NCBI GenBank assembly: GCA_963662795.1
Contig: OY759746.1
Span: 1,920,001-1,984,000 of the forward strand
Direction of reading: 5' to 3'
Length of the DNA: 64,000 bases
DNA from: Spirochaetia bacterium
Lineage (GTDB): Bacteria > Spirochaetota > Spirochaetia > CADAEX01
Shown: piece after piece, positions 1 to 64,000 of the stretch
Numbering within the stretch: the stretch's first letter is position 1
How the letters are laid out: each line of letters starts with the position of its first letter
Notes under the pieces: generated by a model
Seen by the model: the letters and a program-made list of their open reading frames with translations, nothing else
What the model was told of the DNA's origin: nothing
Database searches by the model: none
Program-made: the position numbers and the translations under genes

Positions 1-8
1 TGGAAATT

Positions 9-272
9 GTGCAGGGGATGAAAGATAAAAAAGAATTATTGATATTTCAGAAACATATAAGAAAATGGGATGTTGAAATAATACAAATAGATACTGAAAT
101 ATCTTCAAGAGCAATGTTTTTTGTAGAAGATTATTTTTTAAGTCATTCAATGGAATTATCAGATGCATTAATTGCAGCGACAGGAATACAGACAAAAGAT
201 GTTATATTAACAGCAAATGATAAACATTATAAATTTATCCCTAACATACAACTGGAAAAGTTTAAACCTTAG
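9..272 (+). CDS. vapC: PIN-domain (VapC-like) toxin, 5' end outside window
   Basis: C-terminal PIN motifs DALIAAT...ILTANDKHY. Confidence 0.85.
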   Translation: MQGMKDKKELLIFQKHIRKWDVEIIQIDTEISSRAMFFVEDYFLSHSMELSDALIAATGIQTKDVILTANDKHYKFIPNIQLEKFKP

Positions 273-276
273 AACG

Positions 277-545
277 CCCAAGCCTTGGCGGTGCCGTGCG
301 GCTTGGAAGAGAGGGGCGGTACTTCCGAGAACAGAGGATAAAGCGCTTCGCTCCCTCTGGTCGCTTGGGCTTCGCCACACATCGTAGGTTTTGAACTACA
401 ACATTTATAAACAACAAGTGTTGGAAGAAGAATATTGCAGCTTTGAAATATTCATTCTTAGGCTACGATGCGTCGCTTATCCTCGGGACGTTATACGTAA
501 TGGCCAGGCAAGAGAAAATCGCCCGGACCTCCGGCCGACGGGCGA
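277..545 (+). repeat. Composite attC-like repeat R1 (arm C | arm A)
   Basis: GAAC 329-332, GTT 490; flanking hairpins A and B. Confidence 0.9.
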
Positions 546-650
546 GGATATGCAATATTGTAATATTTGCTATGTGTTATTATGAAGAAAAATAGTTTCA
601 AAACGTACCTTATTGGTTCATAAAATAGAAAATGAACTATAAAAGTACAA

Positions 651-680
651 TTGACAAAAATAGAACCGATAAGGTACAAT
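651..680 (+). promoter_or_regulatory. Putative sigma70 promoter of SatD operon
   Basis: TTGACA 651-656, 18 bp, TACAAT 675-680 just upstream of ATG 688. Confidence 0.5.
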
Positions 681-687
681 ATAGATC

Positions 688-1323
688 ATGAATGTAATAG
701 CAGTAATTGCGGATATAGTAGATTCAAAACATATTATTGATAGGAGGAGTTTTCAGCTCGATTTGGAAAAGAAATTAAACATAATTAATAAAAAATCGGC
801 TAAAAGTATATTATCTCCTTATACAATTACAATAGGTGATGAATTTCAAGTTCTATATAATTCAACAGAAACTCTTTTCGATGATATATGGGATATTATT
901 GAAAGTATCTTTCCATATAAATTGAGGGTTTCTATAGGATATGATAAAATATTAACCCGAACTAATAAGGAACGAGCAATAGGTATGGACGGACCAGCTT
1001 TTCATTACGCTCGAGATGGATTAGAACGGCTAAAGAAACAAAAAAGAACAGTGATTCAAGTATTTAGTGCTGAGATACCTTCAATCGAATTAATAAATAC
1101 AAGTTTGTTATTAGTCTTTGATCAGGTGGAAAAGTGGAAAGAAAATACACTAAAAATATTTGTAAACATGTTGAGAAAAGAAGATATGCAAACTATTGCA
1201 AAAAATATTGCTATTTCAGAGAGAGCCGTATATAAGAGCATAAAAGCAAATAATTTAAAAACAATAAAAGATCTAATTGAAGTGATCAAGAACCATATTA
1301 AAATAGGGATAGAAATGTTATGA
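688..1323 (+). CDS. SatD family protein with C-terminal HTH
   Basis: IADIVDSK, TITIGDEFQ and GMDGPAF motifs. Confidence 0.85.
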   Translation: MNVIAVIADIVDSKHIIDRRSFQLDLEKKLNIINKKSAKSILSPYTITIGDEFQVLYNSTETLFDDIWDIIESIFPYKLRVSIGYDKILTRTNKERAIGMDGPAFHYARDGLERLKKQKRTVIQVFSAEIPSIELINTSLLLVFDQVEKWKENTLKIFVNMLRKEDMQTIAKNIAISERAVYKSIKANNLKTIKDLIEVIKNHIKIGIEML

Positions 1324-2090
1324 ACAGTGTATATTTTTATACATTAATAATTATCATGTCAGCAAGATGTATATTCCAAAATATTGAAAAACCAGTGTCT
1401 TTTAAAAAAAGCATATTTATACTTTTCGTAGAAGTAATTTTGGTAGTCCCATTATGGTCTTCAAGAATTATATTTTTACTTCTATTTTTGGTCGCTCTAA
1501 ATGGAGTTATACTCTGGTTAGAAAATACAAAGCTTAATATTCATTTATCGCGGTTTTTAAGTTTTACTATTTTCACTGTTTTTTTGGCATCAATAACTGG
1601 TAATAATTTGATTATTCACAATTTTAGCCCGATTGCTATAAAATTATTTCAAAAGCTTAGTGAAAATAATCTAATACTAAATTTTGTTAATAATTTTGGA
1701 TCTGAAAAAATATTTATTTATTTATCAGGGCTGTTAATTATTACAAATGAAGTAAATAATTTTGTACGCTATATTCTATACTTATTGAGAGTCGAGCCAA
1801 ATGGAAGTGGGGATTCTAGTCAGCAAAATGAATATGTTAAGCAAGAAAAAAATGAAGAGCTGAAACGTGGAAAAATTATAGGTATTATAGAACGAATATT
1901 AATATTTGTTTTTACTCTATCAAACAACTTTGCTGCAATTGGATTTATTCTTGCAGCAAAAGGTTTTACGCGATTCAAAGAATTGGATAATCGTAATTTC
2001 GCAGAATATGTATTAATAGGTACTCTTTTATCTACTTCAATTTCAATTTTAACAGGACTATTATTTAGTAGATTATTATTGCACATATAA
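1320..2090 (+). CDS. DUF3307-like membrane protein (usual SatD neighbour)
   Basis: Multiple TM segments; GKIIGIIER...AAKGFTRF...EYVLIGTL motif. Confidence 0.75.
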   Translation: MNSVYFYTLIIIMSARCIFQNIEKPVSFKKSIFILFVEVILVVPLWSSRIIFLLLFLVALNGVILWLENTKLNIHLSRFLSFTIFTVFLASITGNNLIIHNFSPIAIKLFQKLSENNLILNFVNNFGSEKIFIYLSGLLIITNEVNNFVRYILYLLRVEPNGSGDSSQQNEYVKQEKNEELKRGKIIGIIERILIFVFTLSNNFAAIGFILAAKGFTRFKELDNRNFAEYVLIGTLLSTSISILTGLLFSRLLLHI

Positions 2091-2142
2091 ACATTTTATA
2101 AATAGTGACAATTGGGGCAATTATCTAACATTCGACATTTTA

Positions 2143-2394
2143 GTCCAGCCTTGGCTCCACCGTGCGGCCTGGACAAGAAGCCTGGCCACTACGTATAACA
2201 GCGAATGACCGGTTCCGGCTGTTTCTAAGAAAGCAGCCTCCACCCAAATTGCCAAAATAATTCATATTAAGAATAATGGAATAAGGATAAACTTTTGGAG
2301 TGAGAAACATTATCGGCAACTTCGGTCATTCGCGGGACGTTATAAGCAATGTTCCCGCAAGAAGGGACCGCCCGGACCTCCGGCCGACGGGCGA
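2143..2394 (+). repeat. Composite repeat R2 (arm A | arm B)
   Basis: TAAC 2196-2199, GTT 2339. Confidence 0.9.
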
Positions 2395-2440
2395 GGATAT
2401 GCAATATAATAATATATGTTATGTATATTTAGGGGAAAAA

Positions 2441-3883
2441 ATGAGTTATATAAGAAATGAAATAATAGATGAAGAAATTAATAATCATTATAAACCGCCA
2501 ATAATTACTGCTTCTGCTCAATCATTGCCTTTCAATAATATTGGTGATCGCGGATTTGAAATATTGATATATCGAATATTTAAAAATACTGATTATTTTA
2601 AGAAACAAATTCAATATGATAGAGTTGAACTGATGGAAGGAACTGCTGATAGAGGTAGAGATGTATGCCTTATTGATGAGCATAATAAGGTAAAAGGTGT
2701 TATTCAATGTAAAAACTATCAAGAAAAAATTACTAAACCCAAATTAATTAAAGAGATATTAAAGTTTTTAATATTTATAATTATTTCTGATGAAGAATAT
2801 TCCCTTTCCAATTATTTTATTGTTTCTCCTTCTGGAATTAATTCAAAAGCTAAAGATCTGATTAGAAATTTTTGTCAAAATATCAAAGTTGAGCCAATTG
2901 AAAAATATTTTAATGATTTAAAGGAAGAGTTTTCTTCATTTGAAGATTTAATATATACCAATTTAAAAGAAAAAATTAATGAAATGCTTGAGACAATTTC
3001 TGTAACTGAAATCAATGGTATTGATTTGACAGAAATATTATATAAATATCCAGATAATTTGGAAAATCATTTCAAGGTAGTTAATGTAGTCTCTATTAAA
3101 AAAAATGAAGAAATGCTTGATAACAAATTGAGAGAATTTGGATTAAAAACTTTGACTGATAATGATCTTCAGTTAATTCAAAAAAGAATTGGATTTCTTC
3201 CTGAAAATAAAAGATTTAGATTTATGAACGTAGACTTTTATGGTTTACCAGAAAATCTAATTGTTAAAAATAAAAGTAAGATGATTCCAGTAATTGAAAA
3301 ATTGATAAAAGTACAAGGTGATTTATCAAAAATACTTTTAGATTATATTAATAATGAGATACATGATCAGATATTTAATAGAATAACATTACCATATCTG
3401 ACCACTGGGAAAGTACATCCATTTTCAGTACAAGTTGCAAGTCCGTATATATATAAACTATCTTCAACAGCTTTATTGTCTAAGCAAATTCCGATTGATT
3501 TAGCAAAAAAAATGTATTCCAAAATACTAGAAAATAGAGAAAAATTGATTGAAGAAATTGAGAGAGAAATATTTGAAGTAGCAAAGAAATCGTTTCAAAA
3601 TGATTATTCAACGTTGAAAGGTACAGAAGCTTTAATTAAATACAAAATTAATGTGTTGAAAACTCATTTATTAAAAGGATTCATAAATATTGAAGACGTA
3701 GAAATTCAATACAAAAAGGACAAAGAGACTATACTGCCTATTATGAATGAAATCTATGAATATATTTATGAATCAATAGTGTCTCCTTTAACAATTGTTC
3801 TTCATGAAATATCCGTTTGGGAAGAACCAGACTTTCTAAATAAGGTTGCATCGGATAATAAGAAATTAAAAGACAATACATAA
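2441..3883 (+). CDS. Restriction-endonuclease-like (Mrr/PD-(D/E)xK) domain protein
   Basis: FEIL...DRGRD...IQCK motif; likely start ATG 2441 after AGGGG RBS (the ORF-track start runs into the repeat). Confidence 0.7.
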   Translation: MSYIRNEIIDEEINNHYKPPIITASAQSLPFNNIGDRGFEILIYRIFKNTDYFKKQIQYDRVELMEGTADRGRDVCLIDEHNKVKGVIQCKNYQEKITKPKLIKEILKFLIFIIISDEEYSLSNYFIVSPSGINSKAKDLIRNFCQNIKVEPIEKYFNDLKEEFSSFEDLIYTNLKEKINEMLETISVTEINGIDLTEILYKYPDNLENHFKVVNVVSIKKNEEMLDNKLREFGLKTLTDNDLQLIQKRIGFLPENKRFRFMNVDFYGLPENLIVKNKSKMIPVIEKLIKVQGDLSKILLDYINNEIHDQIFNRITLPYLTTGKVHPFSVQVASPYIYKLSSTALLSKQIPIDLAKKMYSKILENREKLIEEIEREIFEVAKKSFQNDYSTLKGTEALIKYKINVLKTHLLKGFINIEDVEIQYKKDKETILPIMNEIYEYIYESIVSPLTIVLHEISVWEEPDFLNKVASDNKKLKDNT

Positions 3884-3945
3884 CAATTACATTCAACTGA
3901 ATATTTTATTTGTACAGGTAGAGTAATTACCTGAAAGTTTGAGAA

Positions 3946-4236
3946 GTCCAGCCTTGGCTCCGCCGTACGGCTTGAACAAGAAGCGGGAACACTGCTTATA
4001 ACAGCGATTATTTCGCTGCGCTCCCTATGGTCGCTTGGGCTCCTGCCAGTTGAGCTGGCAGATCGCCATATTTTGTTTTCATTAAACCAGAATAATTATT
4101 GTTAGATTCTTTTCAAGTCTGAAAAAGTCAAATAAAAGTATTTTAGAGTTTAGTCCCAAAACATCGAATAATCGCGGGACGTTCTCCGAAATACCGCCCT
4201 AAGAGAACGCCGCCCGGACCTTTGGCCGACGGGCGA
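3946..4236 (+). repeat. Composite repeat R3 (arm B | arm C)
   Basis: TAAC 3999-4002, GTT 4181. Confidence 0.9.
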
Positions 4237-4296
4237 AGAATGAAAATGATGAAAATATTATTATAACTCTATATTTTGTAAGAAAATATAAAAATG

Positions 4297-4325
4297 TAGA
4301 CATTTTAACTATTAAGTTCTATAAT
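4297..4325 (+). promoter_or_regulatory. Putative sigma70 promoter
   Basis: TAGACA-17bp-TATAAT upstream of AAGGAG RBS and ATG 4351. Confidence 0.55.
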
Positions 4326-4350
4326 AAATATTATCCTAAAGGAGTTTAAT

Positions 4351-4692
4351 ATGATGGATGTTTTGGGTATAGAAAAAGTTCTATGTGAACTTTCCCAGCA
4401 TGCTAGTCTTGATTTAATTTCAGAAAAAAATAAGGAATATTTAATACGTTCAAATAAAAGACTCAAGGCATATCTTTTTAATGAAAAAGTTGATGAATCA
4501 ATTTTAAAAAATACAGAAGAGCCAATAGTTTTTATAAATAAAATATTTTCAGTTGAACAAAACGAAAAAAATACTTTAGAATATTTAAAAAAATTTGTTG
4601 AAAGTGTAGAAAATAACCAATTAGAAAATTATAAAAATATTTTTTTATATTATAAGAGAAGTGAATACAATAAAAATTTATTTTGTAGCTAA
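4351..4692 (+). CDS. Hypothetical protein (possibly N-terminus of next ORF)
   Basis: ORF with RBS; same frame as 4693 and separated only by TAA. Confidence 0.6.
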   Translation: MMDVLGIEKVLCELSQHASLDLISEKNKEYLIRSNKRLKAYLFNEKVDESILKNTEEPIVFINKIFSVEQNEKNTLEYLKKFVESVENNQLENYKNIFLYYKRSEYNKNLFCS

Positions 4693-5862
4693 ATGGAAAT
4701 TAATGATGATTATATATTCCATTCTTTGTTAAGTACTCAAAAAATATTTAAAAAAATTGAAAAATATTATTTTACTGATTCAAATATTTATGAGTTATTA
4801 AAAAATATAAATATTGTTTTGAGTGATTTTCTCCAAAATTATAATGCTTATTCTCATTCTGATGTAATGGATATCGTTAATACTTTAAATGAAATCGAAG
4901 AATATATTGTCAATTCAGTACCAAAAAAATATCCAAATGAATTAAAAATATTGCTTAATTATATATGGAAAAATACTGTTGAGTTATCAGATTTAAATAT
5001 TCTGATTACACAAAAACCAAATTTATCCTATCACCATATGAAAGTTGACATTGTAAAAGATAATTATGTATTTTTCTGTATACCTAAACATTATAAAAAT
5101 GAAATATTATTGAATTCAATAGTACTTCATGAATTAGGTCATTATTATGATAAAAAAGATAATACAACTCCAATTATCCGTTCTGAAATAATTCCATTAG
5201 AATTAACACTTGAAGCAAAAAAACAACAAATTGATCCGATATCTTGGTACAGAGAACTATTTGCTGATCTTTTTTCAGTAAAGACAGGAAGTTTTAGTTG
5301 TTTCTTTTCCCTCTACGAAACAATAATAAATCATGATTTTGTTATTAATCAAATTACAGGATCAGATTCACATCCATACAGTATTTATAGATTTATATTG
5401 ATAAAAAATTATTTGATTCAAAAACATAAAGCTTTTTTTAACAAATCTAAATACGGGAAAAAGATAAATACACTAATCACAGATTGTGAAAAAAAATATG
5501 AAAATATATTGTTGTTAGATAATACAAAAATTGAAAAACTATATGGCTATTATCTATATGAACATTTTTTAGCAATTGAAAAAGGATTATTTGAAAGTAT
5601 TAAAGAAATTGAATTAAATAATGCTATAGATAGTTATATAGATCAAATAATACATCTAATCCCACCAAAAATTGTTAAAAACGATACTTTGATAAGTTTA
5701 GTAATATCGGGTTGGCTCGCATATTATTTTGAGAGAGATAAAATTGCTGAAAGAGCTAATATTGATAAAAATGATTTAGAAAATATCAGAAAAATTGTTA
5801 ATAATCTGATAAGAAAATCAATAAGAAATGCAGATGCTTATTCTCTTTGGGTAATTAAATGA
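4693..5862 (+). CDS. HEXXH zincin-like protein
   Basis: LHELGH...ELFAD...SHP motifs. Confidence 0.65.
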   Translation: MEINDDYIFHSLLSTQKIFKKIEKYYFTDSNIYELLKNINIVLSDFLQNYNAYSHSDVMDIVNTLNEIEEYIVNSVPKKYPNELKILLNYIWKNTVELSDLNILITQKPNLSYHHMKVDIVKDNYVFFCIPKHYKNEILLNSIVLHELGHYYDKKDNTTPIIRSEIIPLELTLEAKKQQIDPISWYRELFADLFSVKTGSFSCFFSLYETIINHDFVINQITGSDSHPYSIYRFILIKNYLIQKHKAFFNKSKYGKKINTLITDCEKKYENILLLDNTKIEKLYGYYLYEHFLAIEKGLFESIKEIELNNAIDSYIDQIIHLIPPKIVKNDTLISLVISGWLAYYFERDKIAERANIDKNDLENIRKIVNNLIRKSIRNADAYSLWVIK

Positions 5863-6473
5863 AATTACTAAATTACGAAGGTTTAAATGAAAAAATTAAT
5901 AATTACAATGATTTGGAAAATAGTATTTTTATTGAACCTTTATTAGATGTAAGGCAAATATCTTCGGTTTGTGTAGATTTAAGATTAGATGTAAATTTTT
6001 ATGTTCCCGTAAAAACTAATGAATCATTAATTTCATGTTGTAAAGGTTCAGAAGATATTGAGAACTTTTTTGAAAGCACATACCGTAAAATTGGAGATAG
6101 TTTTATTATTTATCCAAATCAATTTATTATAATGAATACTTTAGAATATATAAGATTACCTAAAAATATACACGCAGAAGTTGTAATAAGATCTTCGTTT
6201 GAAAGATTAGGATTGTATTTATATTCAATTGTTCAACCAGGATATTCTGGAGTTCTAACCTTGAGTTTGAAAAGTAGTGCAGAAACTCCAGTAGAATTAG
6301 TAGTTGGATCAAGAATTGCACAAATTAAATTTTTTGATAATAAAAAAAATAAAAAATATTCAAGTTACAGTGAAAGTGCAAAGTATTTTTGTGCCGTTGA
6401 ACCTGAATTATCAAAAATATTCAAAGATGATGATATTGAAATACTTAATAAAATAAAAAATGTAAATGCCTAG
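5859..6473 (+). CDS. dcd: dCTP deaminase (dUTPase-fold)
   Basis: VDLRL, TLEYIRLP, RSSFERLG, PGYSGVLTL and RIAQ motifs. Confidence 0.85.
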   Translation: MKLLNYEGLNEKINNYNDLENSIFIEPLLDVRQISSVCVDLRLDVNFYVPVKTNESLISCCKGSEDIENFFESTYRKIGDSFIIYPNQFIIMNTLEYIRLPKNIHAEVVIRSSFERLGLYLYSIVQPGYSGVLTLSLKSSAETPVELVVGSRIAQIKFFDNKKNKKYSSYSESAKYFCAVEPELSKIFKDDDIEILNKIKNVNA

Positions 6474-6483
6474 ACATTATTTA

Positions 6484-6760
6484 GTCCAGCCCTTGCCTCC
6501 GGCCTATCGGTCTGGACAAGAAAGGGCGGTACTTCCGAGAACAGAGGATAAAGCGCTTCGCTCGGAGTACCTCGCTTGGCCTTCGGTATATTTTACTATC
6601 ATTTAAATGAGAATAATTGAATAATTATCTTTTTTTATATTTTATTAATCAAACACAAGAGATTTCTATAGTTTAAGCCGTAAAACATCGCTTATCCTCG
6701 GGACGTTATCCACAATGCCCCCACAAGAGAACATCGCCCGGACCTCCGGCCGACGGGCGA
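6484..6760 (+). repeat. Composite repeat R4 (arm C | arm D)
   Basis: GAAC 6539-6542, GTT 6705. Confidence 0.9.
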
Positions 6761-6852
6761 GGATTAGCGCAATATATAATAAATATGAATTATAATAAAG
6801 GTATTTAAAATTAGATGAATAATAAAAAGTTATAATTGCAAAGGAGAAAAAG

Positions 6853-7815
6853 ATGTGTATAGAAACAATAGCTAATTATTTAGATCAGTATCAGAATAGA
6901 TTTTATGACTATTCTCATAATGAACATATAGAACGCTGGATTTCTCAATTTAATAATCAAGATATAATAATAAATGAACTTGCCCACATAATGGATAAGG
7001 TTTTCATTGAAGAACATAATGAAACAACTTTTTTTGAAAATCTTTTACAAAATCCTAAAATTATTGCTGATATAGGACCCTCAGGGAGTTATTCAATTCT
7101 AAATATACAAAGGAATGGGATAAGTCAGACAATTTATTCTAGAAAAATGCAAGAAGTATTTAAAAATGTTCTTGATGAAGATGTTCCTATAAATGATTTT
7201 ACAAAATCTGTTTTGATATATGTGGATGATTTTATGTTTTCTGGTATGAAAGCAAGACATGATATTTTAAATTTATTTGAAGAAAATGAAAAGAAAAAAG
7301 TTGTATATATTTTTATTGGAATACACAGTAATGCAACTTATTATTTATCTAAAACATTTAAGAATGAAAAAATCAATAATACAGTTTGGCGCTGTATACC
7401 TTTTGAAAATACATTATTTAAAAAAGATTTTTCAGATGTTTTTTGGCCAAAAAATAATATTAGATATTACCAAGAAGTCATAAACTATAAAGAAAGGTAT
7501 CTGGACAGAGATTTAGAACTACGATCTGATTCTTCAACAAGCATAGGAAGTTTGGAGCTTTTTACAAGCAGTGAAAATAGGGAAATAATTGAAAATGAGT
7601 TTCTTTTAGCTGGAATAAAAATAATTAATGAATGCAATACGGATATACCCCCTCTAGGGGTATCAGCTTTTAAAGGTATTGGTTTTGGTGGTACTGCAAT
7701 GAGTTATCGAAACATTCCAAATAATACGCCAATATGCTTATGGTGGGGAAATCCAACTAATTCCGGAGGACTTGGTAATTGGTACCCATTAATGATGAGA
7801 AGAGTATATGATTGA
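6853..7815 (+). CDS. Phosphoribosyltransferase-like protein (conflict-system PRTase type)
   Basis: PRPP-loop-like YVDDFMFSG; C-terminal PLG...NIPNNT...WYPL. Confidence 0.65.
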   Translation: MCIETIANYLDQYQNRFYDYSHNEHIERWISQFNNQDIIINELAHIMDKVFIEEHNETTFFENLLQNPKIIADIGPSGSYSILNIQRNGISQTIYSRKMQEVFKNVLDEDVPINDFTKSVLIYVDDFMFSGMKARHDILNLFEENEKKKVVYIFIGIHSNATYYLSKTFKNEKINNTVWRCIPFENTLFKKDFSDVFWPKNNIRYYQEVINYKERYLDRDLELRSDSSTSIGSLELFTSSENREIIENEFLLAGIKIINECNTDIPPLGVSAFKGIGFGGTAMSYRNIPNNTPICLWWGNPTNSGGLGNWYPLMMRRVYD

Positions 7816-8419
7816 AGAAAGAAAATATATTAAAAGTGAAGTAATATCATTTTTTAAAACAGATGAAAAGTTCGGTGTTTTATCTAATATGAAAGGAAAA
7901 CAAGAAATACTTGTCAATGATATTTGGTTTTCATCATCAGAAGCTATTTATCAGGCTTTAAAATACCCAAACTACAAAAACATACAACAAAAAATAGCTT
8001 TTGAAAAAAGTCCAATATTAGCGAAGAAAATATCTATTAGTAATAAGCAATTTATTCGTAAAGATTGGTATGAAGTAAGAAATAATATAATGCGATTATG
8101 TATTAGAATACGATTACTACAATCACAAGAATTTTATGATGTTCTATTATCTACTTCAGATAAAACAATAGTTGAGATTTCTCGCAAAGACACTTACTGG
8201 GGATCAACTATTTCTGATAATAATTATTTAAATGGAAAAAATGTTTTAGGCAGATTATTGATGGAACTCAGATATGAAATAGTAAAAGGTGAAATATTAA
8301 AAAGAATATCACACATATTAAAAAATACTTCTAATATTATAATAAATGAGCGAGCAATAACTGAAAAAAGTTTGATTGAAGATTGTAAAAAAAATTATCT
8401 TACAATAATTTCACCATAA
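7808..8419 (+). CDS. NADAR family N-glycosidase
   Basis: LSN, SSEAIYQALK, RKDW, D.YWG and GKNVLGRLLMELR motifs. Confidence 0.9.
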   Translation: MIEERKYIKSEVISFFKTDEKFGVLSNMKGKQEILVNDIWFSSSEAIYQALKYPNYKNIQQKIAFEKSPILAKKISISNKQFIRKDWYEVRNNIMRLCIRIRLLQSQEFYDVLLSTSDKTIVEISRKDTYWGSTISDNNYLNGKNVLGRLLMELRYEIVKGEILKRISHILKNTSNIIINERAITEKSLIEDCKKNYLTIISP

Positions 8420-8484
8420 TTCATTGTATTAATTTGTAAAGGTAAAGGATTAAAAGCAGAATAATTACATTGTAATTTTAAGAA

Positions 8485-8759
8485 GTCCGGCCTTGGCTTC
8501 CAGCCGTACGGCCTGGACAAGAAGTGGGGGCACTGGTGGATAACAGAGGATAATTCGCTGCGCTCGGAGTACCTCGCTTGGCCTGCGGCATATTTTGCTA
8601 TCATCAATCTTGAATAGTAAAAAGTTAAACTCTTTTCAAGATTAACAAAGCAGACATAAATGTTTTAGAGTTTAAACCGCAAAACATCGCTTATCCTCAG
8701 GACGTTATCCACAATGCCCCCACAAGATGCAATCGCCCGGACCTCCGGCCGACGGGCGA
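8485..8759 (+). repeat. Composite repeat R5 (arm D | arm D)
   Basis: TAAC 8541-8544, GTT 8704. Confidence 0.9.
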
Positions 8760-8833
8760 GGATATGCATTACATGATGTGTATAAAATAAAAGGAAATTA
8801 AAATATTATAGTTTTATATACATAGGGGAATTA

Positions 8834-10753
8834 ATGTTTATACCAATTGAAGAATATAATGAATTTTATGATCTCAAAGACATTTCAAGAAAAGAAATAA
8901 CGACAGACCTGATTGAGTCTATACGTACGTTTAGAGAAGAAGCTGATTTAGAAGAAATGATTTTAAATGCAATTTCTGATCCCAATAGAACACCACATGG
9001 GCCATCTGAAATAGTGGACATCATGACTTTAAATCTTTCATATAGAAAAAAAATGGGTCTTGCTGGCTTTGTTTTAAAAGGCTGTTCTTTTAAAACAGTT
9101 ACTCCTGAAAACTTATCTCACCAAGTTTATAGATTTAGGAAAATATCTGATTTGCAATTTGCTGTATTAGGACATATCGGTAATCTATTAGATCCCGCTA
9201 GAGAGGAGTTTATATCTACTGCGGAAGATTTGAGAGTTGATTATACTATAATAGATGCAAATGATTTTGCGAGAATGGCAATAGCTTATGGGATACTTTG
9301 TCCACATGATGGATTTAGAATAAAAGAAGGTAAATGTAGTTGCGGTTATCGTGTTAGTGGTGATAGTCTAAATTATTTACAAAAAGAAGCTTTAGAAAGA
9401 TTAAGAGACGTTCATGAACTTCAACAAGAATCAGGTTTAGTAATAATGCCTACTGGAAGTGGAAAAACTAGAATAGCCGCAATTGATTCAAAATCTTATG
9501 AGGCAAAACGTATTTTGTACATAGCGCATACGCATGAGATACTAGAAGGAGCAAAAAAAGAATTTGAACACATTTATGGGACTGAAAATGTATTTTTAGG
9601 TATTTCAAATCATGGAAGCGATAATTCCAATACTGTTAACTTATGCACAATCCAAAGCTTTTCAAAAAAAGAAGAAAAAGAAATACCAAAATATGATTAT
9701 GCAATATTTGATGAATTTCATCATGCTGCTGCTTCTAGTTACAAGAGCCTACTTAGTAAAATAAAACCTGAATTTCTTCTAGGCTTAACAGCAACTCCAT
9801 TCCGTGGAGATAAAGTTGATGTAATTGAGATATGTAATGGTAATGTAGTTGTCAATTTTGAATTAAGAACTGGAATTAATAATGAAATACTTGTCCCATA
9901 TCAATATCATGGATGTTTTGATTCGATTGATTATTCAGATATTAAACGAAAAGCATTAGGTTATACTATAAAAGACTTAGATAAAAAGCTTGTTATTCCT
10001 GAAAGAGATAAGGGAATAATCGATAAATGGATTAGTAAATCAAATAGACGACCAACCATTGCATTTTGTTGTAGTCGCAAACATGCTGAAAGAGTAGCTG
10101 AATCCTTCAAAAAGGCAGGTATTACTGCTGAACCATATCTCGGTGATACACCTTTTAATCAGCGATTATCAATAGCTGAGCGATTCAAAAATAGAGAAAC
10201 TGAAGTGATTTGTTCTGTTGATGTATTAAATGAAGGTGTAGATATCCCATTTGTTGAATGTTTGCTTTTCCTTCGCCCAACTGAATCTAAACGTATTTTT
10301 TTTCAGCAATTAGGTCGTGGTCTAAGAAAGTATCCAGGGAAAAAGAATGTCCTTGTACTCGATTTTATTGGTAATTTCTATAATGCATATAAAGTTGTCG
10401 AATACCTTAATTTGGAACCGGATGAAAAAATTAATTATTTTGATTCAAGAACATTTCGTACACCAAAAGAGTATTTAAATCTTCCGCTTGGTTGTAGTAT
10501 CGAGTTCGAAGATAGGGTAATAGATATTTTTGAGCAACAAATAACTGACCCACGAAATATTAATCGCCATAATATTGCACAAATATTGTTATTAACATAT
10601 GAGCGTACATCTAAGAGATTAGGGCATTATGCAAGTAAGGCTGAGATTGATAGATCTCAAATTCTACATAGTGGTTATTATTCAATCTTGTTCGGAACGT
10701 GGAAAAATTTTCAAAAACTTTATGAAAAACAAAATTATAATTCAAATAAATAA
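8834..10753 (+). CDS. SF2 DExH helicase (ResIII-like) with N-terminal nuclease-like domain
   Basis: PTGSGKT, DEFHH, LTATP, EGVDIP and QQLGRGLR motifs. Confidence 0.85.
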   Translation: MFIPIEEYNEFYDLKDISRKEITTDLIESIRTFREEADLEEMILNAISDPNRTPHGPSEIVDIMTLNLSYRKKMGLAGFVLKGCSFKTVTPENLSHQVYRFRKISDLQFAVLGHIGNLLDPAREEFISTAEDLRVDYTIIDANDFARMAIAYGILCPHDGFRIKEGKCSCGYRVSGDSLNYLQKEALERLRDVHELQQESGLVIMPTGSGKTRIAAIDSKSYEAKRILYIAHTHEILEGAKKEFEHIYGTENVFLGISNHGSDNSNTVNLCTIQSFSKKEEKEIPKYDYAIFDEFHHAAASSYKSLLSKIKPEFLLGLTATPFRGDKVDVIEICNGNVVVNFELRTGINNEILVPYQYHGCFDSIDYSDIKRKALGYTIKDLDKKLVIPERDKGIIDKWISKSNRRPTIAFCCSRKHAERVAESFKKAGITAEPYLGDTPFNQRLSIAERFKNRETEVICSVDVLNEGVDIPFVECLLFLRPTESKRIFFQQLGRGLRKYPGKKNVLVLDFIGNFYNAYKVVEYLNLEPDEKINYFDSRTFRTPKEYLNLPLGCSIEFEDRVIDIFEQQITDPRNINRHNIAQILLLTYERTSKRLGHYASKAEIDRSQILHSGYYSILFGTWKNFQKLYEKQNYNSNK

Positions 10754-10816
10754 TTTCTAATAGATTATTAATAAGTGTAATTTGCTTAGATGGGTAATTA
10801 CTCTATATTAAAAAGA

Positions 10817-11090
10817 GTCCGGCCTTGGCTTCCAGCCGTGCAGCCCGGACAAGAAGTGGGGGCACTGGTGGATAACAGCGGTTAAAGCGCTACGCTCGGA
10901 TTACCTCGCTTGGCCTGCGGCAAACATCGTAGAGATTAAACTACAACTTTTAGAAGCAACAAGTTTTTAAATAAAGAAATTACATCTTGATATTAAATAT
11001 TCTTGGTCTACGATGCTTCGCTTAACCGCGGGACGTTATCCACAATGCCCCCACAAGATGCAATCGCCCGGACCTCCGGCCGACGGGCGA
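10817..11090 (+). repeat. Composite repeat R6 (D|D)
   Basis: TAAC 10873-10876, GTT 11035. Confidence 0.9.
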
Positions 11091-11159
11091 GGATATGAAT
11101 AGAAATATTATAACGACTAAAACTTTTGAATAGCAATAATAAGAAAAAAGGTATAAGAA

Positions 11160-11696
11160 ATGAATTTAAAAACAAAACGCTTAATAATTTCAGATATTCA
11201 GAGTTTAGATATAAATGATGTTTATGAAATATATTCTGATAAGGAAGTATGTAAATACTTTGATTGTGAACCATTTACAAATATAAAACAGGCCGAGCAA
11301 CATATTTTAAATTGGATAGAAAAATCCAGACAGAAAAAGCAATTTAGATATTCAATACGTTATCAAGAAAAAACAATAGGAACTGTTGGCCTTTATAATA
11401 TTTATTGGCACAACAATCGTGCTAGCTTAGGATTTGATTTAAATCGAGAATATTGGGGAATGGGAATCATGTCAGAAGCAGTTAGCGAATTAATTAATTA
11501 TTGGGAAAAGGAATTTACTCTTAATCGGATAGAAGCTTTAGTAATGCCAGAAAATATAGCATCAGTGAAACTATTGTTAAAAAATGGATTTGAGTATGAA
11601 GGATTACTTAAAGAATATGAAATGTGGCCTTCAAAAGGGTATGTTGATCTTGCAATTTACAGCAAGCTATTGAAAAAATATAAAGAAACAGAATAA
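11160..11696 (+). CDS. GNAT acetyltransferase, RimJ/RimL family
   Basis: YWGMGIMSEA...NIASVKLLLKNGF. Confidence 0.9.
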   Translation: MNLKTKRLIISDIQSLDINDVYEIYSDKEVCKYFDCEPFTNIKQAEQHILNWIEKSRQKKQFRYSIRYQEKTIGTVGLYNIYWHNNRASLGFDLNREYWGMGIMSEAVSELINYWEKEFTLNRIEALVMPENIASVKLLLKNGFEYEGLLKEYEMWPSKGYVDLAIYSKLLKKYKETE

Positions 11697-11755
11697 TTTG
11701 AATTAAAATATTGTGAATACGGATAGAGTGTTATAATAATAAAAGAAAATAAGAA

Positions 11756-12046
11756 GTCCAGCCTTGGCTCCGCCGTGCAGCCTGGACAAGAAGTGGGGGC
11801 ACTGGTGGATAACAGCGATTATTTCGCTGCGCTCCCGATGGTCGCTTGGGCTCCTGCCAGTTGAGCTGGCAGGAGCCATATTTTGTTTTCATAAAACTGG
11901 AACAACATGTATTTTATGCTTTTTAAAGTTTAAAAAACTAAATAAAAGTATTCTAGAGTTTAGCCACAAAACATCGAATAATCGCGAGACGTTATCCACA
12001 ATGCCCCCACAAGAAGCGATCGCCCGGACCTCCGGCCGACGGGCGA
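11756..12046 (+). repeat. Composite repeat R7 (D|D)
   Basis: TAAC 11810-11813, GTT 11991. Confidence 0.9.
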
Positions 12047-12106
12047 GAGAATCCAGAATAATGAATATGTTTAAAGAAAGCTGATGATATATAATGTAAA
12101 TAGTAA

Positions 12107-12760
12107 ATGGAGAATGATATGGGAATTGTTTATATTTTAACTAATGATGCAATGCCAGGAATAATCAAAATAGGAATAACTGATGGAACTGTTGAAGATA
12201 GAATAAAAAATCTTGACAATACTTCTTTGCCATTACCATATAGGTTTTATTTTGCTATTAAAAGTAGTAGATACAAGGATATTGAAAAATTAGCGCATAA
12301 TGCTTTTTCTGAATATAGGGTAAGAGAAAATAGGGAATTTTTCCGAATTGATCCGGAACGTGCAGTCTCAGCATTAAGGATATCTGGAGAGAATGAAATA
12401 AAATTAAAGAATGAAATGATAGATGAAAGTGGAAGTGTTGTAGAGAATAAAATCGAAGAAACAAAGTCATATAAAAAACGATTTTCTTTTGATAATGTAG
12501 GTATTCCTATCGGGGCAGAATTGGCATTTACTCGAGATGAGAGTAAAAAATGTATTGTAATATCAAATAGCGAAGTTGAATATAATAATCAATCTTATTC
12601 ATTATCAAAATTAGCAGATATATTTCTTACTGAAATGGGTTATAATTGGAAATCAGTACAAGGACCTGCATATTTTGAATATAATGGGAAAACACTTTAT
12701 GAACTTAAAAAAGAAATGGAAGAAGAAGTCTTAGAGATAGAGGAAGAAGAATCCAAATAG
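12107..12760 (+). CDS. GIY-YIG/T5orf172-domain nuclease protein
   Basis: GIVYILTN..MPGIIKIGIT...REFF. Confidence 0.85.
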   Translation: MENDMGIVYILTNDAMPGIIKIGITDGTVEDRIKNLDNTSLPLPYRFYFAIKSSRYKDIEKLAHNAFSEYRVRENREFFRIDPERAVSALRISGENEIKLKNEMIDESGSVVENKIEETKSYKKRFSFDNVGIPIGAELAFTRDESKKCIVISNSEVEYNNQSYSLSKLADIFLTEMGYNWKSVQGPAYFEYNGKTLYELKKEMEEEVLEIEEEESK

Positions 12761-12802
12761 CAAATGTTCAATTGTTTAATCCATTAATTTTTGAAAAAGC
12801 TA

Positions 12803-13093
12803 GTCCGGCCTTGGCTCCGCCGTACGGCCTGGACAAGAAGTGGGGGCACTGTTGGATAACAGCGATTATTTCGCTGCGCTCCCGATGGTCGCTTGGGCTC
12901 CTGCCAGTTGAACTGGCAGATCGCCATATTTTGTTTTCATAAAACCTTAACGACATGTGTTTTATGCTTTTCAAGTTTGAAAAACCAAATAAATGTATTT
13001 TAGAGTTTAGCCACAAAACATCGAATAATCGCGGGACGTTATCCACAATGCCCCCACAAGAGGAAATCGCCCGGACCTCCGGCCGACGGGCGA
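12803..13093 (+). repeat. Composite repeat R8 (D|D)
   Basis: TAAC 12857-12860, GTT 13038. Confidence 0.9.
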
Positions 13094-13169
13094 GGATGTA
13101 GTGCAATATGAAAAATGTACAGTATAATAATATATGTTAGGCGCAAATCATGTATCATGGAATACAATT

Positions 13170-14489
13170 TTAATGAAAAACAATACCATCTTTTTCTGAC
13201 AGTTTGAGGAGAATCACAGTGATGATTAGCCCAATGACTTCTGCAATTCCTACAGTAAACCAAATAATTGAATCTCCAAATAATACTGGTAATAGAGTGA
13301 TTGAAATAGGGGTTAGAACTAGAGATCTAATACAAACTGATATAACAGCATATTTTGTTCGTTTTGTGGAATAGAGATAAGTTGAAATCATCAAATTTAA
13401 TGAAAGAACAATATAAGCCCAGCTAAATTTGGGTAGTGCTTCAATTGTAATTTGAAGAAGGAAGTTGTCAGAATTAAAAAGTGGGATAATTTTGCTTTTA
13501 AAAGTTACCAACAATAGAAAAACTATTGCTGCACTTAGAAAGTTGATCAACATACCAGAATGGAAATAAAATTTGAGATCTTTTTCATTTTTACGACCAT
13601 AGCTTTGTCCGATTAATGGCTGCAACCCTTCAGATATTCCAAAGAAGATACCTATTGAAAATGATGTCAAAAAGGAAATAATTGAAAAAGCTGAAACAGC
13701 ATTATCACTAAGCGTTTTTATCAATATGTAATTCATACACAAAATTAACACTGGCATTCCAAATTGTGAGATCATTTCTGGCAACCCACGCATTAATACT
13801 TTTTTAAAGAGTAAAATTGATACAGAGAATCTTTTGATTCTCAAATTTCCCCGATTTAGGGCAAAATGGCTTAACAGAATTACAAGAGTACCAATTTGTC
13901 CCACCCCTGATGCAATAGCCGCTCCTTTGACTCCCATTTGCAAAGGAAATATGAATAGCCAATCTAGGGCAATATTCATTATGGTACCAATAATGACAGC
14001 AATGCTGACTAGTATCGGAGCGCCGTCATTCCGCACGAATCCTTGAAGGATTATAGAAATAATTGCTGGAAGGAAGAAAGCGCTGACAAAGAAAATGTAT
14101 TCGGATGTCATATCATGGAAAGTTTCGTTAGCGGCACTTAACGTTGCGATTTGATTGGAAAAGACCATACCCAGAATCATGATGATAACTGATATCATAA
14201 ATGATGCTGAAGTAGCGTGCATGAAAGCACTATTTGCCCCTTCAACATCGTTACGCCCAAGTCGTATTGCTGTAATGGTGATGCCGCCGATAGTCAACAG
14301 TATAGCAATGGCATTTGCCATAAGAGTGTATGGTAGTGCTAGGTTGACTGCACCTAAAGCAACGGCTCCAACACCGCGTCCAACAAAGATGCCGTCAACA
14401 ATGATATAAAGGAAAACAGAGCATGAACCAGCGACTGTAGGGATAATGTAACGGAACATGTTTCGAGTTCTAACGTTAATTTTCTTCAT
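13170..14489 (-). CDS. MATE family efflux transporter
   Basis: ~12 TM; VDGIFVGRG, NIALD..FIF...GVKGAAIAS and QPLIGQSYG motifs. Confidence 0.9.
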   Translation of the reverse strand: MKKINVRTRNMFRYIIPTVAGSCSVFLYIIVDGIFVGRGVGAVALGAVNLALPYTLMANAIAILLTIGGITITAIRLGRNDVEGANSAFMHATSASFMISVIIMILGMVFSNQIATLSAANETFHDMTSEYIFFVSAFFLPAIISIILQGFVRNDGAPILVSIAVIIGTIMNIALDWLFIFPLQMGVKGAAIASGVGQIGTLVILLSHFALNRGNLRIKRFSVSILLFKKVLMRGLPEMISQFGMPVLILCMNYILIKTLSDNAVSAFSIISFLTSFSIGIFFGISEGLQPLIGQSYGRKNEKDLKFYFHSGMLINFLSAAIVFLLLVTFKSKIIPLFNSDNFLLQITIEALPKFSWAYIVLSLNLMISTYLYSTKRTKYAVISVCIRSLVLTPISITLLPVLFGDSIIWFTVGIAEVIGLIITVILLKLSEKDGIVFH

Positions 14490-14491
14490 TT

Positions 14492-14947
14492 TTATTCTGC
14501 CTTACAAAGGATGGTTCTTGATTTTTCACGAAATATTTTCAAAAAATTCCGAAGAGATTGCAGCATTGCAATTCGATCTGCATCGCTCATTTCCATTAAA
14601 GTAGATTCTTCCAGTTGAAATATGATATCAAAGATTTTACTGGCAAAGATGCGACCGGATTCGGTCAATACGATTCTTTTACTCCGGTGGTCGCTTGTAG
14701 ATATCTCCAAAAAAATAAGTCTTTTCTTTATGAGTTCTTGCAGTGCGCTATTTACAGTTTGCTTGCTCATGGACCATTGGTCACATATATTTTTCTGACT
14801 GCAATAATCATCAGATTCATAGAGTGCATATAACACCCAATAACTACTGTCCGAGAGATTGCTTTGGCTTGCTAACTTTCTGTATATTGCGTCAGTCTCT
14901 TTCCAGAGAGAATTAAATTCATAAAGCTGGTCATGTAGTGTAGCCAT
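14492..14947 (-). CDS. MarR family transcriptional regulator
   Basis: SQKNIC...SKQTVNSAL...DHRSKRIVLTESG winged HTH. Confidence 0.9.
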   Translation of the reverse strand: MATLHDQLYEFNSLWKETDAIYRKLASQSNLSDSSYWVLYALYESDDYCSQKNICDQWSMSKQTVNSALQELIKKRLIFLEISTSDHRSKRIVLTESGRIFASKIFDIIFQLEESTLMEMSDADRIAMLQSLRNFLKIFREKSRTILCKAE

Positions 14948-15042
14948 ATATCCTCTTTGCCAATAATAGTCCGAAATAAGACCAATATAAAGACTTTTAT
15001 TTAACTAGTCAATAGGCAAATAAAAGAGAATAAAGAAAGTAA

Positions 15043-15315
15043 GTCCGGCCTTGGCTTCCCGCCGTGCGGCCTGGACAAGAAGTGGGGCACTGGTGGATAA
15101 CAGAGGATAAGGCGCTTCGCTCGGAATACCTCGCTTGGCCTGCGGCAAACATCGTAGATTTTGAACTACAATTGCTATAATTAACAATTTTTTGAAGAAA
15201 AATATTGCAACTTTGGAATATTCATTCTTGGGCTACGATGCGTCGCTTATCCTCGGGACGTTATCCACAATGCCCCCACAAGAGGACACCGCCCGGACCT
15301 CCGGCCGACGGGCGA
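15043..15315 (+). repeat. Composite repeat R9 (D|D)
   Basis: TAAC 15098-15101, GTT 15260. Confidence 0.9.
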
Positions 15316-15357
15316 AGATATTTAACCATTTTAAAAACACATAAAAAGGAGTTGTAA

Positions 15358-16398
15358 ATGACATATTCACAATATGTTGATATTTTTGAAGATGAGGTTA
15401 ATAAAATATTTTTATTATGGGAAAGCTCAGAGCTAAATGGATTTACAAAAGAAATGTTGTCTTATAAAGAAAATTTTTATAAAGCAATTAATTCACAATT
15501 ATTAGATTTAAATCAGATAAAAAGTGTTCAATTGCAATACATCAATTCAATAAAAAGTAAAATAATAAAAAGTGATATAGGAAATATTTTTGTCGATTTA
15601 AAAAATATAAAAGAGCAACTAATTGGACTAGAGAAATCAGTAATTTATCTAAGATTAAAAATTGATATAACAAAAGAGATAATAGATAAAATATGGAATT
15701 TGATGAATACGATTTTTAAAAAACGGGAAGACATTCAAGTAATTAATAATTTAATATTGATTCTTGAAGATTTTAATAAAAATATAAATAAAATGTTAGA
15801 GGCAAAGAATACATTGAAAAATATTTATAATTTAGTATACACTAAAAATAATACTAATAATAGAATCAGAATAGATTTTTATGACGATAATAATGATTTT
15901 AAGATTTTTTTGCAAAAAATAAATGCTATTAATCAAATCTATGAAGAAATTAAAATACTTTTTAAATTTAATAAACCCGAAGATGTTTTACGTATTAATA
16001 GAATAGAAACTGGATCGGAATCATTTGATTTATTTGGTAATAAATATATATTGGAATTTATTAGATGGTTTATAGAAAAAGTAACTGAATATCTCTTTAA
16101 AAATTTTACAGTAAATGGAAAAATGTCAAAGATATCTTCAAATATAGATATATTGGATAAAGAATTTGGTCTTTTAAAAAAAATAGAGGAATTTAATCGT
16201 GAGTTACAAGAATCAGAAAAAATCGATATTAGTAAAAGTAAAGAAGAGATATCTAAAACATTTGCTTTAGTAACTAAGCAAACATATGTTCTTATATCAA
16301 AAGAAACTAAAATAAAAATAGATAATAAAATGATTTCACTAAATGAAAGCATTAGAGATAAATATATTGAAGAAGCTGAGAAACTATATCTTCTGTGA
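15358..16398 (+). CDS. Hypothetical coiled-coil-rich protein
   Basis: 346-aa ORF with AGGAG RBS filling the cassette. Confidence 0.7.
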   Translation: MTYSQYVDIFEDEVNKIFLLWESSELNGFTKEMLSYKENFYKAINSQLLDLNQIKSVQLQYINSIKSKIIKSDIGNIFVDLKNIKEQLIGLEKSVIYLRLKIDITKEIIDKIWNLMNTIFKKREDIQVINNLILILEDFNKNINKMLEAKNTLKNIYNLVYTKNNTNNRIRIDFYDDNNDFKIFLQKINAINQIYEEIKILFKFNKPEDVLRINRIETGSESFDLFGNKYILEFIRWFIEKVTEYLFKNFTVNGKMSKISSNIDILDKEFGLLKKIEEFNRELQESEKIDISKSKEEISKTFALVTKQTYVLISKETKIKIDNKMISLNESIRDKYIEEAEKLYLL

Positions 16399-16405
16399 AA
16401 CTAAA

Positions 16406-16677
16406 GTCCGGCCTTGGCTCCGCCGTACGGCCTGGACAAGAAGTGGGGGCACTGGTGGATAACAGAGGATAAAGCGCTTCGCTCGGAGTACCTCGCTTGG
16501 CCTAGTGGCATATTTTGCATTCTTATATACAACACAATTATCAATATTTTGCTTACAATTTCGATAAAAACAAACAATTGAATCAATTAGTATTTTGCAA
16601 AACATCGCTTATCCTTGGAACGTTATCCACAATGCCCCCACAAGATGCGATCGCCCGGACCTCCGGTCGACGGGCGA
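16406..16677 (+). repeat. Composite repeat R10 (D|D)
   Basis: TAAC 16460-16463, GTT 16622. Confidence 0.9.
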
Positions 16678-16741
16678 AAGATTATGAACAAGAACTATTT
16701 TATTAAAAATTGCATGAACATAATATTAACAAGGAGAGAAT

Positions 16742-17497
16742 ATGGGAGAAGTAAATGAATCTGTTTATTTACCACTTGATAAAGCAATTAACTATCTTGA
16801 AGAAAACAAGCTATATGAAATAATAAATAAAGTAAATGAAATACAAAAAAAGCATCAAGGTACAAGACAAAGCAGGAATATCAGAAAAGGAATTATTGTT
16901 GATGAATTAGAAAAAATTGGAAAGTTTAAAGATTTCTGCGAACTCTATTGGAAAAATGGTTTCTCAGAAACAGGAATAAGAGCCATAAGAAAATATAAAA
17001 GTCATCTTAGTTTTCTTGGAGAATTAAATGAAATAGATGAAGAAAATACTGAAGGTTCTTATGATCAAAAATATAAAGAAAATATCTCGTATGAAGAATC
17101 AAGTTTTGCTTATGAAGATGATCTAAGAGATTATTTAGCTAATAATTTAAATATAATTGAATCAGGATTAACACTTTTTATTGACGAAAAAGGAATTGAA
17201 GGAGTTGAATACTCTGTTGATGACAATAATAAAAGAATAGACATTTTAGCATTAGATAAAAATAAAAAACCTGTAGTAATTGAATTAAAAGTAAGCAAAG
17301 GATATGAGAGAGTAATTGGGCAATGCCAGTATTATAAAAATAGAATAAAAAAAATATTAAAAGTCGAAGAAGTAAGAGTAATAATTATTGCACGTGAAAT
17401 TACTCAACACCTACAAACTGCTGCAATTGATTTGCCAAGTATAGAGTTATTTGAATATGAGTTGAATATAAAATTGAATAAAATCAATCCAGAATAA
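16742..17497 (+). CDS. NucS/DUF91-like endonuclease domain protein
   Basis: EDDLRDYL...RIDILALD...VVIELK...GQCQYY. Confidence 0.8.
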   Translation: MGEVNESVYLPLDKAINYLEENKLYEIINKVNEIQKKHQGTRQSRNIRKGIIVDELEKIGKFKDFCELYWKNGFSETGIRAIRKYKSHLSFLGELNEIDEENTEGSYDQKYKENISYEESSFAYEDDLRDYLANNLNIIESGLTLFIDEKGIEGVEYSVDDNNKRIDILALDKNKKPVVIELKVSKGYERVIGQCQYYKNRIKKILKVEEVRVIIIAREITQHLQTAAIDLPSIELFEYELNIKLNKINPE

Positions 17498-17540
17498 TAC
17501 TTTTATGGTAATATTTTAGAATAATAATTGTAAATAATAA

Positions 17541-17809
17541 GTCCAGCCTTGGCTCCGCCGTGCGGCCTGGACAAGAAGTGGGGGCACTGGTGGATAACAG
17601 AGGATAAAGCGCTGCGCTCGGAGTACCTCGCTTGGCCTGCGGCACACATCGTAGGATTTGAACTTTAACATCTAGAAACAACCACTTTTTAAAGAATAAT
17701 AAAACAGCTTTGAATATCAATGTTATCTTACGATGCGTCGCTTATCCTCGGGACGTTATCCACAATGCCCCCACAAGAGAAATCGCCCGGACCTCCGGCC
17801 GACGGGCGA
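17541..17809 (+). repeat. Composite repeat R11 (D|D)
   Basis: TAAC 17595-17598, GTT 17755. Confidence 0.9.
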
Positions 17810-17846
17810 GAGATAGAAAAATTAAATTATATTTTCTGAGGTTTAA

Positions 17847-19181
17847 ATGATTGAAATAGAAGAGAAAGAAGCTTTTGATCAAACAATAAATAAACTATAT
17901 TACCTGACATGTAAATATGGTATTAATAGAGTACGCCCAATTATTAAAAATAAATATTTTTTCAACCTTTTTTTGCGACAAGTTCATACAGGTTGGGAGA
18001 AAGCACAAAATATAATATTTGAAAAAATAATTACAAATGAACAAAATATCTCAGAATTGAAAATTGAATTAAAAGATGCAAAGGCCTGCAAAAATAAGAA
18101 TAACATTAATAAAATCAATGAGAATATCTCAAAGCTCAAATATCGTAAGTTGAAATTACAAATGGTAATAAACACAATTGCTTGGATAATTTTTAAATTT
18201 GATCATCATATTGTTAGAAGATTTTTTATAAACAATAGAATTGATAATATTAGTAAACAAGCATTAATTAAATGTAAAGATTTTGTAAATGAAATTAACA
18301 AAAACAAAATTAACTTTGCTATATATACCGATTTAACAACATTTATTCATGTTGGTGATGTATTATATATTGATAATGACTTACATAGAATAAATATTGT
18401 CGAAATAAAAGAAGGTAAAATAAATAGTATATGTCGAGAAATACTTGATTACCATTCTCATAATAATTTGTGTTTTAAAAAAATTGTAGAAAATCTCCCT
18501 AATGAAATTGGAAAACAATTATACAGAATGGCTAAACAAGATTGGAGAGCTGAAAAAGTTGTTGAGGCAATAAAAAATGAAGAAGGAATAGATATTTCTA
18601 CAAACTGTAAATTGAAAATATCAGAAAAAAGATATTATATTAATACTTACGAAGAAATTATCATTAAACTTTATAAAAAAAACAAATGGAAAAAATGGGC
18701 AATAGATATAATTGATGATTGCTTATTTATAGGTTTGTATTCTGATTATAGAATGGCAAGTACATTTGATTTTTGGGTTCAACAATACGATAAATATTCT
18801 ATTATTATTGATTATCGTACTGTTTATTCTGTTAATTTGGCAAGACCTCCTTTTTCATTGCAATTACCTGAAAATATTTTAAAAGATTTAGTTAATGAAA
18901 AAATAATTTTGAAAATGAGTCTATGGATTCCTAAATGGATTGAGATAATTAATTCAAAGTATAATTATAAGATAGAACTGGAAACAAAAAAAGAAACACG
19001 AAGATTATTGAATAAATCAAAGGACATTTTATTGTATAATGGACAAGCTTTAAAAATTATAAAAAATGAAAAAATTGGATATATGGGTTTTGGATTTATT
19101 TCTAAAATATTTTACGATTTTTATAAACCACTCGATTATGGAAAAGTATTTGATGATGAAACATATATACAAGTAGAGTAA
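17847..19181 (+). CDS. Hypothetical protein, possible PD-(D/E)xK nuclease
   Basis: GDVL...IVEIK motif; 444-aa ORF. Confidence 0.55.
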   Translation: MIEIEEKEAFDQTINKLYYLTCKYGINRVRPIIKNKYFFNLFLRQVHTGWEKAQNIIFEKIITNEQNISELKIELKDAKACKNKNNINKINENISKLKYRKLKLQMVINTIAWIIFKFDHHIVRRFFINNRIDNISKQALIKCKDFVNEINKNKINFAIYTDLTTFIHVGDVLYIDNDLHRINIVEIKEGKINSICREILDYHSHNNLCFKKIVENLPNEIGKQLYRMAKQDWRAEKVVEAIKNEEGIDISTNCKLKISEKRYYINTYEEIIIKLYKKNKWKKWAIDIIDDCLFIGLYSDYRMASTFDFWVQQYDKYSIIIDYRTVYSVNLARPPFSLQLPENILKDLVNEKIILKMSLWIPKWIEIINSKYNYKIELETKKETRRLLNKSKDILLYNGQALKIIKNEKIGYMGFGFISKIFYDFYKPLDYGKVFDDETYIQVE

Positions 19182-19200
19182 TTACCAAACAATGTAAAAA

Positions 19201-19471
19201 GTCCGGCCTTGGCTCCGCCGTGCAGCCTGGACAAGAAGTGGGGGCACTGGTGGATAACAGCGGGTAAGAAGCTGCGCTCGGAGTACCTCGCTTGGGCTTC
19301 GCCATATTTTGCTATCATTAAACCAAAGATGTTATTGTTTTATTCTTTTCGAGATTAATATTCCAGACTTTAGTGTTTTGAAACTTTCTCGCAAAACATC
19401 TTTTACCCGCGGAACATTATCCACAATGCCCCCACAAGAGGAAATCGCCCGGACCTCCGGCCGACGGGCGA
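19201..19471 (+). repeat. Composite repeat R12 (D|D) with mutated core GTT>ATT
   Basis: TAAC 19255-19258; ATT at 19416. Confidence 0.9.
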
Positions 19472-19520
19472 GGAAATATTATCAAACATTAAGAGATATA
19501 AAATAAAAGGAATAAAAATA

Positions 19521-19917
19521 ATGATTAAGACTATTATTATTTAATTACAGGATTACTTTCTATTCTTTTTTCAATTACACATTCTTGGAATGGACAAGCT
19601 ATAGTTCTGCCAACTCTTGATATTGAAACAATGAGCGTAAATATAAAAACAGTATTCTTTTATGTATGCATATTATTTCAGCAGAAAACATGCTTTTTGG
19701 CTTTTCATTTATAATTATGTCATTTTACAAAGATTTGGAAAAAGTTAGGGTTACAGCATTTATTATAACGGTTTTAATGATTTTACGGCGGATTGTTATT
19801 TTCTATGGGACATTATTATATAATCCTTCTGGATTAAAAAATATATTAGTTGATTCAATAGCAATTGTAATTTATATTGCCATTATTATTTTAGGAACAC
19901 GGGTAAAGAATAAGTAA
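19521..19917 (+). pseudogene. Frameshifted small membrane protein
   Basis: ATG 19521 after RBS hits an early stop; hydrophobic coding continues in shifted frames (YYYLITGLLSILFSITH... then HIISAEN...). Confidence 0.55.
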
Positions 19918-19968
19918 ATATTAAAAATATTGATACACATACGTATATAATAGATAAAGGAGATCGAA

Positions 19969-20316
19969 ATGAAAGAGATTAAAGAAAATGCTGGTTTAGT
20001 TGCATATTGTGGTCTTTATTGTGGTGCATGTAAAGCATATTTAAAAGAAAAATGCAGTGCATGTTTAAATAATGAAAAAGCGACATGGTGTGAGATAAGG
20101 CTTTGTTGTAAAAATAAAAATATAAACAATTGTGCAGAATGTAAAGAATACTCTGATCCGAAAAATTGTAAAAAATTTAATAATATTATGTCAAAAGTGT
20201 TTGCATTACTATTTAAATCTGATCGAGCCGCTTGTATCGCGCAAATAAAAGAAATTGGGATTAGTGAGCATGCAAAGAAAATGACAGAGTTAAAACAGCA
20301 TACAATAAAAAGGTAG
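19969..20316 (+). CDS. DUF3795 Cys-rich protein
   Basis: YCGLYCGAC...C..C...CEIRLCC...CAEC. Confidence 0.8.
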   Translation: MKEIKENAGLVAYCGLYCGACKAYLKEKCSACLNNEKATWCEIRLCCKNKNINNCAECKEYSDPKNCKKFNNIMSKVFALLFKSDRAACIAQIKEIGISEHAKKMTELKQHTIKR

Positions 20317-20331
20317 AATAAAAAAGAAGAA

Positions 20332-20605
20332 GTCCAGCCTTGGCTTCCAGCCGTGCGGCCTGGACAAGAAGTGGGGGCACTGGTGGATAACAGAGGATAA
20401 TGCGCTTCGCTCCCTTTGGTCGCTTGGGCTTCGCCACACATCGTAGGTTTTGAAATGCAACATCAATAAACATCAGGTTTTAAAAGAAATAAATTACACC
20501 TTTATGTTATTCATTCTTGGGTTACGATGCGTCGCTTATCCTCGGGACGTTATTTGCAATACCTTCGCGAAGAGAAAATCGCCCGGGCCCCTGGCCGACG
20601 GGCGA
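20332..20605 (+). repeat. Composite repeat R13 (D|E)
   Basis: TAAC 20388-20391, GTT 20549. Confidence 0.9.
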
Positions 20606-20776
20606 GGATGTGCAGGATAATAATGGTATATGTTGAATAGATACTTTAGGTGTGTGAAAACAGGTATTATCTAAATAAATACATAAAAGGCTTCTGATAG
20701 TTTAATGTGTTACCTGTTGATATAAACCAAAAAATGAACTATATTTAATAATATAATGGTTCATTTGGAGGTTTAT

Positions 20777-21031
20777 ATGAAATCTATTACCATACATGGA
20801 ATTGATAATGAACTAGATAAGAAAATTGCAGAAAAGTCTGTAGAATTTGGGTTAAGCCAGAACCGAACAGTTAAGCATATCCTGAAAAGTTCATTATTTA
20901 CTGATAAAAAAGTTTCTAAAAAGGATTCCTTTGCTGAGTTATTTGGTAAATGGTCAACAAAAGAGAAAGAAGAATTTGATAAAAAAATCAGTGATTTTGA
21001 AGTAATAAATGAAATGGACTGGAAAAAATGA
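20777..21031 (+). CDS. RHH-type antitoxin (VapB/FitA-like)
   Basis: MKSITIHGID; GGAGG RBS; overlaps PIN gene. Confidence 0.75.
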   Translation: MKSITIHGIDNELDKKIAEKSVEFGLSQNRTVKHILKSSLFTDKKVSKKDSFAELFGKWSTKEKEEFDKKISDFEVINEMDWKK

Positions 21032-21426
21032 CCAAGATATTACTTGATACAAATGCTTATAGTGAGTTTATGTCCGGAAACAAGTTGGTATTTGAATATA
21101 TTATAGAAGCAGAAATAATCTATGTATCAACCATAATGATCGGAGAACTGTTTGCAGGTTTTCAGGGCGGGAGAAAATATACAGAAAATAAAGAAGATTT
21201 TAAGAAATTCATCAGCAAAGATGGAATAAAAATATTGAATGTTACAATTGAAACATCAGAAATATTTGGAGAAATCAAGGCGGAACTAAGTAAAAAAGGA
21301 AAAATGATACCATTAAATGATATTTGGATTGCTGCTCATACAATAGAAACAGGTTCAAAATTAATCACATATGATTCACACTTTAAACAGATAAATGCTT
21401 TAAGAATTTGGGAAGAATATAAATAG
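21028..21426 (+). CDS. vapC: VapC PIN toxin
   Basis: LLDTNA...E...NDIWIAA...LITYDSHF. Confidence 0.9.
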   Translation: MTKILLDTNAYSEFMSGNKLVFEYIIEAEIIYVSTIMIGELFAGFQGGRKYTENKEDFKKFISKDGIKILNVTIETSEIFGEIKAELSKKGKMIPLNDIWIAAHTIETGSKLITYDSHFKQINALRIWEEYK

Positions 21427-21505
21427 GGAAATTGTCCAATTACTGCTTCAATAGAGTCAACACTTTGCTTTTTATAGGTTAAGAAAGTATTAAAAAGAAA
21501 AGGAA

Positions 21506-21780
21506 GTCCAGACCTTGGCTCCGCCCTAACGGCCTGGACAAGACGCGAAGGTACTGCAAATAACAGAGGATAATTCGCTACGCTCGGAGTACCTCGCTTG
21601 GCCTTCGGCATATTTTGCTATCATTAAAACAGTTCATATTATGTTTTTACTCTATTTAAATATATTTCTTAAAAACTATCCTGTTGAAAAAGGTTTTAGC
21701 AAAACATCGCTTATCCTCAGGACGTTATTTGCAATACCTTCGCGAAGAGAAAATCGCCCGGGCCCCTGGCCGACGAGCGA
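21506..21780 (+). repeat. Composite repeat R14 (E|E)
   Basis: TAAC 21561-21564, GTT 21724. Confidence 0.9.
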
Positions 21781-21805
21781 GGAATACAGTGTAAAGGATT
21801 AGAGA

Positions 21806-22309
21806 ATGTTTGAAATCAGGAAGCTTAATAAAGAAAAAGATCTTAATGATTTACTGTATGTAATTCAGGAATCATTTCTAACTGTCGCTGAAGATTTTAA
21901 TCTGACAAAAGAAAATGCTCCAACAAATCCGGCATTTATAACAATGGATAAATTAAAGGAATCAATTGAAAATAAACTTGATTTTTATGTTGCAACTGAA
22001 AGTAATAAAATAATAGGCTGTATAGGAGTGCAGCCAGGAAAAAAAGAAAAAGAATATTATATTGAGAGATTAGCAGTACTTCCTGAATATAGACACTCTG
22101 GTTATGGTAAAAAACTGCTGGATAAAGCATTTGATGAGATAAGAGAAAGAAAAGCAAGATATGTAAGTATAGGTATAATAAATGAAAATAAAGTTTTAAA
22201 AAGATGGTATCTTCAAAATGGATTCATAGATTACGAAACGAAAAAATATGATCATCTACCTTTTACAGTGTGTTTGATGGGTATGGATTTAGAAAAAAAA
22301 GAAATATAA
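21806..22309 (+). CDS. GNAT acetyltransferase
   Basis: RLAVLPEYRHSGYGKKLL. Confidence 0.9.
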   Translation: MFEIRKLNKEKDLNDLLYVIQESFLTVAEDFNLTKENAPTNPAFITMDKLKESIENKLDFYVATESNKIIGCIGVQPGKKEKEYYIERLAVLPEYRHSGYGKKLLDKAFDEIRERKARYVSIGIINENKVLKRWYLQNGFIDYETKKYDHLPFTVCLMGMDLEKKEI

Positions 22310-22699
22310 ATGAAAATTGCAGAAAAACTAAAAGAAAAATCTAAAAAAATAAAAACCCAGCTTTTAACAGTTTATTATGCATATAAGAATCCAGAAATAA
22401 AGCTTCTGCCGAAAATTATTATTGGGATTGCGATAGCTTATGCATTAAGTCCAATAGATATAATTCCAGATTTTATTCCTGTAATAGGGTATTTAGATGA
22501 TTTAATAATAATTCCTGCATTACTTAGTATAGCAATAAAAATGATTCCAAAAGAAATAATGGAAGAATCAAGGGAAAGAGCAGAGAATGAATCAATAAAA
22601 CTAAAACATAATTGGGCGTTTGCAGTAATATTTATTTTAATATGGATTTATTTGATAGTAATAATTACTAAAATATTGTTAAAATTTATAAATCGTTAA
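22310..22699 (+). CDS. YkvA/DUF1232 membrane protein
   Basis: YALSPIDIIPDFIPVIGYLDD. Confidence 0.9.
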   Translation: MKIAEKLKEKSKKIKTQLLTVYYAYKNPEIKLLPKIIIGIAIAYALSPIDIIPDFIPVIGYLDDLIIIPALLSIAIKMIPKEIMEESRERAENESIKLKHNWAFAVIFILIWIYLIVIITKILLKFINR

Positions 22700-22715
22700 T
22701 AGGAAAGGATAAGAA

Positions 22716-23008
22716 GTCCAGACCTTGCCTCCGGCCTATCGGTCAGGACAAGACGCGAAGGTACTGCAAATAACAGCGATTATTTCGCTGCGCTCCCTGT
22801 GGTCGCTTGGGCTCCTGCCAGTTGAGCTGGCAGATCGCCATATTTTGTTTTCATAAAACCGGAACAACATGTGTTTTATACTCTTCAAGTTTGTAAAAAC
22901 TAAATAAAAGTATTTTAGAGTTTAGCCACAAAACATCGAATAATCGCGAGACGTTCTCCGAAATACCGCCCCAAGAGGACACCGCCCGGACCTCCGGCCA
23001 ACGGGCGA
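22716..23008 (+). repeat. Composite repeat R15 (E|C)
   Basis: TAAC 22771-22774, GTT 22953. Confidence 0.9.
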
Positions 23009-23129
23009 AGATAGAGCGAGTTAATAATTATTAAAATAGAAAATATATCAAAAAAAGAATAATAAAAAGCACGCTAAAAAGCTTGATAAATAATGCTAAG
23101 AATAGTATTAATTAACATAGGGTAGGAAT

Positions 23130-23387
23130 ATGAAGAATATTATAACTGCAAATGATCTAAAAGTAAGAGGAATCTCAATAATAGATGAAGTAAGCACTTC
23201 GAACCAGGAAGTTGTAATTACTGTTCATGGAAAAGATAAGTATGTAGTTTTGCCAATAGAGGAATACAATCAATTAAGAGAATATGAGCTTGATGCGGCA
23301 ATAAAAGAATCTCTGGAAGATATTAAAAACGGGAGAATTATTGAAGAGTCAATTGAAAAACATCTTAAGAGAATAAAAAGTGTATAA
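23130..23387 (+). CDS. Phd/YefM antitoxin
   Basis: ITANDLK...VVITVHGKDKYVVL. Confidence 0.85.
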   Translation: MKNIITANDLKVRGISIIDEVSTSNQEVVITVHGKDKYVVLPIEEYNQLREYELDAAIKESLEDIKNGRIIEESIEKHLKRIKSV

Positions 23388-23652
23388 AATTATCTATACA
23401 GAAAGCTATATAAAAAGGGCAAAAAAATTTGCTCAGAAGCATCCTGAGTTATTAAACCAGTATAAAAAAACACTTCAATTACTTGAGTTAAATCCTTCTC
23501 ACCCGTCATTAAGGCTCCATAAACTTGAAGGGAGAATTTCTGATTATTATAGTGTATCAATTAATATGACTTATAGAATAACAATAGATTTTTTGATAAA
23601 GGAAAAAGAAATAATCCCAATAACCGTGGGAAAGCACGAAGAAGTCTATTGA
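23380..23652 (+). CDS. RelE/YafQ-superfamily toxin
   Basis: HPSLRLHKLEG...SINMTYRI...GKHEEVY. Confidence 0.85.
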   Translation: MYKIIYTESYIKRAKKFAQKHPELLNQYKKTLQLLELNPSHPSLRLHKLEGRISDYYSVSINMTYRITIDFLIKEKEIIPITVGKHEEVY

Positions 23653-23689
23653 TAAAATGCTTTTTCAATATTTTTGAATATAAGGTAAA

Positions 23690-24250
23690 ATGAAAATACA
23701 TATTTTAGGCTCATCAGGATCTGGAACAACAACTCTCGGGAAACTAATAGCAGTAAAATATGGATTTCCGTGGTATGACTCAGATAATTTCTTTTGGGAG
23801 AAAACAGATCCGCCATTTACCAAAAAACGAATAAGAGAAGAGCGTATACAATTATTAAAAAAAGAACTTAATACGACTGATGCCTGGGTATTGAGTGGTT
23901 CAGTTATTGGCTGGGGAGATTTTATAAAAAATAAATTGGATTTAGCTATCTATTTATATGCTGAGTCAGCGGTGAGAATCAAGCGGTTGATAGAGCGGGA
24001 AAGAAGTATTTATGGAAATAGAATTGACCCCGGAAATGATATGTTTGAAATACATATTTCCTTTTTAGAATGGGCAAAAAATTACGAGACTGGCAATATG
24101 AATATGAGAAGCAGAATAAGTGAAAATGACTGGATGAAAGATTTGAGTTGTAAAATTATCAGAATAGAAGATGTAATGCCATTAAAAAGAGTAATTGAAA
24201 TTGTATCAAAAGAAATTGATTTATCATTATTAAAAAATACTGGTTTGTAA
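23690..24250 (+). CDS. P-loop nucleoside-kinase-like protein
   Basis: GSSGSGTTTL, DSDNFFW. Confidence 0.8.
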   Translation: MKIHILGSSGSGTTTLGKLIAVKYGFPWYDSDNFFWEKTDPPFTKKRIREERIQLLKKELNTTDAWVLSGSVIGWGDFIKNKLDLAIYLYAESAVRIKRLIERERSIYGNRIDPGNDMFEIHISFLEWAKNYETGNMNMRSRISENDWMKDLSCKIIRIEDVMPLKRVIEIVSKEIDLSLLKNTGL

Positions 24251-24299
24251 TAATTTATCTTAGGAATAATTTAACGGAAGATAAATATTACATAAAGAA

Positions 24300-24569
24300 T
24301 CCAAGCCTTGGCGTTGCCGTGCGGCTTGGAAGAAGGGGCGGTACTTCCGAGAACAGCGGGTAAGAAGCTGCGCTCGGAGTACCTCGCTTGGGCTTCGCCA
24401 TATTTTGCTATCATGAAACCAAAACAATTATCATTATATCTTTTCAAGTGTGATAAGAGCTGTCAAAGTATTTGAAAAAGTTTTAGCCGCAAAACATCTT
24501 TTACCCGCGAAACGTTCTCCGAAATACCGCCCCAAGATGCGATCGCCCGGACCTCCGGCCCACGGGCGA
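24300..24569 (+). repeat. Composite repeat R16 (C|C)
   Basis: GAAC 24351-24354, GTT 24514. Confidence 0.9.
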
Positions 24570-24631
24570 GGATAAGTTAAGAAAATAATACAACAAATGA
24601 GTGTGAAAATTGTTAAATGATTATTAAATAG

Positions 24632-24668
24632 TTGACAACTTGACAATTAAAATAATTACAAATATAAT
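24632..24668 (+). promoter_or_regulatory. Consensus sigma70 promoter with tandem TTGACAA (possible operator) for TA pair
   Basis: TTGACA 24640-24645, 17 bp, TATAAT 24663-24668; extra TTGACA at 24632. Confidence 0.75.
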
Positions 24669-24674
24669 TAATAT

Positions 24675-24914
24675 ATGAAAACAATGCAAATAGGAGATTT
24701 TAAAGCTCAATTCTCAAAGGTTCTCGAAGAAGTAAAACACGGAGAGGAAATAATAATATCTTATGGTAAACAGAAGAAAAATGTTGCAGTAATAATTCCA
24801 TATGAAGAATACAAAGAAAAAAATAGAATTAAATTGGGCTTGTTGAAAGATAAGGCAAGTTATAAATTTAATAATGATTATGAAATGACTGAAGAGGAGC
24901 TTGTAAGTCTTTGA
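24675..24914 (+). CDS. Phd/YefM antitoxin
   Basis: IGDFKAQFSKVLEEVKHGEEIII. Confidence 0.85.
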   Translation: MKTMQIGDFKAQFSKVLEEVKHGEEIIISYGKQKKNVAVIIPYEEYKEKNRIKLGLLKDKASYKFNNDYEMTEEELVSL

Positions 24915-25309
24915 AATATCTCCTTGATACACATTATTTAATCTGGAGCATAATTGACCCGGATAAAATAGATAAAAAGAGGAAAAAGATATTATTGGAT
25001 GTGAATACAGAGAAATATATAAGTCAGATAAGCTTTTGGGAAATATCAATCAAATATTCACTTGGTAAGTTAGAATTAAATGGAATTACGCCTGAAGAGT
25101 TACTTGAAGCAGCAATTGAATCAGGATTTCAAATATTGGAATTGGAAACAAAAGTACTTGCAACATCGTATAAACTACCGAAGAAAGACAAGCACAAAGA
25201 TCCTTTTGACCGATTAATGATTTGGGAATGTATCTGCAATGATTATATTTTATTAACAGCAGATGAAAAAGTAAAAGAATATAAAGAAAACGGTTTGAAA
25301 ATAGTATAG
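24911..25309 (+). CDS. vapC: VapC PIN toxin
   Basis: LLDTH...SFWEISIK...HKDPFDR...LTAD. Confidence 0.9.
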   Translation: MKYLLDTHYLIWSIIDPDKIDKKRKKILLDVNTEKYISQISFWEISIKYSLGKLELNGITPEELLEAAIESGFQILELETKVLATSYKLPKKDKHKDPFDRLMIWECICNDYILLTADEKVKEYKENGLKIV

Positions 25310-25350
25310 ATAAAATACAATCTACAAATAAATAAATGAAAATAAGAAAG

Positions 25351-25619
25351 CCCCAAGCCTTGGCGGTGCCGTGCGGCTTGGGAGAAGGGGCGGTACTTCC
25401 GAGAACAGAGGATAATGCGCTTCGCTCCCTTTGGTCGCTTGGGCTTCGCCACACATCGTAGGTTTTGAACTACAACTTCTATAAACAACAAGTTTTGGAA
25501 GAAATATATTGCAACTTTGAAATATTCATTCTTGGACTACGATGCGTCGCTTATCCTCGGGACGTTATCCACAATGCCCCCACAAGATGCGATCGCCCGG
25601 ACCTCCGGCCGACGGGCGA
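25351..25619 (+). repeat. Composite repeat R17 (C|D)
   Basis: GAAC 25403-25406, GTT 25564. Confidence 0.9.
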
Positions 25620-25734
25620 GGAAATATGCATAATCAAATATTAGAGATAAATCATTTTTAACTGTACTCAATAGGAATAAATATTTAAAATAATTATTAA
25701 AATACTTAAATATTATAGAAAGAGAGATTGATTA

Positions 25735-26484
25735 ATGACTTTTAAACAGAAAGATTTTTTAAAAACCTATGAAATATCTAGTAAAGTAATTGAATTAATA
25801 AATTCAAGTGAAAGTAATATTTATATTATTACTCCTTATTTGAAACCGTGGATTCAACTTGAAAGAACTCTTGAAATAGCTGCTAATAAGAAAAAAAAAG
25901 TAACCTTTATTTTAAGATCTGGTGAAGAAAAAAAAGACTTTGTTAAAAAATTGTATCAAAATTATGGTTTTGAAGTTTATATATATGAATATTTACATTT
26001 AAAATTATATACTGCAGATAATAAAGCAATTTTCTCATCTATGAATCTTTATGATAGTTCAAATGAAAAAAATATAGAAATGGGGTTAATAATTAATTTT
26101 TCACCAAAAGATTATATAACTTTTAAAAAAGAATATATTTATGAAAACATTTTTATGAGCAATCCACAATTTTACTTTAAAGGAAATTTTGAAAATGAGT
26201 ATTTTAAATATCAAAACAATGAAAAACAAGCGTTAAATGAATTTGGTAAAATTGGATATTGTATAGTTTGTGGTAAGAAAATTGATCATCTCAAAAATTC
26301 AAATAAATATGAACCTTACTATACCAGATGTGAAGAGTGTTATTTCAAAAATCCAAATCTAAATAATTATTATGATAAAAAAGTAAATTATTGTTATATT
26401 TGTGGAGAAAAAGGTAATTATATAATTGGGAAGCCATTTCATGAAAACTGTATTAAAACATTGAAAAGTTTAAGACCTTATTAA
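25735..26484 (+). CDS. Phospholipase D-like (HKD) nuclease with C-terminal Zn ribbons
   Basis: HLKLYTAD...SSMN...NIEMG; CxxC pairs. Confidence 0.8.
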   Translation: MTFKQKDFLKTYEISSKVIELINSSESNIYIITPYLKPWIQLERTLEIAANKKKKVTFILRSGEEKKDFVKKLYQNYGFEVYIYEYLHLKLYTADNKAIFSSMNLYDSSNEKNIEMGLIINFSPKDYITFKKEYIYENIFMSNPQFYFKGNFENEYFKYQNNEKQALNEFGKIGYCIVCGKKIDHLKNSNKYEPYYTRCEECYFKNPNLNNYYDKKVNYCYICGEKGNYIIGKPFHENCIKTLKSLRPY

Positions 26485-26541
26485 ATCTATTCATAATAAA
26501 TATAGGTGTACAGGTAGAGTAATTACCTGACAACGCAAGTA

Positions 26542-26816
26542 GTCCGGCCTTGGCTTCCAGCCGTACGGCCTGGACAAGAAGTGGGGGCACTGGTGGATAA
26601 CAGCGGTTAAAGCGCTACGCTCGGAGTACCTCGCTTGGCCTACGGCAAACATCGTAGGATTTTATCTACAGCTATTGGGAACATCAAGTTTTAAAAGAAA
26701 GAAATATTTAGATTTTTATTTATTATTCTTGGTCTACGATGCTTCGCTTAACCGCGGGACGTTATCCACAATGCCCCCACGAGATACAATCGCCCGGACC
26801 TCCGGCCGACGGGCGA
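26542..26816 (+). repeat. Composite repeat R18 (D|D)
   Basis: TAAC 26598-26601, GTT 26761. Confidence 0.9.
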
Positions 26817-26859
26817 AGAGAATTGAATACCAATTGCACTACTAAACAAAGGTAAATAT

Positions 26860-27761
26860 ATGAATGGATTAAATGGAAAAATATTTTATTCAAACACTTA
26901 GAGGACAATTCTTTTCCTGCTGTAAAAGAATTATATCATTATACAACAATTGAAAATTTCTGCAAAATTATTGAAAGTAAATCATTTTATGTTTTTAATT
27001 CTTATCATATGAATGATTATAAAGAAAACTATGTATTGATCGAAAAACTTAAGGAATATTTAAAAAATAGAAATGATATTCCAGAGGATTATCTGAATAA
27101 ACTTGATGAAACCATAAGGATAAAGTTTAGATTAAATACACCATATGTGTTTTGCTTAACTGAGTTAAATGATTCTTTATCACAATGGAGAGCTTATGGA
27201 AATGATGGTGAAGGAATTTGTTTTAAAATAGACAGTAAAAAGTTGGAAATGAAATATCGTTTGCCTTTTTCAGGCGTAGAAAAAGATAATAATTTATCAT
27301 TACACAATGTAATTTATAGTAATGAAGAGATTATAAATATCATTGAGGATATTCTCAATGAAAGTATTGAATTTTCAAAAACACGAGATGAAAATATTAA
27401 AAATATAGTCTTTGCTGAAAACGCATGTGCTTTAATGGTTAGATTTAGCCCAGTAGTAAAATTAAATGAATTTAGAGAAGAGAAAGAATGGAGAATTATT
27501 TACAATCCAGTTTGTATAAAAACCGACAGTATTCCATTTAATACTTTAGATAATAATAAAGACATTGGATTTGTTACAACAAATAACAATTTGAGATCTT
27601 ATTTTAAAATATCATTTACAAGTGATGAGTTTAAAGATATTATTTCTGCTATTTATATTGGTCCTAAAAGTAGAGTACACTATTATGAAATGCGAATATT
27701 ATTAGATATTAATGCATTAAAAAATACAGAAATATATCATTCAAAAATACCATATAGATAA
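26860..27761 (+). CDS. DUF2971 family protein, 5' end apparently frameshifted
   Basis: In-frame LYHYT at 26931 upstream of MND; SLSQWRAY and EEKEWR motifs; upstream ATGs at 26860 and 26873 are out of frame. Confidence 0.7.
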
Positions 27762-27801
27762 TTATTTGTATAGGTAGAATAATTACCTGCCAGTTAAAAA
27801 A

Positions 27802-28054
27802 GTCCGGCCTTGGCTCCGCCGTGCGGCCTGGACAAGAAGTGGGGGCACTGGTGGATAACAGCGGTTAAAGCGCTTCGCTCGGATTACCTCGCTTGACCTT
27901 CGGTATAAAGGCGCAAAAAAAAATTGATAAGTTCTATGAAAGTAATTAAAACTTGTTGGTTTAAAATAAAAAACGCCTTCATCGCTTAACCGCGGGACGT
28001 TATAAGCAATGTTCCCGCAAGAGAAAACCGCCCGGACCTCCGGCCGACGGGCGA
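27802..28054 (+). repeat. Composite repeat R19 (D|B)
   Basis: TAAC 27856-27859, GTT 27999. Confidence 0.9.
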
Positions 28055-28105
28055 GGATATGCAGTATAATAATATAGACCCTACAGATGTGGAGAGATAT
28101 AGTAA

Positions 28106-28663
28106 TTGGTAAGAGTATTTATTGATAATAATGTTTGGGATATTTTTTATCAGTATTCTTTAGATTTAAATAGTGAGTTACCAATAAATGAATTTGATAT
28201 TATAATAACAAAAGAAGCGGAATTTGAAATTAAAGGAATGCCTGATAAGAAAAAGAAATATGCTGAATATCAAATAAAAAATCGTAATATAAGAACTGAT
28301 AAATTATTTGGATTTTTTAATGAGAATTATTTACTAAGTGAGCAACGAGTTGGTGGATATAGTACTTATGATAACAAGGTTGTTGGAGGAAGATTTATAA
28401 AAGATGATGAGTTTAAAATTATAAAAGAAGAAAGAAACGCATTAGGAAGTAAAAAGAAAAAAACGGGGCTTTATAATAATGAAGCAGATATAGCAATAGC
28501 TGCAAGATCATTAAATTCTATAGTATTGACTTGTGATAATAGAAAAGTACTTAAAAGAGCAAAAAATCGAAAAGGTTCAATGGTAATAGATTTAAGTGGA
28601 TTTAATAATACAATAACAATAAGGCAAATAATTTCTGAATTTATGAAAAAATATTTTAACTAA
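28106..28663 (+). CDS. PIN-like domain protein
   Basis: VFIDNNV...E...ADIAIAA...LTCD acidic pattern. Confidence 0.55.
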   Translation: MVRVFIDNNVWDIFYQYSLDLNSELPINEFDIIITKEAEFEIKGMPDKKKKYAEYQIKNRNIRTDKLFGFFNENYLLSEQRVGGYSTYDNKVVGGRFIKDDEFKIIKEERNALGSKKKKTGLYNNEADIAIAARSLNSIVLTCDNRKVLKRAKNRKGSMVIDLSGFNNTITIRQIISEFMKKYFN

Positions 28664-28779
28664 AAACTATATCAACCTGACATTCTCTTTGACATGATTT
28701 GTGCTGTTGCTACACTCGTGACATACAAATCCTGCAAAGCCTTGCAGGCTAGGAAATGCAGGTTATCTAAATGTTAAAA
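28658..28779 (+). repeat. Degenerate canonical attC (second family) nested in cassette
   Basis: TAAA(<TAAC)..CAACCTG...CAGGTTA..AATGTTA; similar to 35203-35330. Confidence 0.7.
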
Positions 28780-28824
28780 TTGTAAATTACAAATAATTAA
28801 ATAATTGTTTGAAAATGAAAGGAA

Positions 28825-29097
28825 GTCCGGCCTTGGCTCCGCCGTACGGCCTGGACAAGAAGCGGGAACACTGCTTATAACAGCGGTTCAAGCGCTTCGC
28901 TCGGAGTACCTCGCTTGGCCTACGGCAAACATCGTAGGATTTAAACAATAACTTTTTGAAACAACAAGTTTTTAAAAGACAATGAATAAAAGTATTGTGT
29001 TTACAATTCTTGATCTACGATGCTTCGCTTAACCGCGGGACGTTATAAGCAATGTTCCCGCAAGAGGAAATCGCCCGGACCTCCGGCCGACGGGCGA
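28825..29097 (+). repeat. Composite repeat R20 (B|B)
   Basis: TAAC 28878-28881, GTT 29042. Confidence 0.9.
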
Positions 29098-29198
29098 GAG
29101 ATTTAATACAATAAATGATTTTCTCTATTGCCAAAATATGATATAAATAAAAGTTCTGAAAGCTTAAATATTGTGCCATTAAATGCTAAAGGATTTCA

Positions 29199-29828
29199 AT
29201 GAATTATCAGCCTAATAATATTCAGTTTAATTATAATGGAACGGAAGAATTATTATTATCAGATTATAATGAGAATACAAAATATTCGGGCATAGATTTT
29301 GCCGAACAAAATAATTCAAATATTGCTTTTGAAAATTGTAATTTTAAATCTTGTAGATTTGATAGTTTAATGTTAGAAAATATAAAATATTCATCATGCC
29401 TATTTGAAAAATGTGAAATTATTTTAACTAAATTCAAAAATAATACCCTAAACGGTGTTAAATTTCTGGATTGTAAAATAATAGGGATTAATTTTACGGA
29501 ATGTAATGATTTTGGATTATCGCTTGATTTTGAAGGATCAATTCTTGACAGTGTTGTAATATTTGGAAAAGCATTAAAAAAAACAAATATTATTAAATGC
29601 AAAATAAAGAATTCATATTTTACTGACACTGATTTTAGAGAATCAAATTTCTCTGAAACTTACTTTGAAAAAGTAATCTTTCATAACTGCAATTTAGAAA
29701 AAAGTGATTTTAGAACAGCTTCAGGTTATGAAATTGATCCAAAAGATAACAAAATAAAAAATAGTAAATATAGACTTCCGGAAGCTCAATCGTTCTTAGG
29801 ATTTTTAGGGATAAAAATAGACTTCTAG
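29199..29828 (+). CDS. Pentapeptide repeat protein
   Basis: Repeated FxxCx/FxxSx units. Confidence 0.9.
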   Translation: MNYQPNNIQFNYNGTEELLLSDYNENTKYSGIDFAEQNNSNIAFENCNFKSCRFDSLMLENIKYSSCLFEKCEIILTKFKNNTLNGVKFLDCKIIGINFTECNDFGLSLDFEGSILDSVVIFGKALKKTNIIKCKIKNSYFTDTDFRESNFSETYFEKVIFHNCNLEKSDFRTASGYEIDPKDNKIKNSKYRLPEAQSFLGFLGIKIDF

Positions 29829-29851
29829 TTGTGGATAAAAAAGGAGGTTGA

Positions 29852-30445
29852 ATGTTAATATGCAATTCATTTTGTCCTGATGTGGATCAAGTAAAACATT
29901 TTCAAAAAAATAAGGTAAATAATGAAAATATCAAAATGATCATAATATCAGAATCAGTACCCAAAAATATAACGGATTATTTTGACGGGAAAGGAGTTCC
30001 TGCATTTATTAAGAATACAAATACTTTATTTAATCAAATCGGATATGATTATAAAACATATGATGACTATTTAAGTAATGGTATTTATTTAACAACGGCA
30101 ATAAAATGTATAAAAAAAGGATATTTAGTATCAATAAAAACAATAGAAGAATGTTCATATATTCTGGAAAAGGAAATAATGTCTTTTATTAATGTAAAAG
30201 TAATAATGCTGATGGGTGATTTTGCTATTAAATCTATAAATTACATATGGAAAAGAAAATATAAGCAAAAAGTATTACCAAACGGTGCGACTTATAAAAT
30301 TAGAAATGAAAAATATATATATAATGGAGTAAGGTTTATACCTTCATATACACAAACAGGAGATAGTTTTGGTATTGAAAAAAGTAAAGTATTAATGATG
30401 AAAGAAGATCTAGAACAAGGAATGAAAATAATTAAAGAAAAATGA
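29852..30445 (+). CDS. Uracil-DNA glycosylase-like protein
   Basis: IIISES.P, YLTTAIKC and VIMLMG motifs. Confidence 0.7.
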   Translation: MLICNSFCPDVDQVKHFQKNKVNNENIKMIIISESVPKNITDYFDGKGVPAFIKNTNTLFNQIGYDYKTYDDYLSNGIYLTTAIKCIKKGYLVSIKTIEECSYILEKEIMSFINVKVIMLMGDFAIKSINYIWKRKYKQKVLPNGATYKIRNEKYIYNGVRFIPSYTQTGDSFGIEKSKVLMMKEDLEQGMKIIKEK

Positions 30446-30492
30446 ACAGGAAATATATATAGGTATAGTGTAATTACCTAACAGTTTAAGAA

Positions 30493-30764
30493 GTCCAGCC
30501 TTGGCTCCGCCGAGCGGCTTGGACAAGAAGCGGGAACACTGCTTATAACAGCGGTTCAAACGCTACGCTCGGAGTACCTCGCTTGGCCTTCGGCATATTT
30601 TATTATCATTCAATCAAAAAAATCTGTGTTTTCTTCTTTTCAAGTGTATTAAACAAACAAAAAAGATTTATAGAGTTTGAGCCATAAAACATCGCTTAAC
30701 CGCGGAACGTTATATGCAATACGACCCCAAGAGGAAATCGCCCGGACCTCCGGCCCGCGGGCGA
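30493..30764 (+). repeat. Composite repeat R21 (B|F)
   Basis: TAAC 30546-30549, GTT 30709. Confidence 0.9.
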
Positions 30765-30794
30765 GAAAAATGATTAGCTTTATGAGACACTCTA

Positions 30795-30837
30795 TATATA
30801 AAATCCATAGATTTTTAGTTATTTAATATGTTAAAAA
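30795..30837 (+). other. Internal attI-like site (copy 1)
   Basis: TAG.TTT.TA.TTATTTAATATG|TTA motif shared with 34201, 44894 and 62448; GTTAAAAA matches TTTTTAAC at 32098. Confidence 0.6.
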
Positions 30838-30923
30838 CACAATAGTTTTAGATATTCATAAAGGGAGTGCTGTTTAGTACTGTATAGTTCAAAATTAACC
30901 CGGAGTGGATGTTCGTGGTGTAA

Positions 30924-31883
30924 ATGAGCTTGCTTCCATTACTCTTGGAAAGGGATGAAAATATGCCAAATAGTTATAACTTTACATTTAAACCAATAAC
31001 TGGATTTGACCTCAATGATGTAAAAGAAATTACTAAAAATTTAAATGCTGCTAGACCTGAAGATATTACTCCAAAAGAAGCTGAGCGCACCGTATCTCAA
31101 TTATCCGTTTATCATTTCCAGTGGCCATACAAAATGACAGGCCAGAATTTCCCAATGTGGAGGATAAGAACTAACGACTACATCTTGCAGCGGTTTAAAG
31201 AAGCAAAAGAACTGGGTTACCCTCAACAAGTAAATAAAATTGAATATGGTAGAGCAAACGCAGAAAAAGAAACAATGTTTTATGCAGCGTCCTCACCTTT
31301 CACCGCAAGCATGGAGACTCGTCTGACGGCAGGAAAATCCTTTCATTTAACTAAATTTGAAGTCAAAAAAGGTGATACTTTAAATGTTGGCATGATAGGT
31401 GAGCTTGACCGCTATTGGCGAACAGGGCAAACCATCACCGAGAATAAAACCTATACATATCACTACGATAAGTTCTTCGAAATACTGAAGCAAAAAAAAC
31501 AAGAAGAGCTGATAGAATGTTTTGCGATTATTGATGCCTTCTACGCCTCTTGGATGGAAAAAAAAGGCAAAGAGAATTACATCATGACAGCGGCGATTAC
31601 TAGGCAATTATTCAAAGATAAAACCTTCGACGCCCTATGCTATCCAAGTGTATTGGATGAGAATGGAGTTAATATTGTAATTAAGCCAACGTCATATGAC
31701 GATTTGATCAAACCTATAACTACCTCCACATATCTTGCCGGAGTATGTGGTGCAGATAAGAAATGGAGTATGCTACCCCTTGTAAAAGCTGAAAGCATTC
31801 AATCAAATGGTTTAATCATATGGCCAAAAGATGCTGAAGTTATTATTACGGAAAAGTTACATCAAGAGTCAATAGAGCTATAG
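30924..31883 (+). CDS. RES-domain protein
   Basis: WRIR, GRAN...FYAASS...E and DALCYPS...N motifs; start may be 30963. Confidence 0.7.
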   Translation: MSLLPLLLERDENMPNSYNFTFKPITGFDLNDVKEITKNLNAARPEDITPKEAERTVSQLSVYHFQWPYKMTGQNFPMWRIRTNDYILQRFKEAKELGYPQQVNKIEYGRANAEKETMFYAASSPFTASMETRLTAGKSFHLTKFEVKKGDTLNVGMIGELDRYWRTGQTITENKTYTYHYDKFFEILKQKKQEELIECFAIIDAFYASWMEKKGKENYIMTAAITRQLFKDKTFDALCYPSVLDENGVNIVIKPTSYDDLIKPITTSTYLAGVCGADKKWSMLPLVKAESIQSNGLIIWPKDAEVIITEKLHQESIEL

Positions 31884-32097
31884 TAAAATGGGAATTATAT
31901 TTATAGATTTTGCATAGAACCGAAATATCAAAAAAAGGGATATGTATTTATTGAAATAGTACACCTATGTATTAGTAAAAATATTAAACTTTAAGTCCCG
32001 AAAGAAAACGAAAACGAAAACGCTATAAATGTATATAAAAATGTTTGATTTGAAATAGAAACAGAATAAAAATATTACAGAGAAAATATAAAAATGG

Positions 32098-32245
32098 TTT
32101 TTAACATTCAATTGCACCTGAAACCACCTTTTGTCACGGTTTTTGCTTTTTATTGGAGTATAGTAATAAGCGATGACGCAAAAACACATGCCAAATCCTG
32201 TCGCTACGCTCTAGACCGCTGGTACAGGGAATTGATGTGTTAAAT
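32098..32245 (+). repeat. Canonical-type attC nested in cassette
   Basis: TTTTTAAC.TCAATT..CCTG...CAGG.AATTGA..GTTAAAT. Confidence 0.7.
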
Positions 32246-32273
32246 GCACTGGAATATTTAGAAAAGAGGAAAA

Positions 32274-32516
32274 GTCCGGCCTTGGCGGTGCCGTGCGGCC
32301 TGGACAAGAAGGGGTCGTACTGCATATAACAGCGGGTAAAACACTGCGCTCGCCGTAGCTCGCTTGGGCTCCGCCAAACATCGCAGCTGAAAATAAAAGT
32401 AAAAGAACAAAACAGTTTTTGCTGAAGTATTCAGAAATTGCGATGCTTCGTTTACCCGCGGGACGTTAGCAGCAATGCCCCCGCCAAGAAAGAGGTGCGT
32501 GCCGTCCTGGCACGCA
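32274..32516 (+). repeat. Composite repeat R22 (F|G; variant hairpin B)
   Basis: TAAC 32327-32330, GTT 32465. Confidence 0.88.
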
Positions 32517-32627
32517 AGGAAACAGTGAAGTGCTGGTTCATTTATGAAACTGTAGATGTGTAAAATTGGAATTGCTGAGAAAAGGTTTGCAAACAGTATT
32601 TGAGAAACTTTAAACAATTAAATGTTC

Positions 32628-32660
32628 TTGCTTATAGTATAAACATAGTATATACTATAA
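32628..32660 (+). promoter_or_regulatory. mazEF promoter/operator
   Basis: TTGCTT-17-TATACT with palindrome ATAGTATATACTAT. Confidence 0.6.
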
Positions 32661-32676
32661 ATAGAGGTTAAGCTTT

Positions 32677-32913
32677 ATGGAAACTGTAATTAAGAAATGG
32701 GGAAACAGTCTGGGCGTAAGAATACCAGGTTTTATAGTAAAAGATTTATCCTTAAAAGACGGCTCATTTGTAGAAATTGAGAAAGAGGAAGATAAAATAG
32801 TCATAAAACAAAAGAATAAAATTAATTTAAAGGAAATGCTCAAGAACATAGATATTAATAATCTTCATGGCGAAATAGAAACAGAAGGTCCAGAGGGAAA
32901 AGAAATATGGTAA
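32677..32913 (+). CDS. mazE: MazE/AbrB antitoxin
   Basis: KKWGNSLGVRIP. Confidence 0.92.
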   Translation: METVIKKWGNSLGVRIPGFIVKDLSLKDGSFVEIEKEEDKIVIKQKNKINLKEMLKNIDINNLHGEIETEGPEGKEIW

Positions 32914-33248
32914 AGAAAGACTATGTTCCGGAAAGAGGAGATATTATCTGGTTAGACTTTCCACCACAATCAGGGCCTGAACAGAGGGGGAAAAGACCAG
33001 CAATTGTAATATCACCTAAGGAATATAATGAAAAAGTAGGACTTGGAATATTCTGCCCTATAACCAGTAAAGAAAAGGGTTATCCATTTGAAGTGAAGAT
33101 AGAAAGCAGGAAAATAGACGGAGTAATACTATCGGATCAGCTTAAAAGTCTTGATTGGAAAAGCAGGAATGCTGAGTTTATAGTAAAAGCAAAAAAAGAA
33201 GAAATGAAAGAAGTGATAGATAAAATCAGTGTATTGATATTTGAATAA
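32907..33248 (+). CDS. mazF: MazF endoribonuclease toxin
   Basis: YVPERGDIIWLDF..EQRGKRPA...CPITS...DQLKSLDW. Confidence 0.95.
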   Translation: MVKKDYVPERGDIIWLDFPPQSGPEQRGKRPAIVISPKEYNEKVGLGIFCPITSKEKGYPFEVKIESRKIDGVILSDQLKSLDWKSRNAEFIVKAKKEEMKEVIDKISVLIFE

Positions 33249-33264
33249 AGATCCCGGAATAAGA

Positions 33265-33556
33265 AATCAATCTGCCGTCCATGGCAGCTTGATTAAGGCG
33301 GGGGTCACTGCTGCTAACAGAGGATAATTCGCTGCGCTCGGAGTACCTCGCTTGGCCTGCGGCATATTTTGCTATCATTAAAACAGTTCAAATTATGTTT
33401 TTACTATATTTAAATGTATTCCCTAAAAGTATTATGTTGAAAAAGGTTTTAGCAAAACATCGCTTATCCTCGAGACGTTATGCGAAAGGCTGGCCGAAGA
33501 GGAATAGGCTGGGGGCGGGGGAGGGGAAGACGCCGCCGCACATCGTGTGCGCCGAA
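33265..33556 (+). repeat. Composite repeat R23 (G|H; variant hairpins)
   Basis: TAAC 33315-33318, GTT 33477. Confidence 0.85.
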
Positions 33557-33736
33557 GAAAAATTAATAAACTGTGATTTTTATAATCTGTAAGAGTGTTT
33601 GTATAAATTGCCATTATAAAAGCAGAAAAAATGAAAATATAATTTTATTTTAGCAGTTCCTTTCGTTTCATTTGATTATGGATTGGTTAATAAACAAAAA
33701 AAAATAAATCGCATAAAATGTAATATATTCTTGTAA

Positions 33737-33874
33737 ATGAAAATTATTTGGGATAAAGGTGAAAATAAAACTCTTAAGCTTGAAAGATGTATTTCTTTCA
33801 AGATATTTGCGGATTTGATTCTGGGGCTAGTTATAAAGTTAATTTGCAAAATATTAACCTTGGAATATAGCTGA
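33737..33874 (+). pseudogene. 45-codon BrnT-like toxin remnant in nearly ORF-less cassette (copy 1)
   Basis: MKIIWDKGENKTLKLERCISF resembles the BrnT N-terminus (WD..KN..N...GISF). Confidence 0.5.
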
Positions 33875-33889
33875 TTATGATAATTTTCA

Positions 33890-34155
33890 CCGTCTCACAC
33901 TTCCATGTGTTCGACGAAAACCGCCCCAGCCAAGAAGAGCCGGCCAGCCCATCGCATAACAGCGAATGGCCGGTTCCTGCTGTTTCTAAGGAAACAGCCT
34001 CCACCCAAATTGCCGAAATAATTCATGTTAAGAATAATGGAATAGAGTATAAACTTTTGGAGTAAAAAACACCATCGGCAACTTCGGTCATTCGCGAGAC
34101 GTTATCCACAATATCATCGCAAGAGGCATCGCCCGGACCTCCGGCCAACGGGCGA
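33890..34155 (+). repeat. Composite repeat R24 (H|I)
   Basis: TAAC 33957-33960, GTT 34101. Confidence 0.88.
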
Positions 34156-34164
34156 AGAAAATAG

Positions 34165-34230
34165 AATTTGCTGTATAATATACTTTATACATAACATATA
34201 TAGTTTTCTATTTATTTAATATGTTAGAAA
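34165..34230 (+). other. Internal attI-like site (copy 2) preceded by TATAAT
   Basis: TAGTTTTCTATTTATTTAATATG|TTAGAAA; GTTAGAAA 34223 matches TTTCTAAC 35202. Confidence 0.65.
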
Positions 34231-34314
34231 GACCCTGCGGGCGGCAGAGAATAAATATCCTTTATGTCTTATTAAAAAAAGTCGATTCTTTATGGATACA
34301 TTGAAGGAGTCCTT

Positions 34315-35193
34315 ATGAAAAAAGTATTTTTTTTTGGTGTACTTGCAGGTTGTGTTTTCTCTGCATTAATTTTCATAGGTTATTATGCGGTAACAAACCG
34401 TTCTTCAAAGAATAATATTGTTTCTCCTGAAGTTCAACACCAGGTTATACAAAATATTCAAGACATAAACAAAATTCTGGATTTTGCGGATGATAGTCTT
34501 GCAGAGTATACGGACAATCTTATGGAAGTACGCGAAATATTATTAAATGCAGATGCCAAGAAATACATAAATAAGGAAGAAAAACAGAAGATTACCGGTT
34601 TATGTGAAAAAGGTCTTCAGATAATTGAAACAGCAAAGTTTAATACTCTTCCAGTATTTCATAATAATTGTGATGGAGAATACAACAGGGTTATTCCGGT
34701 AACGCTTGATGCTGCAAAACCAACATACAAACTTACCATATCGTGTATGAATTTTAATAGGAATGTAGTTAATGTATTTATTAATAGTTTAGCATCTGAA
34801 ACAGGATTAGAAAATAATATTGCTGAACTTGATAAAATAGTATCTGCCGTTACATTAGAACGCGCACAACTGGGTGCTTATAAAAACAGGCTTACACATT
34901 CTCTTGAAACAGCAGAGGTTTTATCAAAAAAAAATGCGAACGAGAGACAGACTGAAATAAACAGAATCATTCAAAAAATAAAAACTGAACAACTGGTTCT
35001 GAGCGTTCAAAGCGCTAATGGAATATATTGTTTTGAAGACAGACAACAAATTCAAGTAAACTTTGATGAACTGAATAATGAATTAAACAGAATTAATGCA
35101 TTCTCACAAAAAACAATTGCAAAGAATAACAATATTTCCTTACTCTCTCAGTCAGATGCTGAAAACGCAATGCTGTATCTTGTAAAAAAATAG
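34315..35193 (+). CDS. Membrane-anchored flagellin-domain protein
   Basis: N-terminal TM; RAQLGAYKNRL and LSVQSANGIY..EDRQQIQ flagellin motifs. Confidence 0.75.
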   Translation: MKKVFFFGVLAGCVFSALIFIGYYAVTNRSSKNNIVSPEVQHQVIQNIQDINKILDFADDSLAEYTDNLMEVREILLNADAKKYINKEEKQKITGLCEKGLQIIETAKFNTLPVFHNNCDGEYNRVIPVTLDAAKPTYKLTISCMNFNRNVVNVFINSLASETGLENNIAELDKIVSAVTLERAQLGAYKNRLTHSLETAEVLSKKNANERQTEINRIIQKIKTEQLVLSVQSANGIYCFEDRQQIQVNFDELNNELNRINAFSQKTIAKNNNISLLSQSDAENAMLYLVKK

Positions 35194-35202
35194 CAATAAG
35201 AT

Positions 35203-35330
35203 TTCTAACAACTGCTTCAGCCTGATATTTTCTTTGTCACGATTTGTGCTAACTCGCTGCACTCGTCTTACGCACAAATCGCGCCAATCCGCTACGCGGC
35301 GCGAAAATACAGGTTAAGCAAATGTTAGAC
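35203..35330 (+). repeat. Canonical attC nested in cassette
   Basis: TTCTAAC AACTGCTTCAGCCTG...CAGGTTAAGCAAAT GTTAGAC. Confidence 0.85.
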
Positions 35331-35449
35331 AGACCCTTCGGGCAGATAAGAAAAAAACGCATTTCCGAAAGGAACCAAAAGGTGTTATACTTTGAGTGTG
35401 TTTGAATAAGCTTGAATACAGCCTTACAAAGACTAATTGGAGGTAAAGC

Positions 35450-35821
35450 ATGAATTTAGGAGCCTTTTCGGTTAGCTTAGCCGTAAAAAACATTGTTTCA
35501 TCAAAAGAATTTTATACAAAACTTGGATTTACTGAATTCGGGGGAGATATTAGTCAAAACTGGTTGATATTGAAAAATGGCGATTGTATTATTGGATTAT
35601 TCCAAGGTATGTTTGATGGTAATATATTAACATTCAATCCAGGATGGGATCAAAATTCAAATATTATTAACAACTACACAGATATAAGACTTATACAAGA
35701 AAAAGTGATTCAAAATGGAATAACACCTACTTCATTAGTAGAACAGGATAGTAAAGGACCTGCAAGCTTTACCTTAATAGATCCGGACGGTAATACAATT
35801 CTAGTCGATCAACACATTTAG
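35450..35821 (+). CDS. VOC/glyoxalase family protein
   Basis: SLAVKN...FYTKLGF...DPDGN.ILVDQH. Confidence 0.9.
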   Translation: MNLGAFSVSLAVKNIVSSKEFYTKLGFTEFGGDISQNWLILKNGDCIIGLFQGMFDGNILTFNPGWDQNSNIINNYTDIRLIQEKVIQNGITPTSLVEQDSKGPASFTLIDPDGNTILVDQHI

Positions 35822-35830
35822 AAACGAAAT

Positions 35831-35943
35831 GTCTAACAACGAGTTCGAGCGCGACAACCCTATGTCACGATTCTTGCTTTTCCGGCATTCGCCGGGCAAG
35901 AATCGTGACATTGAACGCGTTGCGGCTCAATTCAATGTTAAAA
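35831..35943 (+). repeat. Canonical attC nested in cassette
   Basis: GTCTAAC...GAGTTCGAGC...GCTCAATTC AAT GTTAAAA; TGTCTAAC matches GTTAGACA 35324. Confidence 0.85.
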
Positions 35944-35961
35944 AAAATAGAAACGGGGGAA

Positions 35962-36253
35962 GTCCGGCCTTGGCGTTGCCGTGCGGCCCTGGACAAGAAG
36001 CGATGATACTGGTGGATAACAGCGATTATTTCGCTGCGCTCCCTTTGGTCGCTTGGGCTCCTGCCAGTTGAGCTGGCAGATCGCCATATTTTGTTTTCAT
36101 AAAACCAGAACGACATGTGTTTTATGCTTTTTATGTTTGAAAAATCAAATAAATGTATTTTAGAGTTTAGCAACAAAACATCGAATAATCGCGGGACGTT
36201 ATCCACAATGCCCCCACAAGATGCGATCGCCCGGACCTCCGGCCGACGGGCGA
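35962..36253 (+). repeat. Composite repeat R25 (I|D)
   Basis: TAAC 36017-36020, GTT 36198. Confidence 0.9.
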
Positions 36254-36288
36254 GGATATGCAGTATAATATTAGCTAAAGGAATATTG

Positions 36289-37191
36289 ATGACTATTCGA
36301 ATATTATATTTTTCAGGAACTGGTTGTACTAGATATGTTGCAAAAGTCTTTGAACAAGAAATATCCTCTAGAGGACATATTGTACAGGTACAAGAAATAC
36401 GAAATGGTATAATTTATAATACAGATCCTTGTGATTTATTAATTATCTGCTTTGTTGTGCATGCCGCTAATCCACCTCATGTGGTAATAGATTGGATTTC
36501 CAAGCATAAAAAAGTTCAAAATATACCTGCTGTTGTAATATCAGTTTCAGGTGGAGGAGAGGTAACTCCAAATTTGGCTTGTCGTGTTTCATTGAAGAAA
36601 AAGCTTGAAAAAAAACAATTTAAGGTTATATATGAAAAGATGTTAATCATGCCATCAAACTGGATTGTTTCAACAAAACCAATACTGATAAATATGTTAT
36701 TAAAAGTATTACCAAATAAAATAGCATTTATAGTTGAAGAAATTCTAACTGGAAAAACAAATAAAACGGTACCGAAAATAGGTAATAGAATATTATCATT
36801 TTTGGGTAAACTTGAAAATATAGGTGCAAAACAATTTGGAAAAAAAATAATTATAAATAAAAGTTGTAAAGGATGTTCTTTGTGTTCAAAAAAATGTCCG
36901 ATGGGAAATATAGAAATAATAAACAATAAACCAGAATTTAATAATAAATGCATTATGTGTTTGAATTGTTTATATATATGTCCTGAGAAAGCACTTGTTC
37001 CAGGAATTGCTAAATTTGTTCTCATTAAAGAAGGATTTAGCTTTGATGAGATACTTAAAAATCAAAAAGACCCAGGTAAGTTTGATATTAAAGCAGAAAC
37101 AAGGGGTTTCCTATGGGTAGGATTAAGAAGATATTTGCTGAATACAAAGGATATGTTGAATACTTCATATAATGTAAATCCAAACATCTGA
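36289..37191 (+). CDS. EFR1-family flavodoxin/4Fe-4S ferredoxin
   Basis: YFSGTG.T; CKGCSLCSKKCP and CIMCLNCLYICP; start 36289 after AAGGA. Confidence 0.9.
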   Translation: MTIRILYFSGTGCTRYVAKVFEQEISSRGHIVQVQEIRNGIIYNTDPCDLLIICFVVHAANPPHVVIDWISKHKKVQNIPAVVISVSGGGEVTPNLACRVSLKKKLEKKQFKVIYEKMLIMPSNWIVSTKPILINMLLKVLPNKIAFIVEEILTGKTNKTVPKIGNRILSFLGKLENIGAKQFGKKIIINKSCKGCSLCSKKCPMGNIEIINNKPEFNNKCIMCLNCLYICPEKALVPGIAKFVLIKEGFSFDEILKNQKDPGKFDIKAETRGFLWVGLRRYLLNTKDMLNTSYNVNPNI

Positions 37192-37286
37192 AAATTGTTT
37201 CTTCGTAAATTACCCTACAACATGAAACTGAAAAACGTTGACTAGAATATATGTACAGGTAGAGTAATTACCTGACAGTAGAAGAA

Positions 37287-37562
37287 GTCCGGCCTTGGCT
37301 TCCAGCCGTGCGGCCTGGACAAGAAGTGGGGACACTGGTGGATAACAGAGGATAATGCGCTTCGCTCGGAGTCCCTCGCTTGGCCTGCGGCACATTTTAC
37401 TTTTTTTAAATTATGACAATTTTTGTTATATAGTTTTCAATTTTATCACTACGGATAAAAAATGTTTTTAGAGTTTGTGACGTAAAACGTCGCTTATCCT
37501 CAGGACGTTATCCACAATGCCCCCACAATAGAAAATCGCCCGGACCTCCGGCCGACGGGCGA
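37287..37562 (+). repeat. Composite repeat R26 (D|D)
   Basis: TAAC 37343-37346, GTT 37507. Confidence 0.9.
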
Positions 37563-37587
37563 GAAAAAAACTTAAGGATTAGTAAAA

Positions 37588-38583
37588 ATGAATACAATAA
37601 TACTTCCAAATGTATTAGATGATGATGGAGCAATAAGTTTTGTAAATGACTTAAATAGTAGTCTTGAATATCCTGAAGTTCAAATATGTTTTAAGAATTT
37701 ATCATTTGTAAGACCTTTTGGTGTTTTAGTTTCAGCGGAAGCTTTTAAAGATTTTGTAAACAAACGTTCTATAAATGGTTTAAAAACATATTATATGGAT
37801 TCAGAATGGTTAAAAAGTAAAAATAGTGGAGCCATAAGTTATTTAAAATATTTTGGATTTTTTAAATATTGTGGAATACCTGTAGGTGAGGAGCCAAATA
37901 AAATATTTCATACCAGTACTTATTTCCCAATTCAAACAATTGAAAAAAATGATTTGGAACAAAAATCTTTAATTGGTAACTGGAGAAATGTAATAGAAAA
38001 AAAATGTTCTGAATTATCGAAATTAATTACTAAAGATGAAATTGCATATACATATTTAGATTATGCATTAAGAGAAATAATCAGGAATGTTTTTGAGCAT
38101 TCTAATGTTAATCAATGCAGTTTAATGGCTCAATGTTATGCTAATGATGAAATCGAAATAGCTGTTGCAGATAGAGGTATAGGTATACATAACACTTTAA
38201 AAGATAAATATAACGTAGATAATCCAATTGAATCTTTACTATTATCAATGGAACCTGGTGTTTCTCGTGTAAATGTTGAAGAAAGTAAGGGGGAATGGGG
38301 AAATAGTGGTTTTGGTCTATATATTCTCTCTGGTGTTGGAAAAGAATACGGTACATTTTCATTATTATCAAGTTGTGCATATGTCAGTTTATATAAAGAA
38401 GATCAAAAAATACTTGTTGATAGAAATTATTTTAATGGTACAGCAATAAAAGTAAGAGTTAAAAAAAGCTATTTAGAGTATTTTCCCAATTTGCGTAAAA
38501 AATTGATTGATGAAGGAGAAGAAAAGTATCTTGAAAGGTATGGAAAAAAGATTAGAGCTTCAGGTAAATCAAAAAAATCCTAA
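37588..38583 (+). CDS. STAS-like + GHKL/HATPase protein
   Basis: EIIRNVFEHS, DRGIGI, GFGL and GT boxes. Confidence 0.8.
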   Translation: MNTIILPNVLDDDGAISFVNDLNSSLEYPEVQICFKNLSFVRPFGVLVSAEAFKDFVNKRSINGLKTYYMDSEWLKSKNSGAISYLKYFGFFKYCGIPVGEEPNKIFHTSTYFPIQTIEKNDLEQKSLIGNWRNVIEKKCSELSKLITKDEIAYTYLDYALREIIRNVFEHSNVNQCSLMAQCYANDEIEIAVADRGIGIHNTLKDKYNVDNPIESLLLSMEPGVSRVNVEESKGEWGNSGFGLYILSGVGKEYGTFSLLSSCAYVSLYKEDQKILVDRNYFNGTAIKVRVKKSYLEYFPNLRKKLIDEGEEKYLERYGKKIRASGKSKKS

Positions 38584-38601
38584 TTAAAAAAGAGTTTTAT
38601 A

Positions 38602-38895
38602 GTCCAGCCTTGGCTCCGCCGTGCGGCTTGGACAAGAAGTGGGGGCACTGGTGGATAACAGCGGTTAAAGCGCTTCGCTCGGAGTACCTCGCTTGGGCTC
38701 CTGGCTGTTGAGCAGCCAGTTCGCCAAACAGCGTAGGATTTTGAACTGTAACTTTATAAAACAACAAGTTTTAAACGACAATAAATAAAAGCTTTGAGTT
38801 TTCTATTCTTCGCCTACGATGCTTCGCTTAACCGCGGGACGTTATCCACAATGCCCCCACAAGAGAAATCGCCCGGACCTCCGGCCGACGGGCGA
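38602..38895 (+). repeat. Composite repeat R27 (D|D)
   Basis: TAAC 38656-38659, GTT 38841. Confidence 0.9.
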
Positions 38896-38976
38896 GGATA
38901 CATAAATAAAAGTAAAAAATATTTCTATTGCTCACAAAACACGAAATATAAATAAAATCATCGAAGGAAAAGTAAT

Positions 38977-39459
38977 ATGGAAATAAATATTGAGACTTTT
39001 TTAGGACTTTCTAGTTTGTCGTGGTCAGCAGTTAGCTCAATGGCGACTGTCCTAGCAGTAATTATAGCATTATTTCTCCCTTTTTATGTGGATAAAAAAA
39101 AGAAAACTAATTTAATTAAGCTAATTGAAGAAGAGATTAATGCCAATGCAAAATTATTAAAAGATGCAGATATAATGAAAGACGGTAATTTTGATGGTAC
39201 ATCAATCAATAGATTGACCCTAATGTGTGCTCTATTAATTCATATTGATTATAGTGTGTGGAGTAATAATAATCAAACAATTGCCGAGATTTCAGCGAAG
39301 ACATTTTTGAAATATTCAGACATTATGAAAATGCTTGGCGTTATAAAGAAATATGCAATAGATTATCAAAAAACAAAAGGTATGGTACCAACATCTGTAT
39401 TTATTGATGTAACAGTTAAAAAATGTATTAAAGCAATTGCTGATAGGAAAATAACATAA
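38977..39459 (+). CDS. Hypothetical protein with N-terminal TM
   Basis: 160-aa ORF with RBS. Confidence 0.7.
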   Translation: MEINIETFLGLSSLSWSAVSSMATVLAVIIALFLPFYVDKKKKTNLIKLIEEEINANAKLLKDADIMKDGNFDGTSINRLTLMCALLIHIDYSVWSNNNQTIAEISAKTFLKYSDIMKMLGVIKKYAIDYQKTKGMVPTSVFIDVTVKKCIKAIADRKIT

Positions 39460-39602
39460 AAATGAATGGTGATTATTTAGAAATAAATATTATTATAAGT
39501 TTTGCAGATAATCAATATCAGCTATAAAAAAATAATTTAATTACTATTAATAATTTTCTAAAATGTCAATTAAAAAATATTAGAAATATCTATACATAAT
39601 TC

Positions 39603-39875
39603 GTCCGGCCTTGGCTTCCAGCCGTACGGCCTGGACAAGAAGTGGGGGCACTGGTGGATAACAGAGGATAAAGCGCTTCGCTCGGAGTACCTCGCTTGGG
39701 CTTCGCCACACATCGTAGAGAGTGAACAACACCAACTATATACAACCAGTTTTAAAAGAAAAATAAAACAGCTTTGAATATCAATGCTTATCTTACGATG
39801 CGTCGCTTATCCTCAGGACGTTAGCAGCAATACGTCCCCAAGAGAACGCCGCCCGGACCTCCGGCCGACGGGCGA
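39603..39875 (+). repeat. Composite repeat R28 (D|J)
   Basis: TAAC 39659-39662, GTT 39820. Confidence 0.9.
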
Positions 39876-39931
39876 AGAGGTAATGACAAGAATACGATAA
39901 AAATATATAAATATGTAATTGGGAGTCAACA

Positions 39932-41215
39932 ATGGCATGGTTTTATGAGCACAAAGAAATTATAACTCCAAATGAAATTAAACAGCTTATAAAAGAGAGT
40001 ATAAAAGAAGCGCAAAGTAGAATATCTGGTAATCCCAAAAAGGTATTATTATTACCGCCAGATATTACAAGGGCACATAGTGGTGCAGGGTGGATAACGG
40101 AAGAATTATTTTATCAATTATCTGAAAAATCAAATGTTTGGATTATGCCCACTTTAGGGCAGCATTCAGCACACACAGATGAGCAGAATAAATGGATGTT
40201 TGGAAGCATTCCAAAAAATAGAATATTAAAACATAACTGGAGAACTGATTGTATCAAGCTTGGAACAATACAAGCAGATTACGTTAGGCAAGTAACAGGG
40301 GATAGAGCTGATTGGGATATCCCTGTAACGGTAAATAAAATACTTTTTGAAGAAAAATGGGATATTATTATAAACATTGGGCATGTTGTGCCGCATGAAG
40401 TCTTAGGCTATGCTAATCATAATAAAAATTACTTTATAGGCCTAGGCGGAAAAGAAATTATTTGCGCTTCTCATATGGCCGCAGCCTGCTATGGTATTGA
40501 GAATAATTTAGGAAGGCTTGTTACACCGCTTCGTCATTGTTTTAACAAAGCAGAAAGTGAATATCTTAGTGAGCTACCAGACTTTTACATACAACTGGTA
40601 ATGGGATATAATAATCAGAGTAAACTAGTACACAAGGGATTCTATTGCGGGGATGATCTTGATACATATCTACTTGCTGCTGAACACTCAAAGAAAGAAA
40701 ACATTGCAATAGTTGAACCACTTAAAAAAGTAATCGCAGTAATGCAAGGTGATGAATTTTACAGTACATGGGTTGCTAATAAAGCAATTTATAGAACAAG
40801 AAAAGCAATGGCCGATGATGGTGAATTGATTATAATAGCTCCGGGATTAAAAAGATTCGGGGAACAGGAAGCGGTTGATAGAATAATCAGAAAATATGGC
40901 TATACTGGAACAGAAAATATTATGAAGCTCTGGAGAAAAGAACCAGAATTACAAGATCTTTCTCATGCCACAGCACACTTAATACATGGTTCTACGGAAG
41001 GAAGATTTAAAGTTACGTATGCACCTGGGTATTTGCAGAAAGAAGATATAGAGAATGTAAATTATAGATATTTAAAATATGAAGAAGCGGTAAAAGAATA
41101 TTGTCCTGAAAAATTATCAAATGGGTATAATACTCTTCCAAGTGGTGAAAAAGTATATTTTATTGAAACACCGTCAGCCGGTCTTTGGAGCACAAAAGAA
41201 AAAATGAATTATTAA
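39932..41215 (+). CDS. LarA-like (lactate racemase domain, DUF2088) protein
   Basis: LLPPDITR, LGQH and VPHEV.G...K motifs. Confidence 0.8.
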   Translation: MAWFYEHKEIITPNEIKQLIKESIKEAQSRISGNPKKVLLLPPDITRAHSGAGWITEELFYQLSEKSNVWIMPTLGQHSAHTDEQNKWMFGSIPKNRILKHNWRTDCIKLGTIQADYVRQVTGDRADWDIPVTVNKILFEEKWDIIINIGHVVPHEVLGYANHNKNYFIGLGGKEIICASHMAAACYGIENNLGRLVTPLRHCFNKAESEYLSELPDFYIQLVMGYNNQSKLVHKGFYCGDDLDTYLLAAEHSKKENIAIVEPLKKVIAVMQGDEFYSTWVANKAIYRTRKAMADDGELIIIAPGLKRFGEQEAVDRIIRKYGYTGTENIMKLWRKEPELQDLSHATAHLIHGSTEGRFKVTYAPGYLQKEDIENVNYRYLKYEEAVKEYCPEKLSNGYNTLPSGEKVYFIETPSAGLWSTKEKMNY

Positions 41216-41273
41216 AATCGTGAATATGAATATCTTAATTAATTACATAATTTATTAAAAACAAAAGGATTGT

Positions 41274-42491
41274 ATGACAGCACAAGGTTTTATTGAATTG
41301 GAAGAAAAATACGGAGCACATAATTATCATCCGTTACCAGTAGTATTGAAAAAAGGTAAAGGTGTTTTTGTATGGGATGTTGAAGGTAAAAAATATTTTG
41401 ATTTTTTGTCAGCTTATTCAGCAATAAATCAGGGACATTGTCATCCTAAAATAATAAATGCGATGATAAGGCAAGCAATGACTTTAACTCTTACGTCACG
41501 GGCGTTTTATAATAATAAGCTTGGACTTTATGAAAAGTATGTTACTGAATATTTTGGATACGATAAAATACTTCCAATGAATACAGGAGCAGAAGCTTGT
41601 GAAACAGCATTAAAACTATGCCGTAAGTGGGCATACGTAAAAAAAGGTATTAAAGAAAATCAGGCAAAAATTATAGTATGCGAAAACAATTTTCATGGAC
41701 GTACTGTTACTGTAATTTCCATGTCAAATGACCCAGACTCTTATAATGGATTTGGGCCGTTTACCCCTGGATTTATAAAAATACCTTATAATGATTTAAA
41801 AGCTCTTGGAAAGGTACTTGAAGACCCTAATGTGGCTGGATTTCTTGTCGAACCGATACAGGGAGAGGCTGGGGTTTTTGCACCAGCTGACGGTTATTTA
41901 AGAAAAGCATATGAAATGTGCAAAGAAAAAAATGTATTATTTATTGCAGATGAAGTGCAAACAGGTATTGCCAGAACCGGAAAGCTACTTGCCTGTGATT
42001 ATGAAAATGTGCATCCTGATATTTTGATTCTTGGCAAAGCTCTTTCAGGAGGCGTCTTCCCGATATCTGCTGTGCTTTCAGATAATGAAATAATGCTGTG
42101 TATCAAACCTGGAGAGCATGGCTCCACATACGGAGGCAATCCTATTTCTGCTGAAATAGCCATTGCAGCTCTTAAAATTGTAAAAGAAGAACAGCTCGCA
42201 GAAAAAGCAGCAAAACTTGGTGAAATATTCAGGAAGGAATTAAGTGAAATAAATTCACCAATAATTGAGGAAATAAGAGGTAAGGGATTACTTAATGCAA
42301 TAGTTATAAAACCTTTAAAAGAAAAAAATGCTTGGGATGTTTGTTTAAAAATGGCAGAAAACGGATTATTGGCGAAACCAACTCATAAGAGAATAATCCG
42401 ATTAGCTCCTCCTTTGGTAATTACTGAAAGCCAAATACATGAAGCCATAAAAATAATAAAAAAATCGATATTGTTTTTTGATATTCAATAA
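41274..42491 (+). CDS. rocD: Ornithine--oxo-acid aminotransferase
   Basis: [46 protein letters not shown] and HGSTYGGNP. Confidence 0.95.
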
Positions 42492-42554
42492 AAGATATTT
42501 ATCAAATACGAGAGTAAAGTATCAACTTTCTATTTAAATGTTACTTTTAAAGAA

Positions 42555-42802
42555 GTCCAGCCTTGGCTCCGCCGTGCGGCTTGGACAAGAAGGGGACGTA
42601 CTGCTGCTAACAGCGAATGACCGGTTCCGGCTGTTTCTAAGGAAACAGCCTCCACTCAAATTGCCGAAATAATACATGTTAAGAATAATGGAATAGAGTA
42701 TAAACTTTTGGAGTGAAAAACACCATCGGCAACTTCGGTCATTCGCTGTTAGCAGCAGTACGTCCCCAAGAGAAAACGCCCGGACCTCCGGCCGACGGGC
42801 GA
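42555..42802 (+). repeat. Composite repeat R29 (J|J), symmetrised to a perfect 32-bp inverted repeat
   Basis: TAAC 42608-42611, GTT 42748. Confidence 0.9.
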
Positions 42803-42847
42803 GGAATATTTGAAGTATAATAATATTTTAAAAAGGAGATTATTTAT

Positions 42848-44530
42848 ATGGAAAGATTTCAGAATTTAATTAGAGAGGAAGTTTCAAGAGATTATTCCCA
42901 AGGGAGAAATGAAAGTGCTTCTTTTTTAATGTGGTTTTTAGAAAAAATATTTGGGCTTGATAAAATTGAAGCAATTGATTGTGTTTGTGATAATTATAAT
43001 GATAAAGGAATTGATGGCATATATCTTGATGAGCAAGAAGAAGAAATACATATATTCCAATCTAAATATAAAATGACAAATAACACTATTTTTGGTGATA
43101 CTGTTTTAAGAGACTTTGGAGGTGTTAGAGTTTGGTTTAACAATAGTGAATCAATTGAAAATTTATTAAATGCCAATATTAATGATGAATTGAGAAATCT
43201 AATAAATCGAAATAAACTTTTAGAATACATTGAAACATATGAAACTCATTATCATTTCGTATGTAATGCAAATAAAGATAGAAATGCAATTGAATATGAA
43301 GATAACTCTGAAAATCTAATTGTTTGGGATCTTGAAGTGATGTTTAAGTATTACCAATATATAAGTGATGAACCTCTTGTTCAAGACATTATTATGTTTA
43401 ATAATATCGACAATTCTGAAGTTATTGAAATTGAAAATATATCAAATACTGCAGGTATGCTTATTTTCCCTTTAAATGCTAATGAATTATTGAGATTAAA
43501 AGGAATAAATGATTATTCGTTATTTAATAAAAACGTTCGTTATGGTTTAGGAAATACTCGTGTAAACAAATCAATTCGTGATACTTTGAAAAATAATCAA
43601 GAAAAAGATAAGTTTATACTGTTTCATAATGGGATATCTTTAGTGTGTGAAAATTATATACATGATAAGGAAAATGAATGTATTAAGCTTATTAATTATT
43701 CTGTTGTTAATGGTGCACAATCCACACTAGCTTTTTATAAAAATTCTAGATTTATTGATCAAAATACAAATATTCTTCTTAAAGTTATGAATATTGGTGG
43801 AAATCCACAACTGATGAATAAAATTACATATTATAACAATAATCAGAATTCAATAAATATGAGAGATTTACGATCAAATGACAATGTACAAAAGAGAATA
43901 GAACGAGAATTTAAAGATTTGCGTAATTTATACGATCTTAAATATGATTATGTCCCTAAAAAAGGTAAAATAGTAGCTACTGATCATATAGCAATTGAGA
44001 GTGATTATGCAGCACAATTAATAACAGCTTGCTATTTAAAGAATCCTCAAAATACTCATTTGAAAATCGCAATGTTTACTAGTTCTTATAGTGATATCTT
44101 TAATAGAAATATTAATGCCAAAAAAATATTACTTTATTTTCTATCTCATGAAGTTTTAAAAAGCAATCTAGAACAATTTGCTGATGAAATGATATCAAGT
44201 TATGGATTATTCCAATATTTTGTTTTATCAATAGTATTTGAAATAATAGAAGATCATGAAGCTTCAAAAAGAATTATAGATAACTTGGATCATTATATAA
44301 GATCACCAGAAACAATAAAAAAATTCTTTAATGATATATATGATGTATTATACGGGATAATTGATCATCATATTTCAGAAAAAAAAGTATCAGCAACGTT
44401 TGACTATAAAAACTTTTTTAAATCTAAAACAGAAGTCACGGAAATGAGCAGGAGTATAAAAACAATGTTTAATACATCATTGAAAATAAATCGTAAACCT
44501 TTCGAAACATTGTGTACAAGTCTAGATTAA
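42848..44530 (+). CDS. AIPR family protein
   Basis: NDKGIDG...QSKY; LFNKNVR; HNGIS; VVNGAQS; NNQN...DLRS. Confidence 0.9.
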   Translation: MERFQNLIREEVSRDYSQGRNESASFLMWFLEKIFGLDKIEAIDCVCDNYNDKGIDGIYLDEQEEEIHIFQSKYKMTNNTIFGDTVLRDFGGVRVWFNNSESIENLLNANINDELRNLINRNKLLEYIETYETHYHFVCNANKDRNAIEYEDNSENLIVWDLEVMFKYYQYISDEPLVQDIIMFNNIDNSEVIEIENISNTAGMLIFPLNANELLRLKGINDYSLFNKNVRYGLGNTRVNKSIRDTLKNNQEKDKFILFHNGISLVCENYIHDKENECIKLINYSVVNGAQSTLAFYKNSRFIDQNTNILLKVMNIGGNPQLMNKITYYNNNQNSINMRDLRSNDNVQKRIEREFKDLRNLYDLKYDYVPKKGKIVATDHIAIESDYAAQLITACYLKNPQNTHLKIAMFTSSYSDIFNRNINAKKILLYFLSHEVLKSNLEQFADEMISSYGLFQYFVLSIVFEIIEDHEASKRIIDNLDHYIRSPETIKKFFNDIYDVLYGIIDHHISEKKVSATFDYKNFFKSKTEVTEMSRSIKTMFNTSLKINRKPFETLCTSLD

Positions 44531-44576
44531 TTGGTAGAAATATAAAGTTGATATTTTTATTAAGATGAGATAAGAA

Positions 44577-44845
44577 GTCCGGCCTTGGCTCCGCCGTGCG
44601 GCCTGGACAAGAAGGGGACGTACTGCTACTAACAGAGGATAATTCGCTGCGCTCGGAGTACCTCGCTTGGCCTTCGGCATATTTTACTTTCACTTAATCC
44701 AGACAATTTGTGTTTTATCCTTTTTAATGGAAAAAAACAGGAAACGGTTTATAAAGTTTGAGCCGTAAAACATCGCTTATCCTCGGGACGTTATCCACAA
44801 TATCATCGCAAGAGAACACCGCCCGGACCTCCGGCCAACGGGCGA
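44577..44845 (+). repeat. Composite repeat R30 (J|I)
   Basis: TAAC 44630-44633, GTT 44790. Confidence 0.9.
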
Positions 44846-44914
44846 AGAAAATAGAATCTACTGTTTAAAATACTTTGAACATAATAAAATGTATAGTTAT
44901 TTAATATTTTATCT

Positions 44915-45234
44915 TAATCGCTGTTGCGGTAGAAAAAATTATCTGGATAATTAAACAAATACACGAAATAATTTCGGAAATATTTAGCTTAAAGAGTTAT
45001 ACGATTATAACGCAAGGTATTAATTGTATTGAAACAAAAGATATAGAAGAAATTACAGCTAATAATTACTTATCATTCCCTAGTATATCAGCTCCCTTTA
45101 CAGAATTATTTGATATAGAGGAAGCAGTAAAGAAAAACATCAAAAATCATATACATAAACCATGTGATTTATACATTTCCGAATCAGTTTTACTTACATT
45201 AAAATACATTAATTTAAAAAAGAGATTCCTTTGA
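44915..45234 (+). pseudogene. 5'-truncated open frame abutting a damaged attI-like site
   Basis: ~105 open codons (LIAVAVEKII...KKRFL*) with no start, beginning right after TAGTTATTTAATAT. Confidence 0.4.
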
Positions 45235-45364
45235 AAATATTTATTATCAACCTAAAAGTTTTGTTCAGTCATGGAATAAATATTCACCAGTAATTATTGA
45301 AACAATTATTAATAAAATGTATCTACAGTAAGGATTTTTATCTAAATAAAAGAGAATATAAATT

Positions 45365-47227
45365 TTGAAAAATATGGATCTTCTTCAGACGAATATAACA
45401 AATGATTTATCTCGGTTAAAAAAAATAATTGATAAATATTCAACATATTCAATTGTTGGATGGTGTTTTTCCTATAATCTTTTTATAGGAAAAACAGATC
45501 GAGAAGAAGTATTACATTCTCCTGCAAAACAATTATCTTTTCTTATTGGAGTTATGCTTTCAATAAAAGAGCCTGATGATCCAAAAGAACTTGATAATAG
45601 TAAATGGGAAGAAATATTAGCGATACTTAACAAATTATTCAACCATTACTGGCTTTTATATATGCCTGAGAAAGAGAATAGTATTAATGCAGAAAAACCA
45701 ACAGAAGAATGGTTTCAAACAAGAGAAATATCATTGCAGGCATTTTTTAATTATTTTGATTCTGGATTATTAGCTTCTATTGAACAAGTTAAAGACAGAA
45801 TTATGAGATACTTACTCCCATTTGATGAAATTATAGAGCAGAAAATTGGTATTTCTTTAACTAAATCTCTAGAAATATGTGATCATATTGTAAAAAAAAT
45901 GCAAAATGTTTTAGATGAGATTTCTGTTCTTAAAATCGAAGAACAAAAAATACGTGAAGAACTTATACGAAAGCATATAGGGAAAGAATGGGCGATTGAA
46001 GAAATGAGGCGAGAGTCTTTTTCTGGGCCATATATAAGTATTGCAAGTAAACTATTTGAAAACTTAAACAAAATGGGTAGTGTTGATGCTGAAGATATTA
46101 AAAAGAAATATGGTGATTTAGGTAAAAAATACTGTGAACTGTTTATCATAGAAAGAGGACAAGGTCCAGAAATAAGATACCCAACTGATAGAAGTATTTT
46201 TGAAATTAAACCAATAATCAGTGATAAAAAAGGAAAACTATTATGCCCTGCTTCAAATTCATTGTATCTTGCATTAAACACATTAGGTGAAAAGATTATA
46301 TTAGAAAGTGAAGAAAAATCTAAATATTTACAATTGAGAGATAAATCCCTTGAAAATGAAGCACTATCAATTTTACAGGAATTAGTTAATAAAAAAGCAA
46401 CAATTCTAACATCTGTTTATGAAACACCAGATAGCCATTTTGAACATGATATTATTATTGATGATGAATTATTGACATTAATTATTGAAGCAAAAGCATC
46501 CCCTCCAATAGAACCATTTCGAGATCCTGATAAAGCTTTTATTAGAATTCGTGATGCTTTTAAATCTGATACAGGTATTCAAAAAGCTTTCGATCAAACC
46601 AAAACAATATTAAAAAAATTAGAAAAAGAAGGACAAATCAATTTATATAATAAAAAAGGAGATAAAATATACACATTAGATTATGATTCAAAAAAGTTGC
46701 AAATTGGAATATGTGTTACAAGAGATAATTTTGGGTCTTTAGCAACAGATTTATCATTATTATTAGAAAAGGAAAAAGATGATAAATATCCATGGGCTTT
46801 GAATATACTTGATTTAAAAAACTTCAAAGATGCTTGGTTATATTTAAAAAAAGGAGAAAGAGAGTTTTGTCAATTTCTAACAGAAAGAATAAAACTTCAT
46901 GGTAAAGTTTACTCTGCCGATGAACTTGAATATGCAGGTTATTTTTTTCTGCATGGTGACTTTTCATCTTTTAATACATCTGAATTTGATCGAATTCAAT
47001 TAGATCCACATTATTCTGATATCTTTAATGATATTTATTATGCACAATATCATGGTGGTCCGGCTGCTAATATTAAAGTCAAAAAGACACCAGTTTTAAC
47101 AGATTTAAGAAAATCAATAATTGAAGGAAAGCCTGTTTTTATAGATGCTAAAAAGATAAAAGTAGGAAGAAATGATAAGTGTCCTTGTGGATCGGGGAAA
47201 AAGTATAAGTTTTGTTGCGGGAGATAG
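45365..47227 (+). CDS. SEC-C motif protein with NERD/PD-(D/E)xK-like domain
   Basis: EHDIII...IIEAK; C-terminal KVGRNDKCPCGSGKKYKFCC. Confidence 0.8.
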   Translation: MKNMDLLQTNITNDLSRLKKIIDKYSTYSIVGWCFSYNLFIGKTDREEVLHSPAKQLSFLIGVMLSIKEPDDPKELDNSKWEEILAILNKLFNHYWLLYMPEKENSINAEKPTEEWFQTREISLQAFFNYFDSGLLASIEQVKDRIMRYLLPFDEIIEQKIGISLTKSLEICDHIVKKMQNVLDEISVLKIEEQKIREELIRKHIGKEWAIEEMRRESFSGPYISIASKLFENLNKMGSVDAEDIKKKYGDLGKKYCELFIIERGQGPEIRYPTDRSIFEIKPIISDKKGKLLCPASNSLYLALNTLGEKIILESEEKSKYLQLRDKSLENEALSILQELVNKKATILTSVYETPDSHFEHDIIIDDELLTLIIEAKASPPIEPFRDPDKAFIRIRDAFKSDTGIQKAFDQTKTILKKLEKEGQINLYNKKGDKIYTLDYDSKKLQIGICVTRDNFGSLATDLSLLLEKEKDDKYPWALNILDLKNFKDAWLYLKKGEREFCQFLTERIKLHGKVYSADELEYAGYFFLHGDFSSFNTSEFDRIQLDPHYSDIFNDIYYAQYHGGPAANIKVKKTPVLTDLRKSIIEGKPVFIDAKKIKVGRNDKCPCGSGKKYKFCCGR

Positions 47228-47240
47228 AACAATAAAAACC

Positions 47241-47348
47241 ATCTAACAATCAGTTGGAGAAGATTTGACTTTTATCACGGTTCTTGCTGATGCAAGAACA
47301 CGCGCCAACTCTATCGGGGTAGTCAAGCAGCTCAACTGAACGTTATAA
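47241..47348 (+). repeat. Canonical attC nested in cassette
   Basis: ATCTAAC AATCAGTTGGAG...CTCAACTGAAC GTTATAA. Confidence 0.8.
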
Positions 47349-47371
47349 AAATAAAAATGGAAAAGGGGAAA

Positions 47372-47668
47372 GTCCGGCCTTGGCGTTGCCGTGCGGCCCT
47401 GGACAAGAAGCGATGATACTGGTGGATAACAGCGGTTCAAGCGCTTCGCTCGGAGCACCTCGCTTGGCCTTCGGCAAACATCGTAGGATTTTATCTACAT
47501 AATTATAGCGTAACAAGTTTTAACAGGCGATAAATAAAAACTTTGTGTTTTTCATTCTTGGTCTACGATGCTTCGCTTAACCGCGGGGCGTTATGCGAAA
47601 GGCTGGCCGAAGAGGAATAGGCTGGGGGCGGGGGAGAGGAAGACGCCGCCGCACATCGTGTGCGCCGA
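47372..47668 (+). repeat. Composite repeat R31 (I|H)
   Basis: TAAC 47427-47430, GTT 47590. Confidence 0.88.
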
Positions 47669-47848
47669 AGAAAAATTAATAAACTGAGAGTTTTATAATC
47701 TGTAAGAGTGTTTGTATAAATTACCATTATAAAAGCAGAAAAAATGAAAATATAATATTATTTTAGTAGTTCCTTTCGTGTGATTTGATTATGGATTGGG
47801 TAAAAAACAAAAAAAATAAATCGCATAAAATGTAATATTTTCTTGTAA

Positions 47849-47986
47849 ATGAAAATTATTTGGGATAAAGGTGAAAATAAAACTCTTAAGCTTGAAAGAT
47901 ATATTTCTTTCAAGATATTTGCGGATTTGATTCTGGGGCTAGTTATAAAGTTAATTTGCAAAATATTAACCTTGGAATATAGCTGA
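47849..47986 (+). pseudogene. BrnT-like remnant (copy 2 of duplicated cassette)
   Basis: Near-identical to 33737-33874. Confidence 0.5.
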
Positions 47987-48002
47987 TTATGATAATTTTC
48001 AT

Positions 48003-48306
48003 CGTCTCACACATCCATGTGTTCGACGAAGACCGCCCCAGCCAAGAAGAGCCGGCCAGCCCATCGCATAACAGCGATTATTTCGCTGCGCTCCCTGTGG
48101 TCGCTTGGGCTCCTGCCAGTTGAGCTGGCAGATCGCCATATTTTGTTTTCATAAAACCGGAACAACATGTGTTTTATGCTCTTCAAGTTTGTAAAAACCA
48201 AATAAAAGTATTTTAGAGTTTAGTCACAAAACATCGAATAATCGCGAGACGTTATGCACAATATCATCGCAAGAAGAAATCGCCCGGACCTCCGGCCGAC
48301 GGGCGA
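48003..48306 (+). repeat. Composite repeat R32 (H|I')
   Basis: TAAC 48069-48072, GTT 48251. Confidence 0.88.
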
Positions 48307-48425
48307 AAAAATAAAAACAATAAATAAGATAATCGTTAACATAAAAAATAATCTTCAAGGATAAATATTTATATGCGTAATTCAAAATGCAGGTTATACT
48401 TATTTATTCAAAAAAAGGAGTAATT

Positions 48426-48980
48426 ATGAAAAGATTTATCTCATTTATATTTGTTTTTATCCTACTGTCTTCATGTGCAGTATTACCTGTTAAAGATGAT
48501 AAAAAGTTATTGGTTATTGGTAAATTTGAACTTAAATTCCCTGATGGATATTATAATATAAAAAGACCAAAAACTATTAAATCCGGAATTATTTTGAAAG
48601 TTAAAAATATCAATACAGGAGAAGAATTTAGTATTGTCTCAGATAAGGAAGGGTATTATAAAATATTGGCTAATGCTGGGGAAGAATATCTTTTTATTAA
48701 ATATGTACATGAGAATAGGATAAATAGAACTATTTATCATAGTGGGCAACTACTAAATGTTAGATTTAAAGTTATTGATGGAAAAATAAATTATTTAGGT
48801 GACGTAAGTATAATTTATTCAAAAGGAAGTTTAGCAGAAGATTTTGATGAAAGAAAATCATATCAATATAAATTAGATTTCCTGCTTAATGACGAAACTC
48901 AAAAATTGGTAGAATACTTAAAAGATAAAAAAAATGGAAAGATATGGCTACAAGATGGAATTGTAACGTTAGTAAAATGA
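48426..48980 (+). CDS. Putative lipoprotein
   Basis: MKRFISFIFVFILLSSC lipobox; AGGAG RBS. Confidence 0.75.
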   Translation: MKRFISFIFVFILLSSCAVLPVKDDKKLLVIGKFELKFPDGYYNIKRPKTIKSGIILKVKNINTGEEFSIVSDKEGYYKILANAGEEYLFIKYVHENRINRTIYHSGQLLNVRFKVIDGKINYLGDVSIIYSKGSLAEDFDERKSYQYKLDFLLNDETQKLVEYLKDKKNGKIWLQDGIVTLVK

Positions 48981-49027
48981 ATATTAAAAATATAAACCTT
49001 ATCCTTAAATATATGGAGAAATAATTA

Positions 49028-49714
49028 GTGAAAAAAAGTATTTTAATTATATTTCTGTTATTTTTTACAGTTAACAGTTATTCTATTGATTTTACACTTG
49101 GGGCATTAGGTGGCGCTAATATAGGCTGGTTTTCTGGTGATGACTGGGATGATTATGTTAACTATTTGGGTGCTGATAATAGTACAAAAATTGGATTTGA
49201 TATCGGACTTTTTTTTGAAGCTAAGGTGAATAATAATTTTTCAATACAGCCTGAAATTCTTTATACAGTGATTGGAGGGGGACTTGCTTCAGAAGATCAA
49301 TATATAGTTGATTATGATATTTTTATTGATGAAGAATTGATTTATAAAGTGAAAATAATTACTCTTCCCTTATTTTTAAAGTATAGAATAGAAGCCGGCG
49401 ATTATTTCGAAGCTGGTTCTGGACATATAACATTCTTAGGAGGTCCAGTATACTTTATACTAACAGATGACATAAATGTAAAATATAAACTTACCTCCTC
49501 AGGTTATTATCCTGCAATAGCTAAAACCGATATAGAAGCAGATAATAAAAGTATTTTCGGTATGGCATTTGGAGTAGGATATGATATCCCGCTAAAGAAT
49601 GGAAAAATCTTTATTGATCTTCGATATTATCGCTTTATAACAGGCTTATTTGATGATGAAGATTTAAGAAGTAACTTTATTGGTATTAATCTTGGCTATG
49701 GAATCAATCTTTGA
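49028..49714 (+). CDS. Outer-membrane beta-barrel (porin/PorT-like) protein
   Basis: Signal peptide; FSIQPEILY, IDLRY and terminal LGYGINL strands. Confidence 0.8.
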   Translation: MKKSILIIFLLFFTVNSYSIDFTLGALGGANIGWFSGDDWDDYVNYLGADNSTKIGFDIGLFFEAKVNNNFSIQPEILYTVIGGGLASEDQYIVDYDIFIDEELIYKVKIITLPLFLKYRIEAGDYFEAGSGHITFLGGPVYFILTDDINVKYKLTSSGYYPAIAKTDIEADNKSIFGMAFGVGYDIPLKNGKIFIDLRYYRFITGLFDDEDLRSNFIGINLGYGINL

Positions 49715-49748
49715 TATAACAAATTATTGATTAGTGTGTTGGTAAGAA

Positions 49749-50022
49749 GTCCAGCCTTGGCTTCCAGCCGTGCGGCTTGGACAAGAAGCGATGATACTGG
49801 TGCATAACAGAGGATAAAGCGCTTCGCTCGGAGTACCTCGCTTGGGCTTCGCCACACATCGTAGGTTTTAACTACTCCGATAAGAAGTAGCAAGTTTTTA
49901 AAATAAATAAATTACAACATTGTGTTGTCTATTCGTGGACTACGATGCGTCGCTTATCCTCAGGACGTTATACGTAATGGCCAGGCAAGAGAAAATCGCC
50001 CGGACCTCCGGCCGACGGGCGA
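49749..50022 (+). repeat. Composite repeat R33 (I'|A)
   Basis: TAAC 49805-49808, GTT 49967. Confidence 0.9.
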
Positions 50023-50068
50023 GGATAAGTTGTATAAAAGCTTAAAAAAAGTATAAGATATTATTAAA

Positions 50069-51067
50069 ATGAAAAAAATATATTTAGATGAAAAATATAT
50101 AAGATTTAATCAAAAACGTTCAAAAAAAGCAATTAAGGAAAGACAAAATAGAAAATATAGTCATGGGCGTTTTAGTAATAAAATAAAAATTAGTGATAAA
50201 CGAATATTCAATGGATTATATTTAAACGCACCAGAAATATTTAGTTTATTAAATAATTTTAATGAAACAATGGATTTCTTGAAAAAATTAGATGACAATT
50301 CATGGCATGGGAGATCAATAAAAATAGATTTAAAAAGTGTAAAATATTTAACTCCTGATACAATTTTGTGTATAATAGCATTCTTGTATAATTCAGAGAC
50401 TCATAATAAAAATGTAAATATTAAAGGTAATGCGCCTCTGGATCCTTATTGCAGACAAGTATTTTTAGACTCTGGATTTTATAAATATGTAAACAGCAGT
50501 TATAATCATAACGATAGTGAAGAAATATTATCAATACGTTCAGATGAACTTGTTGACCCTGAAGAAGCAGGGTCTGTTGTAAAATTTGTGAGAGATAAAT
50601 TAAATATTAAGAGAAATCAAATGACAAAAGCTGTATATACTACAATTATGGAAGCTATGAATAATGTTCGTGAACATGCATATACCGGAAGAAAAAATAA
50701 AAGATGGTGGTTAATGGCTTTACCAGAAAAGAGTTGTGATATAATACATTTTGCATTATTAGATAATGGGCGAGGGATTCCTACTACAATTAAGAAAAAA
50801 ATTCCTGAATATTTTTTTTCAAGTGATTCGGAATTAATACGATCAACAGTTTTAGAAAAAAATAGGAGTGAAACTAGATTGATATATCGAGGACTTGGAT
50901 TGCCGAGTATGAAAAGTTTAGTTGATAAAAAAATGATAAAAAATCTTAATATTATATCAAAAAATGGCTTGTATTGTGTTGATTCTGATAATGCGGTAAA
51001 TTTAAATTACGATTTTAATGGTACATTAATATGTTGGGATTTTGTAAAGGAGGAAATTAATGGCTAA
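50069..51067 (+). CDS. STAS-like + GHKL/HATPase protein
   Basis: EAMNNVREHA, DNGRGI, RGLGL and GT boxes. Confidence 0.8.
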   Translation: MKKIYLDEKYIRFNQKRSKKAIKERQNRKYSHGRFSNKIKISDKRIFNGLYLNAPEIFSLLNNFNETMDFLKKLDDNSWHGRSIKIDLKSVKYLTPDTILCIIAFLYNSETHNKNVNIKGNAPLDPYCRQVFLDSGFYKYVNSSYNHNDSEEILSIRSDELVDPEEAGSVVKFVRDKLNIKRNQMTKAVYTTIMEAMNNVREHAYTGRKNKRWWLMALPEKSCDIIHFALLDNGRGIPTTIKKKIPEYFFSSDSELIRSTVLEKNRSETRLIYRGLGLPSMKSLVDKKMIKNLNIISKNGLYCVDSDNAVNLNYDFNGTLICWDFVKEEING

Positions 51068-51377
51068 GGATATAAGCATTTCTAGAGATTATACAACCAC
51101 ACCTGGAGCACGTTATCGAAAAGATGGTAAATATTCGGGAGAAGATTTTAGAGAGGAATATCTCGAACCACTTTTTAATGAAGAATCAGATGAAGAAATT
51201 ATAATAAATTTAGATGGCGTTGAAGGGTATTCAACAGCATTTCTTGAAGAGGTATTTGGAGGGTTGGTAAGATTATTTGGAAAAAAAGTAGTACTTAAAA
51301 GAATAAAAATTATTTCTTATGAAGAACCATTATTGATTAAAGAAATTGAAAATTATATAGATAAGGCAATTAAATGA
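51060..51377 (+). CDS. STAS-like DUF4325 protein
   Basis: PGARY..G..SGEDFR...LDGVEGYSTAFLEEVFGGL. Confidence 0.85.
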   Translation: MAKDISISRDYTTTPGARYRKDGKYSGEDFREEYLEPLFNEESDEEIIINLDGVEGYSTAFLEEVFGGLVRLFGKKVVLKRIKIISYEEPLLIKEIENYIDKAIK

Positions 51378-51961
51378 AAAATAAAACTCGTGGATTTATA
51401 ATAATTGTAGGTATTATTCTAAGTGTAATGATTTTCTTTGCTTGCATCACAATTAATTATTGGAATATCGTAAAAAACAGTTTTTTTTCATATACGTTAA
51501 GCGATTTATTTGAATTAATTGTTACAATGGTTATTGGCCTTGTTGTAGCTGTATATTTCACTGTCGCAATGAATAGTTCGAGCAAAAGATTGGAAATAAT
51601 AATAGAAAATATTGGTATGCTTCAAGAATATTATAAAAATATTATAACAAATTATACAAAAAATTGTAATAAAAAATTAGACAAATGTAGTAAGGATTAT
51701 ATTATAAGAGTATTTCGAATGGCATCAAACGAATATGTTAATATTAAAGAATATTTAGAATATGAAAAAATATTCACTAAAGATATAAATGACATATATT
51801 TAATAATACAGAGTAATCATTTCGTTTTTAAAGAGCGAATAACAGATGAACCATTTTCTGATGACTTTATAATTAAAGAAAAAGAAATTAACTTAGCTTC
51901 AGAAAGTTATTATATAATAAAACAAAATATTCAAAAATTAAAAATGTGTCTTTATAAATAA
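51374..51961 (+). CDS. Two-TM hypothetical protein
   Basis: Two hydrophobic segments; translationally coupled. Confidence 0.7.
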   Translation: MKNKTRGFIIIVGIILSVMIFFACITINYWNIVKNSFFSYTLSDLFELIVTMVIGLVVAVYFTVAMNSSSKRLEIIIENIGMLQEYYKNIITNYTKNCNKKLDKCSKDYIIRVFRMASNEYVNIKEYLEYEKIFTKDINDIYLIIQSNHFVFKERITDEPFSDDFIIKEKEINLASESYYIIKQNIQKLKMCLYK

Positions 51962-52012
51962 TATTTACAAAAATAATAAAAAAATATATATAACAATAGT
52001 CATTTAAAAATA

Positions 52013-52304
52013 GTCCGGCCTTGGCTTCCAGCCGTACGGCTCGGGCAAGAAGCCTGGCCACTCCGTATAACAGCGATTATTTCGCTGCGCTCCCTTTGGT
52101 CGCTTGGGCTCCTGCCAGTTGAGCTGGCAGATCGCCATATTTTGTTTTCATAAAACCAGAACGACATGTATTCTATGCTTTTTATGTTTGAAAAATCAAA
52201 TAAATGTATTTTAGAGTTTAGCCACAAAACATCGAATAATCGCGAGACGTTATCCACAATGCCCCCACAAGAGAAAATCGCCCGGACCTCCGGCCGACGG
52301 GCGA
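52013..52304 (+). repeat. Composite repeat R34 (A|D)
   Basis: TAAC 52068-52071, GTT 52249. Confidence 0.9.
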
Positions 52305-52361
52305 GGGAAAAGGTGTAAAAAAATTATTTTATAATTATTATTAATTAAAGGAGCAAATAAA

Positions 52362-52577
52362 ATGTTTCTTATAATTGATATATTAATTGGAATATATTTT
52401 CCTAAAATAGCAATTGCATTAGGATTGTTTGGAATAATTTCAACTATTCCTGTTGCACTTATTAATGCAGCAAAGAATAAGATGGATCCCACTGTTTCAA
52501 TGTGGGTTTCAAAAACTTTTTGGTGGTCATTACCTCTACTTATCACTGGTATTATTAAGCTATCTTTCTATGGCTAA
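52362..52577 (+). CDS. Small membrane protein
   Basis: AGGAG RBS; hydrophobic 71 aa. Confidence 0.55.
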   Translation: MFLIIDILIGIYFPKIAIALGLFGIISTIPVALINAAKNKMDPTVSMWVSKTFWWSLPLLITGIIKLSFYG

Positions 52578-52633
52578 TAATAAATAATTTTAAGAAATTT
52601 TGAACAAATAACATAAAGCTGTATAATTTAAAT

Positions 52634-53515
52634 ATGAATAAAAAAATATTAATAATTTTATTATTAATGTGTTCCTCTAATTTGTATTGCCAAAACTATA
52701 AAACTATTACAATTCCTGAAATCGAAATACCTGAGATATATTTACCTGCTATTTATGTACCTGCTAGAATAATTCCAGGATTTGTAACTAAAAATGGTAT
52801 TGTTATTGATGAAATATATATACCTGAAATAAATATACCAGCAGTATTAATTCCAAAAGCTTCGACTAAAGCAAGAACAATTGTAATTCCTGATTATTCA
52901 TTAATAACTCGAGAACAAGTTGAAAAATATTTAAGATTATTTGACAAGAATGCTCAGCGGTTAAAACCATTATCATATCAGTATATGTCAGCTCAGGAGC
53001 GTAATGAAGCTTTCCGAGTTGTTTCACCTTATGTAAATATTTATATTCTAAAAATGTTTTCCTCTGCTGATATTGATAATTCAGGGACATTATCATTAAA
53101 TGAGCTTATATATTTTCAAAATCAATTATCAAAGAACTATACTTATCAGAATAATAATACAGCTTTAAGGCCTGATGCTTTTATAAAAAATGGTGGAGGG
53201 GATTGTGAAGACTGGGCATTATTAACAGCTGCTTTTTGTTTATATTGGGGATGGGATGCATATATTGGTTGTTTTTATGGTGATTCAAACATTGGCCATG
53301 CTCTTTGTCTTGTAAAATACCCATTTAATGTTCCGAAGGACTTTATTTCATGGAAAATTGATAAATCAGAAACAGCTGAAGGAGATATCATACAAAATGG
53401 GAATTATATTCCAGTTGATTATAATTACGTAGGCTCGTTTTCAAATGCAATACAAGCAGGAATGAAATTGAAATATGTATGTACACCAGAAAAAATGTAT
53501 AATCTGCCATTTTAA
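52634..53515 (+). CDS. Secreted transglutaminase-like/EF-hand protein with IPEI repeats
   Basis: Signal peptide; DIDNSGTLSLNE EF-hand; GDCEDWA...GHA...D triad. Confidence 0.7.
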   Translation: MNKKILIILLLMCSSNLYCQNYKTITIPEIEIPEIYLPAIYVPARIIPGFVTKNGIVIDEIYIPEINIPAVLIPKASTKARTIVIPDYSLITREQVEKYLRLFDKNAQRLKPLSYQYMSAQERNEAFRVVSPYVNIYILKMFSSADIDNSGTLSLNELIYFQNQLSKNYTYQNNNTALRPDAFIKNGGGDCEDWALLTAAFCLYWGWDAYIGCFYGDSNIGHALCLVKYPFNVPKDFISWKIDKSETAEGDIIQNGNYIPVDYNYVGSFSNAIQAGMKLKYVCTPEKMYNLPF

Positions 53516-53534
53516 TACTAAAGGAAGTGGATTC

Positions 53535-53948
53535 ATGAGAAAAATATTTTTTATATTCATATTCTTAAATATTACAAACTTTCTGATAGCCCAAACTAAT
53601 ACTGAAAATAAACAGAATCAAGCAATAGCCGATGCACTTCGTAGAATAGCAGAAACCAATAACAAAATTGAAAACATTATTTATGATGGGATGACATATC
53701 TTGATGTCATACTAATATTAAATCAGAAATTTGATATTAATCATGATACAAATTGGTTAATTCAATTTGGTCTTCAATACCAATATACTAGCTATCATAG
53801 TAATTATGTGATTTTTTGGACTGATTCTGCAAGATGGGAAAATGCTGAATACGAAATAAAATTGAAAAAAACTATTTCGCATAATCCAGTTGTTATTGGT
53901 TATGCTAATATAAACGATAAAAAATTAAAACATAATGTCTTAAGATAA
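53535..53948 (+). CDS. Hypothetical secreted protein
   Basis: MRKIFFIFIFL signal-like start after AAGGA. Confidence 0.6.
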   Translation: MRKIFFIFIFLNITNFLIAQTNTENKQNQAIADALRRIAETNNKIENIIYDGMTYLDVILILNQKFDINHDTNWLIQFGLQYQYTSYHSNYVIFWTDSARWENAEYEIKLKKTISHNPVVIGYANINDKKLKHNVLR

Positions 53949-53986
53949 AAGTGTTGTTTGCATAATGTATAGCATTATGTTTGTAG

Positions 53987-54769
53987 GTGTATAATATGGA
54001 AATATTTTATATAGTTATAATCATTATTGTTATTGTAATAATTCCGATGTCATTAATTTTAAGTCCTTTTGCCGTATACTCTAGGGCTGTTTTAAAAAAC
54101 TATAAGATGCAATTTGGAACAGAATTATCAAATGTTGATAAAGAAAAAATATATATAATTAAGAAAATGAAAGAAGATGGATTAACTCCTATGGATGCTA
54201 GTTGTTTATTGGCTACTTATTATAATTACGGACCAAATGAATTCTCAATTCATTATAATGCAATAAAAGACGGGAGGAAATACGATCAACCATGTAAAGG
54301 TTATAATGATACGAATAGTATTATTTATCAACAATTACCGTGTCTATTAAAAGATGCATACGAAAAAATGTTGCATGAGGCAATATCTTCATTTATGCAA
54401 TTTTGTTTAGATAACAATATAAAACATTGTAAAAATGTTGAAATCGAGATGAAGTATTTGTTTTATTTTATTTTTGATATATCAATTGCCTCAATACTTG
54501 AAAAAGAAAAAAGTAATTATGTCAGAGATAAATTTATTGATTCTTTAAAAATACCTGTAGAAAAAAGAGAAGAAATGGCTAACAGAACAATTGAATATTT
54601 TGAAGAAATTAAAAACAATAAAGATATTGAAATAAGAAATGCAGCTATTGGAAATGTTTTTGCAAAACATATTGGATTAATGTTTGATTTATTAGTCATT
54701 ACTTGGGCTTTTAATATTTTTAATAACTGCACAAGTGCAATAGAAAAAACATTACAAAAAAATATATAA
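53987..54769 (+). CDS. Hypothetical protein with N-terminal TM
   Basis: 260-aa ORF. Confidence 0.6.
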   Translation: MYNMEIFYIVIIIIVIVIIPMSLILSPFAVYSRAVLKNYKMQFGTELSNVDKEKIYIIKKMKEDGLTPMDASCLLATYYNYGPNEFSIHYNAIKDGRKYDQPCKGYNDTNSIIYQQLPCLLKDAYEKMLHEAISSFMQFCLDNNIKHCKNVEIEMKYLFYFIFDISIASILEKEKSNYVRDKFIDSLKIPVEKREEMANRTIEYFEEIKNNKDIEIRNAAIGNVFAKHIGLMFDLLVITWAFNIFNNCTSAIEKTLQKNI

Positions 54770-54807
54770 ACTATACAAGTAGAGTAATTATCTGACACTT
54801 TAAAGAA

Positions 54808-55083
54808 GTCCGGCCTTGGCTTCCAGCCGTGCGGCCTGGACAAGAAGTGGGGGCACTAGTGGATAACAGCGGTTCAAGCGCTGCGCTCGGTTTACCTCGC
54901 TTGGGCTTCGCCAAACATCGTAAGCTTGAAACTACGACTTTGAGAAACAACAAGTTTTTTGAAGAAAGAAATTACATCATAATATTAAATATTCTTGGTC
55001 TACGATGCTTCGCTTAACCGCGGGACGTTATGCTCAATACCAGCCGCAAGAGGAAATCGCCCGGACCTCCGGCCAACGGGCGA
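54808..55083 (+). repeat. Composite repeat R35 (D|K)
   Basis: TAAC 54864-54867, GTT 55027. Confidence 0.9.
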
Positions 55084-55206
55084 GGAGTTGCGGTAAATTA
55101 TTATAACTTATGTAAAGTAGCTGGCTATAAAATCTGATAAATGATCTTTAAATAATTCATTTAAAAATTGAAAAAATATAGTGCAAACTAATATTATAAA
55201 ATTGAT

Positions 55207-55235
55207 TTGACAATGTACCATAAAAGTGGTACATT
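55207..55235 (+). promoter_or_regulatory. TA promoter with inverted-repeat operator
   Basis: TTGACA...TACATT overlapped by AATGTACCA-N6-TGGTACATT. Confidence 0.7.
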
Positions 55236-55240
55236 AAAGC

Positions 55241-55606
55241 GTGAATAAACAAGATTGTACTGTTTATATCGGACAATGTTTTACTATTGAATGGTATTAT
55301 GATTCAACAGGTTATAGCCAAGCTTTTGAGTATTTTAAATCGACAAGTCAAGCCCAAAAGCGAAAATTCTTTGTTCTGGTAAAGCGAATAGCTGAATTTG
55401 GGAAGATAATGGATATAACCAAATTCAGAAATGAGGGAAATGAAATATATGCATTCAAACCACAACCAGATCGATATTTATGCTTTTTCATGAAGGGGAA
55501 AAAGATAATAATAACAAATGGTTTCAGTAAACGAACTGATAAGCTACCAAAGAAGGAAAAAGAAAAAAGTATAAAAGCAATGGAAGATTACAAACAAGGA
55601 AGGTAG
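55241..55606 (+). CDS. RelE/HigB (Gp49-like) toxin
   Basis: IYAFK...RYLCFF.GKKIIITNGFSKRTDKLP. Confidence 0.85.
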   Translation: MNKQDCTVYIGQCFTIEWYYDSTGYSQAFEYFKSTSQAQKRKFFVLVKRIAEFGKIMDITKFRNEGNEIYAFKPQPDRYLCFFMKGKKIIITNGFSKRTDKLPKKEKEKSIKAMEDYKQGR

Positions 55607-55610
55607 AAAA

Positions 55611-55880
55611 ATGGAAACAACTTTTGATAAATATATAAATAATGATCCCAAAGAACGTGAAAAATTTGATAGAGAATATGCGGATTTTCTTCTTTCTGAA
55701 TTTGTTCTCGAAAAAATGGATCAAGAGAATCTTACTGTCAGAGGATTAGCAAAAAAAGCTGGTGTATCTCCAACAATAATTCAGAAAATCAGAAGCAAAA
55801 ATGCAGAAAAAATTAATTATAGAACTTTTTCAAGTGTACTCAATTCACTTGGTTATAAAATAAATATTGAAAAAATCTGA
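55611..55880 (+). CDS. XRE-HTH antitoxin (HigA-like)
   Basis: LTVRGLAKKAGVSPTIIQ; follows toxin. Confidence 0.85.
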   Translation: METTFDKYINNDPKEREKFDREYADFLLSEFVLEKMDQENLTVRGLAKKAGVSPTIIQKIRSKNAEKINYRTFSSVLNSLGYKINIEKI

Positions 55881-55986
55881 TTATATTTTATTCCAACAAT
55901 AGATTTATCCGAAAGGCAATGAAAAGCATTTTTTCATTTATATGAATATCATTATGAAATAAGTAACACACAAAAAAAGAAAAGAA

Positions 55987-56259
55987 GTCCAGCCTTGGCG
56001 TTGCCGTGCGGCTTGGACAAGAAGCGGCTGGTACTGGAGCATAACAGAGGATAATTCGCTGCGCTCGGAGTACCTCGCTTGGCCTGCGGCACACATCGCA
56101 GGTTTTAAACTATAACTTCAATAAATAACCAGTTCTGGTTGAAAAATAGTTCAGCTATTAGATAATAATGCTATATCTACGATGCGTCGCTTATCCTCAG
56201 GACGTTATCCACAATATCATCGCAAGATGAGATCGCCCGGACCTCCGGCCCACGGGCGA
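55987..56259 (+). repeat. Composite repeat R36 (K|I)
   Basis: TAAC 56042-56045, GTT 56204. Confidence 0.9.
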
Positions 56260-56320
56260 AGAGATTATTATTGCAAACAAAACAATTATACTTTTATAAT
56301 AAAGAATAAAGGAAATAGAA

Positions 56321-57394
56321 ATGAATTACAGTCCAAAGATTAAACTGATTTCAGATAAGAATGATTTAAATATAGTATCATTTATTGTTCTCATCCTTTC
56401 AGATATTTTTATAAGCATTATTTTATTTTATGGATTAAGCCAGCAAATTGAGCAGTTTACTGATGAATACAAGTATTTCCCGTATGAATACAGAAACATA
56501 TTGATTGATAAAAACTGGGTAGAAAACAATATAATTGAAAAGACAGCAGAGCATATACTATCAAGAAAAAGAGCTACCTATGAAAAAATAAATATTGAAT
56601 ATAAATTACATCCAAAATGTCAGGAAATTGAAGATGTATTTAAAGAAATTGAAAATGACAATAATTTAGTACTTTCTCTAGAAGAATATGAAAGGCTGTC
56701 AAATAACTATTATACACTTAATAAAGCAGAAAAAGAATCTGAAGCAGGAGAAAGACTACAGGAGGAAATAGTTACTGCTGAGAAGCGGTTAAAAGAAGAA
56801 CAAAAAATTAATAATCTTATTGAAACAGTTTTTAGGCTTCAGAAGTATGACTTTACGAAAGATATAATCAGATTCAGAAAAGTATTTGCTTTAAAAAGAA
56901 CAATATTTGATTTTATTTTTCTCTTACCTGTATTGGTTGGTTTTATATATTGGAACAGAAGAGCATTTAAAGCAGAATCATATATACAGGTAATTGTCAG
57001 CTCGCATTATATAATAGTTGCATTCTTACCAATATTTTTTGAAATAATCCGCCTTGTAATTGAGGTTATTCCAAAAATATTATTGAAAACAATTTACGAT
57101 TTTCTGCTAAAACTAAATTTAATAACATTATGGTATTATGTAGTGCTCTTGCTCTCAGTATTTTTCATTATTTTTATTATATGGTTTTTACAGACAAAGA
57201 TATTTACAAAAGAGAAATATAGTATAAAACAATATGAAAAGAGTAAATGCATTATTTGCAATACTCGAGTTGATTACTCAAATAATAATTGTCCGGCATG
57301 TGGAGCATTATTAAAAGTTAAATGCAAAAATTGTGGAAAGGAAACTATAAATAATCTTCCATACTGTATTAATTGCGGTAGTAAAAATATTTGA
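56321..57394 (+). CDS. Membrane protein with C-terminal double zinc ribbon
   Basis: Four TM segments; four CxxC pairs. Confidence 0.8.
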   Translation: MNYSPKIKLISDKNDLNIVSFIVLILSDIFISIILFYGLSQQIEQFTDEYKYFPYEYRNILIDKNWVENNIIEKTAEHILSRKRATYEKINIEYKLHPKCQEIEDVFKEIENDNNLVLSLEEYERLSNNYYTLNKAEKESEAGERLQEEIVTAEKRLKEEQKINNLIETVFRLQKYDFTKDIIRFRKVFALKRTIFDFIFLLPVLVGFIYWNRRAFKAESYIQVIVSSHYIIVAFLPIFFEIIRLVIEVIPKILLKTIYDFLLKLNLITLWYYVVLLLSVFFIIFIIWFLQTKIFTKEKYSIKQYEKSKCIICNTRVDYSNNNCPACGALLKVKCKNCGKETINNLPYCINCGSKNI

Positions 57395-57420
57395 GAGAAA
57401 CTGGGTGCCTTGAAAAAGAA

Positions 57421-57691
57421 GTCCGGCCTTGGCGGTGCCGTGCGGCCTGGACAAGAAGCGATGATACTGGTGGATAACAGAGGATAATGCGCTTCGCTCC
57501 CTTTGGTCGCTTGGGCTTCGCCACACATCGTAGGTTTTGAACTACATTGTTTAGAAACAACAGGCTTTAAAAGAGACAAATTACAACTTTGGAATATTCA
57601 TTCTTGGGCTACGATGCGTCGCTTATCCTCGGGACGTTATACGAAAAATCCCAGCAAGAGAACATCGCCCGGACCTCCGGCCAACGGGCGA
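57421..57691 (+). repeat. Composite repeat R37 (I|L)
   Basis: TAAC 57475-57478, GTT 57636. Confidence 0.9.
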
Positions 57692-57749
57692 ATATAGCAA
57701 AATATTTATATTTTAACGAATAGAAATAACTTGAAAATGATTATAGCAA

Positions 57750-58106
57750 TTCTTCAAGAATATTTTTTTTTACAATTTCAATATTATTATTAATTTCACA
57801 TTCCCATAATATTAAAACTTTCCATCCCATACCTTTAAGAGTTTCATAATTTCTTAAATCACGTTTCATATTATTATCTAGTTTTTTATTCCAAAAAGTT
57901 ATATTTGTTTTTGGTCTTAATGACTTTGGGCAATTCTTATGTTGATGCCAAAAACACCCATTAATAAAAATTGCTATCTTTTTACTTGGAAAGACAATAT
58001 CAGGTTTACCTGGAAGTTTTGAATAATGAATATAATATCTAAATTTATTATTAAAAAGCCACTTCCGAATTATTAATTCAGGTGTTGTGCTTTTATCTTT
58101 ATAGAT
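57750..58106 (-). pseudogene. vsr: Very-short-patch repair endonuclease, degraded
   Basis: Minus strand reads TTPELIIR...LPGKPDIVF...FINGCFWHQH...RD...GWKVLII(fs)WECE; ATC instead of ATG after AGGAG; missed by ORF track. Confidence 0.85.
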
Positions 58107-58218
58107 GTTTTTCTCCTTGAAAATTCTTGAAAAAAAGCATTTAAAGCTTTACAATTGTATAGTATAATATTTTAATAAATATTGTTATAAATAACAAGTC
58201 CTATATAAGGGGATTGAT

Positions 58219-59382
58219 ATGGAAGCTAATTTTCCCGGGTTGGGGCTAATAAGTAGAGGTTACTACTATCCTTGGCAAGAAGAAGTAAAGAAAATTGCTA
58301 ATAATAATAAAAAAACATTAATTGAGACTTTTTCTGGTCCTGGTGGCATGAGTTTAGGTTTGGAGTGGGCTGGTTTTGATTTAAAATTAGCTTTTGATTA
58401 TGATAAAATGTCTGTTGAAACTCATAATAAAAATCTTGGCAATAAATGTTTACAGCTTGATGCACGCGATGTTTCTGGTAATTTTATATTAAATAAAACA
58501 AAGCTGAAAGGAGGAGATATTGATCTTGTTTCAGGCGGCCCCCCCTGTCAAGGATTTTCTAAACAAAAACGAGGAGCACATTTAGGTGATTCTCGTAATG
58601 AATTAGTTGATGAATATATTAGAATTATTCGAGAATTAAACCCTAGGTTTTTTTTATTTGAAAATGTTGCTATTTTTGGACAAAAAAGAGGAAAAAAGCA
58701 TATTGAAAATATGCTTTCATATTTTAATGATTATGATCTTAATCCGGCATTTTATAATGCAGCAAATTATGGACTACCACAAACTAGGCAAAGGTATATT
58801 ATTGTTGGAAAGAGAAAAGATATAAAAACTGCATATGAAATTCCATTACCGACTGTTGACAAATGGTTAACTATTGCTGATGTTTTTAAAGATTTACCAG
58901 AACCACCAGAGGATTATACTGAACATTCTAAATACCCAAATCATCAGAGAGCAAAAGTGACTGGTTTAAACATACATAGATTTCGCTTTGTCCCACAGGG
59001 GGGTGGTTGGCAGGATATTCCAATTGAATTACGTTTAAAATGTCATCGAGTTGCTGATACTAAATCAGGGGGTTGGCCTGATGTCTATGGAAGATTAGAA
59101 TGGAATGGACAATGTCCAACTATTACTGGGGGATTTGATAGTTTTACCCGTGGTCGTTATGGACATCCTTTTCATGATAGACCGATTACTCCAAGAGAAG
59201 CAGCAAGAATTCAAGGTTTTCCTGACTCATTTATTTTTCTAGGAACAAGAGGTGATATACGTTCACAAATTGGGAATGTAGTACCACCTCCTCTTGCTGA
59301 AGCTATTGGGTTGTCTATACTTAGAACATTATTTATAGAAGATGGATTAATTAATAAAGCTACTGAACGACTTGTTGTTTAA
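58219..59382 (+). CDS. C5-cytosine DNA methyltransferase
   Basis: FSGPGG, GGPPCQGFS, ENV, Q.R.R and RIQGFPD...QIGNVVPP. Confidence 0.95.
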   Translation: MEANFPGLGLISRGYYYPWQEEVKKIANNNKKTLIETFSGPGGMSLGLEWAGFDLKLAFDYDKMSVETHNKNLGNKCLQLDARDVSGNFILNKTKLKGGDIDLVSGGPPCQGFSKQKRGAHLGDSRNELVDEYIRIIRELNPRFFLFENVAIFGQKRGKKHIENMLSYFNDYDLNPAFYNAANYGLPQTRQRYIIVGKRKDIKTAYEIPLPTVDKWLTIADVFKDLPEPPEDYTEHSKYPNHQRAKVTGLNIHRFRFVPQGGGWQDIPIELRLKCHRVADTKSGGWPDVYGRLEWNGQCPTITGGFDSFTRGRYGHPFHDRPITPREAARIQGFPDSFIFLGTRGDIRSQIGNVVPPPLAEAIGLSILRTLFIEDGLINKATERLVV

Positions 59383-60269
59383 CTCATTAATTGTTCACGT
59401 TCTTTAAAAAACATACCAAGTGGATGAACATGAATAGGAGGATACCACTTGTTCATTTCTTTGTATTTTTCTGGAAGATCTAAATAATATACTCTTTTCA
59501 TTTGAGCTATGAACAATTGATAAATTCGCCATTGATCTGGAAGACATATTTCAGTAACTTCAAGTTTTCTTTGATCAACTTTTGTCTCACTTAAACATGT
59601 CAATAATCCTAAGAACCGACCATTTCCATATATCCCGTCCAGTACACGTTGATGAGCCCAAACTTGAATTACTCTTTCACGAGTTGAAGTTTTTACTGGT
59701 ACATGATATTTAGGCTTATTATAACCAAGGTCAAATATAAAATCTGTTGGAAGTTTTGAATTTAAATTATCAATATTTAATACTTCCACCTGTTTCCTTG
59801 GAGTAATACCTAAATTTGTAGAAAAAAGTTGACCCATAAAGTATTCAAAAAAGGTACCAGGTGTTTTCTGATCATTTGATTTAATCAGATCTATTGCACT
59901 GCAAAAGGAGATTGCAATTTTATAACAAATATTAGTAATTTCATCAGCAGTATAAGCTTCTATGTCATTTGTTTTTATTTTATCAATAAATATTCTTATA
60001 CTATTATCATCAACATTTATTAAGTTTTTATTTATTGCCCTAGTTCGATGATTATTGTTTTCATAGCATATATATTCTTTATTTGGAATTAAAGATTTTA
60101 AATTGATTAATTTTGATTTTGATAATAGTAATCTACTTTCATGATAAATATCAAAAATAATATCATATATATGACTTTGTCCTTCATTGCCATGAAATGA
60201 TTTTTTTAATTTATTATAATTTACTATTAGCTTTTTTTCCATAATTATAATATCGGTTGTTAATTTCAA
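59379..60269 (-). CDS. Type II restriction endonuclease (cognate to MTase)
   Basis: GTFFE...PTDF...KTSTRER motif; convergent with MTase. Confidence 0.75.
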   Translation of the reverse strand: MKLTTDIIIMEKKLIVNYNKLKKSFHGNEGQSHIYDIIFDIYHESRLLLSKSKLINLKSLIPNKEYICYENNNHRTRAINKNLINVDDNSIRIFIDKIKTNDIEAYTADEITNICYKIAISFCSAIDLIKSNDQKTPGTFFEYFMGQLFSTNLGITPRKQVEVLNIDNLNSKLPTDFIFDLGYNKPKYHVPVKTSTRERVIQVWAHQRVLDGIYGNGRFLGLLTCLSETKVDQRKLEVTEICLPDQWRIYQLFIAQMKRVYYLDLPEKYKEMNKWYPPIHVHPLGMFFKEREQLMS

Positions 60270-60312
60270 ATTGCTTAGAGCTATAAATGAATTGAAAAAT
60301 GCGAATTATATA

Positions 60313-60582
60313 GTCCAGCCCTTGGCGTTGCCGTGCGGTCTGGACAAGAAGCTGGGATTCTTCGTATAACAGAGGATACTGCGCTTCGCTCGGAGAACCT
60401 CGCTTGGCCTTCGGCATATTTTGCATTTTTATAATCAACACAATTAATAAAATAATGTTTTCAATATTGATAAAACAAAATATTGAAGCTTTTAGTATTT
60501 TGCAAAACATCGCGTATCCTCGGGACGTTATACGTAATGGCCAGGCAAGAGAAAATCGCCCGGACCTCCGGCCGACGGGCGA
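60313..60582 (+). repeat. Composite repeat R38 (L|A)
   Basis: TAAC 60367-60370, GTT 60527. Confidence 0.9.
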
Positions 60583-60643
60583 GGATATTTTAAAAAACAA
60601 TATTCCGGAGTATCATAAATAGTAATAAAGTAAGAGGTGTTTT

Positions 60644-61534
60644 ATGCCATTACCATTTGAAATAAGAAATCAAATAATACAATGCTTTGGAACATGTTTT
60701 CATTACAAAGATGTAATGGAAGCTTTTTTAATTTCTTCTGATGTTCCAAGAAAATTAGCTTCAAAATATAAAGATCAATATAAATTTGTATGGATAAAAA
60801 ATATATTAAATGAACTTGATCAAATGGATGACGGTATTGATATAGAAAGAAGGATACTCACAGCACTGTGTAAATTAAGAAAACTACCGGATAATAATGT
60901 TCCTAATCCTGATACAGGTCTTTATAATTTAAGAATAATTAAGCAATTAGCAGTAGAAAATGATTTATATGTAGAAGAACTAAAAATAAAAGAAAATCAA
61001 AAAAAAAGAATGGCCGAAGAACGAGCAAAAATAATACAAGAAAGAACAAATCTTTTAAAAACATTACATCAAGATTTTATGGATTCATTAACAAATCCTA
61101 ACAGACAAGCAGCTGGTTACACTTTAGAAGATATACTTGAGAAACTATATCCATTGTTTTCGTTGGAATATCGCAAATCATATAGAACTACTACTCAACA
61201 AATTGATGGACATTTTAAATATGAATCTTTTGATTATTTAGTAGAAGCAAAATGGCGGTCAGATCAACCAAATGAGCAAGAAATTGGTGGTTTTAAGAGA
61301 AAAGTCGATACAAAGCTTGAATCTACTCGTGGTTTCTTTTTTTCAATAAACGGATTTCGGGATGAGGTAATAAAAGAATTTGAAGGACAAGGGTGCAATA
61401 TAATATTTTTTACTGGGGAAGACTTAATACATATTTTAGAAGGGCGTATAGCTTTAGATGAAGCTATTAGAATTAAAGTTGATAAGGCAGCACAAGAAGG
61501 TATTGTTTACTATCCGATTAGCCGGATGCTATAA
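60644..61534 (+). CDS. Mrr-like restriction endonuclease domain protein
   Basis: GYTLE...QIDG...YLVEAKW...GFFFSINGF. Confidence 0.8.
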   Translation: MPLPFEIRNQIIQCFGTCFHYKDVMEAFLISSDVPRKLASKYKDQYKFVWIKNILNELDQMDDGIDIERRILTALCKLRKLPDNNVPNPDTGLYNLRIIKQLAVENDLYVEELKIKENQKKRMAEERAKIIQERTNLLKTLHQDFMDSLTNPNRQAAGYTLEDILEKLYPLFSLEYRKSYRTTTQQIDGHFKYESFDYLVEAKWRSDQPNEQEIGGFKRKVDTKLESTRGFFFSINGFRDEVIKEFEGQGCNIIFFTGEDLIHILEGRIALDEAIRIKVDKAAQEGIVYYPISRML

Positions 61535-61554
61535 ATATTATTAAAGGAAGTAAT

Positions 61555-62199
61555 TTGATGAAAAAAATATCGATCGAGTATTGTTCTCTTTTTTATTTAA
61601 ATCAATGGATTTTATATGATGAAAAGTACAATTTTGCATTAAATAATCCTAAAATAAAAGAATACGAAAAAATCAAAATATTAAAAGAAGCAAGTATTTA
61701 TTATAGAATTGCGAGGAATTTTCCTACTAAATATGATGAAAAAAAAGGATTACAAAGACTAGAACCAGTGTATGAAATAATTAAAATGGTAAAATCCAAA
61801 GAATTTAGTGATAATCCTGTAGAAAAAATACTTAGAGTAAAAGAAAAAATATCAAATAAATATGGCGGTATAAAATTACTTTCAGCTACTACAAAAATAT
61901 TATGGATAAAAATCAAGCATCCAATAATTATTTATGATTCACAGGCTGTAAATGCTCTTGGCAGTAAACCTGGAGATTTAAATGAATATTATCATAAATG
62001 GAAAGATGAATATAATATTGTAAAAAAAGAAATAAAAAATGCTTGTCTGGATTTAGAAAAAATAAATAAATATGTTGTAAATCAAAAAATAGCTACTAAA
62101 GAATATATAAGAAATATCAGTCAAAATGAATGGTTCCACGAAAGAGTTTTTGATGCTTATCTTTGGCACATTGGCGATAACTCTTCATCAGAAGTGTAA
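61555..62199 (+). CDS. Hypothetical protein
   Basis: 214-aa ORF; SATTKILW..IIYDS. Confidence 0.65.
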   Translation: MMKKISIEYCSLFYLNQWILYDEKYNFALNNPKIKEYEKIKILKEASIYYRIARNFPTKYDEKKGLQRLEPVYEIIKMVKSKEFSDNPVEKILRVKEKISNKYGGIKLLSATTKILWIKIKHPIIIYDSQAVNALGSKPGDLNEYYHKWKDEYNIVKKEIKNACLDLEKINKYVVNQKIATKEYIRNISQNEWFHERVFDAYLWHIGDNSSSEV

Positions 62200-62219
62200 A
62201 ACTTGAAATTGTAATTTTA

Positions 62220-62402
62220 GTCCAGCCTTGGCTCCGCCGTGCGGCTTGGACAAGAAGCCTGGCCACTACGTATAACACAGCATAACCGGTTCCGGCCATT
62301 CGGCCTTCACCAAAATTGCTTCGCAACTTCGGTTATGCTGGGAACGTTATGCTCAATACCAGCCGCAAGAAGAAATCGCCCGGACCTCCGGCCGACGGGC
62401 GA
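62220..62402 (+). repeat. Composite repeat R39 (A|K) with short 77-bp core
   Basis: TAAC 62273-62276, GTT 62346. Confidence 0.9.
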
Positions 62403-62414
62403 AGAAAAGATGTT

Positions 62415-62476
62415 GTGCTGTTTGATATACTTTAAACATAAAATATATAGTTTTCTAATTATTTAATATGTTATAT
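62415..62476 (+). other. Internal attI-like site (copy 4)
   Basis: ATATACTTTAAACATAAAATATATAGTTTTCTAATTATTTAATATG|TTA, near-identical to 34178-34226. Confidence 0.6.
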
Positions 62477-62529
62477 TGAAAATAATACTTTAGCAAAGCA
62501 CATCAGAAAAATATATAATAGGACTTTGT

Positions 62530-63159
62530 ATGTATAATATTACTTTTATAAGCACAATTCATATGGAAATTGGAAAATGTAATGCAGATGAATTATGTAA
62601 TATTTTAAATGAAATTCAACCAGAAGTTATTTTTTTAGAAGCACTTGATAATACTTATTCAAAATATGATGAGCTTTTGTTTTCATCATTTTATCAATTT
62701 CATGAAAAATTAGAGATAAAAGCAATTCAGAAATACTGTATAAATAATTCTTGTAAATATGTTCCAGTACTTAATAATAGTTTATCAGTAGCCTTTGACA
62801 AAAAAAGCAAAATAATTTGTGAAAATAATAAAATACAAACATTGATGGATAAATATAATTCATTGGCTTCTAAACATGGTTTTAAATTTCTTAATAGCGA
62901 TGAATGTATTGATTTGGAAGAAGAGATGCGTCTTTTAGGAAATAAAATATTAAATGATATAGAAATGGAACAAGCCGTTAATTTAGATATTAACCTATAT
63001 GAAGACTCAATGTTAAGTAATATATATTCATATTGCAAGAATAATAGTTTCAATACTGCAATCTTTATGTGTGGTGTGGCACATAGAAAATCTATCATTG
63101 AAAAAATAAAAAAATATAATATTCAGGAAAAAATAGATCTCAAATGGATAGTTTATTGA
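62530..63159 (+). CDS. Hypothetical protein (TraB/ChaN-like motif pattern)
   Basis: ISTIH...PEVIFLE...MCGVAH. Confidence 0.6.
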   Translation: MYNITFISTIHMEIGKCNADELCNILNEIQPEVIFLEALDNTYSKYDELLFSSFYQFHEKLEIKAIQKYCINNSCKYVPVLNNSLSVAFDKKSKIICENNKIQTLMDKYNSLASKHGFKFLNSDECIDLEEEMRLLGNKILNDIEMEQAVNLDINLYEDSMLSNIYSYCKNNSFNTAIFMCGVAHRKSIIEKIKKYNIQEKIDLKWIVY

Positions 63160-63236
63160 AAATTGAATCATTCATTATATATTTCACACATTAATAATTA
63201 TTTGTAGTGTCGTGAAATATTATTAAAGGTAAAAAA

Positions 63237-64000
63237 ATGGATACTATAGATAATTTAATTATTTATTTAAATAAATGGTTAAAACAATTTGAAAAAGATG
63301 AAAAAATTGCTTTAAAAATGATTGAATTACAAAAGCAATTAGAATGGGAAAAAGATGCTATTAGTAAATTACCTAAAAGTTTACTGGATAATAATAATAT
63401 TCAAATAAATAATGATTTTTATAAAGTATTATTAGATCAGTTTCAAGAAAAATATCCGATTACTGAAGAAAAAGATGAAGGATATATAGCTGGAAATATA
63501 GAAATAGTCGCTAGTTCAAGTTCAACAATTTTCAAAATAGTAAAATTATCAGAATTAAAAAATCAAAAGTATTTAAATGAATTATTAATATCAAAAGAAG
63601 AGATTGATAATATAAAACGTAAAATAGAGAAAATTGCTGAATGGTTTAATACGGTAAATGTGCAATTAAAAAATGAATTTGATGAAAGTATAGATAAATA
63701 CTATTTAAAGAATGAAAATCAAAATGAAAATTATATAATTGGAATATCCATGAGAAATTTAATAGAGCATCTAAAAGGATTTTTATGGACTAAAGTAAAA
63801 AATAGAAAAAGTCAGAAATGTTCAATGAAAATAATACTGAATGATTTAAAAGATCAAAAAATAAAATTAGATATGAATCAAATTGAAAAAATTAATAACG
63901 ATTTTAAAGATTTGCATAAAAATCTTACACAAATAGCAAAAAATCAAGATAATTTATTGAATATAAAAATTGTATTCAATGAATACATAAATATCATATA
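63237..64000 (+). CDS. Hypothetical protein, runs off window end
   Basis: ATG 63237 after AAAGGT; frame appears open to the end. Confidence 0.6.
   Translation, partial: MDTIDNLIIYLNKWLKQFEKDEKIALKMIELQKQLEWEKDAISKLPKSLLDNNNIQINNDFYKVLLDQFQEKYPITEEKDEGYIAGNIEIVASSSSTIFKIVKLSELKNQKYLNELLISKEEIDNIKRKIEKIAEWFNTVNVQLKNEFDESIDKYYLKNENQNENYIIGISMRNLIEHLKGFLWTKVKNRKSQKCSMKIILNDLKDQKIKLDMNQIEKINNDFKDLHKNLTQIAKNQDNLLNIKIVFNEYINII

Follow-up and report, generated by a model that had tools for sequence, protein, structure and literature searches.

The 64-kb stretch of DNA analysed (the window), which belongs to a spirochaete, was found to be the middle of an integron-like cassette array of ~330 kb (genome positions 1,848,874 to ~2,180,900). 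Comparison of its repeated sequences placed the main point of exchange at G|TT, the same position as in integrons, and this fully unlinks the core of each site from the cassette downstream. A second, rarer exchange point is well supported by the same comparison: it falls within the invariant AAC-A, on the left side of the core, and swaps the core behind an unchanged cassette body. This second sharp boundary at AAC is not provided for by the textbook integron model.

We parsed 191 composite, attC-like sites, all on the + strand, separating ~190 cassettes. The 169 right-hairpin anchors were also on the + strand without exception, between genome positions 1,850,162 and 2,180,018, and a scan of the + strand outside the array found no site of this kind. 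The genome was assembled as one 3.93-Mb contig, of which the array represents 8.4%. Each cassette reads TT, right arm, 5' hairpin, gene(s), 3' hairpin, left arm, AAC, core and G, so that a site of ~300 nt comprises two flanking hairpins, cassette-specific arms of ~20 nt and a core of 69-181 nt bounded by the invariant AAC-A and AC-GTT. There were ~28 arm types, the left types matching the right types one to one. Of 190 cassettes, 179 had arms complementary across the body; complementarity across the core was seen in 55 of 187. Pairing across the body is what a G|TT crossover predicts. Because the two arms of one cassette are complementary, they lengthen the R-box stem of an attC-like hairpin once the cassette is excised as a circle. 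This hairpin consists of the R box (AAC/GTT), a spacer, an L box carrying an extra base and a long variable middle. Cassettes of one arm type had a 3' flank of ~70 nt in common (hairpin, AAGAAG, left arm and AAC-AG). Mismatched arms, the result of breakpoints elsewhere, were found in only 11/190 cassettes, even though the conserved hairpins offer ~40 nt of homology. The sites of the window are listed in Table 1.

Table 1. Sites, example-site parts and duplicated cassette bodies in the window; sites are given as left arm / core (length in nt) / right arm
Feature	Position	Strand	Remarks
Left GC-rich hairpin, cassette 3' end (example site)	10817..10850	+	Folds on its own in both strands; conserved family D8/D17
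Left arm L00 (example site)	10857..10876	+	Ends in R''-like AAC, 10874-10876
Core C12, 158 nt (example site)	10877..11034	+	L''-like box, GC-rich side hairpins, AT-rich middle, L' box, GGGAC spacer
R'-like GTT and right arm R00 (example site)	11035..11057	+	First bases of the next cassette
Right GC-rich hairpin CGCCCGGACCTCCGGCCGACGGGCG, 5' end of next cassette (example site)	11065..11089	+	
L05 / C02 (157) / R06	310..512	+	
L04 / C01 (139) / R02	2177..2361	+	Second family of the initial annotation
L03 / C00 (178) / R05	3980..4203	+	First family of the initial annotation
L05 / C07 (162) / R00	6520..6727	+	
L00 / C06 (159) / R00	8522..8726	+	
L00 / C12 (158) / R00	10854..11057	+	Example site
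L00 / C00 (177) / R00	11791..12013	+	Terminator-like 13-bp hairpin, then T run, in core
L00 / C00 (177) / R00	12838..13060	+	
L00 / C14 (158) / R00	15079..15282	+	
L00 / C26 (158) / R00	16441..16644	+	
L00 / C04 (156) / R00	17576..17777	+	
L00 / C11 (157) / R00	19236..19438	+	ATT replaces GTT
L00 / C02 (157) / R08	20369..20571	+	
L08 / C03 (159) / R08	21542..21746	+	
L08 / C00 (178) / R05	22752..22975	+	
L05 / C11 (159) / R05	24332..24536	+	
L05 / C02 (157) / R00	25384..25586	+	
L00 / C05 (159) / R00	26579..26783	+	
L00 / C27 (139) / R02	27837..28021	+	
L03 / C05 (160) / R02	28859..29064	+	
L03 / C28 (159) / R07	30527..30731	+	
L07 / C15 (134) / R12	32308..32487	+	Right hairpin variant
L14 / C03 (158) / R11	33296..33499	+	
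Duplicated cassette body, copy 1	33477..33960	+	Arms R11/L10; no ORF >=75 aa; downstream core C01
L10 / C01 (140) / R03	33938..34123	+	
L02 / C00 (177) / R00	35998..36220	+	
L00 / C29 (160) / R00	37324..37529	+	
L00 / C22 (181) / R00	38637..38863	+	
L00 / C04 (157) / R04	39640..39842	+	
L06 / C01 (136) / R04	42589..42770	+	Single T replaces GGGAC spacer
L06 / C07 (156) / R03	44611..44812	+	
L02 / C05 (159) / R11	47408..47612	+	
Duplicated cassette body, copy 2	47590..48072	+	96.3% identical to copy 1; downstream core C00 (swapped)
L10 / C00 (178) / R03	48050..48273	+	
L02 / C09 (158) / R06	49786..49989	+	
L04 / C00 (177) / R00	52049..52271	+	
L00 / C30 (159) / R01	54845..55049	+	
L01 / C13 (158) / R03	56023..56226	+	
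L02 / C02 (157) / R22	57456..57658	+	
L22 / C18 (156) / R06	60348..60549	+	
L04 / C16 (69) / R01	62254..62368	+	Shortest core

The evidence for the second boundary came mainly from recently duplicated cassettes, defined as clusters whose bodies shared >=95% identity (18 clusters, 23 contrasts). The downstream core was retained in 12/23 contrasts and the upstream core in 2/23, chance being ~9% (136 of 1500 random core pairs alike), which implies that what mainly moves is still the ordinary cassette, made up of a body with its downstream core and cut at G|TT. This does not sustain the proposal of the initial annotation that the array consists of two freely assorting, separately mobile module types. 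Its proposal that exchange also happens at the AAC end was upheld: more than one downstream core group was present in 11 of the 18 clusters, 3 of the 6 pairs with 100% identical bodies had unrelated downstream cores, and all three orthologous cassettes compared in a genome of the same genus (contig C19 of G002) carried a different downstream core family. In 10/18 clusters the copies differed in their core groups on the upstream as well as the downstream side, and the duplicated body of the window was indeed surrounded by four different cores (C03 and C05 upstream, C01 and C00 downstream). In every swapped case shown, identity extended to AAC plus the AG common to all cores and then ended, inside the invariant AAC-A; over the whole array, the allegiance of the sequence switched between -3 and +2/+3 around this motif.

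Among the duplicates there was no sign of units made of a core and the body downstream of it; the upstream core was not kept above chance, and there is thus no trace of top-strand-mode insertion of such units. Neither did we find any sign of cores moving as units by themselves. Only deletion or replacement is compatible with these sequence data. When six swapped pairs were inspected by eye, the new downstream core was not the partner's old upstream core, save one match within the common C00 family. A path in two steps, excision through the top strand and then insertion through the bottom strand, therefore has no direct support.

The core families corroborated much of what had been read from the window. 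A family said to occur in seven copies behind six arm types was recovered as TAACAGCGATTATTTCG, present exactly on the + strand at 3999, 11810, 12857, 22771, 36017, 48069 and 52068 (left arms L03, L00, L00, L08, L02, L10 and L04, respectively), a number of copies reached by 0 of 100 shuffles; the inner hairpin CTGCCAGTTGAGCTGGCAG was found in all seven. The second family, behind three arm types, was likewise present (AGCGAATG family, C01) at 2199, 33960 and 42611, with arms L04, L10 and L06. In the whole array, large families of near-identical cores included C00 (46 copies) and C01 (28 copies), preceded by 21 and 13 arm types, respectively. Cores at least 99% identical stood behind unlike arm types in 17 C00 pairs and 16 C01 pairs; gene conversion among cores could yield such pairs, so they give no date for the junctions. 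The cores were also mosaic in part: their inner segments occurred in all four combinations, which implies some exchange away from AAC.

The claim that cores assort independently of both flanks is overstated. When cores and arms were clustered separately, as had been suggested, the fine-grained association over the 191 sites (MI 1.434) did not differ from that of shuffles (1.442 +/- 0.055), a comparison of low power in which most clusters were singletons. With 10 arm classes and 6 core superfamilies, the upstream arm gave a chi2 of 99.2 (1 of 5000 shuffles as high) and the downstream arm one of 65.2 (156/5000). Position by position, no linkage was detected between the core and the downstream (right) arm from +3 to +11 (z <= 1.6), and that with the upstream arm was small but real (<=0.28 bit, z up to 8.5). 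Independence thus held for the downstream arm and failed for the upstream one, to which the core is weakly but significantly linked.

A gene for a Xer-like tyrosine recombinase lies on the same strand as the array, which begins 155 nt after it. Its product lacks the integron-integrase insertion (24 + 7 + 10 residues missing in alignment A1), and with it the domain that reads extrahelical bases in integron integrases; it scored 200 bits against TIGR02249 (cut-off 265) and its top family match was XerA-like. The shape of the sites suggests that this recombinase acts on folded single strands. A same-strand recombinase is located upstream of the array in this genome, in a metagenome-assembled locus (L010, 54% identical) and in a sister genome (G011, 46% identical). 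The sister genome also bears, separately, a canonical integron integrase that has an array to itself, with sites of another type. In the genome studied here, a frameshifted canonical intI is found 1.44 Mb away, and a past role for that enzyme is conceivable. The core families recur in another genus at 91-97% identity, and the same architecture with the same kind of swaps was seen in the independent assemblies G002, G011 and L010.

Folded in the circle form, the top strands of the sites reached -38.9 and the bottom strands -42.9 kcal/mol, the bottom strand being the more stable in 170/179 sites; array junctions with unlike arms gave -26.6 and -28.7 kcal/mol (n = 126). Cumulative GC skew (minimum at 1.40 Mb, maximum at 3.43 Mb) identifies the + strand as the leading one. 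The integrase is described as cleaving within 5'-AAC-3', a triplet that belongs to R' in the bottom strand and to R'' in the top strand (PMC5027507). The best explanation, to which we give about an even chance, would be a sedentary integron-like array with main exchange at G|TT and rarer exchange at AAC, both by folded-strand Xer-like recombination. Both reactions would be performed by the recombinase adjacent to the array, acting on single strands in folded form and preferring the bottom one, which folds ~4 kcal/mol better and has the extra bases opposite its AAC. For the AAC end, the leading candidate is occasional recombination between the folded top strands of two array sites, which fits known chemistry; here the lagging-strand template is the top strand, which would therefore be transiently single-stranded. 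Such a reaction would delete from core(n) through left arm(m), joining left arm(n) to core(m). Unlike arms would weaken folding at array junctions by ~13-15 kcal/mol with respect to circle junctions, which may help an array of such size to persist.

Homologous recombination could produce a similar picture. In a RecA-type unequal crossing-over or deletion between the ~70-nt 3' flanks shared within an arm type, a body would be joined to another core and the AAC breakpoint would be only apparent, being where homology ends, with gene conversion homogenising each core family. Deletion by recombination in conserved flanks does occur: at genome position 2059803, the difference from the G011 orthologue is confined to the 17-nt right arm, with core and body homologous on both sides; the mismatched arms, the partial mosaicism of cores and the swapped pair b41/b166, whose last 70 nt differ only at -41, point in the same direction. 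However, this process would shuffle cores only within one arm type, yet C00 and C01 follow many types and arm-core linkage is weak. Moreover, rare arm types confined to paralogues (L13, with three sites, all on paralogous bodies, and three different cores; L15, with three sites and three core families) swap as often as the common L00 (43 sites; swaps in 2 of 5 clusters), and breaks at AAC, where unlike arms have ~8 nt in common, far outnumber those in the near-universal 40-nt hairpins. We consider it unlikely, though the most serious of the alternatives. Copy-choice during replication, in which a polymerase stalled by the core hairpin switches template at AACAG(C/A)G and back at GGGACGTT, would replace a core with neither recombinase nor deletion. 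The strong core hairpins (z -5.3 and -6.2), the invariant motifs bordering the cores and the report that replication slippage can excise short cassettes without an integrase (PMC5371416) make it conceivable, but improbable: two switches at 7-8 nt each are required, the slippage reported there is limited to cassettes of 60 to ~400 bp, and the coincidence of the left boundary with the triplet cleaved by this recombinase class is left unexplained.

It is slightly less probable still that bodies move alone, their matched arms (GTT-arm...arm-AAC) pairing in single-stranded DNA and the body being reinserted between other cores that serve as scaffolding. The complementarity of arms across the body agrees with this, and one event per new copy would explain the clusters in which both core groups differ; nevertheless, the core went along in at least half of the duplications, the arms are 0.5-5 kb apart, far for a single-strand fold-back, and a symmetric mechanism does not predict an arm-core linkage that is asymmetric between left and right. 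That the cores are small autonomous elements (MITE-like, or like attC-targeting insertion sequences or introns) inserting at the AAC|GTT centre of an arm palindrome seems very improbable. Their large near-identical families, shared with another genus, would be expected of such elements, but no empty site (arm-AAC-GTT-arm) was present among the 191 (the shortest core has 69 nt), nothing is encoded in the cores, every one of them has the L-box pairing expected of a recombination site itself, and in half of the recent copies the downstream core accompanies the body. Finally, the many near-identical repeats might have led to wrong joins and false arm-core combinations; short-read contigs of the probable source runs break at every site. 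We judge this the least credible reading, as a misjoin inside a repeated core alters cassette order and not the arm-AAC-core junction, which needs its own reads, the genome is a single contig and the swaps recur in independent assemblies.

Sedentary chromosomal integrons, of the Vibrio superintegron type or the Treponema type (intI on the cassette strand), likewise have one tyrosine recombinase gene heading a long one-directional array; in Treponema this gene also reads towards the array (PMC3607928). As here, their cassettes range from promoter-poor to self-expressed and include toxin-antitoxin pairs, and their sites are imperfect palindromes with conserved AAC...GTT, a variable middle and an L box whose extra base lies, in the top strand, on the AAC arm. 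The boundary at G|TT, common to both, makes the first bases of a cassette complement its own end. The better-folding bottom strand is on the leading-strand template in both systems, as described for 25 of 30 large chromosomal integrons (PMC5371416). In contrast to sedentary integrons, the recombinase here is XerA-like and without the integrase insertion, the sites are composite, with matched arm types and long cores, and cores have undergone exchange at the AAC end. The size of the array (330 kb, 8.4% of the genome) and the separate existence of a canonical integron in the sister genome also set it apart.

The pdif modules of Acinetobacter plasmids are Xer-dependent modules lying between dif-like sites of alternating orientation. 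They resemble the present array in that a Xer-family recombinase is implicated, and in that two inverted half-structures bound the modules and two kinds of unit alternate, which is the topology proposed in the initial annotation. Unlike pdif, no 11-6-11 dif-like double-stranded site could be read at either junction here, the inverted partner of each R box is at a distance of 70-180 nt, the conserved pattern of mismatches and bulges is indicative of single strands that fold, and linkage is asymmetric, the body keeping its downstream core.

Our literature search turned up no paper in which top-strand recombination is described as replacing the cores of natural arrays. Recombination of attC top strands by IntI1 is known from attI x attC assays, in which it inverts the cassette and is orders of magnitude rarer than that of the bottom strand (Nivina et al. 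2016, PMC5027507). Cleavage at the AAC of R'' on a folded top strand, as in that reaction, would place the crossover exactly at the second boundary of the array described here.

The compound repeat of about 300 nt that recurs across the window (G000:C1:1920001-1984000; the source genome is a single contig of 3.93 Mb) belonged to a single array; its right-hand hairpin motif had 160-169 copies genome-wide, all of them on the + strand and confined to 1,850,162-2,180,018. We parsed 191 sites, 39 of them within the window, and a scan for such sites on the + strand of the source genome found none outside the array. The G+C content of the array was 31.3% (39.7% for the genome), an insertion sequence marked its end, and the cassettes contained 1-3 genes of mixed functions; a reading of the ORF translations suggested an AbrB/MazF-like pair, an aminotransferase and an AIPR-like protein among them. 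A few cassettes had ORFs on the - strand, and their sites were still + oriented. Rfam gave 0 matches in the window at the gathering threshold, 0 matches in 10700-13200 at E <= 1 and only chance-level matches in 33400-34000, indicating that the sites are none of its curated families. A promoter scan of positions 1-20000 was uninformative (127 found, 113.5 +/- 11.5 expected). Contigs from public runs were short and stopped at repeats, yielding no information on junctions, circles or strands, and apparent joints in them were contigs matching two repeated sites. The organism behind runs X6-X8 had cassettes in common with the array at 97-100% identity.

On the + strand, each site consisted, from 5' to 3', of a GC-rich hairpin, AAGAAG, a left arm of about 20 nt ending in ATAAC, the core, GTT with a right arm of about 20 nt, AAGAG and a second GC-rich hairpin. 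The cores (69-181 nt) started with A-G-(C/A)-G with an L''-like box, contained small GC-rich side hairpins and an AT-rich middle, and ended with a complementary L' box followed by a GGGAC spacer. The 191 sites had AAC...GTT, complementary L boxes and an asymmetric spacer (A versus GGGAC). L'' was longer than L' by one base, and the left arm had a C facing an A of the right arm and often one extra G, so that the bottom strand had a G·T pair where the top strand had a C·A mismatch; the extra bases were in the AAC-bearing arm of the top strand. Both strands of the site folded, with DNA parameters, into one long hairpin (z -5.3 and -6.2), and in the circle form the bottom strand (-42.9 kcal/mol) was predicted to be more stable than the top strand (-38.9 kcal/mol), as was the case in 170 of 179 sites. 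The attC-type palindrome (R''-L''...L'-R' with AAC/GTT and an extrahelical base) was present in the array sites, and judged from the sequence their layout is that of an attC site, longer and with extra parts. Neither junction could be read as a dif-like site (about 28 bp, with inverted 11-bp arms and a 6-8 bp centre); the core-side sequence beside AAC did not repeat the arm in inverted form, the inverted partner being at the far end of the core. One site with homotypic arms (L06/R04) was the only one in the window without the GGGAC spacer, having a single T instead, and with its perfect AACAGCG/CGCTGTT pairing it was an almost perfect palindrome. Alternative flanking hairpins were found at cassette ends throughout, with different stems and the common loop GTCC(A/T)(T)GG (for example GCGTGCC-GTCCTGG-CACGC and CAAGCTGCC-GTCCATGG-CAGCTTG); the co-variation of their stems suggests a recognised structure at both cassette ends.

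Coordinates of features in the array and elsewhere in the genomes compared
Feature	Position	Strand	Remarks
Array-adjacent recombinase gene	genome 1846782-1847801	+	339 aa
AAC-TGCAGATA...TATCTGCA-GTT hairpin	genome 1847820-1847865		just past the recombinase stop codon; the first cassette follows about 100 nt later
Repeat of about 1277 nt	bodies b32, b121, b132, b138, b158, b174, b177; one example at genome about 1,903,000		99-100% identical; outside the window
Alternative flanking hairpins (examples)	window 32487-32530; genome 1878180-1878215
Cassettes with ORFs on the - strand	window 13170-14947; 59379-60269
Small duplicated cassette	window 33477-33960; 47590-48072		further copies at genome 1891172, 2144386, 2126704
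Site with a single T as spacer	window 42611-42748
Broken canonical intI of the source genome	genome 412089-413302		locus L002 1219-2184 and beyond
Canonical-type array of G011	locus L124 8487-19003 = G011:C1 about 2,814,500-2,825,000		upstream of intact IntI

The right arm of a site and the left arm of the following site were reverse complements in 179 of 190 cases, and the two arms flanking one core matched in only 55 of 187. The arms therefore pair mainly across the cassette body, as predicted by crossover at G|TT, the main boundary between a core and the next cassette; an excised circle would join the two arms of a cassette around its own core. Hall, Brookes and Stokes are said to have used the same relation in the classical 7-bp R box to place the crossover in 1991. 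About 28 arm types were obtained by leader clustering (single linkage had chained nearly all arms together), and left and right types corresponded one to one in similar numbers. The 11 mismatched pairs included one that resembles the outcome of a recombinational deletion within the conserved right hairpin, as well as cassettes with the insertion-sequence-like repeat of about 1277 nt, several of which had mismatched arms, suggesting possible rearrangement mediated by the insertion sequence.

The initial annotation had noticed that two core families, here C00 and C01, followed different arms and that four different cores surrounded the two copies of one body, and it proposed that cores are also exchanged at the AAC end. 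These observations held. Among all bodies of the array, 48 pairs aligned over their full length, and we compared the cores around them, counting two cores as the same at >= 85% identity. The downstream core was the same in 9 and the upstream core in 2 of the 17 pairs with bodies at least 99% identical, in 6 and 0 of the 12 pairs at 95-99%, and in 1 and 1 of the 19 pairs at 82.5-94.5% (18 of them in the counted 85-95% bin); random core pairs were alike in 136 of 1500. When bodies at least 95% identical were grouped (18 clusters, 41 bodies), more than one downstream core group was found in 11 clusters and more than one upstream group in 16, corresponding to a minimum of 11 downstream and 21 upstream changes among 23 possible. 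Of the 23 contrasts, duplicates had thus retained the downstream core in 12 and the upstream core in 2, which is the co-inheritance of attC with the upstream cassette given by G|TT crossover, additionally broken by exchange at AAC in 11 of 23. Even among the six pairs of 100% identical bodies, three (b41/b166, b47/b108 and b168/b179) were followed by unrelated cores.

In the alignments of duplicates, identity began at (GGGAC)GTT and extended through the left arm to AAC and the AG that every core has. The same was seen between genomes: contig C19 of G002, a genome of the same genus, had three cassettes with orthologues in the source genome (89-97% identity), all three with a different downstream core family (C01 versus C23/C13, C11 versus C00 and C07 versus C02) and with identity ending at AAC. 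Since orthologues can differ in their downstream core and the breakpoints of the swaps are not scattered, neither of the two outcomes that the initial annotation had named as contrary to its proposal was encountered, and the alignments place a sharp second boundary at AAC.

The small duplicated cassette had no ORF >= 75 aa, and a GC-rich 5' part replaced the usual right hairpin; it may be non-coding or encode a micro-ORF. It was present in 4-5 copies with 95-99.7% identity and no Rfam match, and also, with about 93% identity, in G011, a genome of another genus of the family. C01 followed this cassette in G011 and in three of the four close copies of the source genome, indicating that the C00 core found at 48072 is the derived state.

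The edges of the cores were also analysed position by position. On the right side, positions -12 to -3 followed the core and +3 to +11 followed the arm, without mutual information between them (z <= 1.6), so that allegiance flipped across the invariant AC-GTT. On the left side the flip occurred between -3 and +2/+3, across the invariant AAC-A, with a residual linkage of 0.01-0.28 bit of about 1-1.7 (z up to 8.5). In 10 x 6 tables of arm type by core superfamily, chi2 was 99.2 for the upstream arm (1 of 5000 shuffles) and 65.2 for the downstream arm (156 of 5000); the AATG-type core, for example, was found in none of 43 sites with the L00 arm and in 9 of 16 with L03. A first test of arm-core association with 39 fine core clusters had given no signal because it lacked power, and these coarser and positional tests superseded it. 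Segments within the core were clearly linked (0 of 3000 shuffles), all four combinations being nonetheless present. By these comparisons the cores are haplotype blocks with sharp edges, of which the right one is fully randomised and the left one largely, but not wholly; the proposed independence of cores from both flanking cassettes therefore stands for the right side and needs qualification for the left.

Integron integrases cleave within 5'-AAC-3', which the bottom strand has in R' and the top strand in R'', and their strand selectivity differs from site to site, depending on extra bases in the AAC arm of the top strand, according to PMC5027507; the array sites share this geometry. The + strand is the leading strand at the array. 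The bottom strands are therefore on the leading-strand template, an arrangement found in most large chromosomal integrons (PMC5371416), and the top strands on the lagging-strand template. We propose that two folded top strands of the array would occasionally recombine after a cut at AA|C, a reaction that would remove everything from core(n) to left arm(m) inclusive and leave left arm(n) fused to core(m). This product is the one observed, and its formation would explain why the upstream core is not co-inherited. The main rival is homologous recombination in the flank of about 70 nt common to the cassettes of one arm type, which is able to account for individual recent swaps. However, it cannot carry a core family from one arm type to another, and C00 was found behind 21 types; it also fits poorly the swaps in L13 and L15, two arm types in which all cassettes are paralogues of a single body. 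Copy-choice at the hairpin base, mobility of the body only and mobile cores were considered weaker explanations than either of these.

The C00 core contained a 13-bp hairpin followed by a T run, and strong promoter-like matches were found in the cassette leaders and not in the cores, suggesting that cores may act as terminators of the upstream cassette. The arms could have a role of another kind. Sites formed by a cassette's own arms were predicted to be more stable than heterotypic array junctions by 12.8 (top) to 14.9 (bottom) kcal/mol (n=126). Arms of one type adjoined each other more frequently than expected, in 55 of 187 cases compared with about 12% of random pairs, and mutual information between neighbouring arms was 1.54 versus 1.22 for shuffles (0 of 5000 as high). 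From this we speculate that arms may keep cassettes locked in the array and influence which partner is chosen.

The first cassette of the source genome (GTTATACGAAAAACCGCGCC, complement of the first left arm) started about 155 nt behind the stop codon of a tyrosine recombinase gene, and the small hairpin lying between them may form a terminator or belong to an attI-like site. A 54% identical recombinase in the Spirochaetia metagenome contig L010 was followed by five same-strand sites with arms paired across the bodies, the first cassette starting about 220 nt behind the gene, and a 46% identical one in G011 by about 20 sites; the closest relatives of the recombinase found were in metagenome-assembled genomes labelled Spirochaetia. 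The G011 core families matched C01 (97%), C00 (91%) and C12 (88%), and some arm types were also common to both genomes; with so few sites, several of them with mismatched arms, this array was used for orthologue comparison and not for statistics. Since the gene heads the array in three genomes, we infer that this Xer-like recombinase serves the array.

Its best family match was NF040815 (XerA-like/integron integrase; 214.5 bits, cut-off 220), followed by TIGR02249 (integron integrase; 200.1 bits, cut-off 265, in two pieces), XerC (175 bits, cut-off 335) and XerD (173, cut-off 330). Integron integrases have a specific insertion near ...KYPxAxxxWxWxxxFP...DPR...RRHH. The array-adjacent recombinase did not have this additional domain: against VchIntIA (2a3v), its residues 235-258 were opposite residues 173-238 of the integrase, with about 42 residues fewer, and in an alignment (A1) with the canonical IntI of G011, 24 + 7 + 10 residues of the integron-specific region were absent from all three array-adjacent recombinases, with the catalytic motifs retained. 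Pfam had no match to the N-terminal extension of about 70 residues. The wider family is large, its members being annotated as 'site-specific tyrosine recombinase/integron integrase' or XerD.

A canonical intI was also present in the source genome, broken by a frameshift and stop codons; it adjoined IS3-like transposase genes, 1.44 Mb from the array, with no cassette array nearby, and no second array was found in this genome. Canonical IntI occurred in G011 and two further genomes, G005 and G008 (384-400 bits). A simple palindrome scan beside the canonical intI of G011 and G005 found nothing, and a repeat search found a second array, of another site type, upstream of that of G011. Its repeats contained ..TATAAC(G/A)(C/T)C..AGTTGAGCTG... 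In the window, the C00 cores have the same AGTTGAGCTG loop in their inner hairpin.

Taken together, these features could belong to a separate lineage of integron-like gene capture, a reading that we consider doubtful. A Xer-type recombinase that never acquired, or lost, the integrase insertion would recombine folded sites on both strands, having no domain that reads extrahelical bases; the core, carrying the terminator, would be an exchangeable third module, and the arms would be address or locking tags stabilising the 330-kb array.

Sedentary integrons are known, as is the likeness of attC sites within one array. Same-direction intI in Treponema and Treponema attC sites of 63-132 bp, shorter and less composite than the array sites, are described in PMC3607928, and rare top-strand recombination in assays in PMC5027507. 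The array, of 191 sites over 330 kb, ranks with the largest reported in the sources found, the maximum among 30 chromosomal integrons analysed being 203 cassettes (PMC5371416). The literature searched, as far as its texts were accessible, contained no paper on Xer-type cassette arrays, no array of cassettes that follows a recombinase lacking the integron-specific domain, no cassette-specific arms of about 20 nt, and neither natural replacement of an attC core at the AAC end nor core swapping. How an attC site and a gene come together, and what makes the sites of one chromosomal array so alike when its genes are unrelated, are, to our knowledge, open questions about integrons, and we know of nothing in ordinary arrays that would assign the parts of a site to one cassette or another. 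In the present array, the arms of about 20 nt are barcodes on both sides of every core, so that the history of site exchange can be read directly; it shows two boundaries, a hot one at G|TT and a cooler one at AAC. Because the array is apparently served by a recombinase without the hallmark domain and a sister genome has a canonical integron elsewhere, the array offers a test case for the evolution of single-strand site recognition from Xer-like enzymes.

Follow-up and report, generated by a model that had tools for sequence, protein, structure and literature searches.

The qacEΔ1 gene in the 3′ conserved segment of class 1 integrons is a cassette gene that became fixed after its 3′ end and its attC were truncated, and the truncation came from the insertion of other DNA. 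In class 1 integrons, the partial loss of an attC also fuses a cassette to its neighbor, as described in the accessible part of PMC4670013. The ΔattI-type gene cassettes of mobile integrons have an attI-derived sequence inside mobile cassette units, and this sequence is active in recombination according to the accessible text of PMC12901181. In spirochaetes, the chromosomal integrons of Treponema have attCs of 63–132 bp, and attCs survive the loss of intI in T. phagedenis, as far as the accessible part of PMC3607928 goes. Here, I compare with these systems a shell (a unit of a long repeat array, described below) that lies at positions 2340–4181 of the window, namely the whole 64-kb stretch of DNA that was analyzed. 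This shell probably holds a former canonical integron cassette that was fixed as shell cargo by truncation of its attC, and I give this reading a probability of about 0.78.

The closest likeness is to the fused class 1 cassettes, in that an attC is partly lost and the gene, which is no longer excisable by itself, moves with the downstream DNA (accessible part of PMC4670013). The two cases differ in the downstream partner: here, instead of a second canonical cassette, there is the 3′ end of a much larger one, whose attC-like site measures ~270 nt and probably depends on a different recombinase. In contrast to qacEΔ1, the event at the 2340–4181 shell looks like a deletion, and the carrier itself is still a mobile unit. 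The ΔattI-type cassettes, as described in the accessible text, are single-tier structures of class 1 and class 2 integrons, while the spirochaete array has an attI-like leader inside each of ~30 carrier cassettes of a second, larger system. The Treponema integrons also belong to a spirochaete lineage and their attC sites outlast intI, whereas no giant repeats or nesting are described in the accessible part of that report (PMC3607928). A literature search turned up neither attC-like repeats of ~270 nt nor cassettes with attI-like sites inside them. The loss of an attC is itself already known from fused cassettes, and the unusual part would be the two-tier setting.

The window corresponds to positions 1920001–1984000 of a single-contig 3.93-Mb genome with a G+C content of 39.7%. 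It was found that the genome has one array at ~1,850,000–2,180,700 (330 kb), which is composed of ~183 units or shells. The left and right halves of a ~270-nt attC-like repeat alternate 182 times across the array, on the + strand throughout. Each repeat runs from a conserved hairpin (HP1) through a 20-nt arm ending in ATAAC, the dinucleotide AG, an L″-like box, 100–150 variable nucleotides, an L′-like box, and a 20-nt arm starting with GTTA to another hairpin (HP2). The opening and closing arms of a shell are complementary to each other at 16 or more of the 20 positions in 101 of the 135 parsed shells; 25 of the other 34 are parsing errors in which the regular expression picked a wrong 20-mer. 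By comparison, the two arms within a single repeat match at this level in only 39 of 99 repeats. There are at least seven arm types in the array, and they co-vary. Since the opening and closing arms pair within a shell, as expected from integron-type exchange at G|TT, the individual shell behaves like a cassette. HP2 occurs 36 times in the window and 160 times in the genome, and every copy lies inside the array. Shell-type repeats are present in 6 of the 60 relatives searched.

The 3′ part of a shell may contain an optional element, the module hairpin ACAGGTAGAGTAATTACCTGA (21 nt, up to four mismatches allowed). The array has 24 copies, each 32–34 nt before HP1, and in many shells the module is followed by a GTT-containing consensus ~10 nt before HP1. 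Copies outside the array were found at nine sites on the + strand and four sites on the − strand. The copies of the module include those at window positions 3914–3934, 26510, 37255, and 54775 and at genome positions 12096, 395871, 457811, 3617603, and 3813959. Solitary halves of the shell repeat were also seen outside the array, at genome positions 450513/451514, 2344547–2344762 (− strand), 2489611–2489839 (− strand), and 3615225. Two variant shells, at window positions 32450–33320 and 33478–33960, have flanking hairpins unlike HP1 and HP2, while their 20-nt arms still pair. Judging from the translation only, the former carries an AbrB/MazE-like and PemK/MazF-like gene pair.

Canonical integron cassettes are nested in some of the shells. 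Using an nhmmer profile built from 20 attC sequences of the array, I found 28 matches to the canonical attC at E<0.05, all within shells and all on the + strand. Shells with an attC often start with a conserved ~75-nt sequence, the type I leader (for example, window 34158–34226). Among the 182 shells, the type I leader and a canonical attC occur together in 22, the leader alone in 7, the attC alone in 3, and neither in 150 (Fisher p 2.5e-19), which means that 22 of the 29 shells with a type I leader hold an attC. Three of the seven shells without an attC at E<0.05 have short or weak attCs. All three attC-only shells have a shorter leader, type II, which ends in …TATAATAATATAT|GTTA. The type II leader is conserved in ~20 shells (21 leaders were aligned), and the sequences diverge after GTTA. 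The TATAAT in the leader was not picked up by a simple sigma-70 scan, which speaks neither for nor against a promoter there. Very short canonical attCs (~36–70 nt) were seen in type I shells at genome positions 2156784–2156851, 2113821–2113920, and 2062612–2062696. Between each of them and HP1 lies the same ~25-nt trailer, similar in appearance to the right-hand portion of the attI-like site.

The crossover is set by the leader in 30 shells, and in these I searched for the reverse complement of the sequence that begins at the crossover G. Complements of at least 8 nt were found in 19 of these shells, every one at the start of an attC or an attC-like sequence: 16 are profile-detected attCs, one is a divergent attC recognized by eye, one is a short attC, and one belongs to the 2340–4181 shell. 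The remaining 11 shells have complements of 4–7 nt, which lie away from attCs. In intact nested cassettes the complement is 7–11 nt long. Since the complements of at least 8 nt all lie at attC starts, the nested capture of cassettes at leader-defined GTT sites is real, and a complement of 8–11 nt is its signature. Five other shells have a type II leader ending in GTTA (three distinct sequences) and no complement; thus, GTTA is not always an insertion mark.

Which recombinases may act on these sites? At the head of the array lies the gene of a Xer/IntI-like tyrosine recombinase of 339 amino acids (genome 1846782–1847801). It scores 214.5 bits with the XerA-type model (cut-off 220) and 200 bits with the IntI model TIGR02249 (cut-off 265). 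The latter match is split (profile positions 3–172 and 230–313), with ~16 codons in the place of 57 profile positions, and the protein has neither an IntI score above the cut-off nor the IntI-specific additional domain. Its closest public relative, with 79% identity, is labelled Spirochaetia bacterium. The best TIGR02249 match in the genome, at 412371–413302, is split over two frames and has two TGA and one TAG in-frame stop codons. This broken canonical intI lies among IS-like genes far from the array, no profile-found attC lies near it, and no intact cognate integron integrase was found in the source genome. The type II leader has its crossover at GTT, as an attI site does, and the complement rule holds at the shells at genome positions 1851358 and 1900516 and at the 2340–4181 shell. 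On the other hand, it does not lie beside an intI gene: the distance to the head recombinase is ~75 kb, and the broken intI is 1.5 Mb away.

Five relatives were examined further. Four of them have an intact IntI above the cut-off, and split matches like that of the head recombinase lie at the edge of the mapped shell repeats in four of the five. In one relative, G011, an intact IntI adjoins a classical array whose attCs belong to the family seen here, and a shell array lies separately. One shell of the latter has a type I leader and a degraded attC, and the crossover and R′ of the nested cassette are degraded. The type I leader profile gave no match beside the G011 intI gene. The attI crossover region of G011 resembles the end of the type II leader by eye, over a short and AT-rich stretch.

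The 2340–4181 shell, all of whose elements are on the + strand, opens with the R′ arm GTTATAAGCAATGTTCCCGC of the giant repeat (2339–2358; crossover after G2339). This arm is complementary, with one mismatch, to the R″ arm GCGGGAACACTGCTTATAAC at 3983–4002, which is preceded by HP1 (3945–3977) and followed by the rest of the giant repeat (L″, variable region, and L′; 4003–4181) up to the next crossover at G4181. Behind the opening arm come the conserved GC-rich hairpin HP2 (2369–2393) and a type II leader ending in …GGATATGCAATATAATAATATAT (2394–2417, placed by the leader alignment). As the original prediction held, GTTATGTAT at 2418–2426 matches ATACATAAC at 3876–3884, and AATTACATTCAACTGA follows the latter directly at 3885–3900. 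The match is a reverse complement of 9 nt, and its downstream partner lies 70 nt before HP1. GTTATGTAT stands directly after TATAATAATATAT, at the GTT where the type II leader ends, and would be the R′ remnant of a nested canonical cassette. ATACATAAC, the probable R″ box of the attC of that cassette, overlaps the end of an ORF of 480 amino acids (2441–3883), whose TAA stop codon at 3881–3883 lies inside the box. The next stretch, 3885–3913, appears to be what is left of a canonical attC, namely its L″ box and the base of its variable stem, and the homology ends at TTGT. The module hairpin at 3914–3934, at its usual distance from HP1, occupies the expected place of the attC 3′ half.

The similarity to an attC was assessed for the 30 nt after the AAC of the R″ box (from 3885 on). 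The best match, with a score of 13, is the attC at genome position 1852044 in the type II shell at 1851358. Among 412 TAAC sites of attC-free shells the highest score was 9; of 8640 trailer positions from 108 other shells, one reached 13, and of 3000 shuffles, none did. With shorter anchored stretches, the controls reached the score at 34 of 8640 positions for 16 nt (and in 6 of 2000 shuffles), at 273 of 8640 for 20 nt, and at 54 of 8640 for 24 nt. The final ~8 nt of this stretch (…ATTTGT) are also similar to the AT-rich sequence that flanks the module of other shells, and thus the true control frequency lies between the 30-nt figure and the shorter-stretch figures. The predicted resemblance to a truncated attC start applies to the 5′ half, and the 3′ half is absent. 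In terms of a canonical cassette, the nested unit retains the complement between the R″ box and the cassette start (9 nt); of the L″/L′ boxes, variable stem, and R′ box that make up a foldable bottom-strand hairpin, there is only the L″-like 5′ half. As in a fused or fixed cassette, the attC homology stops at 3913 while the shell arms at 2339–2358 and 3983–4002 are still complementary.

The ORF at 2441–3883 most likely starts at ATG 2441, with a likely ribosome-binding site, GGGG, at 2432–2435. It encodes an LmuA-like protein with an N-terminal Mrr-type nuclease domain (Pfam Mrr_cat, E 4e-6; PADLOC LmuA, E 6e-13 over residues 38–186). The protein is nearly an orphan as judged from database searches: one homologue (352 amino acids, 52% identity) was found in a search of 5.8 billion proteins, no paralogue was found, and neither the 60 relatives nor a JGI metagenome scan gave a homologue. 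No copy with an intact attC was found in the 60 relatives, the 5.8-billion-protein search, or the JGI metagenome scan. Excision junctions were not found in the contigs of public sequencing runs. The contig joints at 2394–2400/3942–3945 were considered as excision products and rejected, as these are contigs of other shells meeting at shared repeats. Contigs of organism B cover 1500–2437 and hardly any of the ORF at 2441–3883; this was not counted as evidence.

Is the relic one stage of a common pathway? It had been proposed that intact, mutated, and truncated sites form a series in which captured cassettes lose their own attC and become permanent shell cargo. The three complete attCs named in that proposal, at 28658, 47241, and 35206, turned out to be real. 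The reference site, the first of two nested cassettes in the 34158 shell, lies at 35203–35329 (105 bits with the covariance model). The site at 28658–28778 (103 bits) is full-length and lies in the 28057 shell, which was predicted at 28000–29042 to hold a mutated attC and shares its arm type and type II leader with the 2340–4181 shell. The GTTA of its leader is missing, the attC folds more weakly than that at 35203 (−16.9 vs −31.7 kcal/mol) with the R boxes unpaired in the minimum-energy structure, and …AAAATTGTA… follows the R′ of the attC. The intact site at 47241–47347 (98 bits) lies in the 44848 shell (44791–47590 in the prediction), and damage to its attI-like site was borne out: the leader is a type I leader in which T replaces the crossover G and ~8 nt are missing. 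A cassette start matching the R″ box of this attC was sought in the 44848 shell and not found. Another site, a degenerate short attC-like sequence at 21434–21494 in a shell with a type II-like leader, scored 14.6 bits (E 0.38) with the covariance model, and its local alignment to an attC 3′ half scored 16.5, which was reached by 1 of 500 shuffles. It is possibly a second relic in the window.

A graded series can thus be assembled from the 34158 shell (intact), the 28057 shell (no GTTA, weaker attC), the 2340–4181 shell (truncated), and 21434–21494 (degenerate). It is nevertheless improbable that most ordinary shells gained their cargo from captured canonical cassettes that lost their attC. The seven type I-leader shells without an attC, including the three with short or weak ones, the five type II shells with GTTA and no attC, and the degraded crossover and R′ of the nested cassette in G011, where IntI is intact, would fit such a general route. 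However, 150 of the 182 shells have neither a type I leader nor a canonical attC, and this part of the proposal was not supported. Two scans that had been suggested for it also spoke against it. In 101 non-redundant shells with no detected attC, any GTT of the first 120 nt was compared with the final 120 nt, and the inner GTT…/…AAC pairs were near chance: 2 vs 0.30 expected for at least 9 nt, 2 vs 0.89 for at least 8 nt, and 6 vs 2.84 for at least 7 nt. Both outliers of at least 9 nt carry a leader. As for partial attCs in the other shells, the single trailer position among 8640 mentioned above is the only one that looks like an attC 5′ half. Moreover, the canonical intI is broken, and hence decay of an inner attC needs no selection.

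It is very improbable that the AT-rich leader and trailer share a 9-nt inverted pair and an attC-like stretch by accident. The G+C content of the shell interior is ~28–31%, and the 9-nt pair by itself is marginal, being ~7-fold above chance array-wide in the unconditioned scan. Once the crossover is fixed by the leader, the chance of a complement of at least 9 nt in the last 150 nt is 0.001–0.003 (4 of 3856 cross-shell pairs; 6 of 2000 shuffles). The GTT coincides exactly with the crossover that the leader defines, and the AAC falls at the stop codon, which is where attCs start. The complement and the anchored similarity are independent tests, and their joint probability, ~1e-5 to 1e-7 per shell, survives correction for the ~14 leader-bearing shells without an attC. 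The general search tools are more favorable to chance. With the 20-sequence nhmmer profile, the relic was unmatched at E≤50 in the array; on a 15-kb trailer set it scored 0.8 bits (E 1.1), or 3.7 bits (E ~1) with a model of the 5′ half. A covariance model from ten attCs, run with the filters off, gave nothing at 3876 at E≤10, yet recovered the five canonical attCs in the window (E≤1e-13). In an unanchored local alignment, 4 of 111 control trailers and 9 of 500 shuffles did as well as the relic; this is a poor test, as the matching controls aligned the A/T-rich flanks left in the attC extracts and not R″-L″.

The folding energy of the trailer at 3872–3944 is −5.3 kcal/mol (z −1.1), compared with −16.9 to −31.7 kcal/mol (z −3.1 to −6.1) for three canonical attCs. 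There is no R″/R′ or L″/L′ pairing in the trailer fold, and its sole stem is the hairpin at 3914–3934. With no foldable attC, the inner cassette would not be excisable by an integron integrase. That R″/L″, the module hairpin, and the downstream GTTTGAG together form a minimal or alternative attC still in use is scarcely credible: canonical attCs of ~36–70 nt do exist in other shells and many shells have the GTT-containing consensus after the module, but the fold lacks the required pairing, GTTTGAG is not complementary to the R″ box, and the module also occurs outside the array.

For a former cassette fixed by attC truncation, the following course may be proposed. A canonical cassette would have been inserted at the GTT that ends the conserved type II leader of the shell. 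It would have started with GTTATGTAT, carried the LmuA/Mrr-like gene, and ended with an attC of which the R″ box and ~30 nt of L″ and stem base are left. A deletion between two TTGT stretches, possibly through this microhomology, may then have removed the variable stem, L′, and R′, with the break at the TTGT that is common to the 5′ edge of the module. The remaining gene would now move solely with the shell, which has kept its own arms intact. Since the canonical intI is broken, the loss of the inner attC may be neutral decay, without selection or domestication. The degraded nested cassette of G011, a single case, hints that decay also occurs under a live integrase.

The relic provides evidence, independent of the intact cases, that classical cassettes were inserted inside the larger cassettes of a second system. 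It indicates that the larger unit can trap a gene and offers a concrete example of cargo passing between cassette systems. A bearing on how cassettes are made had also been claimed; the event rather concerns a change of carrier by an existing cassette and not the de novo origin of attC sites or cassettes. It is conceivable, although doubtful, that the array as a whole is a two-tier integron, in which the Xer-like recombinase would shuffle the giant-attC shells, some shells would carry an attI-like landing site for IntI, and truncation of an inner attC would hand genes over from IntI to the shell system. If this is true and truncation is frequent, a new class of cassettes would gain cargo without de novo attC formation.

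Another shell in the window, at 13097–15042, has a type II leader with GTTA and no R″ complement (k=5). Its genes, on the − strand, encode a 439-aa membrane protein and a 151-aa regulator-like protein. This shell is duplicated at genome position 1986161, and the identical 1947-nt interior occurs twice in the array.

Follow-up and report, generated by a model that had tools for sequence, protein, structure and literature searches.

Classical-type gene cassettes nested at attI-like sites inside the cassettes of a giant spirochaete array

An integron is usually described as one integrase, one attI site and one flat array of cassettes. The locus described here raises the question of whether a cassette can itself carry a site at which other cassettes are captured, and if so by which recombinase. 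The window (the 64,000 nucleotides of DNA that were analysed) is part of an array of about 333 kb, which holds at least 171 large cassettes, here called shells, with long attC-like sites and matched ends of 20 nt. A first-pass annotation of the window had proposed that conventional cassettes are nested inside some of these larger ones at a fixed, conserved site. Its positions for the site and its cores (30830, 34223, 62470, about 44894-44910 and others) were each checked against the sequence and are correct, and the nesting itself is borne out by the anatomy and by cores matched at both levels. The genome probably holds parts of two cassette systems, with cassettes of one type (system B) captured at attI-type sites inside the cassettes of the other (system A).

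Anatomy of shells and inner cassettes

Outer crossovers, taken as G|TTA and located by a regular-expression search, number 171 and span 1,849,044-2,180,706. When the 5' 20 nt of a shell are compared with 3' extended cores, its own core matches better than that of the next cassette in 104 of 112 informative cases, equally well in 4 and worse in 4; among shells that carry the internal motif, own ends agree at an edit distance of 2 or less in 21 of 26. This own-end matching identifies the shells as real, single cassettes. The outer attC-like sites are 139 and 172 nt long in the two shells measured, and hairpins A and B flank them. On its bottom strand, the outer site of shell 2 adopts a fold with an R box, a bulge and an L box (z -3.7). 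As in an integron, folding sites with inverse cores delimit the cassettes, and the first junction lies beside a recombinase gene.

This system-A recombinase gene (1,846,782-1,847,801, plus strand) is intact, and its transcription is directed towards the array. The product is Xer-like. It scores 200 bits against TIGR02249, below the 265-bit cut-off, and an alignment reveals that it lacks about 40 amino acids present in the system-B integrases, so that by both measures the additional domain specific to IntI is missing. In integron integrases, it is through this insertion that the extrahelical bases of canonical attCs are read.

Table 1. Nested cassettes and docking sites in the window (window positions)
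Feature	Position	Strand	Details
Outer shell cassette 1 (system A)	30710..32465	+	crossover G|TTA 30709/30710, next at 32465; own extended cores at edit distance 1
Shell 1, 5' part	30710..30830	+	extended R' 30710-30729, hairpin B ~30738-30765, AT-rich leader
Shell 1, attI-like core	ends ATATG at 30830	+	motif location and 28-module alignment
Inner cassette of shell 1 (system B)	30831..32239	+	RES-domain gene 30924-31883, canonical attC 32099-32239
Shell 1, 3' part	32240..32465	+	docking-site remainder 32240-32273, hairpin A from 32274
Shell 1, outer attC-like site	TAAC 32327 to G 32465	+	
Outer shell cassette 2	34102..36198	+	regular-expression crossovers; own ends at edit distance 2
Shell 2, 5' part	34102..34223	+	extended R', hairpin B from 34131, stretch with TATAAT, attI-like core ending ATATG 34223
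Inner cassette 2a	34224..35324	+	gene 34315-35193, attC 35203-35324
Inner cassette 2b	35325..35937	+	gene 35450-35821, attC 35831-35937; cassette chain parsed
Shell 2, 3' part	35938..36198	+	docking-site remainder 35938-35961, hairpin A from 35962
Shell 2, outer attC-like site	TAAC 36027 to G 36198	+	
Shell with damaged docking site	44790..47590	+	ATATT|TTA at 44897-44911; inner attC 47241-47348, R1 E 8.3e-12
Shell with intact docking site	62347..64000	+	site 62459-62473; cargo extends past window end
Shell with short, eroded junction variant (…CAGTATAATAATATAG…)	27999..29042	+	inner-type attC 28658-28779

The inner cassettes are delimited by cores of their own. Shell 1 has GTTAAAAA at 30830 and TTTTTAAC at 32098; the 5' TTAAAAA of the inner cassette is the inverse of the latter (a 9-nt match), and the covariance model R1 matches the inner attC at 32099-32245 (E 3.9e-11). 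Shell 2 holds two cassettes serially inserted at one docking site. The first, with GTTAGAAA at 34223 and TTTCTAAC at 35202, has an 8-nt inverse core match and an R1 match at E 5.1e-16; in the second, GTTAGACA at 35324 and TGTCTAAC at 35830 are inverse to each other, and the R1 match has an E value of 3.9e-12. A GTTAAAA at 35937 then lies 25 nt 5' of hairpin A. The gene labels first given to this cargo survive in part: the RES assignment is confirmed (Pfam RES, E 1.9e-10), the flagellin-like gene has a weak similarity to Flagellin_N at 25 bits, under the 26.6-bit cut-off, and the supposed VOC gene has no Pfam match at E 0.01. The damaged shell at 44790 carries a 620-aa ORF with a SEC-C motif at its end, and the inner attC of the shell that begins at 62347 is found beyond the window at genome positions 1984038-1984143.

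Across the array, 26 modules are followed by 26 different cargos, which share stretches only where these are insertion sequences, and the docking junction appears, from these sequences, to have been used many times. In 17 of the 26 shells, the first bases of the cargo recur within the same cargo as an exact 7-nt inverse core, against 90 of 618 (14.6%) in a cross-shell control, and 14 of the 17 matches extend to 8-11 nt. The arrangement is that of an attI site, namely a G|TT crossover and then a cassette that starts with the inverse of its own attC R''. In several of the other nine modules, the cores or the crossover G are mutated.

The inner attCs are confined to these shells. On the plus strand of the array, the covariance model of the inner attC gave 27 matches at E<0.01, of which 24 fall in 21 motif shells, 3 in shells with short junction variants and none elsewhere in the array; a search of the whole genome (3.9 Mb) with the same model found none outside the array. 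Throughout the genome, canonical attCs lie only in shells with the module or its short variant. The inner units qualify as gene cassettes by their canonical attC (model R1), their pairing ends and an attC family that in relatives forms dense conventional arrays adjoining divergent IntI genes. It had been suggested that the nested cassettes might also be found free, and one has been: the inner gene of shell rel 221053 and the last cassette in the classical array of the relative G008 share 77.5% identity over 1,072 nt, a similarity that takes in the R'' core. Most shells (about 140) contain genes without any inner attC, and the docking-site route therefore fails to account for the entry of most cargo.

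The docking site and attI sites of classical integrons

The 15-mer TTATTTAATATGTTA that marks the docking junction is present exactly at 30819-30833, 34212-34226 and 62459-62473 of the window, with a one-mismatch copy at 44897-44911. Its frequency in the window is not striking (7 matches at up to 2 mismatches, with 2.88 expected; 3 of 100 shuffles reach 7); its significance lies in position and context genome-wide. Of the 30 genomic matches at up to one mismatch, 25 are inside the array. The motif is located 60-170 nt past an outer crossover in 28 shells, 2 of which were excluded as doubtful (rel -22857 and rel 88443), leaving 26. The conserved module to which it belongs ends in ATATG|TTA about 120 nt into the shell in these roughly 26 shells, and in the module alignment (n=28) conservation extends about 60 nt leftwards from the junction in 26 copies across at least five shell types. 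The right side is variable, and the short right half of the docking site sits directly 5' of hairpin A. Modules with B-type cargo also occur in another genus (a G008 copy with a 9-nt core match, and a G005 copy) and on 3 metagenome contigs.

The site is not a folded palindrome. Reconstituted sites (n=26) have a mean z of -0.4 on the top strand and -0.36 on the bottom, compared with -5.3 for inner attCs (n=13), and so the docking site has no hairpin tendency. The possibility that the motif is an attC was rejected, because no AAC partner is conserved upstream of it and its folding energy shows no excess.

System B is a classical spirochaete integron, with a divergent IntI that has the typical insertion, an attI ending in AATATG|TTA and canonical attCs of 70-150 nt. 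Its integrases pass TIGR02249 at 381-384 bits, and homologues were found in 64 of 201 sampled genomes of the class. An attI was considered verified when the 5' end of the first cassette is inverse to the R'' of the first attC; this holds over 8-10 nt in G005, G008, G057, G083 and G011, and over 9 nt in G145. The last 16 nt of the module, anchored at the crossover, match the verified attI of G145 at 15 positions. Identity to the G083 attI is 20/31, a level reached by 3 of the 21,513 GTTA sites of the non-array genome, and ATGCTGTATAAT is common to the module and the G083 attI region; identity to the G057 attI is 18/31. In ungapped comparison, the closest relatives are at the null level (G005 9/31, G008 10/31, G011 13/31), and the best matches are to more distant families. 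The crossover, the conserved left arm, the lack of hairpin tendency and these likenesses all agree with the original description of the internal site as attI-like.

The first-pass annotation had also suggested comparing the motif with the attI beside the array's own recombinase. The two are unrelated (9/31, the null level), and the motif was rejected as a copy of that site; the resemblance is instead to verified attIs of the second, classical integron type. The docking site further departs from an ordinary attI in that it is not a single site beside intI: there are about 26 copies inside cassettes, no integrase adjoins the module, and the distance to the nearest system-B integrase gene is 1.4 Mb. 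That gene (412,098-413,305) reads as frameshifted by one indel in a short A run; the frameshift may be an assembly error, so that present-day activity is uncertain. The attI side of this system-B integron is cut by insertion sequences.

Routes of entry

Because the motif is unlike the system-A attI and like that of the classical integron, the tiers seem to belong to two recombinase systems. The two-tier system originally envisaged thus stands with respect to nesting but probably not with respect to a single machinery. About 26 system-A cassettes would have been ORF-less docking cassettes that carried hairpin B, a possible promoter and a copy of a system-B-type attI. The system-B integrase would have used attI x attC recombination at the docking-site G|TT to insert B-type cassettes, once or several times per shell, and the composite of shell and inner cassettes would then act as a single A cassette. 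We infer that the acting enzyme was the system-B integrase, and the docking site may still be active. The predicted empty shells were absent among the 28 shells of this genome, 2 in relatives and 3 on metagenome contigs, and capture itself is therefore deduced from its products. The TATAAT stretch proposed as a promoter, which lies upstream and could drive the captured genes, was not called by a simple sigma-70 consensus scan.

One alternative is that the motif is a preferred secondary GTT site or a decayed half attC, with cassettes that entered through recombination of an attC with a secondary site or with another attC, and a likeness to attI that is convergent on a core preferred by the integrase. 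Secondary sites are described as integrase targets in PMC10127599, the module is at the null level against the attIs of the nearest relatives, and short junction variants (…CAGTATAAT…ATATG|TTA) hold inner attCs too. Against it stand the conservation of some 60 nt on the left side of the junction in 26 copies across at least five shell types, the crossover-anchored 15/16 match to a verified attI, the lack of any hairpin tendency, and the restriction of every inner attC in the genome to such shells. We consider this alternative unlikely.

A slightly less probable alternative is that the system-A recombinase alone handles both types of site, the module being its second entry site and system B playing no part here. 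Both site types do cross over at G|TTA, and of the two recombinase genes it is the system-A gene that is intact. The insertion that reads extrahelical bases in canonical attCs is nevertheless missing from this enzyme, its own attI is unlike the module, and the inner attC family is the one used by system-B integrons elsewhere. That a B-type array came first, and that units of 3' remainder, hairpin A, outer site, hairpin B and module were inserted between its cassettes, is very improbable: each such unit does have a G|TT junction at either end, but the extended cores pair across the cargo and not across the outer site (own better in 104 cases, next better in 4), about 140 shells have no B-type attC, and no such unit was met in the portions of relatives' classical arrays that were read or scanned.

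Capture by the system-B integrase at sites carried in system-A cassettes may be part of a hierarchical process that involves two recombinases. In this tentative extension, the Xer-type array cassettes carry a portable attI, perhaps with a promoter, for the classical integrase, these dispersed sites are its only remaining attIs in the genome, and the giant array has absorbed the classical cassette pool.

Relation to known cassette systems

The docking sites resemble the classical platform of intI, Pc and attI in their G|TT crossover, in a first cassette whose 5' end is inverse to the R'' of its own attC, in serial insertion at one site, in the TATAAT stretch upstream and in their similarity to verified spirochaete attIs. 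They differ in having no adjoining integrase, in being present in about 26 copies per genome rather than one, and in lying inside a cassette of another array, so that each copy may itself be mobile. An attI-type site is thus found here in multiple copies, with no integrase beside it, in the cassettes of another system. Such nesting offers a concrete route for merging the cassette pools of two recombination systems, and groups of cassettes could travel together as a unit that brings its own expression signal.

CALINs are usually defined as having no attI. The nested canonical-attC cassettes resemble CALINs, which are attC clusters without an integron integrase (Cury et al. 2016, PMC4889954), in lying far from any classical integrase gene, but here every cluster has an attI-like site at its start and is enclosed between the two halves of a larger cassette. 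ORF-less promoter cassettes have been described (PMC6557892; bioRxiv 10.1101/2023.11.21.568050), and the presumed empty docking cassette would likewise be gene-less with a promoter-like element; it would differ in also bearing a recombination site that captured cassettes, and its promoter is putative. Off-target insertion as described in PMC10127599 similarly places cassettes away from the primary attI, whereas the present insertions, with at least 26 cargos, are at a dedicated, conserved attI-like site and not at scattered GTT sites.

An array of about 333 kb whose recombinase is without the integron-specific domain also bears on the evolution of integron integrases and of attC recognition. 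In gene orientation there is a parallel with the 'reverse' chromosomal integrons of Treponema, in which the recombinase is likewise transcribed towards the array (PMC3607928); nesting is not mentioned in the portion of that account consulted. Differences from those integrons are that the system-A enzyme falls short of the integron-integrase model and has no insertion, and that the system-A sites have flanking hairpins and a greater length (139 and 172 nt in the two shells measured).

The shell array and its outer sites

The window lies at C1:1,920,001-1,984,000 of a 3.93-Mb genome in a single contig, within an array of about 333 kb whose cassettes are here called shells. A regular expression for the outer crossover, CGCGGGACG/TTA (slashes mark crossovers) with up to two substitutions tolerated, finds 171 sites on the plus strand between 1,849,044 and 2,180,706; this is a lower bound, as at least one more, at window 62347, was overlooked. 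Each shell starts with G/TTA, followed by a type-specific stretch of about 16 nt, AAGAG, hairpin B and the cargo; beyond the cargo come hairpin A, AAGAAG, the inverse of the type-specific stretch, TAAC, about 140-170 nt and finally CGCGGGACG/. Cassette 1 begins about 150 nt past the stop codon of the array recombinase gene, at …ACTACTAGGAG/TTATACG, and the 20 nt 3' of the G of this first junction are a near-exact inverse of the stretch ending in TAAC of the first outer site.

The outer TAACAG is recognisable in 156 of 170 units. End pairing was tested in the 112 of these whose neighbour is of a different type: the 5' end of the shell fits its own 3' core better than the 5' end of the following unit does in 104 cases, equally well in 4 and less well in 4. 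For one outer site, folding of the bottom strand gives R and L boxes with a bulge between them (z -3.7), and the outer sites are therefore attC-like, yet long and flanked by two extra hairpins. The outer array consists of inverse-core cassettes with folding sites, and its first junction lies beside a recombinase gene.

The product of that gene scores below the integron-integrase model cut-off (200 bits against 265), and in the alignment it lacks about 40 amino acids where the IntI-specific insertion sits, although its sites resemble attC and have matched ends of 20 nt. Its nearest named relatives belong to Spirochaetia metagenome-assembled genomes (79% and 54% identity), and relatives of it adjoin shell-type arrays in the related genomes G011 (46% identity), G057 (41%) and G002 (80%).

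Docking sites and nested cassettes

Certain shells contain a conserved attI-like stretch ending ATATG/TTA, here called the module or docking site. It occurs in 28 shells genome-wide, 60-170 nt past the outer crossover and with at most two mismatches; two of these (rel -22857 and rel 88443, in coordinates relative within the array) were excluded as doubtful, and 26 were analysed. Every coordinate in the first-pass annotation, which had described such shells as mini-integrons capturing foreign cassettes, proved correct when checked against the sequence. The module is about 85 nt long, runs from hairpin B through …TAGTTATTTAATATG/TTA, and is kept across at least five shell types. Because the site does not fold, it is attI-like rather than attC-like.

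In 17 of the 26 motif shells, the G and the six initial cargo bases recur as an exact 7-nt inverse within the shell's own cargo, against 90 of 618 (14.6%) in a cross-shell control, and the match reaches 8-11 nt in 14 of the 17. Several of the nine others have a near match, a mutated core or a mutated crossover base. The outer ends pair at an edit distance of at most 2 in 21 of the 26; the script did not locate the outer core in four, and one failed pairing. All 26 cargos differ, insertion sequences being the only stretches in common.

A covariance model of the inner attC (R1) was built from 13 inner sites; since its automatic structure captured the central stem only, it acts largely on sequence. 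Across the 337 kb searched it gives 27 plus-strand matches at E<0.01, with 24 in 21 motif shells, three in shells with a short junction variant (…CAGTATAAT…ATATG/TTA, eroded in one of the three) and none in other shells. The whole-genome search gives 27 matches, all within the array; two of these are the same sites read on the reverse strand. The inner sites belong to a single canonical attC family, restricted to shells with the docking module or the short variant. A custom hairpin scanner for attCs, with 11 matches against 4 and 6 in controls, was too insensitive and was replaced by the covariance model.

Between the last inner attC and hairpin A, abutting the hairpin, lies a short conserved 3' remainder in two main forms, TTATAAAA…ATAGAAACGGGGGAA or TTA…ACTGGAATATTTAGAAAAGAGGAAAA, which is absent from the same-type shells without the motif that were inspected. 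An empty docking unit would therefore be a gene-less cassette of module plus remainder. The empty shells expected in the first-pass annotation were found neither in this genome nor in the relatives G005 and G008 nor in four metagenome contigs (three with real modules). The TATAAT stretch of the module is a putative promoter; the module was not called in a consensus promoter scan, and a promoter of another type stays compatible.

Nine positions in the array carry a ~1.28 kb insertion sequence, one of them just 7 nt past a docking-site crossover; two inner attCs carry another, of ~1.79 kb, at the R' end, with an identical flank (rel 154684, 226907). A small GC hairpin (…GACCCTGCGGGC… and …CCCCTTCGGGGGG…), then a purine-rich stretch, opens inner cassettes and also the first cassette of the G005 classical array; it may stabilise the 5' end or provide a ribosome-binding context. 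In the read assembly, contigs end at repeats, joints near the module have sides of <32 nt or an unspecified gap, and the RES cassette is uncovered in two runs of 'organism B'; these reads carry no evidential weight.

The classical integron as probable source of the docking site

The motif is probably explained by a second, classical spirochaete integron. The R1 model matches 30 of 101 relatives, with dense arrays in G008 (C8), G011 (C1, two arrays), G057 (C6), G083 (C3) and G005 (C1). The five arrays checked each have, near their start, a gene for a divergent integrase of about 405-419 aa; it is within about 1-2 kb of the first attC in four and, in G011, about 6 kb from the closest strong match of the model. 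Two of these integrases were scanned; both exceed the integron-integrase model cut-off (381-384 bits against 265) and have the typical insertion. Homologues of the classical integrase occur in 64 of 201 class genomes sampled.

The attI crossover was located and verified in five classical integrons, where the 5' end of the first cassette is the exact inverse of R'' of the first attC over 8-10 nt, and in a sixth, that of G145, over 9 nt. The verified sites end …AATATG/TTA or in a close variant, and the module consensus, over its final 16 nt, agrees with the G145 attI at 15 positions. Over 31 nt anchored at the crossover, the module matches the attI of G083 at 20 positions and that of G057 at 18; 20 or more matches are seen at 3 of the 21,513 GTTA sites of the genome outside the array, and 18 or more at 60, and a null taking the best site per 700 nt has its 99th percentile at 18 and, in 2,000 trials, a maximum of 20. 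The attI sites of G005, G008 and G011, like the one beside the array's own recombinase (9 of 31), do not rise above the null level, with 9-13 matches over the 31 nt. ATGCTGTATAAT lies about 110 nt upstream of the crossover in G083, and CTGCTGTATAAT about 45 nt upstream of it in the module. A search of 400 class genomes for a donor attI carrying the same 21-mer (at most two mismatches) found none, the single matches in 10 genomes being at the level of the reversed-pattern control; eight that were inspected had no integrase and no module context.

In the genome under study, tblastn finds the classical integrase in two neighbouring segments that are read in different frames. They are separated by one frame change near a short A run, which may be genuine or an artefact of assembly. 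Likeness to the G005 attI region ends, upstream of the gene, about 65 nt short of the expected crossover, and the attI side is occupied first by an IS30-like and next by an IS3-like gene; this assembly therefore has no native attI and no classical array. The shells hold its only cassettes of the classical type.

Proposed capture into shells

The module and one nested gene recur in other genomes. There is one module each in G005 and G008 (another genus, same family); the first nine cargo bases in G008 are the inverse of a canonical attC R'', and the cargo end in G005 looks disrupted. Three metagenome contigs have modules in shells with cargo, one with an inverse core about 150 nt before hairpin A, and the motif in a fourth is a chance match. 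As the first-pass annotation had anticipated, a nested gene is also found as a cassette elsewhere: the inner gene at rel 221053 (378 aa) aligns with the final cassette of the G008 classical array over 1,072 nt at 77.5% identity, the R'' core being conserved, and has 55% protein identity to a gene between two attCs in the G005 classical array. Queries with the RES gene and the gene at 35450-35821 found no homologue in five relatives.

On the simplest account, docking cassettes of the shell array would carry a portable attI of the classical integron, at which the classical integrase would have inserted its cassettes. The classical integrase is the presumed enzyme, and the docking site may still be active. 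The pairing of the outer cores contradicts the opposite order of events. Nesting at an attI-like site, as first proposed, stands, without the empty shells or a kinship to the attI of the array's own recombinase. Capture through the module does not explain how genes entered the roughly 140 shells without an inner attC. In the parts of the literature consulted, including passages of PMC3607928 and PMC8352920 and the abstracts of PMC4889954, PMC6557892, PMC10127599 and 10.1101/2023.11.21.568050, an attI-type site inside a cassette, nested cassettes and this type of array are unreported.

Positions of recombinase genes and recurrent elements (C1, contig of the genome under study; L, extracted loci; rel, relative within the array)
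Feature	Position	Strand or remark
Classical integrase locus, sole one	C1:412,098-413,305 (L009)	tblastn with five classical integrases
Array tyrosine recombinase gene, 339 aa	C1:1,846,782-1,847,801 = L001:8782-9801	same strand as cassettes
Cassette-borne Xer-like gene 1	L004:1435-2319; C1:2050779-2051573	-
Cassette-borne Xer-like gene 2, split over two frames	L005:1435-2318; C1:1881758-1882309	-
GC hairpin at cassette start	window 34224-34250, 35325-35345; L106:9915-9945	
~1.28 kb insertion sequence, example sites	rel 203351, 152709, 134467, 135852, 167861, 233783, 240822, -14883	
TGTACAGGTAGAGTAATTACCTGACAGT hairpin	window ~37247-37275 and ~30 other shells	

Two Xer-like recombinase genes lie inside cassettes on the opposite strand, each after a toxin-antitoxin pair and a decayed outer site. 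An attI-like TATTATG/TTATAC upstream of the first (L004) was discarded, because its G is not conserved in the L005 copy. At window 32677-33248 a separate shell cassette is made up of a MazE/MazF (PemK-like) toxin-antitoxin pair, and VapBC and additional MazEF pairs are found at other points of the array. A short cassette without a long open reading frame is present in four copies (624-661 nt), one at window 33477-34101; its ends are of a separate type, and a G-rich stretch takes the place of hairpin B. Many shells without a docking site share a recurrent short hairpin, TGTACAGGTAGAGTAATTACCTGACAGT, about 10 nt upstream of hairpin A.
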